DNA of 37,918 bases from a virus (taxonomy: Duplodnaviria > Caudoviricetes), in the IMG/VR virus record IMGVR_UViG_3300049137_000066, positions 1 to 37,918 of that record. One strand, given 5' to 3'. Both the position numbers and the translations under genes were made by a program. The notes under the pieces are model-generated. The model made no database searches, was not told where the DNA came from, and worked only from the letters and a program-made list of their open reading frames with translations. How positions within the stretch are numbered: position 1 is the first letter of the stretch; each line of letters opens with the position of its first letter. Positions 1-37,918 of the stretch are shown one piece after another.

Positions 1-149
1 GAGGCCGGGGCCGGTCTGGGGGCCGGAGCAGCGGCGAGAGCGGCCACGGCCGAACCGCCACCAGCCACCAGCGCCGCCCCCGTGAGCGCGGCGGCCGTCA
101 CCACCCGCTCCCGCGTGGTGGCCGGTCGTGCTGCCTTGTGCTTCGCCAT
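1..149 (-). CDS. Secreted/membrane-anchored protein, 5' part only (runs off the left edge)
   Basis: Not in the ORF track. GGAGG RBS, ATG at 149, reads MAKHKAARPATTRERVVTAAALTGAALVAGGGSAVAALAAAPAPRPAPA: basic n-region plus hydrophobic h-region, signal-peptide-like. Confidence 0.7.
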   Translation of the reverse strand, partial: MAKHKAARPATTRERVVTAAALTGAALVAGGGSAVAALAAAPAPRPAPA

Positions 150-173
150 CAGGTTCCTCCAGGCTCGTCACCC

Positions 174-208
174 GACCGGCCCAGAACCAGCGTCGCGGCA
201 CCACTTTA
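174..208 (-). promoter_or_regulatory. Leader motif copy (174-190) plus putative -10 TAAAGT (203-208)
   Basis: + strand gaccggcccagaaccag matches the invariant core CGGCCCANAACCAG. Confidence 0.7.
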
Positions 209-234
209 CGGCCGACCACAGTCAACGAGCAGGG

Positions 235-636
235 CTATTCACCCGCCAGGGGTGCGCCCCCCGGGCCTGGCCCGGGCCCCGTGTCGGGCCGCTCCAGGAG
301 TTGGGCCAGGCGCGCGTTCGCCTGGTCCACCGCGTCCCGCAGCGAACACCCGGAGTTGGGCAACAGCTCGTGCTCCATCCCCGTGATCCGCCCGTCCAGG
401 CTCGACAGGCTGTCCTCCAGGTTCCCCACCCGCTCCATGACGCCGGGCCGGGCCGGGACACCAGGCCGCGCCGGCTCGCCCGTCCAGTCGTCAATCACGG
501 TATTGACCCGCCGGCCGAACCGGACCAGGCTCCGCGTCCCCCGCCAGACCAGAGTCCCTACCCCGCCCACCACGGTCACGACGCTCGCCCACATGATGGC
601 CGTGTCCAACGCCGGGATGCCCGTTGCTTGCATCAT
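235..636 (-). CDS. Single-TM membrane protein of the lysis cassette (holin-associated)
   Basis: N-terminal TM (WASVVTVVGGVGTLVW), a coiled segment, and an ELLPNSGCSLRDAV motif of the kind seen in actinophage proteins next to endolysins. GAGGAGG RBS. Confidence 0.7.
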   Translation of the reverse strand: MMQATGIPALDTAIMWASVVTVVGGVGTLVWRGTRSLVRFGRRVNTVIDDWTGEPARPGVPARPGVMERVGNLEDSLSSLDGRITGMEHELLPNSGCSLRDAVDQANARLAQLLERPDTGPGPGPGGAPLAGE

Positions 637-646
637 CCCGCCCTCC

Positions 647-1603
647 TCAACTCGTGCCGGTGTGCAGGAGCCGCCAGGTGAGCGGTCCCGGGTACCCGTC
701 CGGGTCGCCCCGCAACTCCGCCCGGGAGCGCTGGAAGTCGGCCACGTTCCGCCGCGTCCACTCCGAGAACCGGGTGCCCGCCTGGTAGCCGTCTCCGTCG
801 TGGTGGTGCGTCCAGCCGCGGCGGATGAGGGCCCGGTCCAGAGTGAGGACCGCCGGGTGGGACACGCCGAGCACGAACGCCCCGGCGCCCGGGTACGTCG
901 GCACCGGGTCCGGCTGCTCCTCCTCCTGGCGCTCGGGGACGCGGAGGACCTGGCCGGGATAGACGGTGTACGGCTCCCGGAGGTCGTTGAGCTCCGCGAG
1001 GTCTCGCCAGTCCACGTCCAGGCGCCGGGCGATGACGGCCAGGTAGTCCCCCGGCCTCACCACGTACTCGCCCTCCGCCGGCTCCGCCTGGTGGCCGCCG
1101 GAGTCGGGGCGGGGAGCGCCGGCGCGTACCCACTCGTAGAGCGGCCCGCCGGGGCACTGCGTGGCGTAACCGTCCCGGTGGCCGCCGACCCACGTCCCGG
1201 CGTCCCCGTCCCGCCGCAACCAGTCGATGGCGTCGCGGAGGCCGTGGAGCATGGCCTCCGGCGGCCGGGTCAGGCCGGAGCTCCCCAGGAGCGCGCACAC
1301 CGCGTAGTCCTGGCCGTTGAGCGCCGCCGAGCCGTTGGCGCCCGGCCGCTTGTGGGTGCCTCGGCCCTCGAAGACGTGCCCGTGCTCGCACACCAGGGCG
1401 TTGTACGCGATGTCCGCGTAGTTCTCCACCGGGTCCGCCAGGTGATGGGAGCGGACGGTCCACACGTAGGAGCCGCACTGCGAGTGCGGGCGGGAGGCGT
1501 AGGCCGCCCCGAGATAGTGGATCTTCACGCCCCGGGCGGACCCCAGGTACGAGGCCGGGGAGGAGGCGGGAGCCCCCCAGTCCTCACGCTCTACGAACTG
1601 CAC
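647..1603 (-). CDS. Endolysin: PGRP/Amidase_2 N-acetylmuramoyl-L-alanine amidase + LysM + peptidoglycan-binding domain
   Basis: REDWGA, IHY, YADIAYNALV..GHVFEGRG and GHRD..ATQCPG amidase motifs; LysM YVVRPGDYLAVIARR..LAELNDL..VYPGQVLRVP; C-terminal DGYPGPLTW. Start revised to GTG 1603 after GGAGGTGG. Confidence 0.92.
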   Translation of the reverse strand: MQFVEREDWGAPASSPASYLGSARGVKIHYLGAAYASRPHSQCGSYVWTVRSHHLADPVENYADIAYNALVCEHGHVFEGRGTHKRPGANGSAALNGQDYAVCALLGSSGLTRPPEAMLHGLRDAIDWLRRDGDAGTWVGGHRDGYATQCPGGPLYEWVRAGAPRPDSGGHQAEPAEGEYVVRPGDYLAVIARRLDVDWRDLAELNDLREPYTVYPGQVLRVPERQEEEQPDPVPTYPGAGAFVLGVSHPAVLTLDRALIRRGWTHHHDGDGYQAGTRFSEWTRRNVADFQRSRAELRGDPDGYPGPLTWRLLHTGTS

Positions 1604-1643
1604 GTGACCACCTCCAGGGCAGGGGTGTGCGGACGGCCGGGCA

Positions 1644-2165
1644 TCAGTCGGCCGCCTCATGGATGACGAGCTTGAATTCCGCGAGGACCACGGCCCGCGC
1701 GGTGGTGGCGTTGTGCGAGACCCGCACCGCCAGGGGGACATCCGGGTGCACGAAGATGCCGTGACCGCCCTTGACCCAGCACTGCATACCGATGGACGGC
1801 GGCCGGTGCTCGGTGGCCGTGGTGTCCACCGGAGGCGGGGAGTTGAGCGAGAGCGGGTCACGGGCGTACTGGTCCCGCAACTCCGTGTAGTCCCCCGCCT
1901 CCCACTGGATCATGGCGTGGAGCTCGCCCCACCCGGAGACGGCCGGCCAGATGAGGCCGGACCGCTCGTCCGTGTCCCACGACGTGACTGTGTATCCGTC
2001 CGGCTGGAGCGTCTGGTGCATCCGCCACCGGTCGTAGGACTCCGCCGCGCCGAACGGGAAGCGCAGCGTCGTGTACCCGGCGCCCGCCGGGATGACCTGC
2101 GGCGTGTCCCGCTTGAGGGAACACACCAGGACGCCGCCGGGGCGGAGGAAGCTATCGGTCGCCAA
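1644..2165 (-). CDS. Putative tail receptor-binding beta-domain protein, paralog of 4299..4904
   Basis: Shares QPDGY, RSGLIWP, IQWE.G.YTELRDQ, DTTAT.HR and LAEFKL with the 4299 gene. Start revised to TTG 2165 after GGGAGA. Confidence 0.7.
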   Translation of the reverse strand: MATDSFLRPGGVLVCSLKRDTPQVIPAGAGYTTLRFPFGAAESYDRWRMHQTLQPDGYTVTSWDTDERSGLIWPAVSGWGELHAMIQWEAGDYTELRDQYARDPLSLNSPPPVDTTATEHRPPSIGMQCWVKGGHGIFVHPDVPLAVRVSHNATTARAVVLAEFKLVIHEAAD

Positions 2166-2193
2166 GAGGTCTCCCGAAGAGGGAAGTTCCTTG

Positions 2194-2228
2194 GCCCGGC
2201 CCACAACCAGCGGCGTCCAGGGAGTGTA
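2194..2228 (-). promoter_or_regulatory. Leader motif copy (2194-2210) plus putative -10 TACACT (2223-2228)
   Basis: Exact match to GCCCGGCCCANAACCAG. Confidence 0.75.
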
Positions 2229-2236
2229 TCCGCCGG

Positions 2237-2545
2237 CTACTCGGCCCCTGCGGGCTCGAGGTCCGGCCCCGTGTAGCCGGACATACGGCGCGCGGAGACC
2301 TCCGGCACGCCGAGCGCGCGCAACGACAGGTAGTCCTCCCGCTGCGCCGCCTCGGCCTCCGCGGCGAGCTGCGCGGCGTGGGCCTGGTTGGCGGCCTCCA
2401 CCTCGGCCAGGGAGACCGCGTACTCCTCCTCCGTCAGGACGGTCGCGCCCTCGGGGAGCTCGGGCGCCTCCGCCTGGTCCCCGGAGACGGTCCGGGAGAC
2501 CAGGGCGCCGTCTGCGGTCCGGTAGTACAGGGTGACGTCAGCCAT
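2237..2545 (-). CDS. Small acidic protein after the tail fibre (possible fibre chaperone)
   Basis: 102 aa with GAGAGG RBS and helical LTEEEYA...AEAEAAQREDY. Function inferred from position only. Confidence 0.6.
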   Translation of the reverse strand: MADVTLYYRTADGALVSRTVSGDQAEAPELPEGATVLTEEEYAVSLAEVEAANQAHAAQLAAEAEAAQREDYLSLRALGVPEVSARRMSGYTGPDLEPAGAE

Positions 2546-2558
2546 GGTTACGGCCTCT

Positions 2559-4184
2559 CTAGAGAATGATGAGGGTGGACCTGATGAAGCTCTGTACGCG
2601 GTTGTAGGTGGCTCCGCCCGACCCGCGTCCCATGCGGATGCTCACCGTGTAGTTGAGCGTCGCCCCCGGCGCGACCGTCCCCGGAGACAGGACCTTCGTG
2701 GCCTGCGCGTGGGTGTCCAGGGCCGCCGACGTCCCCGTGTTGCGGGAGTACCAAGTCTCGTCCGTGCTGATACCGAATCCCGCGCCCGCGCCGGCGGGCA
2801 GGTTGATATCGGCGTCCACCTCCGCCTCGATCTGGAGCCACGCCTCCCGGCACGGGTCCGGGTTGGTGATGGCCAGAGTGTGGGTGGCCACCTCCGTGTC
2901 CTGCGGCGCGGGGACCGCGAGGTCCGCGACGTTCAACACCTGCTGGTCCGACTGGTAGACGATGCGGCCCCGCGGCTCCGAGCGGAGCGCGCCCGTGCTG
3001 TCGCAGTACACCCGGCCCGCGTTGGCGTCCACGTCGCACGGGTACGCCCACGCCTGTACGGCGACCGCCAGGGGCGCGCCGGCGGTGCCGTCCCCGGTGA
3101 GGCCGCACGCCGTCTCCAGCGGCGCCGCAGCGGGGACCAGGAGCCCGCCGTCCGTGCCGAAGGTGAGCGTGTTCCCGGCGTCCGTGGACGGCCGGGCCTC
3201 CACCACGCCGGTGGCGGGGTCGTAGGCCGCGCCGTCCCCGGCGGAGATGCACGGCCGGACGTCGTCACAGGTGACCGGGTCGGCGGCCACCACGTACGGG
3301 TCCGCGAGCGTCCCGGCCCCGGTCACGGTGACGTTGGGCCCGGCGGTCACCACCGTGGAGACTCCGCCTCCGCCGGCCGAGCTCACGACGTACGGGCTCG
3401 CCGTGGTGCCCGCGCCGGTGACGGTGACGTTCGTCCCGGCCTGGACCACGGTGGGCGGTGAGCCGATCACGCCCGTGGCCGGGTCGTAGGTGACGCCGGG
3501 CCCGGCCGAGAGACACGGCCGCACGTCATCACAGGTGACCGGGTCGGCGGCCACCACGTACGGGTCCGCGCCGGTGCCGGTACCGGTGACGGTCACATTC
3601 GCCCCGGCCTCCACGACCGTGGCCGCGCTGCCGCCGGCCGAGCTCACCACGTAAGGGCTCGCGCTCGTACCGGCACCGGTGACGGTGACGTTCGTCCCGG
3701 CCTGGACCACGGTGGGCGGTGAGCCGATCACGCCCGTGGCCGGGTCGTAGGTGACGCCGGGCCCGGCCGAGAGGCAGGGGCGGACGTCGTCACAGGTGAC
3801 CGGGTCGGCGGCCACCACGTACGGGTCCGCGCTGGTGCCCGTGCCGGTCACGGTCACGTTGGGCCCGGCCTGGACCACGGTGGGGTCCGCGGCGTCGGCG
3901 GCCACCACGTACGGGTCCACCACCGTGCCGGTGCCGGTCACGGTCACATTGGGCCCGGCCTCCACCACCGTGGGGTCCGCGCCGATCACCCCCGTGGCGG
4001 GGTCGTAGGTGGCACCAGGCCCGGCCGAGAGGCAGGGCCGGACCTCATCGCAGCTGACCGGGGCGGCGGCCTCCGAGGAGACGACGTACGGCGCTCCCGA
4101 GCTGCCGTTCCCGGTGACGGTGACGCCGGGGCCGGCGGTCACCAGGCAGGTGCAGCGGGAACCGCCGCAGCCGAATTGAGCCAT
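2559..4184 (-). CDS. Repetitive tail fibre-like protein
   Basis: Start revised to ATG 4184 (AGGAG RBS; MAQFGCGGSRCTC). Repeats VVxAGxNVTVTGxGTxxxPYVV and V(T/S)CD(D/E)VRPC(L/I)SAG..YDPATGV, then a C-terminal beta domain. Confidence 0.75.
   Translation of the reverse strand: MAQFGCGGSRCTCLVTAGPGVTVTGNGSSGAPYVVSSEAAAPVSCDEVRPCLSAGPGATYDPATGVIGADPTVVEAGPNVTVTGTGTVVDPYVVAADAADPTVVQAGPNVTVTGTGTSADPYVVAADPVTCDDVRPCLSAGPGVTYDPATGVIGSPPTVVQAGTNVTVTGAGTSASPYVVSSAGGSAATVVEAGANVTVTGTGTGADPYVVAADPVTCDDVRPCLSAGPGVTYDPATGVIGSPPTVVQAGTNVTVTGAGTTASPYVVSSAGGGGVSTVVTAGPNVTVTGAGTLADPYVVAADPVTCDDVRPCISAGDGAAYDPATGVVEARPSTDAGNTLTFGTDGGLLVPAAAPLETACGLTGDGTAGAPLAVAVQAWAYPCDVDANAGRVYCDSTGALRSEPRGRIVYQSDQQVLNVADLAVPAPQDTEVATHTLAITNPDPCREAWLQIEAEVDADINLPAGAGAGFGISTDETWYSRNTGTSAALDTHAQATKVLSPGTVAPGATLNYTVSIRMGRGSGGATYNRVQSFIRSTLIIL
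3415..3773. repeat. Intragenic direct repeat: ~98 bp identical at 3415-3512 and 3676-3773 (261-bp period)
   Basis: ccggtgacggtgacgttcgtcccggcctggaccacggtgggcggtgagccgatc...cccggccgagag is present twice. Confidence 0.9.
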
Positions 4185-4211
4185 GGGACAACTCCTGTGT
4201 GGAGGAGGTGC

Positions 4212-4261
4212 GCCCGGCCCATAACCAGCGGGAGGAGGAGTGCGGCCCGGCCCAGAACCAG
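4212..4261 (-). promoter_or_regulatory. Tandem pair of leader motifs (4212-4228, 4245-4261); no -10 box seen
   Basis: gcccggcccataaccag and gcccggcccagaaccag. Confidence 0.75.
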
Positions 4262-4298
4262 ACGGCGGCACGGCGGCCAGGCGGAGCCCGGCCCGGTG

Positions 4299-4904
4299 TC
4301 AGGGGAGGATGGCGAGCTTGAATTCCGCCAGGGTCAGTTGGCGGGCGGTGGCGTCGTTGTGCGCCACCCGCAGCGCGATCGGCGTCGTGGGGTTCACGAA
4401 GATCTCGTGATGCTTCGTGAAGTAGTTCTCACCCGGGGACGGCGCGCGGTGATCCGTCGCCGTGGTGTCCGGCGTCGTGAACGGCGTACGGACGAACTGG
4501 TCCCGCAGCTCCGTGTACGCCCCGGACTCCCACTGGATGAGCGCGGTGAGGAGGCCCCAGCCGTTGAACTTCGGCCAGATGAGTCCGGACCGGTCGTCCG
4601 TCGCCCAGTCCACCACCTGGTACCCGTCCGGCTGGATCGGGTTGTGCATGTCGTACGCGTCGTAGGACTCGCCCGTGTACGGGAATCTGACGATGTGGTA
4701 CGCCCCGTCCGCCGGGATCGTCTGCGGCGAGTCCGTCTTGAGGCTGACCACCTTCGTGACGAACTCCGGCTCGGGCGGGTCCACCAGGTCCTCGCGGCTG
4801 ACGATGTAGGGGTTGGACGCCGTGCCGCTCCCGTCCACCAGCATCCCCGGACCGGCGACGACCAGGCAGGAGCACCGGTCCCCGCCGCACCCTGTGCGCG
4901 CCAT
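4299..4904 (-). CDS. Minor tail/receptor-binding protein with Cys-rich N-terminus
   Basis: Start ATG 4904 (GGAGGTGG RBS). MARTGCGGDRCSCLVVAGPG..GSGTASNPY matches the N-terminus of the 2559 gene; the C-domain is paralogous to the 1644 gene. Confidence 0.75.
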   Translation of the reverse strand: MARTGCGGDRCSCLVVAGPGMLVDGSGTASNPYIVSREDLVDPPEPEFVTKVVSLKTDSPQTIPADGAYHIVRFPYTGESYDAYDMHNPIQPDGYQVVDWATDDRSGLIWPKFNGWGLLTALIQWESGAYTELRDQFVRTPFTTPDTTATDHRAPSPGENYFTKHHEIFVNPTTPIALRVAHNDATARQLTLAEFKLAILP

Positions 4905-4932
4905 GAGCCACCTCCGCGTTGTTCGCGTTTCG

Positions 4933-4966
4933 GCCCGGCCCACAACCAGTCAGCACGCCCAGTCTA
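4933..4966 (-). promoter_or_regulatory. Leader motif copy (4933-4949) plus putative -10 TAGACT (4961-4966)
   Basis: Exact motif match. Confidence 0.75.
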
Positions 4967-4970
4967 GGGC

Positions 4971-5007
4971 CGGGCCTGGCGGCCCCCGGGAGGCCGCCTG
5001 ACGCCCG
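4971..5007 (-). terminator. GC-rich hairpin just downstream of the 5014 gene
   Basis: ggcggcc...ggccgcc stem with outer cgggc/gcccg arms; no U-tract. Confidence 0.45.
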
Positions 5008-5013
5008 ACACGG

Positions 5014-5751
5014 TCAGCCGTGGAGCTCCACGATCACGATGCCGTTCCCGCCCGTCTGGCCGGTCTCCGCGCTGCCCGTGGAGAGCGCCCCGCCCGCGCC
5101 GCCGCCGTAGCCGCGGGGAGCGGTCCCCGGCCCGCTGTTGTTGCGGGGGAACCCGCCGTGGCCCAGGTGCGCCTCCCCGCCCGCACCCGAGAGGCCCCAG
5201 GTGCCGTTGAGGCGGATCGCGCCGCCGCCGGCACCGCCGCCGGACGCCCAGTCACCGGAGCCGGCCGTGGGGCCCGGGATGCCGTTGGACGTCACGGGCA
5301 CCGTGCCGGAGTCCATGGCCGCGGTGCCGCCGTCCCCGCCCGGCGCGATGACGAACCCGCCGAAGGAGGAGGAGCCGCCGACGCCGCCCGGCGCGGACGC
5401 CGTCCCCGCCGCGCCACCGGTGCCCACCACGATGGACTCCACGGCGGCTAGGTCGGCCGCGTCGATGAGGCGTTCACCGTACCCGCCGCCCGCGCCACCA
5501 GGACGCGCGATCAGTTCGTTGGTGTTGGCGTCCGCGCCGGCCGAGCCACCGCCCGCCCCCTGCACGCGGACCTTGACCCGGGCGAGCCACGGGTAATCCG
5601 TCTTCTTGAACTGGAAGACGCCGGGGTTTTTGAACTCCAGGACCTCGCGGAGTCCCTGCTGACCGGGGACCAGGCAGAGCTCCCCGGCGGTGTTGACAGT
5701 GAAGTACTCGCCACAGGCGCACACGGACGCGATCGGACTCACCTCATGCAT
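5014..5751 (-). CDS. Glycine-rich-domain minor tail protein (start uncertain; possibly ATC at 5733)
   Basis: VRVQGAGGGSAG..GGAGGGY..IVVGTGG..GGSSSFG..APGG..GYGGGAGG..GGNGIVIVE is the typical phage-tail Gly-rich domain pattern. Confidence 0.8.
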   Translation of the reverse strand: MHEVSPIASVCACGEYFTVNTAGELCLVPGQQGLREVLEFKNPGVFQFKKTDYPWLARVKVRVQGAGGGSAGADANTNELIARPGGAGGGYGERLIDAADLAAVESIVVGTGGAAGTASAPGGVGGSSSFGGFVIAPGGDGGTAAMDSGTVPVTSNGIPGPTAGSGDWASGGGAGGGAIRLNGTWGLSGAGGEAHLGHGGFPRNNSGPGTAPRGYGGGAGGALSTGSAETGQTGGNGIVIVELHG

Positions 5752-5763
5752 GACGAAGGATGA

Positions 5764-5796
5764 GCCCGGCCCACAACCAGCGGCGCGTCCAGGTTA
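5764..5796 (-). promoter_or_regulatory. Leader motif copy (5764-5780) plus putative -10 TAACCT (5791-5796)
   Basis: Exact motif match; the -10 overlaps the stop codon of the 5794 gene. Confidence 0.75.
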
Positions 5797-6264
5797 GACC
5801 TCGGCGGCCGGCTCCTGGTCCGGCGTCGAGCCGGTGACGTGGACGGCCGTCCCCTCCGGCGCCTCCACCCACCTCATGCCGCGCCCGTGCGGCACCAGGG
5901 CCCACAGCTGGACCACGACGCGGCCGGGCTCGGCCTCCTCCACCGCCACGGTGTACGGGCCGCCCTGGCCGGCGGGGACGGCGGTCACCACCAGGCGGCC
6001 GTGGCCGGGATCCGGGGACCAGACGGCGCTCCCGTCCGGCCCGGCCTGGAGGACGGCGGCCGCGACCGTCCGCCCGGGCGCACCAGGAGGACCCGGCGGG
6101 CCGGGACGACCTCGAGGTCCCTCCGGTCCAGGCTCCGCCGCGGCCCCGGCCTCGGCGGGGCGGCGGCGGTTCTCCATGCGCCGCGCCCGTTGGTCCAGGT
6201 CCCGTAGCACTCCGGGGAGGTTCCCCTCCGGGGACCTCCGGAACGACGATCCTCGTAGCCCCAT
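5794..6264 (-). CDS. Minor tail protein with a short collagen-like (GXY)6 stretch
   Basis: N-terminal helix LRDLDQRARRMENRR, then GPEGPRGRPGPPGPPGAPG. Directly follows the hub gene. Confidence 0.7.
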   Translation of the reverse strand: MGLRGSSFRRSPEGNLPGVLRDLDQRARRMENRRRPAEAGAAAEPGPEGPRGRPGPPGPPGAPGRTVAAAVLQAGPDGSAVWSPDPGHGRLVVTAVPAGQGGPYTVAVEEAEPGRVVVQLWALVPHGRGMRWVEAPEGTAVHVTGSTPDQEPAAEV

Positions 6265-6268
6265 GACC

Positions 6269-7282
6269 TCACACCCCCGAGGGGACTAGCTGCACGCGCA
6301 CGCTCTCCCCGCGATCGTTCTCCGTGACCTTGACCCCGTGAATCTTGAGGCTCTGGGAGATCGTCCGACAGGTGCTCGTCGTGGTGACGTCCACGCAGTA
6401 CCCGGGCACCAGGGAGGCGACGTCCACGGACGCGTCCGGGGCGAGGGTCGTTTCGTTGCTGGTGTCCAGGAACGTCGGCGCCGGGTAGGAGCCGCGCAGC
6501 CGGGAGCGCGCCGCCGCAGCGGCGGAGTTGTTGTCCAGGATGCTCGTCTCCTCGGCCACCCGCTCCAGGAGCCCGTAATACGAGTCGATGCCGCCGGCCT
6601 CCCCCTTGATGTCGCCCTCCTCGGCCCCGTGGACCACCCACCGGGTGGCCAGGGAGGAGCCGTCCTCCGCGATCTCCAGCCCGGACGGAAAGTCCTCGTC
6701 CGTGAGCCGGCCGACGCGGGCGCAGTGGTCCTCACCCATGAGGAGAATCCGCCGGCCTACCGCCGTGTAGTCCAGACCGTTCTCCGCCAGGGCGCGGAGG
6801 TGGTCGCCGGTCTGGCCCACGTCCTTCTCGTAGCGGCGCGTCCCCGTGATCCGGGACTCCGAGAGGATCTGTACCTGATGGCCGGGGTCGTCGGGGGCGA
6901 AGCCGTCCCGGATGAGGGCATGGGCGACCTGCACCAGGTCCGTGTCCGGGAAGAACAGGTCATCGTGCGGGACGCGCCGGTCCAGCCACCCGAGGACGTC
7001 CACCGCGGCGATCTCCACGCCGTCCGCCCGCCACACCGGGGTCACCACGGGGCCCTCCCAGACGCCCACGCCGTCACGGAAGATCTGGAGGTTGTGGCGC
7101 CAGGACCGCACCCGAGCCAGGCCCTCGCAGCAATCCCCCTCCGGCTGCACGAGGACCCTCGCCGTGGACGCGTCGTCCAGCACGCGGGACCACTCCACTT
7201 GAAGGAGGACGTCCGCCTCCGCGACGAGGGCCCCACTCCTGTCCACCACACGCGCCTGGTGCGTTCCACATCCCACGGGCAT
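6269..7282 (-). CDS. Tail tip/hub (Tal-like) minor tail protein
   Basis: Second gene after TMP; WSRVLDDASTA..HNLQIFRDGVGVWEGPV..DVLGWLDRR..YYGLLERV pattern. Start revised to ATG 7282 (GGGAGG RBS). Confidence 0.75.
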   Translation of the reverse strand: MPVGCGTHQARVVDRSGALVAEADVLLQVEWSRVLDDASTARVLVQPEGDCCEGLARVRSWRHNLQIFRDGVGVWEGPVVTPVWRADGVEIAAVDVLGWLDRRVPHDDLFFPDTDLVQVAHALIRDGFAPDDPGHQVQILSESRITGTRRYEKDVGQTGDHLRALAENGLDYTAVGRRILLMGEDHCARVGRLTDEDFPSGLEIAEDGSSLATRWVVHGAEEGDIKGEAGGIDSYYGLLERVAEETSILDNNSAAAAARSRLRGSYPAPTFLDTSNETTLAPDASVDVASLVPGYCVDVTTTSTCRTISQSLKIHGVKVTENDRGESVRVQLVPSGV

Positions 7283-7311
7283 GGCCGTCTGCCTCCCTAC
7301 AACGGAGCTCG

Positions 7312-7344
7312 GCCCGGCCCACAACCAGCAGCCCGGCCAGGGTA
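7312..7344 (-). promoter_or_regulatory. Leader motif copy (7312-7328) plus putative -10 TACCCT (7339-7344)
   Basis: Exact motif match. Confidence 0.75.
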
Positions 7345-7353
7345 GCCGCGGGG

Positions 7354-8796
7354 TCAGTACTCCCGGCCGGAGAGGCTGACCGTGATCGTGGCGTCATCCG
7401 CCGGCGTGAAAATCGCGTCGGCCTCCACGAGCACGCAGTACCGGGCGCAGGAGAGCAGGGGGAAGGTGAGCGGGCCGCCGTCCCGGCCGAACGCGTCCGG
7501 CGTGCCGGAGCTCCCGCCCGGGCAGTCCACGACGGCGCGGCCCACCTGGCCGTCCAGGGTCATGATGCCGCCGCGGGGCACGTAGCCGATCTCGTAGACG
7601 GCGGCGGGGTTGCAGCGCTCCAGGCTGGTGACCTCCTCGCACGTCATGCCCTCATGGGCGGCCGTCCGCTCGAAGAACGTCACGGTGACCCGGCGGAGCG
7701 TCTGGGAGCCCGCGCGGACCTCAATGATGGGGACCGCGCCGAACCAGCGCGGCCAGGTGGAGAGGTCCACCTCATACGCCTCGGAGTTGACCGCGATCGC
7801 CCGGCACCAGCACGTTTCCGGCGGCGGCGGAACGGGCGGGGTGGGCGTCGTGCAGCGGTCGTCCACGCAGCCGGCGTCCTCGTCCACGCACGGCGCCAGG
7901 CGGCAGGTGTCGCACGGCCGGTCCACCGGCTCGTCCGACCACACAACCCCGCACGTGGCCTCCCCCTCGGTGAACTCCACCGGCACAGCTGGAGGCGTAC
8001 AGGCCGCCTCGGTGAGCTCCAGGCACAACGGCTCCGGAGGCGGCGGCGTGTTCGGCGTGTGGACGCACCACACGATGCACCCGGTCCCGTCGTCCGTGGG
8101 CACGCCCACGTCGAGCACGGGCACCGGGTCACGCCAGTGCCACGGCGTGCCGGCGGTGAGGATGAACTCCACGGTGATGAGGTCCGCCCCGTTCTGGCAC
8201 CCGCCGGAGCCCGTGCAGCCGTCGCCCTGGCGCGCGATCGGCGTCGGCCCGGACACCAGGGTCACCCGGCGCAGCGTGCGCCGGTGAGCGGCCGCGAACG
8301 CCTCCGGATCCTCGAACGCCCCGGGGCAGCAGTCGTACAGGGTTAGGCAGTCCCCGGAGCAGCCGGCCCCGGCGCACCCCGCCAACGCCTCCCCGAGCCA
8401 CTTCAACCCGTAGTTGACGCCACAGCACGTGGACCCCAGGAGGACCCCGGTGACGGTGAGGGTGCGCGGCTGGACCCGGGCTGGGCCGATCGCCGCTCCA
8501 CCGGTCACGCCGGTGGTGACCTCCCGCCGCATGGGGTGGTCGTCCAAGCCGTCCACGGAGAGCACCATCAGCCCGGCGAACTCCCCGGAGGCGGGGATGT
8601 CCGGGTCGTACCACGGGGCGTCGTCCTCGGCCGGCGTCGTGTACGGCTCGTCCCCCACCAGCTCGGCGTCGAACGTCGGGCACCCGCAGACGTTGGGTGC
8701 GTCCAGCGGGCTCCCGATGGACTCCACGTACGCCTGGAGGCGGGCGTGGTTCGCGATCTCCGTCCCCGCCAGGTTGAGGTACCACTCCAACGCCAT
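7354..8796 (-). CDS. Distal-tail (Dit-like) minor tail protein, Cys-rich
   Basis: Immediately after TMP with a 1-nt overlap; YLNLAGTEIANHARL, DDAPWYDPD.P.S.EFAG and PRTLTVTGVL motifs; 28 Cys in 480 aa by my count. Confidence 0.75.
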   Translation of the reverse strand: MALEWYLNLAGTEIANHARLQAYVESIGSPLDAPNVCGCPTFDAELVGDEPYTTPAEDDAPWYDPDIPASGEFAGLMVLSVDGLDDHPMRREVTTGVTGGAAIGPARVQPRTLTVTGVLLGSTCCGVNYGLKWLGEALAGCAGAGCSGDCLTLYDCCPGAFEDPEAFAAAHRRTLRRVTLVSGPTPIARQGDGCTGSGGCQNGADLITVEFILTAGTPWHWRDPVPVLDVGVPTDDGTGCIVWCVHTPNTPPPPEPLCLELTEAACTPPAVPVEFTEGEATCGVVWSDEPVDRPCDTCRLAPCVDEDAGCVDDRCTTPTPPVPPPPETCWCRAIAVNSEAYEVDLSTWPRWFGAVPIIEVRAGSQTLRRVTVTFFERTAAHEGMTCEEVTSLERCNPAAVYEIGYVPRGGIMTLDGQVGRAVVDCPGGSSGTPDAFGRDGGPLTFPLLSCARYCVLVEADAIFTPADDATITVSLSGREY

Positions 8797-11700
8797 CAGA
8801 GCCCCGCCGCCGTGGTCAGCCGGTTGATAACCCGGGTTGCCGTCATGTGTGCGTCCCCGACCTCGTAGAGATTCCAGGTGTGGGTGTGGACCGTCTCCGA
8901 CTTCCGCCGGCCGTCCCCGTCCCCGCCGCGGCCCCCGAGGGCGCCGGCGCGGCCGAGCATGTCCACCAGGCCGGAGTCCTGCGCCAACTGCGCGGCGCGC
9001 TGAGGCCTGGTCAGGGGGATGATGACCTCCGGCCCGGCCTCACCCACCAGGCCCATGACCGGACTGGTGATGATGCCGCCGTTGGCGAACGGCAGGAGGC
9101 TCCGGACGCCGGCGGGTAGACCGCCCTTGATCTTGGACATGATCATGCCGCCCACGTCCCCAATGGCGCCCGCGATCCGGTTCGGCAGATCCTTGAAGAG
9201 GTTCACGACGCTGGTGATCAGCGAGGTCGCAGCCTCGCGCGCGCGGGTGCCAGCCGCCTTGATCTTTTCCCACAGCTTGGAGCCGAGGGAGGACAACGCC
9301 GCTCCCGCCCTCGTGGGGAGCTGGCGGAAGAAGGTCACCGTGGCGGTCACACCGGCCGAGGCCGCCGCCTTCGCCCGCGTCCAGGCGGAGGTGATCATCT
9401 GCCACAGGCGCGAGCCCAGCGACGACAGGGCCTGAGCGGCTTTCCCCGGGAGCTCCCGGAAGAAGGTGAGCGTTGCTTCGATCCCGGCCGGTACGGCCGT
9501 CTTTGCCCACTCCCACGCTGCGGTCAGCGCGTCCCAGAGCATCTGGCCGAGGGAGGCCAGGGCGTCAACGATCTTCCCTGGCAGCTCCGTGAACGTGAAG
9601 ATGATCCCGGCGAGCAGCGTGAGGAGGGCGATGCCGATAGCGGCGACCGCTGACGTGAACACCTCCAGCAGGAGGCCGGGGAGCAGGGACAGGGCGGTCA
9701 TGATCTTCTCGGGCAGGCCGGTGAAGAAATCCACCACCGACTGGAAGCCATCGGAGAGCCACGTACCGATGTCGGTGAACAGGTCGGTGAAGAAGTCCGA
9801 GATGCTGGTGCCCAGGTCACTCAGGGCGGTGCTGATCTTGGTCGGCAGCTCCGAGACCCACCGGAGGCCGTCTGCTGCCCCCGTGGCCAAGTCGCCAATC
9901 GCGGTCATCAGCCCCTTGACCACCGCAATGACGGGCTTGATCGCCAGCCACTTGAGGATGGCGAGCTGGAACTTCACGATCGGCACACCGATCTCGACCA
10001 ACTTCACCAGGAACGGACTCAACGCCTCGGCAAGGTCCGCGAGCGGCCCGATGGCCGGCACCATCGCCTTGACCAGGTTGTTGAACTCGTCCACGAGGTC
10101 CGGCAGGAGCGGCAGGAGTTCGTCGCTCATCTTCAAGACGACCGGGACCAGCGCCTCAGATACCCGGACCAGGGCATCAGTCAGATCGACCGCAGCCGGA
10201 GCCAGATCCTTCATCGCCTGGCCCAGTGCGTCACCCACGCCCGACGCGAGCGGGACGAACGCTGCGATCAGGTCAACAATCGCCTTGGTGAGGTCCGGCA
10301 GAATCGGCATGAGGGCGTCGGTCAACGCATCAATGAACGGCGCGAGCGCTTCGGCCGCGATCAGCAGCACCGGAGCCAGGGCCTCCGCCAGCATGGCCAC
10401 CAGTCCGCCCAGCAACGGCAGCAACGGCGCGAGCGCTTCGAGCGCAGCCCCCAGCGCCGCCCCGAGCGGGGTGAGCGAGGGACCGATAGCAGCGAGACCG
10501 TCCGCCAGGGCGACCGCCACGGTCTCCACACTCGGCGCGAGTGCCGCCAGGGCAGGGCCGAGGGAATCGATCAGGCTGACGATCGCCGGACCCAGCGCCG
10601 TGAACACCGGAGTCAACGCCGGCGCGATGGCACCGAGCTGCGTGACCAGCGCCGCGAAGATCGGGCCGAGCTGAGATGCGATCTCCCCAATCGTGGCGAA
10701 GACGTTCCCGACCGCCTCCTGGCCGGCCAGGCTGCTGATGAACTCGGAGACCGACTCTGTGATCGTCTGGAGGTTGTTGAGGAATCCGGCTCCGGAGGCG
10801 TTGCCCGCCTCGAACAAGCCGCTCAGGATGTCCCCGATGTTGCCCAGCACGTCCCCGAGCTGCGACAACGTCTGTAGGCCGGCGTTCACCTTCTCCACGG
10901 CCTCACCGGAGGCGGCCAGTGCGGAGAGCCACGTTCCGAACCTGGAACCGGCGCTCTCGATGGACGCCCCGATCCGCTCCCCGAACGCCGAGGAGACCGT
11001 GGCGGCGAGGTCCAGGAAGCCCGCGAGAACCGGCTGCATCGCGGACGTGAGCCCACTAAGGGCCTGTTGCGTGCTGACGATGACCGTGCCCAGCGCGTTG
11101 AACGCGTCCGGCGTCTGGAGGAACAGGAGGGCCTGTTGAGCTGCCCGCCCAAACTCCGCCGTCAAGTCCTGGAGGTTCCCGGACAGGGGCGCCAGGTTGC
11201 TGACCGCCTTGGCGGCGTCGTCCGCGAACTGCGCGAAGAACCCTTGCTGGAGGGACTGCTGGAGCTCCCGGAGCTGAGGGCCGAGGGGGCCGATGACTTC
11301 CCGGGCGGCCGGGGCCAACTTCTCCAGGTCCTTCGCGAATTTCTCCATGTCGCCGGAGATCGCGCTCCCGAGGACGTCCCCCACGCCCAGGAGGGCGAGC
11401 TTCAACGACTGGAGCGCGACCACGCCGCCGGCGAGAGCGGCGGGGAGGCCGGCCACGAGCCCGCCCAACGGGGCGAGCGCGGACGCGAGGCCGCCCACCG
11501 CCGAGGCTGCGCCGGCGGCCGCGATACCCACCGCGCCGAACGCCAGGAGCCCGGTGAGGGCCGACCCCACCCCCCTGGCGATCCCGCCGAGGGCGCGCAG
11601 GGCGCGGCCGAATCGGTCCGTGTCCGCGTTGACGTTGACCTCGACGTCCGGCGCCCGGTGCGCGCGGACCCGCTCGTCGAAGCCGGACATGTCCGGGTGG

Positions 11701-12410
11701 ACGGGGATGCGGATGGCCTCAATGTCGGAGAGCCCGGCCAGGAGCCGCGCCTCGAACTCCCGGAGGTCCGGGAAGATCGGGATGTTGATGCCGTCCAGGT
11801 CCCGGAGTCCGGCGAGGAGGCCGCGGTCAAAGCGGCGGAGGTCCGGCAACACCCGGATACGGAGCTCGAGGTCCCGGACCTCACGGCGTAGCTCCGTGGC
11901 GAACCCGGCCATGTTCGGCACGACCCGGAAAGGGAGCTCAACGCCCCGCACCGCGGCTCGTAGCGCGGCCGCGAACCGGGTGACGTTCGGCGTGACGCGG
12001 ACGGGGAGCTCCAGGCCCCGCACGGCGGCGCGTAGCGCGGTCTCGAACCCGGTCAGGTTCGGGCGGACCCGTACGTCCACGGCCTCCAGGCCCCGCAGGC
12101 CCGCACGCAGCGCGGTCTCGAACCGGGCCAGGTCCGGGGTGACGCGCAGTTCCACGGCCGCCAGGTCCCGGAGCTGGTTCCGTAGAGACCGCTCGAACCG
12201 GCGGAGGTCCGGCTCCACCCGGACGCTTACGGAGACGTTGCGGAGGCCGTCGCGGATGTTCCGCGCGATCGTGCGGCCGAGGTTGCGGGTGGCGCGGTCC
12301 AGCGCCCGCTCAATCCGCGCCCCGGTGGTCCGGGCGTCGGCCTCTGCCTCCGTGGAGTCCAGCTCAACACGGATACGGGCCGCGCCGTAGTCCAGCTCGT
12401 CCTCGGCCAC
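8796..12410 (-). CDS. Tape measure protein
   Basis: 1204 aa, Ala/Leu-rich amphipathic repeats, follows the chaperones, C-terminal FANGGII..VGEAGPEVIIPL motif. Confidence 0.95.
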   Translation of the reverse strand: MAEDELDYGAARIRVELDSTEAEADARTTGARIERALDRATRNLGRTIARNIRDGLRNVSVSVRVEPDLRRFERSLRNQLRDLAAVELRVTPDLARFETALRAGLRGLEAVDVRVRPNLTGFETALRAAVRGLELPVRVTPNVTRFAAALRAAVRGVELPFRVVPNMAGFATELRREVRDLELRIRVLPDLRRFDRGLLAGLRDLDGINIPIFPDLREFEARLLAGLSDIEAIRIPVHPDMSGFDERVRAHRAPDVEVNVNADTDRFGRALRALGGIARGVGSALTGLLAFGAVGIAAAGAASAVGGLASALAPLGGLVAGLPAALAGGVVALQSLKLALLGVGDVLGSAISGDMEKFAKDLEKLAPAAREVIGPLGPQLRELQQSLQQGFFAQFADDAAKAVSNLAPLSGNLQDLTAEFGRAAQQALLFLQTPDAFNALGTVIVSTQQALSGLTSAMQPVLAGFLDLAATVSSAFGERIGASIESAGSRFGTWLSALAASGEAVEKVNAGLQTLSQLGDVLGNIGDILSGLFEAGNASGAGFLNNLQTITESVSEFISSLAGQEAVGNVFATIGEIASQLGPIFAALVTQLGAIAPALTPVFTALGPAIVSLIDSLGPALAALAPSVETVAVALADGLAAIGPSLTPLGAALGAALEALAPLLPLLGGLVAMLAEALAPVLLIAAEALAPFIDALTDALMPILPDLTKAIVDLIAAFVPLASGVGDALGQAMKDLAPAAVDLTDALVRVSEALVPVVLKMSDELLPLLPDLVDEFNNLVKAMVPAIGPLADLAEALSPFLVKLVEIGVPIVKFQLAILKWLAIKPVIAVVKGLMTAIGDLATGAADGLRWVSELPTKISTALSDLGTSISDFFTDLFTDIGTWLSDGFQSVVDFFTGLPEKIMTALSLLPGLLLEVFTSAVAAIGIALLTLLAGIIFTFTELPGKIVDALASLGQMLWDALTAAWEWAKTAVPAGIEATLTFFRELPGKAAQALSSLGSRLWQMITSAWTRAKAAASAGVTATVTFFRQLPTRAGAALSSLGSKLWEKIKAAGTRAREAATSLITSVVNLFKDLPNRIAGAIGDVGGMIMSKIKGGLPAGVRSLLPFANGGIITSPVMGLVGEAGPEVIIPLTRPQRAAQLAQDSGLVDMLGRAGALGGRGGDGDGRRKSETVHTHTWNLYEVGDAHMTATRVINRLTTAAGL

Positions 12411-12439
12411 CGGGCAACCTCACGAAGTGCGTGATGGTC

Positions 12440-12521
12440 GCCCGGCCCATAACCAGACGGCGTGTGTGCCCGGCCCAGAACCAGACGGCGGCGGCCCACC
12501 TGGTGGGCCGCCTCCAGACTA
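12440..12521 (-). promoter_or_regulatory. Tandem leader motifs (12440-12456, 12468-12484), hairpin (12490-12512) and putative -10 TAGTCT (12516-12521)
   Basis: Two motif matches; perfect inverted repeat ggcggcccacc-t-ggtgggccgcc. Confidence 0.75.
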
Positions 12522-12525
12522 GCCG

Positions 12526-12918
12526 TTAGCGGCCTCCGGCCAGGCGGGCGTCCTCGGCCGCGAGCTGCGCCACGAGGGCCTGCGCCGCGCCCCGGGACAT
12601 GCCCTCCCCCATCGGCGCCGCCGGGCCAGGACGGGACCCACCGGGCGTCCCCGCGGCAGGCGGCGCGGCTCCCGGCCGGCGCGCACCACGGCGCACCACG
12701 GCACCACCAGGCGGGGCGTAGATCTTCGCCCGGATGCGGGCACGCTCGGCGTCATCCTCCGCCGCCGCATAGATCGCGGCCTCCGCCGCGTTGAGCAACC
12801 GGTCCAGCGTCCAGGAGTGGAGGTCTACCCCTTGGAGGGAGAGCTGCCCGTCCCACGCCGACCAGCCCTCGGCGACCGAGAGGAGGAGGCGGTGGACGGC
12901 CCAGTAGGGCGCGCGCCG
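12526..12918 (-). CDS. Tail assembly chaperone, second (frameshifted) segment
   Basis: The -1 frame relative to the 12825 gene is open from 12918: PYWAVHRLLLSVAEGWSAWDGQLSLQGVDLHSWTLDRLLNAAE.... No start codon until TTG 12798. Confidence 0.7.
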   Translation of the reverse strand, partial: RRAPYWAVHRLLLSVAEGWSAWDGQLSLQGVDLHSWTLDRLLNAAEAAIYAAAEDDAERARIRAKIYAPPGGAVVRRGARRPGAAPPAAGTPGGSRPGPAAPMGEGMSRGAAQALVAQLAAEDARLAGGR

Positions 12919-13364
12919 TCATTCCCCCCGTAGAGGGTGCCGACCCATTCCAGGATCTCCATGAGGGCGCGGAGCGGGAGCTGCACGGAGTCGTCCCGCA
13001 CCTCGGCCGTCTTCCCGAGCTCCGCCGCCGCCTCGGCGGCCCTGTCCGGGTCCTGGTACACCCCGTGCGCCTTGCCGCCCTTGACGACCACGTACCGGGA
13101 GAACACCTCTTGGGACTCCGGGAGGAGGACGCCGTGGAGGAACCGGCGGGACTCCCGGATGATGTTGCGCGCCACGGCGGGGTCCATGCCCTCACCGTCG
13201 CCCTTGAGGCCGCCGGAGATCCCCCGGTAAGCCTCCTGGAGCCGGACGTACCCCTCCAGGAAGGCATCGCCCATGACCTCCGGCTGGAACTTGAGCTCCA
13301 GGCCGTTCCCGAGCTCGGCCACGTGCGGCTCGGTGTTCAGCGTGAACGTCTTGCGCTGTCCCAC
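12825..13364 (-). CDS. Tail assembly chaperone, first segment
   Basis: Directly upstream of TMP; start GTG 13364 after GAAGGA; ends ..LYGGNDGARPTGPS... Confidence 0.8.
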   Translation of the reverse strand: MGQRKTFTLNTEPHVAELGNGLELKFQPEVMGDAFLEGYVRLQEAYRGISGGLKGDGEGMDPAVARNIIRESRRFLHGVLLPESQEVFSRYVVVKGGKAHGVYQDPDRAAEAAAELGKTAEVRDDSVQLPLRALMEILEWVGTLYGGNDGARPTGPSTASSSRSPRAGRRGTGSSPSKG

Positions 13365-13392
13365 TGTGTGTCCTTCGGTCCGCCGCGCTGCA

Positions 13393-13436
13393 GCCCGGCC
13401 CACAACCAGCGGCGCACGCGTCTGGGGGGAAGGGTA
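13393..13436 (-). promoter_or_regulatory. Leader motif copy (13393-13409) plus putative -10 TACCCT (13431-13436)
   Basis: Exact motif match. Confidence 0.75.
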
Positions 13437-13465
13437 GCGGGGCGAGCTGGGGACGGCAGACGGCA

Positions 13466-13538
13466 CGGAGGCCGCTCCCCGCCCTCCCGGCATGAGGGGC
13501 CCCCACCAGAGCGACGGGGTAAAGGGGAGCGGCCTCCG
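13466..13538. other. Structured intergenic element: perfect 15-bp inverted repeat enclosing two small hairpins
   Basis: cggaggccgctcccc (13466-13480) / ggggagcggcctccg (13524-13538); inner ccctc/gaggg and cccc/gggg stems. Confidence 0.7.
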
Positions 13539-13592
13539 CCGCTGCACTGATCAGCTCACACCAGGCTCGCAGACCCGGCGCGTGAGGGTCAA

Positions 13593-13970
13593 CTACCGGC
13601 CGAGCCGCAACGCCCTGCCCATGAAGTCATTCGCCCGTGTGCCCGGGTGGCGCACCACCTTCGCGAAGACGACGCCTCCGCCCACCTCGAACCGGAGAGC
13701 CTTCGCCCGCCGCGGCCGGATGATGTGCGGCCTCGTCCCCCGGAGGACGAAGTGGACTGCCGGGTGGTCGCATGTGATGACGCCCCGGAGACCGCGCGGG
13801 CCGGCCTCCACCCGCCAGTCCACATGCGCGCCCATGGAGCCCGGCGCCTCGGCGGCCGCGATGCTGGCCACCCGCCGCGTCTTCGCGCGGAGGCGCCGCT
13901 CCGCCACACCCCCGCGGCGGCGGAGAATTCGGGCGATGACGCCGGGGTCCACGGTCACGGACACGCTCAT
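13593..13970 (-). CDS. HK97 gp10-like tail completion/neck protein
   Basis: Basic 125-aa protein with FVLRGTRPHIIRPRRAKALRF..FAKVVRHPGTRANDFM motif. Start ATG 13970 overlaps the upstream stop (ATGA). Confidence 0.8.
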   Translation of the reverse strand: MSVSVTVDPGVIARILRRRGGVAERRLRAKTRRVASIAAAEAPGSMGAHVDWRVEAGPRGLRGVITCDHPAVHFVLRGTRPHIIRPRRAKALRFEVGGGVVFAKVVRHPGTRANDFMGRALRLGR

Positions 13971-14563
13971 GAGGTCCCCTCTCCCGGGCACGGGGCGCAG
14001 CCCGGTAGGCCCACGGTGACGCGCTGCTCCACGCCCACGCAACCGCCTTCCGGCCCGACGATCCGTTGGGCCCCGATGACGAAGCGGCGCGGCCGGCGCG
14101 GGTTGGGGCCGATGCCGGGGAGGCAGCACCACAACGCCGAGTAGATGGTGGCGGCATCCACGTGGAGGACGCGGGCGGCCTCGGCCTGTTCCTCGCAGGT
14201 GGGCGGGCACCCGTCCTCCGTGGGCACCGGGGCGCAGCGCAGGAGGGTGACCACCAGCTCCACGGCGGTGAGCGGCGCGGGCATACAGCCACGGACGCCC
14301 TGGACGGTCCGGTCCTCGGAGGGGAAGGCCTGGCCGGCGGGGAAGATCCGGGCGACGCTCACTGAAAGTTGGCCCGGCTCGCCGTCGCCGCAGTCCTCGG
14401 GGCCGCACCCGTCCCACGCCACGGTCCCGGGGACGACACAGGCGCGGCACGGGCACCCACGGGCGTCCGGGACGCCGTCCGTCACGGCGGCGTCCAGGGC
14501 GGCGCACACGCAGCCCAGCACGGCCTCCGTGAGGTCGTGGACGGAGTACGGGGTCAACGGCAT
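13967..14563 (-). CDS. Putative tail terminator/neck protein
   Basis: Neck position; VAWDGC..GQLSVSVARIFP..LLRCAP..GPEGGCVG pattern resembles cluster-B-like actinophage neck genes (recalled, not searched). Confidence 0.6.
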   Translation of the reverse strand: MPLTPYSVHDLTEAVLGCVCAALDAAVTDGVPDARGCPCRACVVPGTVAWDGCGPEDCGDGEPGQLSVSVARIFPAGQAFPSEDRTVQGVRGCMPAPLTAVELVVTLLRCAPVPTEDGCPPTCEEQAEAARVLHVDAATIYSALWCCLPGIGPNPRRPRRFVIGAQRIVGPEGGCVGVEQRVTVGLPGCAPCPGEGTS

Positions 14564-14576
14564 GAGCGCGGCCTCC

Positions 14577-15395
14577 TCATGGCCAGGTGGTGACGCGCGG
14601 GCGTCGGAAATCTGGTGAGTACACCCTGGAGGGGTAGCGCTGCCGGAAGGGATTGATGCTCATGAGCCACATGTCAGCTTCCGGTACGCCCGTGAGCCCT
14701 TCGGCGTACATGAGCGTCACGTCCTGGCGCTCGATCTCCACGCCCTGACGGGTCGTCCTGGTGACGTTCCGGTTAGCCCGGCACCCGCACGACCCGCCGC
14801 CCCCAGAACAACCACGGAGCAGGTGACAGGTGAGCGCCGAGACGGCGGCGATAGCGGCGGCGTCGAGCGGGAGGCCCCACCGGTAGGTCACCGTCAGGGT
14901 GCCCGGCGCGCCCTCGGGCTCGGCCATTTCCTGGCACGTCGGCCAGTGCTGACCGCCGAGGCGCACCAGGCGGCCCGGCGCGTCCACCCGGTACTCCACG
15001 CCGGGGATGAGGACCTGGCCGCCGTCGTTGACCTCCTGGACGTCGTACACCGGGCCGGGGAGGTAGATCTCCGAGAGCTCCCCGCAGGAGCACGCGCTCT
15101 TGCAGCTGCACAGGGAGGCGTTACGCCAGACTCCGCCGGCGTCGATGTAGGGCACCCACCCGCCCGTGGAGGCCCCGCTCACCGCCTGGAAGGAGATCGG
15201 GCCGGAGGAGTCCGCGCAGGAGCGGGAGCACGGCCTCACGGTTACCGGGCACGGGCCGTAGCGCATCCCGGACAGGTGCCAGAGGATCGTGGAGGCGACG
15301 CGCGTCCAGCGCTCCACCTCCTCCTCGGTGCGGTCCTCCGTGGAGCAGCACAGCTCCACCGGCCACGGCTCACACGGGCCGACCTGGAGCGTCAC
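14577..15395 (-). CDS. Head-to-tail adaptor
   Basis: ASTILWHLSG.RYGPCPVTVRPC..IYLPGPV..WPTCQ..VTY..G..RQGV..TGVPEADMWL..INP motif set; neck position. Confidence 0.75.
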   Translation of the reverse strand: MTLQVGPCEPWPVELCCSTEDRTEEEVERWTRVASTILWHLSGMRYGPCPVTVRPCSRSCADSSGPISFQAVSGASTGGWVPYIDAGGVWRNASLCSCKSACSCGELSEIYLPGPVYDVQEVNDGGQVLIPGVEYRVDAPGRLVRLGGQHWPTCQEMAEPEGAPGTLTVTYRWGLPLDAAAIAAVSALTCHLLRGCSGGGGSCGCRANRNVTRTTRQGVEIERQDVTLMYAEGLTGVPEADMWLMSINPFRQRYPSRVYSPDFRRPRVTTWP

Positions 15396-16102
15396 CGGCG
15401 TCCCCTCTCGTACGGGCCGGGCTCGCGGAAGCGGTCCCGGATGAACCGGCCCACGTGCCCGTGGGCGAAGCTGTCCGGCATGGTGGAGAGGAACCCGGCC
15501 TCCCGGTCGAACTCCGGCCGCCGGTGCAGGATCTTGACGTCCCTCATGCGCTCCCCGCCGATCCCCGCCAGGACCCCGAAGGCGGTCCGCTTGTGGAGGA
15601 CGTCCAGGTCGCGGCCCACCTCCAGCGCGGCGAGCATCCTCCGCTTCGTCACGGGGAGCGGTACGTGGAGCTCGTAGGAGACCGGGTCCGGGTGGCCGAG
15701 GGACACCAGGAGGTCCCGGGTCTCCCGCAGCCCTCGGAGGTAGGAGCCCGCCCCGCGTACGGCGTAGTACGCCTCCACCTCCCGGACCGGGCCCCGGTGG
15801 TAGACCGGCATGGCCCCCTCCACCGGCCTCATGACGAAGAAGTCGTCATTGGCCCACAGGAAGGTGTCCGTGATCTCCGGGTGTGCGCACGCCGCCCACA
15901 TGGCCGTGGTGGTGTTGGTGAACTTCGTCCGCCCGGCCTGGTGGATCGGGATGTGTTCCACGTCCCCCACCCACGGAGGCCGGCCGCCGATCAACCAGAC
16001 GCGCCGGTGCGGGAGGTTGGCCGCCCACGAGCGCAGCGCATACCGCAGCTGCTCGTTGGAGGCCCCCTCCCGCACCGGCACGACCAGGTCGAGCTCCGTC
16101 AT
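15392..16102 (-). CDS. Stealth-family-like glycosyl/hexose-phosphate transferase
   Basis: DLVVP..NEQLRYALRSW..P.W..FLWANDDFF resembles Stealth CR1/CR2 (ELRYSLRS...NDDFF); also YELHVP. Start ATG 16102. Confidence 0.7.
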   Translation of the reverse strand: MTELDLVVPVREGASNEQLRYALRSWAANLPHRRVWLIGGRPPWVGDVEHIPIHQAGRTKFTNTTTAMWAACAHPEITDTFLWANDDFFVMRPVEGAMPVYHRGPVREVEAYYAVRGAGSYLRGLRETRDLLVSLGHPDPVSYELHVPLPVTKRRMLAALEVGRDLDVLHKRTAFGVLAGIGGERMRDVKILHRRPEFDREAGFLSTMPDSFAHGHVGRFIRDRFREPGPYERGRR

Positions 16103-16104
16103 GG

Positions 16105-16806
16105 TCAGGACGCCTGGCAGAACTCGCCCGCAACCGGGAGGTACGTGGTGCTCGGCTCCGGCGGCGGGGTGGAGGTGAGGAAGGTCCGGCGGTGACAGGT
16201 CGGGCCCAGGGGCGTGAGCATCGGGCCCGGGGTGCCGGCGGCGTCCTGCGGCTGAACGTCGTACGGGCCGACGTCCCACTTCCCCCCGGCCTTCGTGGCG
16301 CCGGTGAGCTCGAGGTTCACGCCTTCCGCGCCGAGCTCCAGGTCCCCGATGATCCCGTTACTGAGCCAGGGCAGCAGGAAGTACACCCAGGAGCCTTCGG
16401 CGGTCTCGTCCTCACACACGTCCTCGCCCAGGACGTCCGTCCAGACTTCCAGCGCGAAGCCGGACTTGCAGGGGATCGAGCACGAGTCGAAGCCGATCGG
16501 CCGGCCCGCGTAGTCGAAGTACACCGGGCTGCCGGTCATGATCTCGATCAGCTCGGGACTGGCCTGGAAGAAGGTGAACGTGACGTCGAAGCCGTTGAGG
16601 GTCGGGCACCCCTTCTTGAAACCGCACTGCCTTCCGTTGGCGGCGGTGAAGGTGATGTCCTCGCCCTCCTCCACGTTGGCCTCCATGTTGACGGAGGCGA
16701 AGCAGTCGGTGACGTACGAGGAGTCCTCACCGCAGACGGGGCGGCCGCAGCCGTCCACCCGGGTAACCCGGACCGTCGCGGCATTGGAGATGAGCGGAGC
16801 TACCAC
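16105..16806 (-). CDS. Major tail protein
   Basis: RVTRVDGCGRP..EEGEDITFTAANGRQC..PELIEIMTG..FALEVW..YFLLPW..WDVGPYDV. Start revised to GTG 16806 after GGAGG. Confidence 0.8.
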   Translation of the reverse strand: MVAPLISNAATVRVTRVDGCGRPVCGEDSSYVTDCFASVNMEANVEEGEDITFTAANGRQCGFKKGCPTLNGFDVTFTFFQASPELIEIMTGSPVYFDYAGRPIGFDSCSIPCKSGFALEVWTDVLGEDVCEDETAEGSWVYFLLPWLSNGIIGDLELGAEGVNLELTGATKAGGKWDVGPYDVQPQDAAGTPGPMLTPLGPTCHRRTFLTSTPPPEPSTTYLPVAGEFCQAS

Positions 16807-16837
16807 GGAGGAGCCTCCAACAATGACCAGTTGGACG

Positions 16838-16911
16838 GCTCGGCCCACAACCAGCAGCGAGAGACGGTGCGTCTCGTGCCCGGCCCAGAACCAGCAGCTA
16901 CCAGGAGTCTA
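16838..16911 (-). promoter_or_regulatory. Tandem leader motifs (16838-16854 variant, 16878-16894) plus putative -10 TAGACT (16906-16911)
   Basis: gctcggcccacaaccag and gcccggcccagaaccag, separated by the small hairpin gagacg-gtg-cgtctc. Confidence 0.75.
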
Positions 16912-16940
16912 GCGGCGCGCCTCGCCGCGGCGGCGGGTCG

Positions 16941-18977
16941 TCACGGGCCGGTGAGGTCCCGGACCGTCTCCACCCACGCGCGGAGCTCCCCGGCCGTCTG
17001 CCGCTCCAGGAACACGGAGCGCTCCAGGGCCGCCGCCGAGAGCCGGGCCCGGCGGCCGGCGTCCTGGTAGACCTCCCGCACGGTGGCTGCCCACTCCTGG
17101 TGGCGCGCGCGGTCCACGAACACGCCGGCGTCCCCGAGCGCTTCGCGGAGGCCGGGGGTCGGGTGGGCGATCACGGGGATGCCGGACGCCAACGCCTCCA
17201 CCGCGACCAGGCCGTACGACTCGTAGACGGACGGCACGAGGAGGACCCGGGTCTGTGCCCACACGTCCCCCCGCATGTCCGAGGTCTGGCCGAGGATCCG
17301 GGCGTTGGACGGGCGCGGGCCGGGGACTTGCGGGCCGTGGGCGCCGGTGACGCCGAGGAACGGCAGCCATGGCAGCGCCCGCGCGGTGGCGCGCCAGGTC
17401 TCCACCCCCTTGTGGCGGGAGAGGTTGACCAGGGTCACGTGGCGGCCCCGCCCGGGGGAGGCGTGTTCGGCGGGGACCACGGGCGGGTGGACGACGAGCC
17501 GGCGGACCTGGTCCAGCTCCGGCCGCCTGCCGGTCCACCCCTTGAGGACCCAGTCCGTGTTGAACACGGCGAGGTCCGGGCGGGCGTCCAGGCCGGGGCC
17601 GGCCACCTCGAGGTCCGAGTGGACCAGGAGCACGGACAGCGCGCTGGCCTCCCGGGCCGCGGCGATGGCGCGGGGCGCGTACTCGTGGTGGGTGACCACC
17701 ACGCGGGCGCCAAGGGTGCGGAGGAACGCCTCTCCGAACCGGCCCTGTACGTGGGTGTAGGGGACGCCGTCCACGCGCCACACGTCCGGCGCCTCCGGCA
17801 TGTCGGAGCACGCCACCAGGACCCGGCGGCCCGCCTGGTGGAGGGCGCGCATCATCGTGTGGAGCATCGTCTCCGACCCGGCGCGCCGGTAGGGGACGCC
17901 GTAGTGGACCCACGCCACCACCTCCACGTCGTCCGGGATCTCCCCGCCCACCTCCACCTCGGGGCCGAGGGCCGGTGCGGGGGCCGGTGAGGGGGTCCGT
18001 GCGGGCCGCGGGCGGGCCGTGCGGCGTCCGGCGCGCCCGGCGGCCGCCAGGTCCGCACACGCCCGCTCGAAGGCGGCCAGGGCGGCCGGGTAGTCCAGCC
18101 GCTCCGCGTGCGCGAGGGCGCGCGCCGACGCCTCGGCGTAGACGTGCGGGTCGTCCAGGCGGCGGACCTCCTCCACCCACCCCGCCACGTCCTCGCGCGC
18201 CCGGTATGCGGCGGCCTCCCCCAGCGCCTCCCGGATGCCGGGCAGGGGCGCGGCGATGACGGGGATACCGGACACCATGGCCTCCACCCCGACCCGGCCC
18301 CAGGACTCCGTCCGGGAGGGCATGAGGAGGACCCGGGTCCGGGCGTAGACCTCGGCCGGCTCCCTGCGGGTGACCACCTCGACGTTCTCCGGCTGCGGGA
18401 CCTCCTCATGCCACGGCGTGGCCACCGCGAGGAACCGGCGCTCCGGCATCGCGCGCGCCACGCGGGCGAGGACGTCCGCCCCCTTCGCCGCGGTGGTCCC
18501 GTTGAGCGTCACCAGCCGGCCGGGGGTGGTCCGGTAGCGGGCGGGGTCCACCGGCGGCGGGGAGACCAGCGTGGGCCCCGCGTGCCCGTAGTGGTCCGCG
18601 CACGCCTGGGAGGGGAACCAGGCCAGGTCCGGGCGGCCCAGCTTCCGGTCCGGGGACATGCCGTGGACCATGAGGAGGTGAGGCACCCCGCGCAGCCGGG
18701 CCACCATCTGGACGGCCGTGCGGTCCCGGTGGTGGGAGACCACCACGTCCGCCTGTGCCTGGTTCACCGCGTACGCCCACAGGGAGCGGGGCCACACCTT
18801 CACCCCGCCCTCCGTGAGCGTCGTGTTCCCGCCCCGCGAGGTGGTGACCACGTGGACGGTGTGCCCGGCCGCCGCCAGGCCGAGGGCGTACTCACGTGTC
18901 GTCACGTAGGCGCCCGCGGCGGGGACGGCGGACCAATCGGGGAGGAGCACCAGAACGCGGAGGCGAGGCGTGGGCAT
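16941..18977 (-). CDS. Tandem two-domain GT4 (GT-B) glycosyltransferase
   Basis: Two copies of the GT4 signature: LLMPSRTESWGRVGVEAMVSGIPVIA and LLVPSVYESYGLVAVEALASGIPVIA, each preceded by a KG motif. Confidence 0.92.
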   Translation of the reverse strand: MPTPRLRVLVLLPDWSAVPAAGAYVTTREYALGLAAAGHTVHVVTTSRGGNTTLTEGGVKVWPRSLWAYAVNQAQADVVVSHHRDRTAVQMVARLRGVPHLLMVHGMSPDRKLGRPDLAWFPSQACADHYGHAGPTLVSPPPVDPARYRTTPGRLVTLNGTTAAKGADVLARVARAMPERRFLAVATPWHEEVPQPENVEVVTRREPAEVYARTRVLLMPSRTESWGRVGVEAMVSGIPVIAAPLPGIREALGEAAAYRAREDVAGWVEEVRRLDDPHVYAEASARALAHAERLDYPAALAAFERACADLAAAGRAGRRTARPRPARTPSPAPAPALGPEVEVGGEIPDDVEVVAWVHYGVPYRRAGSETMLHTMMRALHQAGRRVLVACSDMPEAPDVWRVDGVPYTHVQGRFGEAFLRTLGARVVVTHHEYAPRAIAAAREASALSVLLVHSDLEVAGPGLDARPDLAVFNTDWVLKGWTGRRPELDQVRRLVVHPPVVPAEHASPGRGRHVTLVNLSRHKGVETWRATARALPWLPFLGVTGAHGPQVPGPRPSNARILGQTSDMRGDVWAQTRVLLVPSVYESYGLVAVEALASGIPVIAHPTPGLREALGDAGVFVDRARHQEWAATVREVYQDAGRRARLSAAALERSVFLERQTAGELRAWVETVRDLTGP

Positions 18978-18997
18978 GAGGGCCTTCCGAGGGTGGG

Positions 18998-19306
18998 TCA
19001 GGTGGAGGCGGTGGCGGTGGCGTGGACGGTGACGCCGGACGCGGCGACGCCGGCCGCCAGGACGCCGATCCCCAGGAGGGTGACCCCGGCCGCCTGGAGG
19101 ACGGCCACGGTCGTCTGTCCGGCCGTGTTGGACGCGATCCGCGCCGAGCGGAAACCGGCCCCGGCCTCCACGGCCAGGGTGACCACCGGCGGGGACGTGA
19201 ACGCCCCGGCGGGCCAGGTGAACGTGGCGAGCCCGTTCCCGTCCGTGACGGCGGTCGCCCGCTCCTGCCGGCGGCCTGGTGCCTCGTAGTCCCCGCCGGT
19301 GCTCAT
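18998..19306 (-). CDS. Small beta protein, fibre-tip/H-lectin-like (102 aa)
   Basis: ATG 19306 overlaps the upstream TGA; ATFTWPAGAFTSPPVVTLAV resembles the 'F..P.V' fibre-tip pattern. Confidence 0.6.
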   Translation of the reverse strand: MSTGGDYEAPGRRQERATAVTDGNGLATFTWPAGAFTSPPVVTLAVEAGAGFRSARIASNTAGQTTVAVLQAAGVTLLGIGVLAAGVAASGVTVHATATAST

Positions 19307-19779
19307 CAGACCTCGCGAGTGGTCGTCACCAGGAGATCGGCTCCGGCCGCGCCAGTGAACACGTAGGCGTCCTGGAGGCTTTCCCCGGCGTCCCCGCCCC
19401 GGTCCACGCCCCACGTGAGGGAGGTACCGGCCGCCACCGGGACGGCCGCGCCGCCGCCGATGGCCACGGTCGGGGAGCCGGCGTACACGATCAGGGTCAC
19501 GGAACGGGCCCCGGCCGGGACCGTCACCGTGCCCGCGCCGGTCTGCCGCTGGATCGTGCCGTCCAGGACGGGGTTCGCCGGCGCCGCAGGTGCCTCGCAG
19601 CGCCGCACGGTCCCGGTAGTCACGTAGTCGGTCACGCCGTCCAGGGCGGTGTCCACGGTGACGGTCGCGCCGTCCTCCGTGGCGTAGCGGCGCAGGAAGG
19701 TCCCCGCGTCGTCGCACAGGACCTCGTACTCCTCGTCAGGCGCAGCCGGGGCCGCAACGCTGCCGTTCGTTCCGGACAT
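19306..19779 (-). CDS. Minimal paralog of the giant Cys-module proteins (one repeat + shared C-terminal domain)
   Basis: VLCDDAGTFLRRY..DTALDGVTDY..GTVRRC, then ARSVTL..PVAAGTSLTWGVD. GGAGG RBS. Confidence 0.8.
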   Translation of the reverse strand: MSGTNGSVAAPAAPDEEYEVLCDDAGTFLRRYATEDGATVTVDTALDGVTDYVTTGTVRRCEAPAAPANPVLDGTIQRQTGAGTVTVPAGARSVTLIVYAGSPTVAIGGGAAVPVAAGTSLTWGVDRGGDAGESLQDAYVFTGAAGADLLVTTTREV

Positions 19780-19800
19780 GAGGACGTCCTCCAGTAGGGG

Positions 19801-19899
19801 TTAGGCGATGCGCTGGTCTCGCGGGGTGGTGCGGCCGGCCGCGATCGTGGCGCCGGTGATGCGGGTTGCCTCCAAGCGGGTGCGCGGCGTGCCGGTCAT
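19801..19899 (-). pseudogene. 32-aa ORF, possible deletion remnant of a third MxGT-type gene
   Basis: MTGTPRTRLEATRITGATIAAGRTTPRDQRIA*; ATGA overlap with the upstream stop; fills the gap between its neighbours. Confidence 0.4.
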
Positions 19900-20381
19900 G
19901 AGGCCGTGTCCCCCGGGGGTCCGATCCAGTGGGCGGAGACGAAGGTCCGGCCGTCCCCGTTGCTGACCACCGAGGCGTTCCCAACGGGGCCGATCCGGTA
20001 GGCGGCGAGCTGAATGGTCTGCCCGGCCGTGAAGGAGTGGACGAACTGCCGCGCCCCGGTCGCCTGGACCTGGAACGCGGGAGCGGCGGCGGCGATGGAG
20101 ATGAACGCGGCCATCGCCTCCGAGCCGGGGAGAAGGGCGCCGTCCTTAAAGAGACCCACGGTCACGCCGAGGCCCTGCGCGGCGTTGGCCGGCAGGAGGG
20201 CGACGCCGCGGGCCTGGTAGCTGACCTCCCAGATGCCGGCGCGGGGGATCGTGAGGGCCGGGGCCTCCCCGATGACCTCCCACACCCGGTCTGCGCCCGC
20301 CAGGGCGCGGCTGAAGGTGAGGGTGCCGTTCTGCGCCCACGCCCCGTCCACGCCCCACAGGCCAGCGCTGGTGCCCGCCAT
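19896..20381 (-). CDS. C1q/BclA-CTD-like beta-sandwich protein
   Basis: Start ATG 20381 (MAGTSAG); LTIPRAGIWEVSYQARG..LFKDGALLPGSE..FTAGQTIQLAA. Confidence 0.65.
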   Translation of the reverse strand: MAGTSAGLWGVDGAWAQNGTLTFSRALAGADRVWEVIGEAPALTIPRAGIWEVSYQARGVALLPANAAQGLGVTVGLFKDGALLPGSEAMAAFISIAAAAPAFQVQATGARQFVHSFTAGQTIQLAAYRIGPVGNASVVSNGDGRTFVSAHWIGPPGDTAS

Positions 20382-20839
20382 CAGTCGCTCACCCGCTTGA
20401 AGCGGAAGCAGTGGGCCCACAGAACCCGGCCCGAAGGGGTGCCGGCGTCGGTCCGCCAGGACCCTTCCACCCGGAGCGTGGCCGGGCCGCCCACGCGGTA
20501 GAGCGCGCCCGCCGAGGCGTTGGCCTGGATGCCGTGGATGATCGCCTCCGCCGACTGGTCGGTAAGGAGGATGACGCGCCGGTCACTCAGGGGCACCCCG
20601 GCAGCGGCCGTGGTGTCGTAGATCCGAGCGTCGATGATCGCGTTCGTGATGCTGCCCGTCCCGGCGATCGACCCCTGCACGTCCGCGACCACCTCGTACA
20701 GCCCGGCCCCCGGAAGGGTCAGGACCGCGCCGGGGACGGGCGTCCACGTGCTCTCTGGAGCAGCGTCAAGGCTGACGACCCCACTGGCCTGCCCGCTCGG
20801 TACGGGCAGGCCACGGAGCCCGGCATCGGTCCCCGCCAT
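20381..20839 (-). CDS. C1q/BclA-CTD-like beta-sandwich protein, paralog of 19896..20381
   Basis: Start ATG 20839 (MAGTDAG); WTPVPGAVLTLPGAGLYEVVADVQG. Confidence 0.65.
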   Translation of the reverse strand: MAGTDAGLRGLPVPSGQASGVVSLDAAPESTWTPVPGAVLTLPGAGLYEVVADVQGSIAGTGSITNAIIDARIYDTTAAAGVPLSDRRVILLTDQSAEAIIHGIQANASAGALYRVGGPATLRVEGSWRTDAGTPSGRVLWAHCFRFKRVSD

Positions 20840-23800
20840 CAGCCGGCCACCGTCGCTTTCCAGGTCCAGTTGAGGAGGTAGGAGGCGGCGGCGGTCGCCC
20901 CGGCGAACGTGGCCACCGACAGGGAGGAGTCGTCCGTGTCGTTGGTGGACCAGGTGAGCGTGGCCCCGGCCGGGACGGGCTGTGCCGCCCCGTTGCCCAT
21001 GGTCACGTGGACCGTGTCGGCCAGGACGGCGAGGGACACGGACTGGAGGCCGGGGAACTCCGTCACGAGGGCCTGGACGACGGTCCCGGTCACGCGGCGG
21101 ATGCCGGTCTGGACGGGCTGGTCCGCCGGGTCCGGGGGAGCCGGCGTGCTCGCCGCGGCGGCGGCGCATGAGGTGACGGTCCCGGTCGGCTCGTAGGCCG
21201 CGCCGTCGACCGTGGTATCGAAGTAGGGCGCCGTCCCGGCCGCCGGGTCGGGGGTGAAGTGCCGCAGGAACGACGTGACGGCTCCCTCACCGCATCCGGC
21301 GATCGGCTCCGCGTCCTCCACCGTCACCGCGTACTGGTCCACGGTGAACGTCTTGTGGATGTTCGGCCCCTGGTAGACGCGCGCCCACCAGTACCAGGTG
21401 ATGTTCCCGGCGATCAGGTCCGCCCACGGGACGACCGCCTCCACCTCGAAGGTCTGCGCCGCGCCCGTGTTCGTGTTGGCGACGTTGGCGGTGTCCAGGA
21501 CGGTGGTCCCGTTGCGGATGGTGAGCCCGGCCTCGGGGCTGCCCACGTCGGTGGCGGCACCGGTGTTGGTGGCCCGCAGGGAGACCGTCACCCGGACGTC
21601 ACCCGGGGTGCCGCACGGCGTGGGCCCGGAGGAGGTGACCCGGCCGGAGATCGCGTTGATGCGGGAGCCGCCCGGGTCCGTTCCCCACGTCGGCACCATC
21701 ACGGACCCGCCAGAGCTGAAAGCGGGCGTCGGGTCCACCATGTATCCGGCGGTGGTGGAGCTGATCGCGGGCTCCGTGGAGGCCACCGGCGGCAGCACGG
21801 CTGTGCTGGTCGGGGTGTAGCTCTGCGCCTCGCCCTCGGTGACGTCGCACAGGAGGACCGTCTCCACGTCCTCACCGGTGCCGTCGCCTCCGCCGGTGCT
21901 GTTGCCCGTGCAGGCGGTGACCTCACCAGACGGCAGGTAGGTGTCACCGTCCAGGGTGGTGTCCGTGTGGGTCGCCGTCCCGTCCGCGTCGAAGGTGTAG
22001 CGCCGCAGGAACGGCACCACCTCCTCCGTGGTGACCGCCGGTACGCCCGGGCCGAGGAGGGAGACGTCATCGAGGAGGGCGTCAATGAAGTCCCCGCCGA
22101 CCAGGTCCGTGAACCGAACCGTCATGGTGGTGTCGGTGGCCACGATCGGCACGGGGCCGACCACGCCATCCGCCGGCCACAACGGGCCGCCGCTCACCGC
22201 CGCGGGGGTGACGGTCTCGGTGTGGAGGACCGCGCCGGACCCGTCCAGGACGTCCACCCGCACCTGTTGCGGGGTGTTCCCGCCCGTGCTCCAGATGCCG
22301 ATGCGGGCCGAGAGGTTGTAGGTGAGGCCGGGGGTGACGGTCGTTGTCTGCTCCGCCGTGCCCGCCGCACCGTTGTCCGCCGACAGGTCCAGGAAGCCAA
22401 CCGACCCGTCCGGGCTGCTGGACGGCACGTAGCGCGCGCCGCCGGTCAGTGCCCACCCGGAGGCATCCGTGGCAAAGTGCCCGTTGGTGATCCGCTCGGG
22501 TGTCTCCTCCGGGGTGGTGACCTCGGTGACGTCGCACAGGACCACCAGCTCCACGTCCGCCGGGGCGTCACCGTCCGGGCAGACGCCGAGGTGCGCGCCG
22601 CCGGGGATGGCCACGGGCCCGCCGGTGACGGCGTCCACGATGCGGGGCGCACCGGTGGCCGCGCCGGTGGCGTCGTAGACCTGCTCCGCGCGGACGGCCT
22701 GGAGGACGTTGCCGGTGGTGTTGTCCAAGACGCACAGCGGCCACGTCTCGACGTCCACCCCGGCCGCCTCACCACTCGGGCACGGCACCTGGACCCACCC
22801 GGCCGGGACGGCGGTCTGTTCGTCGCCGAACTCGTCCAGGTAGGTCGTCGTACCGTCCGGGCACAGGATGCGCGTCCACTGCACCAGGGACTCCACCGCG
22901 TAGGTGGCCACCACGTGGGCCAGTAGGCCCTCGGAAGAGTCGGACGGGGAGGTCTCCTGAATGTGGAGGGTGATCCGGTTCGTACCGGCCTGCGCCCCGG
23001 GGACGGTGGACGCCGGCAGCGTGTAGAGCGTCTGGTAGTCAGTCCCGACCGGTTGCCACGGCCCGGTGTTCAGCCGCCAGGCGACAAGGAGCTGGTCCGC
23101 GGCGAGCGCGGGCACCTCGATCTGGATACTCGCCGGGTCTGCGTCGGCCGGCAGGTCGAAGGTGGCCGAGGCGTACCAGTTGAACGGGTTCGCCGCCGAG
23201 AGGCCGGGCTGGACCGTGAGGAAGCCGGGGCCCTCGTTGGCGCCGACCGGGTTGCAGCGGGTCTGCACGAAGCCGTTGCAGTGCGCGCCGACCCAATGGG
23301 CCGTGCCCTCGTACCCGGTGGCCGCCGAGGACGGGTCGTTGGTCCAGGCCCCGTTCTTCGCGATCCGGTACATGTCCCACCAGGAGGCGGCGGGCGCGTT
23401 CGGGTCGGTCTGCCACTTCCAGTCCGCGTCCACCGTGTTGGCGGTGCTGCCAGGCGTGCCGGGCGTGCCCTGGTTGGAGATGAACTCCACCCGGCCGTTC
23501 GGCTGGAAGCACACCGGGGAGACGTCGCACGGCTGCGGCTCGGTGCAGATGCCGACCGTTCCGGCGCCCGGGGCGAAGAGGGTGGTGCCGTCCAGGAGGG
23601 TGTCCGTGCGGGCGGTCATGACGCCCGTGGAGGCGTTGTAGACGAGGTGCCGCAGGAACGGCGTCACGGTGCCGTCCGCCGTCGCCGTGTGGCACAGGAG
23701 CAGCGGCTCCGCGTCGGCTCCCTGGGGCTGCTCCTGCGACGGCTCACACACCCCGACCACGGCCGGCGGCACATAGGCCGTGGTGCCGTCCAGGAGGGTG

Positions 23801-26800
23801 TCCGTGATGCCGGTGACCAGGCCCTCACAGTCACGGCAGATACGGCGGAGGAACTGCACGCTCGCGGTGACCTGGAGCGCCCCCACCCACGCCGTGCGGA
23901 ACGCCCCGCTGATGGCCCTGCGGGGGCCGAGGAAACGCGTCGTCAGCGTGGACACCGGGCCCGGGGTGCGGAACCGGGCGGACACGGCACGGGTGGGGTT
24001 GGCCATGTTGGCGCCGGTCGGGTCGGCGGCCTGCGTGACGTTCACGCACACCAGGCCGGTGACCGGGTTGTAGACGAACCCGGCGGGGAGGCTGACGACC
24101 TCCAGCCCGGCCGGGAGCTGCATGCAGTTGTCGTCCGGCTCCGGTGTGGGGCTGAAGTAGCCCATGTAAACGGAGAACTCGACGACCGCCGGCCGGGTGA
24201 AGGTGAACGTGTACGCGGGGATGTTGGCGTTGGGGAAGATCGCGGTGTTGCCCCACCAGGCGCCGTCAGCGTTGCTGAGGTTGCTCGGGGTGGCGGAGGC
24301 GTTGCCCTTCACCTGCCATGTCACGCCGTTGGAGAGCGTCCCCGAGGACACGCCCTGGCCGGTGATGGTGGCGGAGTCGTCCGCGCACAGCACCAGCGTT
24401 TCGCAGTTCTGGCAGCCCTGCGGCGGGCAGACGCCCACGGTGCCGGCCAGGTCCGGGGTGTAGGCGGTGCCGTCCAGGAGGTAGTCCGAGTGGCCGACGA
24501 CCGCGCCGAGCTCATCCCGCCGGTAGTCCCGCAGGAACTCCGTCACGGTGCCGTCCGCCGCCGTGTGGCACAGGATCACGGCATCCTGCTGGGGCTGCTC
24601 GACGCCGGCCGGGCAGGTAGTGACGGTGCCCTGCGGGGTGTAGGTGGTGCCGGTGACAGCGTCCACCAGGCGCACGGAGGAGATCGCGCCCGTGTCGTCG
24701 TAGCTGTACTCCACCAGGACCAGCCCGGCGACCGTGCCGTCCGCCAGGACGTCACAGAAGGTGCCGCTCACCTGGACGGAGCGGGAGTCCCCACAGGCGA
24801 CGGTCCCGGCCGGGGGCGCGCCCGCGCTGTAGGCGCCGGTGGTGAGGTTGAGCCATCCCTCCGACGTGACGATGCCCGCGCAGTCACGGACCACGGTGAC
24901 CGCGATCGGTGTCCCGTCCGCCAGGCACAGGCCGACCGTGGCGGTCGGCTCGGTCGGAGAGGCGCAGTCCCGCTGTGCCTGGGGGCACGGGACGACCACG
25001 GCCTGAGTCAGGTCTACGTCCTGGCCGCTTACCTGGTCGCGCCATGTCGTCTCGCCGGTCTCGCAGTCGCGGAGCCCGTACGCCGTCCGGATCTCACCGG
25101 CCCCGGTGACGACACCGGTCGCGGTCACGTTGCAGAACCGCTCACCGTTGTCGGGGGCCGGGTCGGCGAAGCCCTGGGTGCCGAACAGCATCGTCACCGG
25201 AGACGAGAACGACAGCCGGAAATGCAGGGTGCCGCCCATCCGCAGGTACTGCGTACCGGTGGTGAGTGCCTGCTCGGTGAAGACCTCCAGAGTGACCGTG
25301 ACGCCGTTGAACACTGCGGTGCCCGTGTACGGGGCCGGGATACCCGCGTTGGGAACCGAGGGGATCGGCGGGCTGAACGTGCTCCAGTCGATGAACCCGC
25401 CGAGCTCCGGAGCCGAGATCTCGACGTTTGACGCGGTGCCGGTGTTCGAGCTGTAGGTGCCCTCCCACGCGGTGATCGGGTCGTTGTACTGGATGAACGG
25501 GAAGTCGCCGTCCATGGCGTCGAGCCCGACCAGGCAACCGGGGTGGTTGGGGTCGGCGTTGTTGAACTTATGCAGCGTGAATGACGGGTCTTGGGTGGCC
25601 GGCTCCTGGTAGCACAGCGTCCCGGTGAACTGGTCGCAGCCTGCGGCGGGCGGGCAGTCCACGAGCGTCGGGGCGGTGACCTCCTCGCCAGTCTCAACGT
25701 CCACGTACTGGACGGCCTGGTCCTCACACCCGGCGCAGCGCACCACCGCGGCGGCGCGCACCGTGCCGGTGCCGTCGTCGTAGCAGACCTGGCCGAGGAC
25801 GAGCGGCGCGGCCGTCTCCTCACCGCTCGGGCCGCAGACACCCACCTCGCCCTGGACGGCGTAGGTGGTGGTCCCGTCCAGGGTGGTGTCCGTGACGGTG
25901 GCGCCGCCGGTGCAGGAGCGGCAGAGGTGCCGGAGGAACGGGGTGGCCGCGCTGGCGCAGCCGGTGACGGGAGCGGGGCCGGCGGTGAGGGTGCCGCCGC
26001 TCACGGTCCACGTCTTGGGCTGGTCCCCGGCCGGTGTCCCGTTCAGCGGGTCCGCGCCGGTCTCCAGGTTGAACTCCACCGTGACGTCCCCGGCCAGGAG
26101 GGACGCCACCGGGACGGGGCCGGTGATGGTTGCGGTCCTGGTGTCCCCGGCCGGGAAGAACACGCCGGAGCCCGCGCCGAACGGGTCGGCCGTGACCATG
26201 GTGGAGCCGTCCCACAGGGACAGGCGGCCGTAGTAGTCCCACGCTCCGCCGGGGCCGTCGTTGCGGTAGGTGACGGTCGCCGTGACGTCCAGCGTTCCGG
26301 CCGGGTCCAGGTCGCCGCACTGGACGTCGCCCACGCCGAGGATCACGCCGTAGTGGGTGTGCGCCCCGGCGGCCGAGCCATCGGGTGCCGCGCCGGGGAC
26401 GCTCACGGTCTGGCCGGACCAGATCGCCGTGGCGTCCGCGTCCGTGCCGCGCCGCGGGGCGCCGGAAATGACCTGGTCGTTACGGACCTGGTAGCCGGTG
26501 CCGGTGAGCGTCACCGCCGAGGTGGTGACGGGGACGGTGTCGCAGAGGAGGACGGCCTCACAGCTGCACGACTCCGGAGTCGGGCACGGCTGGAGCTCCC
26601 CGGCCGGCGTGTAGTCAACGCCGGTGACCGGGTCCACGACCCGCGTCCCCACCCGCTCACTGGTGGTGGCGTCGTAGACCGGCTCCACCAGGACGGTGGC
26701 GGCCACGGTCCCGTCCGGGAGGACGTCGCACAGGAGCACCGGCTCCACGTCCACACGGGGCACGGCCAGCGCGCTGGTGATGACGGGCCCCTGCCCGCAG

Positions 26801-26811
26801 CATCCACTCAT
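20839..26811 (-). CDS. Giant (1990 aa) Cys-module protein with six inserted passenger domains; putative head fibre/decoration
   Basis: Intact ORF with high GC3; recurring LCD...FLR...DxxLDG..Y...G.V..C modules; Thr/Gly/Pro-rich; no signal peptide; lies between capsid and tail genes. Confidence 0.8.
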   Translation of the reverse strand: MSGCCGQGPVITSALAVPRVDVEPVLLCDVLPDGTVAATVLVEPVYDATTSERVGTRVVDPVTGVDYTPAGELQPCPTPESCSCEAVLLCDTVPVTTSAVTLTGTGYQVRNDQVISGAPRRGTDADATAIWSGQTVSVPGAAPDGSAAGAHTHYGVILGVGDVQCGDLDPAGTLDVTATVTYRNDGPGGAWDYYGRLSLWDGSTMVTADPFGAGSGVFFPAGDTRTATITGPVPVASLLAGDVTVEFNLETGADPLNGTPAGDQPKTWTVSGGTLTAGPAPVTGCASAATPFLRHLCRSCTGGATVTDTTLDGTTTYAVQGEVGVCGPSGEETAAPLVLGQVCYDDGTGTVRAAAVVRCAGCEDQAVQYVDVETGEEVTAPTLVDCPPAAGCDQFTGTLCYQEPATQDPSFTLHKFNNADPNHPGCLVGLDAMDGDFPFIQYNDPITAWEGTYSSNTGTASNVEISAPELGGFIDWSTFSPPIPSVPNAGIPAPYTGTAVFNGVTVTLEVFTEQALTTGTQYLRMGGTLHFRLSFSSPVTMLFGTQGFADPAPDNGERFCNVTATGVVTGAGEIRTAYGLRDCETGETTWRDQVSGQDVDLTQAVVVPCPQAQRDCASPTEPTATVGLCLADGTPIAVTVVRDCAGIVTSEGWLNLTTGAYSAGAPPAGTVACGDSRSVQVSGTFCDVLADGTVAGLVLVEYSYDDTGAISSVRLVDAVTGTTYTPQGTVTTCPAGVEQPQQDAVILCHTAADGTVTEFLRDYRRDELGAVVGHSDYLLDGTAYTPDLAGTVGVCPPQGCQNCETLVLCADDSATITGQGVSSGTLSNGVTWQVKGNASATPSNLSNADGAWWGNTAIFPNANIPAYTFTFTRPAVVEFSVYMGYFSPTPEPDDNCMQLPAGLEVVSLPAGFVYNPVTGLVCVNVTQAADPTGANMANPTRAVSARFRTPGPVSTLTTRFLGPRRAISGAFRTAWVGALQVTASVQFLRRICRDCEGLVTGITDTLLDGTTAYVPPAVVGVCEPSQEQPQGADAEPLLLCHTATADGTVTPFLRHLVYNASTGVMTARTDTLLDGTTLFAPGAGTVGICTEPQPCDVSPVCFQPNGRVEFISNQGTPGTPGSTANTVDADWKWQTDPNAPAASWWDMYRIAKNGAWTNDPSSAATGYEGTAHWVGAHCNGFVQTRCNPVGANEGPGFLTVQPGLSAANPFNWYASATFDLPADADPASIQIEVPALAADQLLVAWRLNTGPWQPVGTDYQTLYTLPASTVPGAQAGTNRITLHIQETSPSDSSEGLLAHVVATYAVESLVQWTRILCPDGTTTYLDEFGDEQTAVPAGWVQVPCPSGEAAGVDVETWPLCVLDNTTGNVLQAVRAEQVYDATGAATGAPRIVDAVTGGPVAIPGGAHLGVCPDGDAPADVELVVLCDVTEVTTPEETPERITNGHFATDASGWALTGGARYVPSSSPDGSVGFLDLSADNGAAGTAEQTTTVTPGLTYNLSARIGIWSTGGNTPQQVRVDVLDGSGAVLHTETVTPAAVSGGPLWPADGVVGPVPIVATDTTMTVRFTDLVGGDFIDALLDDVSLLGPGVPAVTTEEVVPFLRRYTFDADGTATHTDTTLDGDTYLPSGEVTACTGNSTGGGDGTGEDVETVLLCDVTEGEAQSYTPTSTAVLPPVASTEPAISSTTAGYMVDPTPAFSSGGSVMVPTWGTDPGGSRINAISGRVTSSGPTPCGTPGDVRVTVSLRATNTGAATDVGSPEAGLTIRNGTTVLDTANVANTNTGAAQTFEVEAVVPWADLIAGNITWYWWARVYQGPNIHKTFTVDQYAVTVEDAEPIAGCGEGAVTSFLRHFTPDPAAGTAPYFDTTVDGAAYEPTGTVTSCAAAAASTPAPPDPADQPVQTGIRRVTGTVVQALVTEFPGLQSVSLAVLADTVHVTMGNGAAQPVPAGATLTWSTNDTDDSSLSVATFAGATAAASYLLNWTWKATVAG

Positions 26812-26814
26812 GGG

Positions 26815-29800
26815 TCAACTCCCAGTCGTAAAGGCGACGGTGACGATCCCGTCCACCGCCGTGACGGATAGCGGGCCGACCAGGGCCGCGTCTTGTTCCT
26901 TGTCGGTGGACCAGGTCACGGACTCACCCCGGAAGAGCGTGGAGGCGCCCTCCACGGTGGTGATCTGGCCCGTGCCGGTGTGGGCGGTGAACGTGGCGGA
27001 GCGCAGCGCCACGACCGTGGAGGCGTCCCACGTCCCGCCCACGGGGAGCTGGACGCGGTGCGCCTGGACCGTGACGGGGAGCGGCGCCCCCGCCTCGACG
27101 GTGGCGCAGTCCACGGGCGATACCGGCGCGTAGGGCTGCGTCAGGTCCTCGGTGTAGGTGCCCACGCTGGTGAGGACTCCGGCGCAGTCCACGGCCAGGA
27201 GCTCGACGTACTCCACGTCCGCGATGCCGTCGCCGTCCGTGTCGTCGCACCGGCAGGCGGAGAGGACGGTGTGGGCCGGGCACGGCTCCTCCGCCGGCGC
27301 GCACTGGCCCACCTCGCCGGTGACGTCGTACGGGTCGCCGTCCAGGGTGGTGTCCGCCGTGGTGAGGACGTCCCCGGTCTCCGCGTCCACGGTGAGGGTG
27401 CGGAGGAACTGGACCGGGCCCGTGGCGGTGGTGTCGCAGAGCAGGAGCGTGCTGGTGCCCGGAGACGGCGGGGCAACCGTCGAGCCGCCGCCGTCGCCGG
27501 ACGTGCACTGGCCCACCTCGCCCTCCACGACGTACGGCGTGGAGCCGTCCAGGGCGAAGTCCTCGGCGGAGGTGAGGCCGCCGTCGCAGTCGAAGACCAT
27601 GCGCCGCAGGAACGGGCTCGCCGTGACGGTGAGGACGGAGGTCCGCAGCTCAATCGGCATCACGAACAGATCGCGATCATTGATCGCGCCGCCGGTGGTC
27701 AGGTCGGTCCAGCGGATCGTCACCGTGCCGGTGGCCGGCGCGATGAACGAGAGCGGAGGCTCCTCGGCGAGGACGCCGCCGGGGAACACGCTGGAGCCGT
27801 TGGAGGTGTTCTGGGTCCTGGTGGCGAGCACGGTGGTGCCGTCCAGGATCTCCAGCAGATAAACGGCGTCGTTGGCGGCCGGGTTGGAGCCTCCCGCGCC
27901 GATCCACGCCGTGGCGAACCGGTAGTCGTAGAGGACCGTCGCCAGGAGCCCGCCCACGGTGAGCTCGGCCACGCCGGTGGCGGGCTGGTTGGCCTGCGCA
28001 AACCAGAGCGTGGTGCCCTGGTTCCCGGTCACGACGTTCCCGGTGAGGGTGAAGTCCCGCGCCGGGGTGGGGATGGGGGCCTGCGGGTCGTACGTGAGGT
28101 CACAGAGCTGGACGAGCTCGGTGTCTCCGCACGGCGGGACGGTCGTCCCGCTGCTCGCCGGGGCGCACTGGCCGATGGCGCCGGTCGGGGCGTACGCGGT
28201 GCCGTCCGGGAGGGTGTAGGTGACCGACTCCACCGCGCCGGTCTCGCAGTCGGTGACCACGTTCGCGAAGACCTGCGCCGCACACCCGGCCTGGTCGTAG
28301 GCCACGGTCGTGGTGAACGCGGAGAGCTCCCACCCGGTCCGCCTCGGGGGCGGGCAAGTGGCGCCGCTGTCGTCGTAGGCGTCGAACGCGGCCAGGACGG
28401 CGATGTTCCCGGCGGCCAGGTCGGCGGCCGGCACATCGGCCTCGGCGGTCAGGGTTCCTGACCAGCCGGCAGGAGTGTCGAGCGGGGCCAGGGCCAGGGC
28501 CACCCGGTTGGCCTCGCCGCTGCCGTTGTAGATCCCGATGAACCCGGTGTTGCGGCAGCCGTTGTCCGGGCCGAGCTGGGTCACGTTGACCTGGACCGTC
28601 ACGTGGGCGGTGCCGGTGTCGCAGGCCGGCCGCGGGGCCTGGATGGTGGCGGCTGCGGTGCGGACGGTGCCGCCCGTGCCTGGCTGCGGGCCGGTAGCGT
28701 CCGGGAGGGTGAGCGTGCCGCCGTCCCAGAGCGCCTGTGCTCCGGGCGTGGGCACGCCCGTGGTGTACGGGTAGTACGGCGCTCCGCTGGTGTCCGTGAG
28801 GGTGGCGGCCGGGGTGCCGTCCTGGGGGAGGTCGCACACAAGGAGCGTGGAGGTGTTGCGGCACGGTGGGGCCGGGCAGACGCCGAGGTGCGCCCCGCCG
28901 GGGACCGCGACGGGCGCGCCGGTGACGGCGTCCACGAACCGGTTCCCCACCGCCAGGCCGGCGGCGTCGTAGACGACCTCCCGGCGGATCTCCTGGAGGA
29001 CGTCGCCGGTGGCGTTGTCGATGACGCACAGGCCGTAGGACTCCACGTCCACGGGCGGGGGCGTCGGGGCCGGCTGCTCCGGCTGGCAGACGCCCACCGT
29101 GCCGGTGACCGCGTAGGTGCCGCCGTCCAGGGTGTAGTCCGTGTGCCCGGTGATGAGGCCGGCCGCGTCGCGCCGGTAGTCCCGCACGAACGCCGTGGTG
29201 GTGCCGTCCGCCTGGACGTCGCACAGGACCACGGAGTCCTGTTCCGGGAGCTGGTCCCCGCCGCCGGGGCACTGCCGGAGGACGCCCTGGAGGGTGTACG
29301 GGTCGCCGGTGGCCGGGTTGAGGAGCTGGACGCTCGCCAGGGAGCCGTCCGGGGCGTAGGCGTACTCGACGAGGACCAGGCCGAGGACGTCCCCGGTGGC
29401 CGGGTCGGTGTCGCAGAGGATGCCGGTGAGCTCGAACGCGGAGGCGTCCCCGCACGGCCGGGCCCCGGCCGGGGGCGCGCCCTCGCTGTAGGTGCCGGTA
29501 AGGAGCTGGACCCACCCCTGGCGGGTCACCGCGCCGTCACAGTCCCGGGTGAGGAGGACGGCGATCGGTGTCCCGTCCGCGAGGCAGAGGCCCACGGTGG
29601 CCACGGGTGCGGCGTCACAGCCCGTGGAGCACGTACGGACCGGGCCGGTGACGATGTGCGGCGTCGCGCCGTCCAGGGCGTAGTCCAGGAACGTGGCCAC
29701 GCCCTGGAGCCACGTGTACCGGCGCAGGAACGGGCCGGAGTCGTCGCAGAGCTGGAGGGTTTCCGTCTCCTGGCTCCCCCACTCGCACTCCACCGGGGAG

Positions 29801-30216
29801 ACGGGTACGTAGGGGGTGGAGGGGTCGCCCTGGTAGGTGAGGACCAGGGAGGTGGTGCCGTCCGCGCGGACGCACCAGAGCTCGGAGTACGTGGCGTCCG
29901 CCGCGCCGTCCCCGTCCGTGTCGTCACAGAGGGTCCGGCAGACGGTCTCCACACAGCCGGGGGTCTCGCACGGGCCGGCGTCGGCCGGCGCGGCGCCGGG
30001 GGTGAAGACGCCGGTTGCGGGGTCAATCCAGCCGGTGACCTCCGGCGGGGCGGCATCGTCGCCGCAGTCGGCGGCCGGGGAGCTCACCACCAGGAGGATG
30101 GTGGTCCCGTCCTCCCGACAGAGGGGCGTGGTGGTGATGGCCGGGGAGTAACAGGCGGCGGGGTCGCCCGGCGTGCCGCCGCCGTCCGGGCCGCACGGGA
30201 TTGGCTGTACAGGCAA
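26815..30216 (-). CDS. Large (1133 aa) Cys-module protein with two inserted passenger domains; paralog of the 1990-aa protein
   Basis: Shares ATVGLCLADGTPIAV..RDC, LVLVEY.Y, RDYRRD and VDAVTG.PVA.PGGAHLGVCP modules and the C-terminal domain. Confidence 0.8.
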   Translation of the reverse strand: MPVQPIPCGPDGGGTPGDPAACYSPAITTTPLCREDGTTILLVVSSPAADCGDDAAPPEVTGWIDPATGVFTPGAAPADAGPCETPGCVETVCRTLCDDTDGDGAADATYSELWCVRADGTTSLVLTYQGDPSTPYVPVSPVECEWGSQETETLQLCDDSGPFLRRYTWLQGVATFLDYALDGATPHIVTGPVRTCSTGCDAAPVATVGLCLADGTPIAVLLTRDCDGAVTRQGWVQLLTGTYSEGAPPAGARPCGDASAFELTGILCDTDPATGDVLGLVLVEYAYAPDGSLASVQLLNPATGDPYTLQGVLRQCPGGGDQLPEQDSVVLCDVQADGTTTAFVRDYRRDAAGLITGHTDYTLDGGTYAVTGTVGVCQPEQPAPTPPPVDVESYGLCVIDNATGDVLQEIRREVVYDAAGLAVGNRFVDAVTGAPVAVPGGAHLGVCPAPPCRNTSTLLVCDLPQDGTPAATLTDTSGAPYYPYTTGVPTPGAQALWDGGTLTLPDATGPQPGTGGTVRTAAATIQAPRPACDTGTAHVTVQVNVTQLGPDNGCRNTGFIGIYNGSGEANRVALALAPLDTPAGWSGTLTAEADVPAADLAAGNIAVLAAFDAYDDSGATCPPPRRTGWELSAFTTTVAYDQAGCAAQVFANVVTDCETGAVESVTYTLPDGTAYAPTGAIGQCAPASSGTTVPPCGDTELVQLCDLTYDPQAPIPTPARDFTLTGNVVTGNQGTTLWFAQANQPATGVAELTVGGLLATVLYDYRFATAWIGAGGSNPAANDAVYLLEILDGTTVLATRTQNTSNGSSVFPGGVLAEEPPLSFIAPATGTVTIRWTDLTTGGAINDRDLFVMPIELRTSVLTVTASPFLRRMVFDCDGGLTSAEDFALDGSTPYVVEGEVGQCTSGDGGGSTVAPPSPGTSTLLLCDTTATGPVQFLRTLTVDAETGDVLTTADTTLDGDPYDVTGEVGQCAPAEEPCPAHTVLSACRCDDTDGDGIADVEYVELLAVDCAGVLTSVGTYTEDLTQPYAPVSPVDCATVEAGAPLPVTVQAHRVQLPVGGTWDASTVVALRSATFTAHTGTGQITTVEGASTLFRGESVTWSTDKEQDAALVGPLSVTAVDGIVTVAFTTGS

Positions 30217-30221
30217 GGGGA

Positions 30222-30842
30222 CTACCTCCCGTGGACCATGCGGCGGTGGGTGTCCCGGCCGCGCTCGGTTTCGAACGACTTCGGGCAGCGGTCACAGGGG
30301 TGCGGCTTGTCGGCGGGTGGGTCGCTTCGGTCGCTGTCCCCCGGCTTGTCTCCCGCCGTGTCCCCCGGCTTGTCCCCCGTGTCCCCGCTGCTCACGGCGG
30401 GTGCGGCCGGGACGGTGTCCTCCCGGTCCCCGGCCGTGTCCCCGACGTTGTCCCCCGTGTCCCCGGCCCTGTCCCCGAGGGGGACAACGGTCTCCGGGCC
30501 GTCCTCACCCACGATGACGAGGCCGCCGGGTTCGAACGGCTCGGCGTCCTCCAGCGGCGCGAACACGGGCGGCGCCAGGGGGAAGCCGTCCACGGTGGCC
30601 ACGCCCAGGAGCTCGGGCGCACCGGCCGGGGCCGCCTCCGTGGCCTCCTCGGCGGGCTCGTACGGGTAGCCGTTGACGGTGGCGCCCTGGAGCAGCGCCT
30701 CCGGGATCTCCGCGAAGAGGTGCGGCGGGACGCCGAACGCCTCGGCGGAGACGGTGCGCAGCTTCGGGGTCTGCGCGACCGCCCACCGTGCGAACGCGCG
30801 CCGCACCGGGCCGGCGGGCTGGACGGTGAGGAGATCGGCCAT
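30222..30842 (-). CDS. 206-aa protein with GD-rich linker and C-terminal C2H2 zinc finger
   Basis: Start ATG 30842 overlaps the pentamer stop; ends HPCDRCPKSFETERGRDTHRRMVH (C-x2-C-x3-F-x8-H-x4-H). Confidence 0.75.
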   Translation of the reverse strand: MADLLTVQPAGPVRRAFARWAVAQTPKLRTVSAEAFGVPPHLFAEIPEALLQGATVNGYPYEPAEEATEAAPAGAPELLGVATVDGFPLAPPVFAPLEDAEPFEPGGLVIVGEDGPETVVPLGDRAGDTGDNVGDTAGDREDTVPAAPAVSSGDTGDKPGDTAGDKPGDSDRSDPPADKPHPCDRCPKSFETERGRDTHRRMVHGR

Positions 30843-31687
30843 CAGTCGCACGCCCTCACCTGGACGGCGCACACCGTGCACGTGGTGCCCACGACGTACG
30901 TGCGCTCCAGGAGCACGGACCGCAGGTTGGTGCGGATGTTCACGGAGGCGGAGCGGTCGGGGATGACGTCCAGCGGCCCGCGGCGGATGTGGACGGGGCC
31001 GGTGACGTACATCCATGCCGTGCCGGGCTCGGCGGGGATGCCGCCCGGGCCCGTGTTCATGGCCGAGTACCCGGCGCCGATGACGGCGCAGTTACCGGCC
31101 AGGGTCCGCAGACTCCCGGTGGCGGGGTCCTCCCGCAGGACGTTGCAGCAGCCCAGGAGTGCGGCCAGGCCCGCCGGGACGTGGAGGACGCCCTGGCCGC
31201 CGTAGGACTCCGCCAGGCAGCCCTCCAGCGCCGCTACGCCCTGCGCCGGGGAGACCGGGCCCTCCGGCGGGGTCAGGTCCACCACGTCCGTGGTGAGGCG
31301 GGTGTCCCACCAGGCGGCTTCCAGGCCGTGTTGTTCCCCGAGGTCCATCGCCGCGCGGGCGTGCTCCACGGCCTCCTCGAAGGTCCAGCCCATGGTGGAG
31401 CACTCCATGCCGGAGTACAGGGTGATGGGCGTCGCGTGCTCGAACTCCGGGCGGCAGAACGTCTTTTCCACGGGCTCGCCGGGCGACTCCTCGCCGGGGG
31501 ACTCCGCCTCCGTCAGGCACGGGTCGTGCCACTGCTGGACGGGGCAGCAGCCGAGGGCCATCCACTCCACACCCATGAGCTCGTGGACGTCCTCCACGTC
31601 CCGCACGTTGGTGCACGCGTTGAGGATGCCGTGGGGCAGGGGGGTGCCCGCGATGGGCTCGACTCGTTTCCGCATGGCTGCGGGCAT
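30842..31687 (-). CDS. Second capsid protein (major capsid pentamer-type)
   Basis: Follows the major capsid gene; PITLYSG.EC..LGEQHGLE..GVAALE..GVLHVP..GAGY..WMYVTGPV.IRRG..ERTYVV resembles the pentamer protein of cluster-B-type actinophages (recalled, not searched). Confidence 0.7.
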   Translation of the reverse strand: MPAAMRKRVEPIAGTPLPHGILNACTNVRDVEDVHELMGVEWMALGCCPVQQWHDPCLTEAESPGEESPGEPVEKTFCRPEFEHATPITLYSGMECSTMGWTFEEAVEHARAAMDLGEQHGLEAAWWDTRLTTDVVDLTPPEGPVSPAQGVAALEGCLAESYGGQGVLHVPAGLAALLGCCNVLREDPATGSLRTLAGNCAVIGAGYSAMNTGPGGIPAEPGTAWMYVTGPVHIRRGPLDVIPDRSASVNIRTNLRSVLLERTYVVGTTCTVCAVQVRACD

Positions 31688-31716
31688 GGCTCCACCTCCG
31701 TGGACGGGTCAGGCCG

Positions 31717-31748
31717 TGGCGGGCCCGCGGCGCTGCGCGGGCCCGCCA
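31717..31748 (-). terminator. 13-bp hairpin between the two capsid genes
   Basis: tggcgggcccgcg / cgcgggcccgcca, 6-nt loop. Confidence 0.65.
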
Positions 31749-31767
31749 GAGGGCCGAGGGTGGAGGG

Positions 31768-33465
31768 TCAGGAGGTGGTGCCGGCGGCGCACAGCATCTC
31801 GAGCTGCGCACCGGTCGCGCCGTCCGGGCAGACCGGGACGGTGACCAGGCGGGTGTCCACGCTGCGGTCCACGAGCGCGCTGCATTCCTCGGCGAAGATT
31901 GCAGTGAAATCGTTAAATCGGAACTTCGTACTGTCGTGGATCACGCCCAGGTTGACCTCCTCGCCGCGCCCGATGACCAGCGAACCGGCCGGGTACATGA
32001 GGAATTTGATCGTGCTGGGGAACGCCTGCGCCGGAGTGGCGCCGCCGATCTCGTCCGGCACCGCCGGGTTGAGGCCGCGCGCGAACTGGACGCGGACGCC
32101 CAGCTTCGTGAACGTGTCCTGGATGCAGTTGGGGTCCAGGTCGCAGATGTTGACGCCGTTCTGGCGGGCCAGGTCCGCGAGGAAGAGCTGACGGGACCAG
32201 TACGGGAACACGACCTCCAGGGCCGTGGACTCGCACAGGCTGTGCCGCTCGATGACGTCGGCGCTCTGGAGGGCGACCGCCGCGAACACGGCGGAGAGCG
32301 CGCCGAAGGACGGGTCCATGACCACGGGCGTGGCCGTGTTGAGTGCCTGCTGGAACAGCTGCTGCTTCACGCGGATCTCGTGCGCCACCATGGCGTTGCG
32401 CAGGTACCAGCTCACGAGCTCCGGGAAGTGGCGCTGCGTGAGGATGCCGGCCTCCAGGCAGACGCCGATGGCGTCACACCGGACCTCGACCGGGTCGGGG
32501 CACGGGATGCGGAAGCAGGGCTTTTCCGCGCCGGAGATGTCGTCCGCCTCGGTGTGGACCCACGTCATGGCGGAGACGTCCAGGGACAGAGGCTTGTAGT
32601 AGCGCAGGCCGCCGCGGGCGAGCTGGATCTCCGGGGCGTCCCACAGGAGGTCCGGGCACGCCGTGTCCGTGAGCTCGTAGACGGTCTCCGAGGGCGCGCA
32701 CCAGCCGCCGGACGCCACCAGGTCCCCGCCCTCCAGACGCCGCTGGTTGGAGGCGTGGAGGGAGACCGTGGTGCCCTCCGGCGCGGAGCTGGAGTCCGTG
32801 ACGATGAGGTCCTGCGAGTACGGGTGCCGGTAGCTGATGACCTGTCCGACGCCGCCGCCGGCCGTTTTGAGGGCGTTGGCGCGGCTGATGATGCCGGCGG
32901 TGATGTCTCCGAAGTCCAGGGGCGCGCCCGGGGTGTAGCCGGGGACGTCCACCGCTGCGGTGATGCTGGTCGTCGGTGCCGGGGCCTCGGGCAGGACGCG
33001 CGGCTGGACGCGGCGCACGGCGGAGAGGTTGAGCGCGGGACGGGCGATCGCGGATGCGGTCGCCGCGGGGGCGGCCGGGGTCTCCGGAGCGGCCGGAGCA
33101 GCCGGAGCGGCGGGGGCTGGCTCGGCGGAGGCGGCGGCCTCCTCACCGCCCTCCGGGGCCGGGTCGGCGGCCGGGGCGGCCTCGTCGCCGCGCACCCGGG
33201 CGGCCATGGCCTCGATCTCGGCGGCGGCGGCCTCGGCGGCCTCACGGCGGGAGCGCTGCTCCGACCGGATCGCCTCGGAGCCGGCGGCCAGGGCGCGCAT
33301 CTGCGCCAGGGACTCGTCCGTGATCGCGTCCTGTGCGGACAGGCCCGCGAAGGCGACGGAAGAGACTTGGAGGGCTTCCGCCAGGTCCTCGTCCGGGAGG
33401 GACGCGAGGTACGCGGAGTCAGAGAGCTGGTTGAGGTCCTGCGGGAGCTCGTACGAGTCGGCCAT
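31768..33465 (-). CDS. Major capsid protein (hexamer-type) with N-terminal scaffold-like region
   Basis: Coiled-coil and Ala/Pro N-terminus, then LVASGGWCAPSETVYEL..PEIQLARGGL..KPCFRIPCP..GIL.QRHFPEL. Start revised to ATG 33465. Confidence 0.88.
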   Translation of the reverse strand: MADSYELPQDLNQLSDSAYLASLPDEDLAEALQVSSVAFAGLSAQDAITDESLAQMRALAAGSEAIRSEQRSRREAAEAAAAEIEAMAARVRGDEAAPAADPAPEGGEEAAASAEPAPAAPAAPAAPETPAAPAATASAIARPALNLSAVRRVQPRVLPEAPAPTTSITAAVDVPGYTPGAPLDFGDITAGIISRANALKTAGGGVGQVISYRHPYSQDLIVTDSSSAPEGTTVSLHASNQRRLEGGDLVASGGWCAPSETVYELTDTACPDLLWDAPEIQLARGGLRYYKPLSLDVSAMTWVHTEADDISGAEKPCFRIPCPDPVEVRCDAIGVCLEAGILTQRHFPELVSWYLRNAMVAHEIRVKQQLFQQALNTATPVVMDPSFGALSAVFAAVALQSADVIERHSLCESTALEVVFPYWSRQLFLADLARQNGVNICDLDPNCIQDTFTKLGVRVQFARGLNPAVPDEIGGATPAQAFPSTIKFLMYPAGSLVIGRGEEVNLGVIHDSTKFRFNDFTAIFAEECSALVDRSVDTRLVTVPVCPDGATGAQLEMLCAAGTTS

Positions 33466-33496
33466 GAGGGCGGGTCTCCAGGGTGTGAATCTGGTG

Positions 33497-33559
33497 ACCC
33501 GGCCCAAAACCAGCGGTACAGGGGAACAGCATAGCCACTCGCCGGTTCTGTCAACCGGC
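33497..33559 (-). promoter_or_regulatory. Leader motif copy (33497-33513), putative -10 TATGCT (33528-33533), and inverted repeat gccggtt-N5-aaccggc (33541-33559) containing TTGACA
   Basis: acccggcccaaaaccag. TTGACA is only 15 nt from the -10, so it is a doubtful -35. Confidence 0.7.
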
Positions 33560-33577
33560 GCGCGTAACGGGTGGTCA

Positions 33578-33607
33578 GGCGGCGGAGCGTGCCGGCGCTC
33601 CGCCGCC
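33578..33607 (-). terminator. 12-bp hairpin after the 77-aa gene
   Basis: ggcggcggagcg / cgctccgccgcc, 6-nt loop. Confidence 0.65.
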
Positions 33608-33617
33608 CGGGCGCACC

Positions 33618-33851
33618 CTACTGGGGCACGGTCTCCGTGGCGGTGTCGGCCGCCGCCGCGGTGACGGCCTCCGGGGGCCAGATCACCGCGCCCGTCTTCT
33701 TGTCACGGATGGTGCTGCCGGGGTACCGCTTCGCCACGGCCTCGGCGGTGGCCTGGTTGGCGGAGGTGAACGCCACGCGCTCCGGCCGGTTGGCTGCGGC
33801 CGCCGTGATGACCTCGAACGCCTGTCGCTTGTTCTGGCACGAACACGCCAT
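33618..33851 (-). CDS. Small head-region protein (77 aa, MACSCQNK...)
   Basis: ATG 33851 after GAAGGGA; lies between the protease and capsid genes. Confidence 0.75.
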   Translation of the reverse strand: MACSCQNKRQAFEVITAAAANRPERVAFTSANQATAEAVAKRYPGSTIRDKKTGAVIWPPEAVTAAAADTATETVPQ

Positions 33852-33880
33852 GAGGCGGGATCCCTTCTGGTGGTGGGTGG

Positions 33881-36800
33881 TTAGAACCGGACGGTGGTTC
33901 CGCCGGCGGGAGCGGCGGAGAACGCGGCGGCCAGGCGTTCCACCTCGGCGCGCCGCTCCTCGTCCCGCTCGGCCTGGCGGCGGGCCATGGCGTCCAGGAG
34001 GCCGTCCAGGGCGGCCGGGTCGGCCTGGAGGGAGGCGGCCAGGGCAACGGGGTCGGCGGGCGCGGGGACCTCGAGCAGCGCCGTGACCGGCGCGGGGAGG
34101 GTCTGGCCGGGGTGGGCGGCGGCGGAGGCCGCCAACGCCAGATTGCTGCGCTCCACGGCGGCCGCGAGGAGCGGGGAGGAGTGGCCGGGCACGGGGACGG
34201 AGAGGACCGCGCGGAGCTGCCAGGTGCCGCCCGGGGCCTGGCGCATGTGGTAGCTCGGCTGGCACGCCGTGAACACCGTGCGGTCCCACTGGCTCAACCA
34301 CGGGGCGGCGGCGCCGGAGAACCACAAGCCGCGGTCGTTGAGTCCACAGGTGACGACACCCGCAACGGTGCGGGTGTCGTCGAACTGGCATGAGGCGGTG
34401 TCGCACTCCGCCCCATCACGGCTGTGCGGGACGTTCATCGTGAACGCGCCGGCCTTGACGTACGACCCGTCATCGAGCAGGAACTTCGCCCGGAGGAAGT
34501 GGGTCATGTCCAGGTTGCCCAGGGACTCGATCGTGAGGTTCCGGCCCGGGTAGCCGGCGTGCGGCTCCCCGGCGCGGGCGACCCATCCATAGATCCGGCC
34601 GCCGGAGTAGTGGACGCCGCCGGAGCCGTCCGGCAGCTCCTCCACGGTGGGCTCGCGGAACCAGGCCGCGGGCATGGGGTCCGCGTCCTGGAGCGCCGTC
34701 CAGGCGGAGGCCACCAGCTCCTCGGGGACCTGGTGGACGTGCGGGAGCCCGCCGTCCGTCAGGGGCGCGCCACCCGCCACGGTGGTGGAGGCGGCCACCT
34801 CCTGGCCCTCGGGCAGGGAGCACGGGCCGGAGAACAGGCCGGGGCCCATCTTGACCAGGCTGCCCGCCTTGACGGCCTCCTGGAGGTGCTTACGGGCGGT
34901 GGAGGCGGCGATGCCGAGGGCGCGCGCCACCTGCGCCGGGCCCACGGGGGACGGGCTGGAGCGGACGTACGTGACGACGCGCTGCAGCGTGGTCCCCGAG
35001 GCGGTGACGACCGGCTCCGCCGGGGCGGCCGAGGCGGCGGCCTCCTCCAGCGGGTCCAGGACGATACGGGCACCGGCGAACGCGGGGACGGACACGAGGG
35101 TCGCGCCCCTCAGGCGGGCCCGGGTGATGCGGACCAGGAACTCCCCGGAGGACTCCGAGTGGACGACCACGCCGTTCTCCGGGTCGTCCGGGTCGCCCGC
35201 GGCGGCGGTCAGCTTCGGCGGCACCAGGCCGGTCCCGGCGAAGGCGTTGACGATCGCGGCGGCGGTGAGCTGCCCGCCGGGGCCGGTGATGAGCTCCACC
35301 GTCTGGCGGGTGCGGGTCACGACGCCGGCGGACGCCGCCCACTCGGCGGCCGGGCGGGCGGTGATGGCGTACCCGCCATCGGTGAGGCGCAGCACGGACA
35401 CGGAGGCGAGGGAGGCGGCGAGGGCCAGGCCCTCCTCCGGGGCGGTGCGGTCCACGAACTCGACGTCGACGTCGTCCAGGTCCACGGACACCCCCAGGGG
35501 GGCCTCCTCCTCCAGCAACATGGCGGCCTCCGCGCCGGCGCGCTGTGTCAGGTAGAGGACGCCGTCTCCGATGACGCGGTCTGCGTCCCGGTCGACGGAG
35601 TTGATGGCCCCGGCGAGCTCGGCGCCCTCGTGGCCGCGCAGCATCTCGTCCGCGTACTGGAGCGGCCAGGGGCCGGGCCCGGTCCACTCCACGGCGCCGG
35701 GCGCGAAGATCCGGCCGTCGCCGGTCTCCTGGTTCTCGTAGGCCAGGGCAGCGTCCCCGGGCGTGGTCCAGCCGCGCGTGGGCATACCGGCCGCCGTCTC
35801 TTCGGACATGGGGTCCTCCGTGGTGAGGGGGATATCGGTGTGGTCACCGGCGAACGCCAGGCGGAGGCGGTCGAACCGGATGGGGCCGAGGCGCGCCACC
35901 AGCTCCTCCAGGAGCCCAGGGTCCTCGCTGTACGCCGCACAGACGTGGGCGACCCAAGGGGAGTGCTGCGTGGGGAGATCGGGCCGGTCGTGGGTGCTCT
36001 CCAGGGCGTCCGTGACCAGGGCCCGGACGGCCTCCAGGGTCGGGGCGTCCTCGGGGCGGTCGCGGTCGTCGCCCACGGACCACACCCATGACGGGGAGTC
36101 GGAGCCCGGGTTCCAGTGGCTCGCGCCGAACGCCCGGGCGTGGACGGGGCCGGTGAGCTCGGCGGCGCGGGAGCGGACGAGGTCCACGAGCTCGGCGCGC
36201 TGCTCCGGCGTCCAGTCCCCGACCTGGTCCCCCAGGAAGTAGAGGGTGCAGTGGAGCTCCCCGACGTCCTCCCCGCCCTCGATGGCGAGGCGGGCGGCGT
36301 CCTCCTCGCTCGGGATGAGCGCGACCATACCGCCCATGAGGTGACTCCCGTCCGCTGCGGCCGTCACCGGCCGTGGGTTCGTAGGTGCGGCCACGGTGGC
36401 CTCCTGAGATTCGTAAGAGGTCCCGCGCCCGGCATCCTTGGGATCGTTGGCCGCGGTACGGTCCGCGCGGGCGAGGACCAGGACGCACCGGCAGTTGCAC
36501 ACCAGCTCCGGCGGCGCGGTCGGATCTCCCGGCCCCAGCATCGCGACGCCGGCCACGGTGAAGTGGTCGTCAATGAGTTGGAGTTGCCCGTCCACCGCGT
36601 CGTGGGCGTCCCTCACCCGGGCGTCCCGCCGGGTCTGCCACTGCTTCACCAGCGGCCGGTCCGGGCCCTGGACAGCTCGGGCGGCGGCCAGGGTGGCCGT
36701 GTTCCACGCCCTGGTGGCCTCCGTAGCCGCGATCAGGCGTTGACGGCCGGGGCCGAGCTGCCCGCCGTCCTCGGCGTTCAGGCGGGCCAGGAGGCGGGCG

Positions 36801-37237
36801 CGGAGCTGCGCCACGTCCTCCCCGGCCTCCAGCCCGGCGGCGAGCTCCTGGCGGGCCACCTCCGCGAGCCGGTCCCCCACGGCGCGCAGGAGGTGTTCCG
36901 TGGTCTCGGCGTACTGGCCGAGCCCGTCCGGGAGCTCCCGGCCCTCCTCATACCGGTCGGGGAGGTCCGTCCAGGTCTCGTCCAGCTCGGCGCCCACGCT
37001 CTCGGCGGCCTGGTGGGCGGCGTCCTCCACGACACCGAACAGCCGGCGCACGATCCGGGGGATGCGGGCGGACCACATGCGGGCGATGGAGCCCACGGAG
37101 AACCGGGCCGCCACCAGCTCCGAGGCGCTGGAGACGGCGTCCGCGTACTCCTCGGCCACCTCCACCAGGGCCTCGCGGACGGTGTCCGCCACGGCGGCCT
37201 CCGCGGCCTCCACAGCTGCCTCCAGGACGTCATCCAT
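33881..37237 (-). CDS. MuF-like head morphogenesis + 2H phosphoesterase + capsid maturation protease + wHTH fusion
   Basis: MuF: KQWQTRRDARVRDAH..DGQ..PGDP..CNCRC. 2H: LHCTLYFLG / AHVCAAY. Protease-like: ETGDGRIF..GHEGA..GVSVDLD..RGATLVSVPAF. wHTH: PAQVARALGIAASTARKHLQEAVKAGSLVK. Confidence 0.85.
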   Translation of the reverse strand: MDDVLEAAVEAAEAAVADTVREALVEVAEEYADAVSSASELVAARFSVGSIARMWSARIPRIVRRLFGVVEDAAHQAAESVGAELDETWTDLPDRYEEGRELPDGLGQYAETTEHLLRAVGDRLAEVARQELAAGLEAGEDVAQLRARLLARLNAEDGGQLGPGRQRLIAATEATRAWNTATLAAARAVQGPDRPLVKQWQTRRDARVRDAHDAVDGQLQLIDDHFTVAGVAMLGPGDPTAPPELVCNCRCVLVLARADRTAANDPKDAGRGTSYESQEATVAAPTNPRPVTAAADGSHLMGGMVALIPSEEDAARLAIEGGEDVGELHCTLYFLGDQVGDWTPEQRAELVDLVRSRAAELTGPVHARAFGASHWNPGSDSPSWVWSVGDDRDRPEDAPTLEAVRALVTDALESTHDRPDLPTQHSPWVAHVCAAYSEDPGLLEELVARLGPIRFDRLRLAFAGDHTDIPLTTEDPMSEETAAGMPTRGWTTPGDAALAYENQETGDGRIFAPGAVEWTGPGPWPLQYADEMLRGHEGAELAGAINSVDRDADRVIGDGVLYLTQRAGAEAAMLLEEEAPLGVSVDLDDVDVEFVDRTAPEEGLALAASLASVSVLRLTDGGYAITARPAAEWAASAGVVTRTRQTVELITGPGGQLTAAAIVNAFAGTGLVPPKLTAAAGDPDDPENGVVVHSESSGEFLVRITRARLRGATLVSVPAFAGARIVLDPLEEAAASAAPAEPVVTASGTTLQRVVTYVRSSPSPVGPAQVARALGIAASTARKHLQEAVKAGSLVKMGPGLFSGPCSLPEGQEVAASTTVAGGAPLTDGGLPHVHQVPEELVASAWTALQDADPMPAAWFREPTVEELPDGSGGVHYSGGRIYGWVARAGEPHAGYPGRNLTIESLGNLDMTHFLRAKFLLDDGSYVKAGAFTMNVPHSRDGAECDTASCQFDDTRTVAGVVTCGLNDRGLWFSGAAAPWLSQWDRTVFTACQPSYHMRQAPGGTWQLRAVLSVPVPGHSSPLLAAAVERSNLALAASAAAHPGQTLPAPVTALLEVPAPADPVALAASLQADPAALDGLLDAMARRQAERDEERRAEVERLAAAFSAAPAGGTTVRF

Positions 37238-37535
37238 GGCGTGCCTCCTCCGGGGTGGCTTCGCACTCCATGCACAGCGACCAGCCGCCGGCCCTGCGCG
37301 GTCCCTCGCCGGTCAGGAGGGTGATGGTGGCCACGAAGAGGGCGTCTTCTCCGCAGGCCGGGCAGGCGCGGACCTCTGTAGTGGACTGGAGGGGCCCCGC
37401 CTCGGCGTCGCTCTCCTGGGAGCGCCAGGCGCCGACTTCATCCATGACCGTGCGGCCGGGGCAGAACGCGCACCAGCCGTGCGCGCGGTGCGCGGCAGCA
37501 GAGTGCCCGGGCGGTGCCGCCTGGACGTCATCCAT
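37230..37535 (-). CDS. Small CxxC zinc-ribbon-like protein (101 aa)
   Basis: CAFC, CPAC and CMEC; GAGGAGG RBS; 8-bp overlap with the next gene. Confidence 0.7.
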   Translation of the reverse strand: MDDVQAAPPGHSAAAHRAHGWCAFCPGRTVMDEVGAWRSQESDAEAGPLQSTTEVRACPACGEDALFVATITLLTGEGPRRAGGWSLCMECEATPEEARHG

Positions 37536-37740
37536 GGCGTGCCTCCTCGGGCGGGCAGTCCTCCGGGACGGGGCCGACGTGGACGACGGCCGGGCCCATG
37601 AGGAGGCCGGGGCCGGCGGGGCCGTCCATGACGACGTCCGTGACGCCGGGGAGCCGGGTCAGGGTCGTGATCTGGAGGCCGTCGCACGCCCCGCACAGGC
37701 CGAGTTGCTGGATCTGGTCCGGCTGCTCCCGGTCAGCCAC
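37528..37740 (-). CDS. Small CxxC protein (70 aa)
   Basis: LCGACD; GGGAGG RBS with GTG start; ends PEEARHG like its neighbour. Confidence 0.6.
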   Translation of the reverse strand: MADREQPDQIQQLGLCGACDGLQITTLTRLPGVTDVVMDGPAGPGLLMGPAVVHVGPVPEDCPPEEARHG

Positions 37741-37918
37741 GGCGTGCCTCCCGGTCGTCGTCCACGCAGATGGAGCACCAGGCGAAGCGGCCCACGGTGG
37801 ACACGCCGTCCGGTGTGAGGAGGAGCAGCGGCCCGGACAGGAGCGTCCAGGCCTTGCAGGCGTCGCACCAGCCGGGGGCGGCGGTGCCGGGGGTCACGGT
37901 GAGGACGAGGTCCTGGCG
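37733..37918 (-). CDS. Small CxxC...CxxC protein, 3' part only
   Basis: Not in the ORF track. Reads RQDLVLTVTPGTAAPGWCDACKAWTLLSGPLLLLTPDGVSTVGRFAWCSICVDDDREARRG*. Confidence 0.65.
   Translation of the reverse strand, partial: RQDLVLTVTPGTAAPGWCDACKAWTLLSGPLLLLTPDGVSTVGRFAWCSICVDDDREARRG

Follow-up and report, generated by a model that had tools for sequence, protein, structure and literature searches.

We find that the late genes of a TurkishDelight-like Streptomyces phage are preceded by a short, oriented element that we propose, with a probability of roughly 55%, to be a two-state RNA switch of translation for virion genes that is opened by a ligand. The window (the whole 37,918-nucleotide stretch of DNA analyzed here, which is from soil) carries 13 same-strand copies ahead of 10 late genes, namely those for capsid, tail and their neighbors (Table 1). 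In our model, short late transcripts would carry the element at their predicted 5' end, and by default its 3' strand would pair over the ribosome-binding site (RBS) and start codon (OFF). A putative ligand, for which a late-made phage protein is the likeliest candidate, would capture the element as a bulged hairpin and free the RBS (ON). Such activation would let the many simple internal promoters fire without harm ahead of assembly.

The repeat and its position, as read from the sequence, are confirmed. Scanning for the motif at up to three mismatches returned 15 matches, all on one strand, against a mean of 1.54 and a maximum of 7 in shuffles; 13 of them have at most one mismatch and fall exactly where the initial annotation had placed its same-orientation copies, and the remaining two (3761 and 4019), with three mismatches, lie within a coding repeat. 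That annotation had described a 17-nt motif: the repeat stands and the length does not, as on the coding strand GCYG and an optional further base belong to its 5' side, 4-5 nt in all, which brings the element to 21-22 nt. It had also reported a near-fixed distance to start codons, which we recover with each figure lowered by one (24, 28, 27, 28, 30, 29, 29, 28, 31 and 31 nt in ascending coordinate order, the 30-nt gap being counted to an ATC start). Among the virion and lysis genes it named as targets, the capsid, tail and tape-measure genes are correctly assigned, whereas no copy stands directly ahead of the endolysin gene in the window. For the target genes starting at 2165, 4184 and 4904, PHROG returned nothing and Pfam nothing convincing, in a scan from which the target starting at 149, truncated by the window edge, was left out; no tRNA or tmRNA was found in the window.

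Table 1. Element copies and associated features in the window.
Feature	Position	Strand	Details
Hairpin element, after holin-like gene	174..194	-	A-U change at pair -3:15; -10 TAAAGT 203-208; ATG 149
Hairpin element, gene ahead of endolysin	2194..2214	-	-10 TACACT 2223-2228; TTG 2165
Hairpin element, gene-proximal copy, internal tandem	4212..4232	-	closing pair broken; ATG 4184
Hairpin element (22 nt), upstream copy, internal tandem	4245..4266	-	no -10 box
Hairpin element (22 nt), unannotated tail-region gene	4933..4954	-	-10 TAGACT 4961-4966; ATG 4904
Hairpin element, tail fibre-type gene (PHROG 863)	5764..5784	-	-10 TAACCT 5791-5796; likely AUC start 5733
Hairpin element, minor tail (PHROG 837) leader	7312..7332	-	-10 TACCCT 7339-7344; ATG 7282
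Hairpin element (22 nt), gene-proximal copy, tape measure leader	12440..12461	-	GTG 12410
Hairpin element (22 nt, two-base bulge), upstream copy, tape-measure tandem	12468..12489	-	-10 TAGTCT 12516-12521
Hairpin element, weakly occluded leader of the tail assembly chaperone gene	13393..13413	-	-10 TACCCT 13431-13436; GTG 13364
Hairpin element, gene-proximal copy, major tail leader	16838..16858	-	pair -2:14 = U-A variant; GTG 16806
Hairpin element, upstream copy, major-tail tandem	16878..16898	-	-10 TAGACT 16906-16911
Competing (OFF) helix example, capsid leader	33460..33504	-	motif 3' strand + anti-SD over SD and spacer before start
Hairpin element, major capsid (hexamer) leader	33497..33517	-	closing pair A-U variant; -10 TATGCT 33528-33533; ATG 33465
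Small CxC protein directly before capsid gene, DUF7196-like	33618..33848	-	candidate ligand, unproven

Transcription would probably start from TANNNT -10 boxes, which lie upstream of 11 of the 13 copies and never closer than 6 nt: the distance is 6-17 nt for the seven single copies, and in two tandems it is 7 and 26 nt, counted from the first copy. The one locus previously said to have no -10 is the 4212/4245 tandem, the only one without a TANNNT box within 66 nt, and this tandem, which lacks its own promoter, is internal to a transcript. A similar layout recurs in the wider collection, with the box 6-14 nt upstream in 192 of the 232 copies that have one and never at less than 6 nt, and with the start codon 27 ± 3 nt from the element in leader copies, within a range of 18-45 nt imposed by our filter.

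Comparison of these copies indicates that the element behaves as an RNA hairpin, with compensatory changes, tolerated G-U pairs and two nearly invariant bulges. Taking the C of CUGG as position 0, its outer part comprises pairs -4:16, -3:15 and -2:14, followed by a bulged G(-1) with or without one extra base, and its inner part pair 0:13, a bulged U1, pairs G2:C12, G3:C11 and 4:10, and a 5-nt loop. The three outer pairs are kept in 245, 245 and 241 of 245 leader copies, and only the three matching column pairs beat all 1,000 shuffles of this set; the copies share descent, so these counts are not independent, and L001-L193 were retrieved by a pattern with positions 13-15 fixed. In a second set of 166 copies, chosen by their genes and not by pairing, the five variable pairs are likewise kept in 165, 160, 164, 159 and 163, and RNAalifold predicted the same fold unprompted from 29 capsid leaders, with four of the eight pairs changed on both sides.

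These features bear on whether the element acts instead as duplex DNA, in the form of a stoperator, an operator or an activator site located downstream of the promoter. The stoperators found in L5 and further phages of cluster A are 13-bp DNA sites spread through the genome, at which binding of the immunity repressor blocks elongation, and the element resembles them in being multi-copy, asymmetric, intergenic and oriented with transcription, as well as phage-specific. However, compensatory pairs and frequent G-U (U-G occurs at pair -2:14 in 47 of 245 copies) are meaningless in duplex DNA, loops differ freely in sequence from one phage group to another, and the element is limited to late genes: all nine TurkishDelight copies lie in the virion region, with none beside early genes or the repressor/Cro genes 54-55. 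We therefore regard a DNA site as very improbable. The element is also present in TP1604, and no repressor is annotated in the part of that genome examined. Nor is the motif equally frequent in host genomes, since a strict copy is missing from 379 of 401 Streptomyces genomes and the other 22 carry the motif nearly always at phage genes; use of the motif by the host was rejected, the inspected solitary copies lying at intact or broken phage genes or being chance-like. The earlier suggestion of an mRNA-leader element thus draws support from the compensatory changes, the G-U pairs, the gap of at least 6 nt to the -10 and the near-absence from host chromosomes.

Without help the hairpin is not expected to fold: its predicted probability in the full leader is close to 0, and forcing it costs a median of 11.6 kcal/mol; in isolation it folds no better than shuffles in five of six tests. 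Its 3' strand is also predicted to be able to pair across the Shine-Dalgarno sequence and start codon, and this competing OFF helix is predicted for every gene-proximal copy in the window except the one at 13393. Both the hairpin and the helix that buries the RBS had been missed in the first reading. The computed cost of opening the RBS has a median of 15.5 kcal/mol (n = 245) as compared with 8.6 kcal/mol for 76 motif-less TurkishDelight genes (p = 1.6e-19), and with the hairpin forced it is 9.2 kcal/mol (p = 0.08 versus ordinary genes), which gives the modeled energy gap between the ON and OFF folds. Grafting the motif onto ordinary leaders gave an opening energy of 8.7 kcal/mol, and shuffling the spacers gave 10.6 kcal/mol.

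The competing helix also appears to covary at tape-measure genes, where in 47 leaders it is 88% paired and holds 21 both-side changes against 8.8 when shuffled, although only 4 of its 13 pairs are changed on both sides, a count matched by 257 of 500 shuffles. Exchanging strands among variant leaders had a modest effect, with the native 3' strand fitting its own leader better in 26 of 49 cases, equally in 11 and worse in 12. In 10 capsid leaders from Mycobacterium, Gordonia and Microbacterium phages, RBS opening costs 6.7-11.6 kcal/mol, near the ordinary value. The placement of the start region in a helix incompatible with the upstream element is thus a computed and partly covarying property of the Streptomyces temperate group that is weak in distant groups. 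Of the three roles first put forward, translational switch, antitermination or processing, the RBS energies and OFF-helix covariation favor the first over the other two.

The 48 leaders of chaperone genes keep the motif yet are barely occluded (a drop of 1.2 kcal/mol), and the element may therefore do more than open the RBS. One such role would be that of a protein-bound shield at the 5' end that protects late mRNAs from 5' decay, with RBS opening a side effect or second function. We think this unlikely, though it would account for the position of the element at the predicted 5' end of most transcripts, for its retention in chaperone leaders with an already open RBS and an often extended stem, and for the lower stem predicted to be pre-formed in the Audrey and Apex leaders; the internal 4212/4245 tandem has no promoter to give it such an end, and a stabilizer would not need strong, covarying helices that bury the RBS.

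Slightly less likely still, in our estimation, is a signal in nascent RNA that acts on RNA polymerase through antitermination or pause escape. Lambda nut/boxB with N and HK022 put, which act on transcription elongation from one or two sites per genome, are likewise small, promoter-proximal RNA hairpins in phage transcripts, and the orientation of the element is as expected of such a signal. The window, by contrast, has 13 sites, each tied to a start codon and overlapped by a helix that buries the RBS, in which we recognized no boxA, and the copies precede single genes less than 1 kb apart at the short, regular distance given above. No coding-strand terminator with a U tail was found in positions 1-19000, the five matches there all lying on the other strand against 2.8 expected by chance, in a scan that misses tail-less terminators; actinobacterial terminators may be without U tails, and so this test is weak. 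As for an N-like partner, we found no non-virion protein common to the carriers, in a search that short arginine-rich proteins would escape.

The ligand that would open the switch was sought by tblastn of all 125 TurkishDelight proteins against 18 records, by all-against-all clustering of open reading frames from 19 and then 35 records, and with 258 profiles. These searches found no non-virion protein common to all 35 carrier records: only virion genes are universal, WhiB being present in 13 of 18 records, a winged helix-turn-helix inside a protease fusion in 23 of 35 (not found in Gordonia-type ones), and a DUF6292 gene with a hairpin leader in 3 of 35. With virion genes alone common to the carriers, candidates for the ligand include a host molecule and a head-assembly protein with a second function, for instance a DUF7196-like one. 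The small protein encoded directly before the capsid gene matched DUF7196 in an atlas with a score of 0.81, which we take as a lead only; two AlphaFold models of it (pLDDT 74 and 77) gave no clear fold match, and relatives occur in Squash and Kelcole, with no hairpin seen in either. The sharing of virion genes alone would also suit a feedback operator, at which an unassembled, accumulating virion protein binds the hairpin and represses or balances virion protein synthesis, but we give this little credence, as folding of the hairpin is predicted to free the RBS and not to block it, and about 27 nt separate the end of the hairpin from the start codon. An antisense (toehold-type) switch would need a complementary trigger RNA from the phage; 7 of 18 Streptomyces-type records have no opposite-strand copy of the relaxed core, in a search that partial or host triggers would escape. 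Pairing with tRNA 3' ends was dropped as an idea because the element pairs with itself. The relative G018 carries locked hairpin copies within a non-coding stretch, possibly as a decoy, which suggests a ligand that can be titrated.

Several known systems offer parallels to a ligand-opened translational switch. In the Com/mom system of phage Mu, the start of a late gene is buried in a stem-loop that a small phage protein opens by binding immediately upstream, and the element would share with it a buried late-gene start region beside an upstream element, gating by a protein being supposed here by analogy. Com acts on one gene, whereas the element, a conserved bulged hairpin, occurs in 2-13 copies per phage and would govern the greater part of the virion genes; a Com-like counterpart was not found, and the proposed resemblance to Com is one of mechanism. 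Translational riboswitches that sequester the Shine-Dalgarno sequence, such as guanidine-II, have a short leader in which the ON fold and the OFF fold rule each other out, and resemble the element in this and in their tandem copies at some loci; the element, however, has no Rfam match, would be an aptamer of only 21 nt and is confined to phages. Doubly bulged hairpins of the BIV TAR type are bound by arginine-rich peptides and are alike in shape only, with two single-base bulges one pair apart beside invariant G-C pairs, and differ in host domain and function.

Start-associated sequences (SAS) of cluster K mycobacteriophages, as described in PMC3203893, are 13 bp long, contain the Shine-Dalgarno sequence, lie 3-7 bp from the start codon and mark non-structural genes; a role for SAS and ESAS in translation initiation was proposed there, with little support for RNA hairpins in ESAS. 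Like them, the element is oriented, repeated and asymmetric and keeps a fixed position near start codons; unlike them, it ends 24-31 nt before the start, is separate from the Shine-Dalgarno sequence, is found at genes for capsid, tail and tape measure, and shows the covariation of a hairpin. Rfam 15 gave no match across the whole window, and only sub-threshold, non-overlapping matches in 12350-13500 and in six related loci. Full-text searching, with supplements and subscription journals outside its scope, found no description of the element; it is absent from the available portions of PMC7150772 and PMC10986025, and a letter match in the available portion of PMC3878487 was a primer coincidence.

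The hairpin recurs in phages of Streptomyces, Gordonia, Mycobacterium and Microbacterium. We tentatively extend our model to suggest that a large group of actinophages of these hosts, with hexamer/pentamer capsids, may time virion synthesis mainly at translation: many simple promoters would fire, each message would stay locked pending the capture of a 21-nt doubly bulged hairpin by one ligand, and decoy RNAs of locked hairpins made by some phages would soak up that ligand; if so, the hairpin would be among the smallest natural RNA switches. The isolated phages TurkishDelight, TP1604, Togo, Godines and Audrey make the model directly testable in laboratory hosts, and a compact, inducible 50-nt leader, its predicted gap being 6-12 kcal/mol, would find use as an expression part in Streptomyces. 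Little is known of how actinophages turn on late gene expression, and if the model holds, a multi-gene late program would be run at translation by one small RNA element in phages of four host genera.

The element that precedes the late genes of this virus is a real and apparently undescribed phage RNA element, and we put the probability that it acts as a ligand-gated translational ON switch at slightly better than even (about 0.55). Its 13 copies in the window lie at the coordinates given in the initial annotation, all in one orientation and in far greater number than chance would give, and the distances from motif to start codon agreed on re-measurement. The 17-nt length proposed there proved too short: the flanks of at least 193 loci found by scanning viral contigs, from which the extent was defined, add GCYG before the core and a pyrimidine after it. 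In the 93.6 kb of Streptomyces phage TurkishDelight there are 9 copies, which all fall between 12,938 and 30,551 on the strand that encodes the virion genes. Host DNA did not show the motif as both equally frequent and randomly oriented; across five host chromosomes copies mostly clustered in prophages, with the remainder near a reversed-pattern control, and a strict copy occurred in 22 of 401 Streptomyces genomes (control, 0). Most of the solitary host copies inspected stood at intact or broken phage genes, and one (L505) seems fortuitous. In one host chromosome a second cluster of tail genes (G067:C1:7622842-7629755, L528) has decayed; its genes are broken, yet four hairpins remain intact.

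Numbered from the C of CUGG as 0, the hairpin pairs -4:16, -3:15, -2:14, 0:13, 2:12, 3:11 and 4:10, leaving a bulged G(-1), sometimes with one further base, a bulged U1 and a loop of 5 nt. Of the 288 distinct copies, 250 lie ahead of a Shine-Dalgarno (SD) sequence and start codon, and 245 of the 250 have the bulged G. In those 245 the three outer pairs are kept 245, 245 and 241 times, and the only column pairs to beat all 1000 shuffles were the three matching outer ones. Because part of this set had been retrieved by a pattern fixing positions 13-15, the pairing test was repeated on a gene-anchored set, in which the core lay upstream of 64/71 major tail, 39/47 capsid, 60/69 tape measure and 48/58 chaperone genes, counts that are lower bounds since some misses (records G016 and G028, for example) carry copies by another scan. 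With 166 of its 167 distinct copies used (one without the bulged G was left out), the five variable pairs were kept 165, 160, 164, 159 and 163 times, and A-U replaces C-G at 0:13 in 8 copies. RNAalifold, unprompted, recovered the fold from 29 capsid leaders, and in 74 copies chosen by descriptor, a selection that favours pairing, 99.2% of cells were paired and 42 changes were both-sided; shared descent inflates every one of these pairing and covariation counts. By sequence comparison the element behaves as an RNA hairpin, and its common G-U pairs, which favour RNA over duplex DNA, argue against a DNA site, a reading we consider very improbable.

Of the 245 copies, 232 have a TANNNT box upstream; the gap is 6-14 nt in 192 and in no case below 6 nt, as sigma-70 geometry would lead one to expect if the hairpin starts at or just after +1. 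An evident -35 box in the window is confined to the capsid promoter, and the start codon follows the element by 27.2+/-2.9 nt (the filter allowed 18-45 nt). The initial annotation had one locus without a -10; one tandem in the window has no -10 box within 66 nt and must be read from an upstream promoter. An element so placed might instead stabilise the 5' end of the message, which we think unlikely, or serve as a signal to RNA polymerase, to which we give slightly less credence.

Support for the translational switch comes from the competing fold. In the minimum-energy fold of whole leaders, the 3' strand of the motif pairs with bases around the start codon, and an anti-SD directly 3' of the motif pairs with the SD. 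Opening the ribosome-binding site (RBS) costs a median of 15.5 kcal/mol in motif leaders (n=245), 8.6 kcal/mol in 76 TurkishDelight genes that have an SD and no motif, 8.7 kcal/mol when the motif is grafted onto motif-less TurkishDelight leaders and 10.6 kcal/mol with shuffled spacers. Forcing the hairpin brings it to 9.2 kcal/mol, a value indistinguishable from that of ordinary genes (p 0.08). Broken down by gene class within the Streptomyces temperate group, this lowers the cost by 12.0 at tape measure (n=50), 11.2 at capsid (n=30), 6.6 at major tail (n=51) and 6-9 at other tail genes, and by merely 1.2 at chaperone leaders (n=48). Across 47 tape-measure leaders the OFF helix covaries, with 21 both-side changes versus 8.8 in shuffled data, although the number of covarying pairs (4/13) is not above chance. 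Counting against the model, the native strand came out ahead in just 26 of 49 variant leaders when strands were swapped as a control, and the unaided hairpin has a probability near zero and costs 11.6 kcal/mol to force, so that strong or co-transcriptional capture would be needed.

As to what might capture it, the genes common to all 35 records compared are virion genes only, and the absence of an opposite-strand copy from 7 of 18 Streptomyces-type records speaks against an antisense trigger with full complementarity. The candidates left are a small CxC protein whose gene immediately precedes that of the capsid, the winged HTH of the protease fusion, a short protein that has diverged beyond detection and a host molecule. 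Relatives of the CxC protein in Mycobacterium phages and in AnarQue fall under DUF7196; the protein also occurs in two phages where the hairpin was not seen, and fold searches with it gave no clear match. A feedback operator is a further reading, which we rate below the polymerase signal. In record G018, a stretch upstream of the portal gene (Table; near-identical contig, L548) has no convincing ORF and carries a TANNNT box ahead of each hairpin unit; its exact copies, with hairpin probabilities of 0.61 and 0.94, have extended, locked stems, and a strong stem-loop follows. This one example hints at a titratable ligand, for which the non-coding stretch is possibly a decoy RNA.

In other phages the same fold occurs with different loops. 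In TP1604 it stands ahead of the genes for capsid and major tail, in Gordonia phage Togo ahead of those for capsid, major tail, tape measure and lysin A, and in Microbacterium phage Margaery ahead of those for capsid and tape measure; 12 further whole viral records carry it too, where new closing stems appear (AUC/GAU, for example). Of 11 more isolates, a scan located the hairpin before the capsid gene in Godines, Audrey, AnarQue, Paschalis and Leonard; extra-bulge variants were recognised by eye in Squid, Apex and Argie, and no hairpin was seen in Squash, Kelcole or Dulem virus 38. For 10 distant capsid leaders RBS opening costs just 6.7-11.6 kcal/mol, so that support for the switch is good in the window's group and uncertain beyond it. 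The capsid leaders of Mycobacterium phages and AnarQue (L535-L539, L283) hold the hairpin within a longer conserved stem with GAGA/GAUC flanks; its lower stem has a 5' strand complementary to the SD, and here the switch geometry is possibly reversed; their major tail leaders share another motif, starting CCUCGGA. Hairpin leaders also precede DUF6292 genes outside virion operons (G014:49756, G019:81930, G028:57374, L532:482, L532:1233), often with an additional conserved stretch upstream, and in some phages a portal, ParB-like or unrelated large gene (L549, L550; G012:33622; L534:4462). Matching 21-mers at L305 and L352 are embedded in longer conserved sequence that looks structured, is followed by neither an SD nor a start and has no Rfam match; they may be unrelated.

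The window (37.9 kb, ~73% GC) comprises a siphophage virion and lysis module with every gene on the minus strand, and has PHROG matches for major head, major tail, tape measure, minor tail, tail fibre, endolysin, holin and protease/MuF fusion. Its capsid protein shares 89% identity with the TurkishDelight one and 53-58% with those of Woodruffvirus-type phages; minor tail homologues with named sources are mostly from Streptomyces, with some from Nonomuraea, Micromonospora, Microbispora and Planotetraspora. The 2H domain of the protease fusion, found in 29 of the 35 records (the winged HTH in 23), could be a packaged anti-defence nuclease by analogy with Acb1. Homologues of the tail-fibre-type gene carry AUG, GUG or UUG at the equivalent site, and record G005 likewise has AUC. 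The Cys-rich pair forms an insert absent from TurkishDelight, with the pentamer region on one side and the glycosyltransferase on the other, and the two proteins flanking the major tail gene possibly serve virion glycosylation.

Table. Locations of features in the window and of the opposite-strand stretch in record G018
Feature	Location	Strand	Remarks
Protease/MuF fusion	window 33881-37237	-	2H phosphoesterase-like domain aa ~291-475 (PHROG 2659 'RNA ligase'); embedded winged HTH aa ~745-810
Tail-fibre-type gene	window 5014-5733	-	AUC start likely
Very large Cys-rich repeat protein, 1990 aa	window 20839-26811	-	PHROG 18824 (unknown function)
Very large Cys-rich repeat protein, 1133 aa	window 26815-30216	-	PHROG 18824 (unknown function)
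Double GT4 glycosyltransferase	window 16941-18977	-	flanks major tail gene
Protein weakly similar to Stealth CR2	window 15392-16102	-	flanks major tail gene
G018 opposite-strand stretch (L251, L547)	G018:C1:85790-85990	opposite virion genes	two exact hairpin copies and one variant

The motif had not been recognised as a stoperator or a start-associated sequence, and membership of both is rejected; it is not one of the cluster K SAS/ESAS as described in PMC3203893. Rfam holds it in no family, and a search of the main text of open-access papers found no description of it. Phage Mu Com/mom and the SD-sequestering riboswitches are systems to which it may be likened; the switch would be of a known kind, and the element itself is apparently new. 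We propose that simple promoters would produce short late messages with a buried RBS, that a ligand present late would bind the bulged hairpin as it emerges, and that this capture would strip the OFF helix of its outer half, letting ribosomes load. As the chaperone gene is weakly occluded, we speculate that the chaperone could precede the tape measure protein.

Follow-up and report, generated by a model that had tools for sequence, protein, structure and literature searches.

Within the window, by which we mean the whole stretch of 37,918 nucleotides of DNA of a Streptomyces-type soil phage that was analysed, three genes encode proteins (A, B and C) that are likely to be beads-on-a-string proteins: to judge from their sequences and a predicted model, they are made from a β module of about 55 residues, the first hairpin loop of which can take up a whole extra domain. 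We call such a domain a passenger, and term modules loaded or empty according to whether they hold one. We favour the reading that A, B and C form optional, capsid-anchored fibres whose displayed, predicted sugar-binding domains grip glycans of the host or the soil, and put its probability at about 0.5. The genes, passengers and surroundings, with positions in the window, are:

31768..33465, minus strand: major capsid (hexamer) protein, 89% identical to that of phage TurkishDelight
30842..31687, minus strand: conserved Cys-rich protein after the capsid gene (PHROG 779), which we take to be the capsid pentamer protein
30222..30845, minus strand: conserved small protein immediately ahead of the cassette, present in cassette-less phages too
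26815..30216, minus strand: protein B, 1133 aa, TTG start after a GGAGG site, C-terminal jelly-roll domain; PHROG 18824, E 3.8e-238
28279..28824, minus strand: passenger B1, family 1 (the commonest kind), predicted galactose-binding-like jelly roll, Z ≤8.4, model range 466-643
27619..28092, minus strand: passenger B2, family 4, predicted CBM4/22/27-like jelly roll, Z ≤8.7, homologous to A5
26818..27078, minus strand: C-terminal jelly-roll domain of B, about 90 aa, from the model of B and fold matches
20839..26811, minus strand: protein A, 1990 aa, N-terminal Cys-Cys, C-terminal jelly-roll domain; PHROG 18824, E 3.3e-179
25945..26532, minus strand: passenger A1, family 1; orthologous module elsewhere empty or with a CBM4/9-like passenger
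25093..25602, minus strand: passenger A2, family 8, parsed insert
23860..24375, minus strand: passenger A3, family 2, parsed insert
22888..23499, minus strand: passenger A4, family 3, parsed insert
22018..22524, minus strand: passenger A5, family 9, CBM4/9-like (Pfam CBM_4_9 E 0.02; CBM22 E 0.03)
21277..21837, minus strand: passenger A6, family-1-like (shuffle z 6.6 to A1, 6.0 to B1)
20842..21123, minus strand: C-terminal domain of A, about 90 aa, common to A, B and C
20381..20839, minus strand: x1, 152 aa, candidate knob protein, related to x2; its start overlaps the stop of A
19896..20381, minus strand: x2, 161 aa, candidate knob protein, PHROG 25393; homologs weakly BclA C-terminal-like (C1q/TNF-like)
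19306..19779, minus strand: protein C, 157 aa, model pLDDT 88; PHROG 18824, E 6.4e-10
16105..16848, minus strand: major tail protein (PHROG 792), downstream limit of the cassette region
2559-5751: tail-fibre-like genes, separate from the cassette

Parsing the translations, we found 13 Cys-bracketed modules in A, six of them loaded, and 11 in B, two of them loaded, which agrees with the preliminary description of eight passengers at one loop of a Cys-bracketed repeat of about 50 residues; the three empty modules quoted there all recur in the translations, and its eight sets of insert coordinates all lie within about 10 nt of the parsed borders. From opening to closing Cys, empty modules measure 39-51 aa (n=16) and loaded modules 199-243 aa (n=8), the inserts themselves spanning 158-204 aa (n=8). 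The frame composition of both reading frames (GC3 0.94) marks them as real genes. That description had mentioned neither protein C, which consists of a single empty module and a C-terminal jelly roll, nor the C-terminal domain that A, B and C have in common. Two cysteines stand near the N-terminus of A, and B also has free N-terminal cysteines.

The module profile matches 744 clusters at 50% identity, and family-wide the inserts at the fixed loop of the repeat range from 140 to 350 aa. In a set of 272 non-redundant homologs with 2151 inner modules, the distance from the previous closing Cys to the second half of the module is 10-50 aa in 1615 cases and more than 120 aa in 525, with five modules between 50 and 120 aa and six overlapping; given this bimodal spacing, the split between loaded and empty modules is not due to chance. 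Of 376 loaded modules, 347 have the first-half motif directly after the closing Cys of the module before, as do 843 of 1028 empty ones; in seven of the 376 it lies directly ahead of the second half, and of 1880 random passenger windows, taken as a control, two contain it. Extra cysteines also go together across the insert: among 302 loaded main-type modules, 297 have an additional Cys both upstream and on the second strand, four have neither and one is discordant, and their numbers on the two sides are equal in 314 of 347 loaded modules. Because the first half stays beside the previous module and the second Cys set is matched on both sides of the insert, we conclude that whole domains have been inserted into a repeat loop, as first proposed, and reject a plain end-to-end joining of repeats with additional domains. 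An assembly artefact is excluded as well, since the DNA copies have diverged (mostly 60-90% alike, for the 20 largest of 41 families) and short contigs from a second study are identical, letter for letter, to pieces of the region, none of the listed pieces spanning the whole stretch. Among the listed holders of the region, none is an RNA data set.

In an AlphaFold model of B (pLDDT 72, pTM 0.33), the loaded modules retain the strand pattern of the empty ones, and structural matches end at the passenger borders. Foldseek with the whole model of B returned only unspecific matches to large β proteins; the repeat region gave no usable match in the ESM Atlas. As the module was barely covered by the fold searches, we make no claim of a new fold for it. 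We envisage that the two halves of a module re-pair into one small sheet shut by a Cys-Cys staple, and that a loaded module gains a second such staple.

The eight inserts are not eight different kinds but fall into about five: A1, A6 and B1 resemble one another (shuffle z 6.0-7.0; A6 is a singleton in one clustering and a member of family 1 in another), and A5 is homologous to B2 (HHalign 96.6%). HHalign gave no support for homology between A2 and A3 (14%) or between families 1 and 3 (0.2%). Several passengers have predicted sugar-binding folds. In the model of B, a fold search found that B1 and B2 resemble carbohydrate-binding jelly rolls (Z 7-8.7), the matches including CBM27, CBM22, CBM4, CBM16 and the CBM2 of the phage J-1 Dit (Z 7.6 to B1); these Z scores are middling, and non-lectins are also among the matches (cyclase 6a8x, Z 8.4). 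A jelly roll of 130-180 aa, as expected of carbohydrate-binding modules (CBMs), is thus predicted for B1 and B2, and a family 9 homolog in another locus (L012) matches Pfam CBM_4_9 above cut-off (E 9.8e-6). Profile searches of PDB and Pfam with A2, A3 and A4 gave no significant match, PDB profile searches with families 1, 2, 3, 4 and 8 none either, and Pfam on 27 divergent homologs no passenger match above cut-off. The proposed adhesin or lectin character of the passengers therefore holds as far as the lectin-like folds predicted for B1 and B2 and the CBM_4_9 assignment of one family go, and three kinds are without a match. As a lead, we note a legume-lectin match (E 7e-4) of P0233, one of the 27 divergent homologs.

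Comparing the second module among orthologs of A, we observed a family 1 passenger in the window, a CBM4/9-like passenger in four other loci (L043, L052, L061, L087; second half 76-82% identical) and an empty module in two (L077, L062; second half 66-71% identical). The same orthologous module is thus found empty or with either of two unrelated passengers, which is what the originally proposed homolog search was to establish. There are 42 passenger sets among 50 loci, their relation to capsid identity is slight (Spearman rho 0.09), and of the 12 pairs of loci with the most similar capsids (93-99%), 11 have different passenger sets. We stress that the scaffold keeps its passenger family in 319 of 347 loaded modules (about 105 by chance), which excludes free swapping as the main mode; the exchangeable array of the preliminary description persists as gain, loss and swap at one orthologous loop, but as a minority mode beside modules that travel as units. 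Recombination between scaffold DNA of 70-90% identity may shuffle whole modules often and passengers sometimes, and the set of adhesins would thereby change more quickly than the capsid.

As previously stated, the genes of A and B lie between those of the capsid and the major tail protein. Of 92 loci with module genes, several of which are the same prophage counted twice, 89 have them behind the capsid genes; in PIS 136 and L083 the gene is behind the tape-measure and minor tail genes, the PIS 136 protein being without the C-terminal domain. The cassette, whose genes have coupled stops and starts, is present in 40 of 44 scorable capsid loci and absent in four; TurkishDelight and TP1604 do without it. 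It is thus encoded with head genes and dispensable, as expected of head fibres. Gene position carries little weight, because a glycosyltransferase also lies within the interval. Cysteine makes up 2.7% of A and 3.6% of B, levels similar to those of core structural proteins: in TurkishDelight it is 2.0% in 14 structural genes (up to 8%) and 0.86% in 13 others. Since low values also occur among structural proteins (0% in the tape measure, 0.9% in the portal), this content is suggestive at most. Together, position and cysteine content favour a part in the virion, and from the sequences we infer a capsid fibre stapled by disulfides. The signal peptide and wall anchor of bacterial fibrillar adhesins have no apparent counterpart in A and B, whose genes lie in a prophage structural operon: judged by residue inspection and N-terminal charge, there is no positively charged N-terminus (no K or R in the first 10 residues), no anchor-length hydrophobic segment and, as noted before, no apparent signal peptide.

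Docking on the capsid may be by the C-terminal jelly roll, which ends 225 of 238 module ORFs, or by the N-terminal Cys peptide. Fold matches of the C-terminal domain include the capsid turret proteins STIV A223 (Z 7.2) and HFTV1 turret (Z 6.5) as well as Ena3A, Ena2A and Ena1B (Z 7.2-7.4); as all are below Z 8 and cupins lead, we take them to indicate a common fold only. Ena1B is also its top PDB sequence match (E 0.053). The Pfam Enas profile matches one of 42 C-type members (E 0.21) and none of 31 A-type members, and a PDB profile search with the A-type domain gave nothing significant. In the ESM Atlas, the C-terminal domain matched viral clusters, with a PRD1 spike as a lead at 0.85. Foldseek with protein C found no PDB match at E≤0.001, and its viral matches are uncharacterised except that at rank 1, an Xkcd426-sized entry of 354 aa. 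The neighbouring x1 and x2 may be knob proteins: of 36 aligned x2 homologs, nine weakly match the BclA C-terminal domain (E 0.0017 at best), x2 of the window itself gave no hit, and PDB profile searches with x1 and x2 gave no significant match.

By profile matches over multiple stretches, A, B and C belong to PHROG 18824 (function unknown), together with Streptomyces phage proteins Mischief19 gp18 and Xkcd426 gp17/gp18 and Saccharomonospora phage PIS 136 gp2; in Mischief19 and Xkcd426 the genes occupy the same slot as the window's cassette. The Xkcd426 insertion was recorded as five orphams (PMC5511901), and that paper and the records call the proteins hypothetical and give no function, repeat or insertion architecture. 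In keeping with the initial statement that no description was known, a search of the open-access literature found none. Evolved Dit and the CBM-bearing neck, tail and Tal proteins of Gram-positive siphophages likewise have a carbohydrate-binding module in the loop of a structural domain (PMC9437275), but with one or two modules in an essential tail protein, whereas here there are up to about 20 sites per chain, dispensable genes and at least 13 passenger clusters. A profile search with A and B matched no Dit or tail family, which separates them from evolved Dit; what follows the tape measure is another gene (7354-8796). HFTV1 gp30/gp31, with a capsid-borne carbohydrate module (10.1101/2024.12.09.627619), and the fibres on the disulfide-linked capsid of phage 7-7-1 (PMC12796354) are capsid appendages proposed to make the first, reversible host contact, as we propose here. 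The HFTV1 turret has a small jelly-roll base like the C-terminal domain, and the 7-7-1 capsid is disulfide-rich; in the excerpts of these sources the appendages are described without a plug-in repeat, and their likeness to the cassette is one of fold and analogy. Rosebush gp17-type decoration is found on a related capsid type and encoded in the same slot behind the capsid genes (PMC7150772), but it is compact and hexameric by description, and A, B and C differ from it in size and repeat. The subunits of Bacillus endospore appendages (Ena, DUF3992) and BclA knobs share with the cassette a small jelly roll, N-terminal cysteines and BclA_C-like neighbours; Ena subunits are, however, single domains of about 115 aa without a repeat chain, and sequence support for the link is marginal.

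Such adhesin chains could instead sit on the tail tube, neck or tail tip, which we consider unlikely. The PIS 136 and L083 genes behind minor tail genes would fit a tail position, as would the usual slot immediately ahead of the major tail gene, and carbohydrate modules of siphophage tails, necks and Dit proteins are well known (PMC6669499); yet nearly all loci carry the genes directly behind the capsid genes, and the window has tail-fibre-like genes of its own. Less probable still is an outer coat, in which the chains would cross-link over the capsid and shield the particle in soil, perhaps carrying sugars added by the glycosyltransferase encoded nearby, with the passengers as spacers. Core capsid and tail proteins are indeed Cys-rich, the N-terminal cysteines of A and B are free, Thr and Ser together come to 18% and a glycosyltransferase is found in many loci, but the last also occurs without the cassette (TurkishDelight, L139), the 54 Cys of A, counted from the parsed modules, can all pair within the chain except the N-terminal two, and passenger content that differs between near-identical capsids fits binding specificity better than armour.

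It is similarly improbable that the proteins are foreign to the virion, being produced in the lysogen or set free at lysis to act as decoys or aggregation factors or to assemble themselves into filaments. This would suit a dispensable cassette and a C-terminal domain that resembles endospore-appendage subunits; it sits poorly with genes translationally coupled in a structural operon and without an apparent export signal, and the Ena link is weak. Compatible with any of these readings is the rather doubtful proposal that the staples are partly zinc sites and not disulfides. Phages assemble in a reducing cytoplasm, and in 105 of the 347 loaded modules the second staple comprises four Cys, two per side; the invariant staple, however, is two Cys only, the second is a single pair in 205 of the 347, and disulfide networks are described for phage 7-7-1 capsids (PMC12796354).

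On the favoured reading of capsid-anchored fibres, the phage would be held on host or soil glycans through several displayed domains of predicted sugar-binding fold. A more far-reaching version, which we offer as possible but tentative, is a plug-in display on the phage head, in which three paralogous jelly-roll anchors would co-assemble and trail double-stapled sockets, recombination at the socket edges would swap the sugar-binding domains, and the system would extend to hundreds of actinomycete phages and some unrelated ones; if true, phage adhesins would here be varied by a means distinct from both diversity-generating retroelements and invertible tail-fibre switches. The family is large and wholly unannotated, occurs in most relatives of this phage group and varies between near-identical capsids; it is a rare natural case of serial domain insertion and a possible scaffold for multivalent display. 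Since two cultured phages carry the family, the idea is testable at once. A virion adhesin array, if that is what A, B and C are, would account for a striking run of genes of unknown function in Streptomyces phages and would open a direct way to study how phages in soil locate their filamentous hosts.

The cassette under study consists of five minus-strand genes:

26815-30216, minus strand: B, 1133-aa module protein
20839-26811, minus strand: A, 1990-aa module protein
20381-20839, minus strand: x1, candidate knob protein
19896-20381, minus strand: x2, candidate knob protein
19306-19779, minus strand: C, 157-aa module protein

It lies in a 37.9-kb linear virus record (~41% complete, 72% GC, mainly from soil metagenomes), within a minus-strand siphophage structural operon that runs from a MuF/protease fusion through the major capsid protein, two conserved small genes, B, A, x1, x2 and C to a glycosyltransferase, the major tail protein, the tape measure, minor tails and an endolysin. 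Its capsid protein shares 89% identity with that of Streptomyces phage TurkishDelight and 53-58% with those of cluster BG phages. The MuF/protease fusion (33881-37237, minus strand) has, in addition, a helix-turn-helix and a stretch resembling RNA ligases (291-475). The gene preceding the cassette (30222-30845, minus strand), which is kept in cassette-less relatives, has a low-complexity linker and a Cys2-His2-like motif at its end.

A contains 13 modules, i.e. small Cys-bracketed repeats, six of them loaded with a passenger domain at a fixed loop (A1-A6 from the N-terminus); B contains 11, two of them loaded (B1, B2), and C contains a single empty module. The inserts span 158-204 aa, and all eight that the preliminary description had placed in A and B were recovered to within ~10 nt. 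A, B and C match PHROG 18824 (function unknown) and no other PHROG, and no Pfam or NCBIfam family above cut-off. Because the repeats of A and B have diverged at the DNA level and pieces of the region are identical in contigs from a second study, an assembly artefact can be ruled out as their origin.

We observed that the first-half motif of loaded main-type modules follows the previous closing Cys in 347 of 376 scored cases, at a median of 16 residues, as it does in 843 of 1028 empty modules (median 15); it directly precedes the second half in only 7 of the 376, and just two among 1880 random passenger windows contain it. Cysteines on either side of the insert also co-vary: of 302 loaded modules, 297 have an additional Cys both upstream and on the second strand, four have neither and one is discordant; among 782 empty modules, 106 have both and 536 neither. 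Cys numbers on the two sides agree in 314 of 347 loaded modules, 205 of which have one on each side, 105 two and 4 none. Motif placement and co-varying cysteines thus bear out the earlier claim of insertion into a repeat loop and rule out simple concatenation. The AlphaFold models of B (pLDDT 72, pTM 0.33, 28 sequences) and C (pLDDT 88, pTM 0.62) are all-beta beads joined by low-confidence linkers, and the comparison of loaded with empty modules that had been proposed gives the same strand order in both. We strongly infer that the two halves re-pair around the insert.

Fold matches of the B model coincide with its two inserts (residues 465-647 and 706-863), and most of them are to carbohydrate-binding jelly rolls.

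Fold matches of the B inserts
CBM27: Z 8.4, rmsd 4.2, 140 aligned
Arabinanase CBM: Z 8.7, rmsd 3.5, 117 aligned
J-1 Dit CBM2: Z 7.6
Cyclase (non-CBM): Z 8.4

Z values of this size point to a shared fold but do not establish what the domain does. Family 9, the passenger cluster of A5, matches Pfam CBM_4_9 and is homologous to family 4, that of B2. The proposal of lectin-like passengers is supported for family 9 by this match and for both B inserts by their predicted fold; A2, A3 and A4 have no significant Pfam or PDB match.

The core repeat region, used as a query, retrieved 411 proteins; among the best 120, every named protein is hypothetical, from Streptomyces, Streptosporangium, Nonomuraea and kin. 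The best 120 and the module ORFs of the compared loci gave 358 proteins, of which 272 were non-redundant; in these 272, profiles built from the family itself parsed 2423 modules, 525 of them loaded (one module of A, missed by the parser, was added by hand). The passengers form 18 clusters, 13 with at least three members, in 99 orders among the 206 proteins >450 aa. The module profile search that had been suggested matched 744 clusters (50% identity), the best 150 of which supplied 132 new proteins; of the 386 long gaps in these, 345 belong to passenger clusters already defined and 41 fall outside them, and the repertoire is therefore larger than the clustered set. In family 13 (~350 aa; L007:9288-12797, L089, L092) a second domain is apparently nested within the first. 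The module protein at L084:15169-17214 ends in an RCC1-like beta-propeller that replaces the usual C-terminal domain, and the one at L037:7354-9096 ends, by eye, in an x1-like domain, possibly a fusion linking knob genes with chains. Xkcd426 gp17/gp18 (L008:7778-10889), annotated as two genes, corresponds to a single 1169-aa frame in Mischief19 (gp18) and looks like one gene divided by a frame change, through sequencing error or a real split.

The clearest case of exchange is module 2 of A, where, between collinear flanking modules, the window carries a family-1 passenger, four relatives (L043, L052, L087, L061) a CBM4/9-like one and two (L077, L062) none. The second half of the module in those four is 76-82% identical to that of the window, whereas the passenger is only 21-22% identical to A1; its identity to A5 is 77-80% in L043, L052 and L087 and 51% in L061. 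Passengers are thus gained, lost and swapped, in line with the exchangeable array of the preliminary description, but free swapping as the main mode is contradicted: for 319 of 347 passengers, against ~105 expected by chance, the nearest scaffold bears a member of the same family, and loaded modules therefore mostly move as units. Fifty full-cassette loci have 42 passenger sets of 0-8 passengers; set similarity scarcely follows capsid identity (rho 0.09), and of the 12 locus pairs with the most similar capsids, 11 have different sets.

Of 92 module-bearing loci (some of them duplicates), 89 carry the cassette directly behind the capsid genes, and a capsid-gene-based survey of 47 loci found it in 40, with four lacking it and three too short; among named phages, Mischief19 and Xkcd426 have it, TurkishDelight and TP1604 do not. 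The order B-type, A-type, C-type occurs in 39 of the 92 loci; many of the remaining ones are truncated by the limit of the analysed flanks. A C-terminal domain of ~90 aa, a predicted small jelly roll, closes 225 of 238 module ORFs; its best fold matches, all with Z <8, are cupins, Ena subunits, STIV and HFTV1 turret proteins and XepA/YomS, and 9 of 36 x2 homologs weakly match BclA_C. We hypothesize that the chains are adhesin fibres anchored to the head, the single best reading, to which we give a probability of about one half. A rival is attachment to the tail: in PIS 136 (L009) and L083:9977-12919 the module gene lies behind the tape-measure and minor tail genes, in each case followed by an x1/x2-like gene. 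Two metagenome contigs of 54-55% GC (L140, L141) encode a divergent module protein (P0222) two genes downstream of a Cys-rich 466-aa protein that is preceded by a scaffold-like gene and had no match in PHROG and PDB searches; the region may be an unrelated capsid cluster.

A non-virion role is a further rival. A and B are Cys-rich like the core virion proteins of this phage group: those encoded at 7354-8796, 13967-15395, 16105-16848 and 30842-31687 (minus strand) contain 4-8% Cys, and the non-structural genes of TurkishDelight <1%. We consider it likely that the cassette proteins are virion-associated, where the chains might instead form a protective coat. The composition of the core proteins suggests a disulfide- or metal-stabilised virion. 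The four-Cys staples proposed for loaded modules could alternatively be zinc sites. A two-domain GT4 glycosyltransferase (16941-18977, minus strand) and a Stealth-like protein (15392-16108, minus strand) flank the major tail gene in the structural operon, and virion glycosylation by them is possible; both also occur in TurkishDelight, which has no cassette. A tail-fibre-like 541-aa protein (2559-4184, minus strand), without match in PHROG and NCBIfam searches, has different Cys- and Thr/Val-rich repeats of its own.

The insertion in Xkcd426 has been noted as five orphams (PMC5511901), and the accessible part of PMC11536984 adds nothing on the cassette. No description of the repeat or architecture was found in searches of the open-access literature, in agreement with the preliminary description. 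The accessible parts of other reports establish CBM insertion into phage structural proteins (PMC9437275, PMC6669499) and provide precedents for capsid appendages and disulfide-linked capsids (10.1101/2024.12.09.627619, PMC12796354, PMC7150772). The architecture is real, well supported and apparently undescribed so far, and we infer from its features a function that would serve a known kind of purpose.
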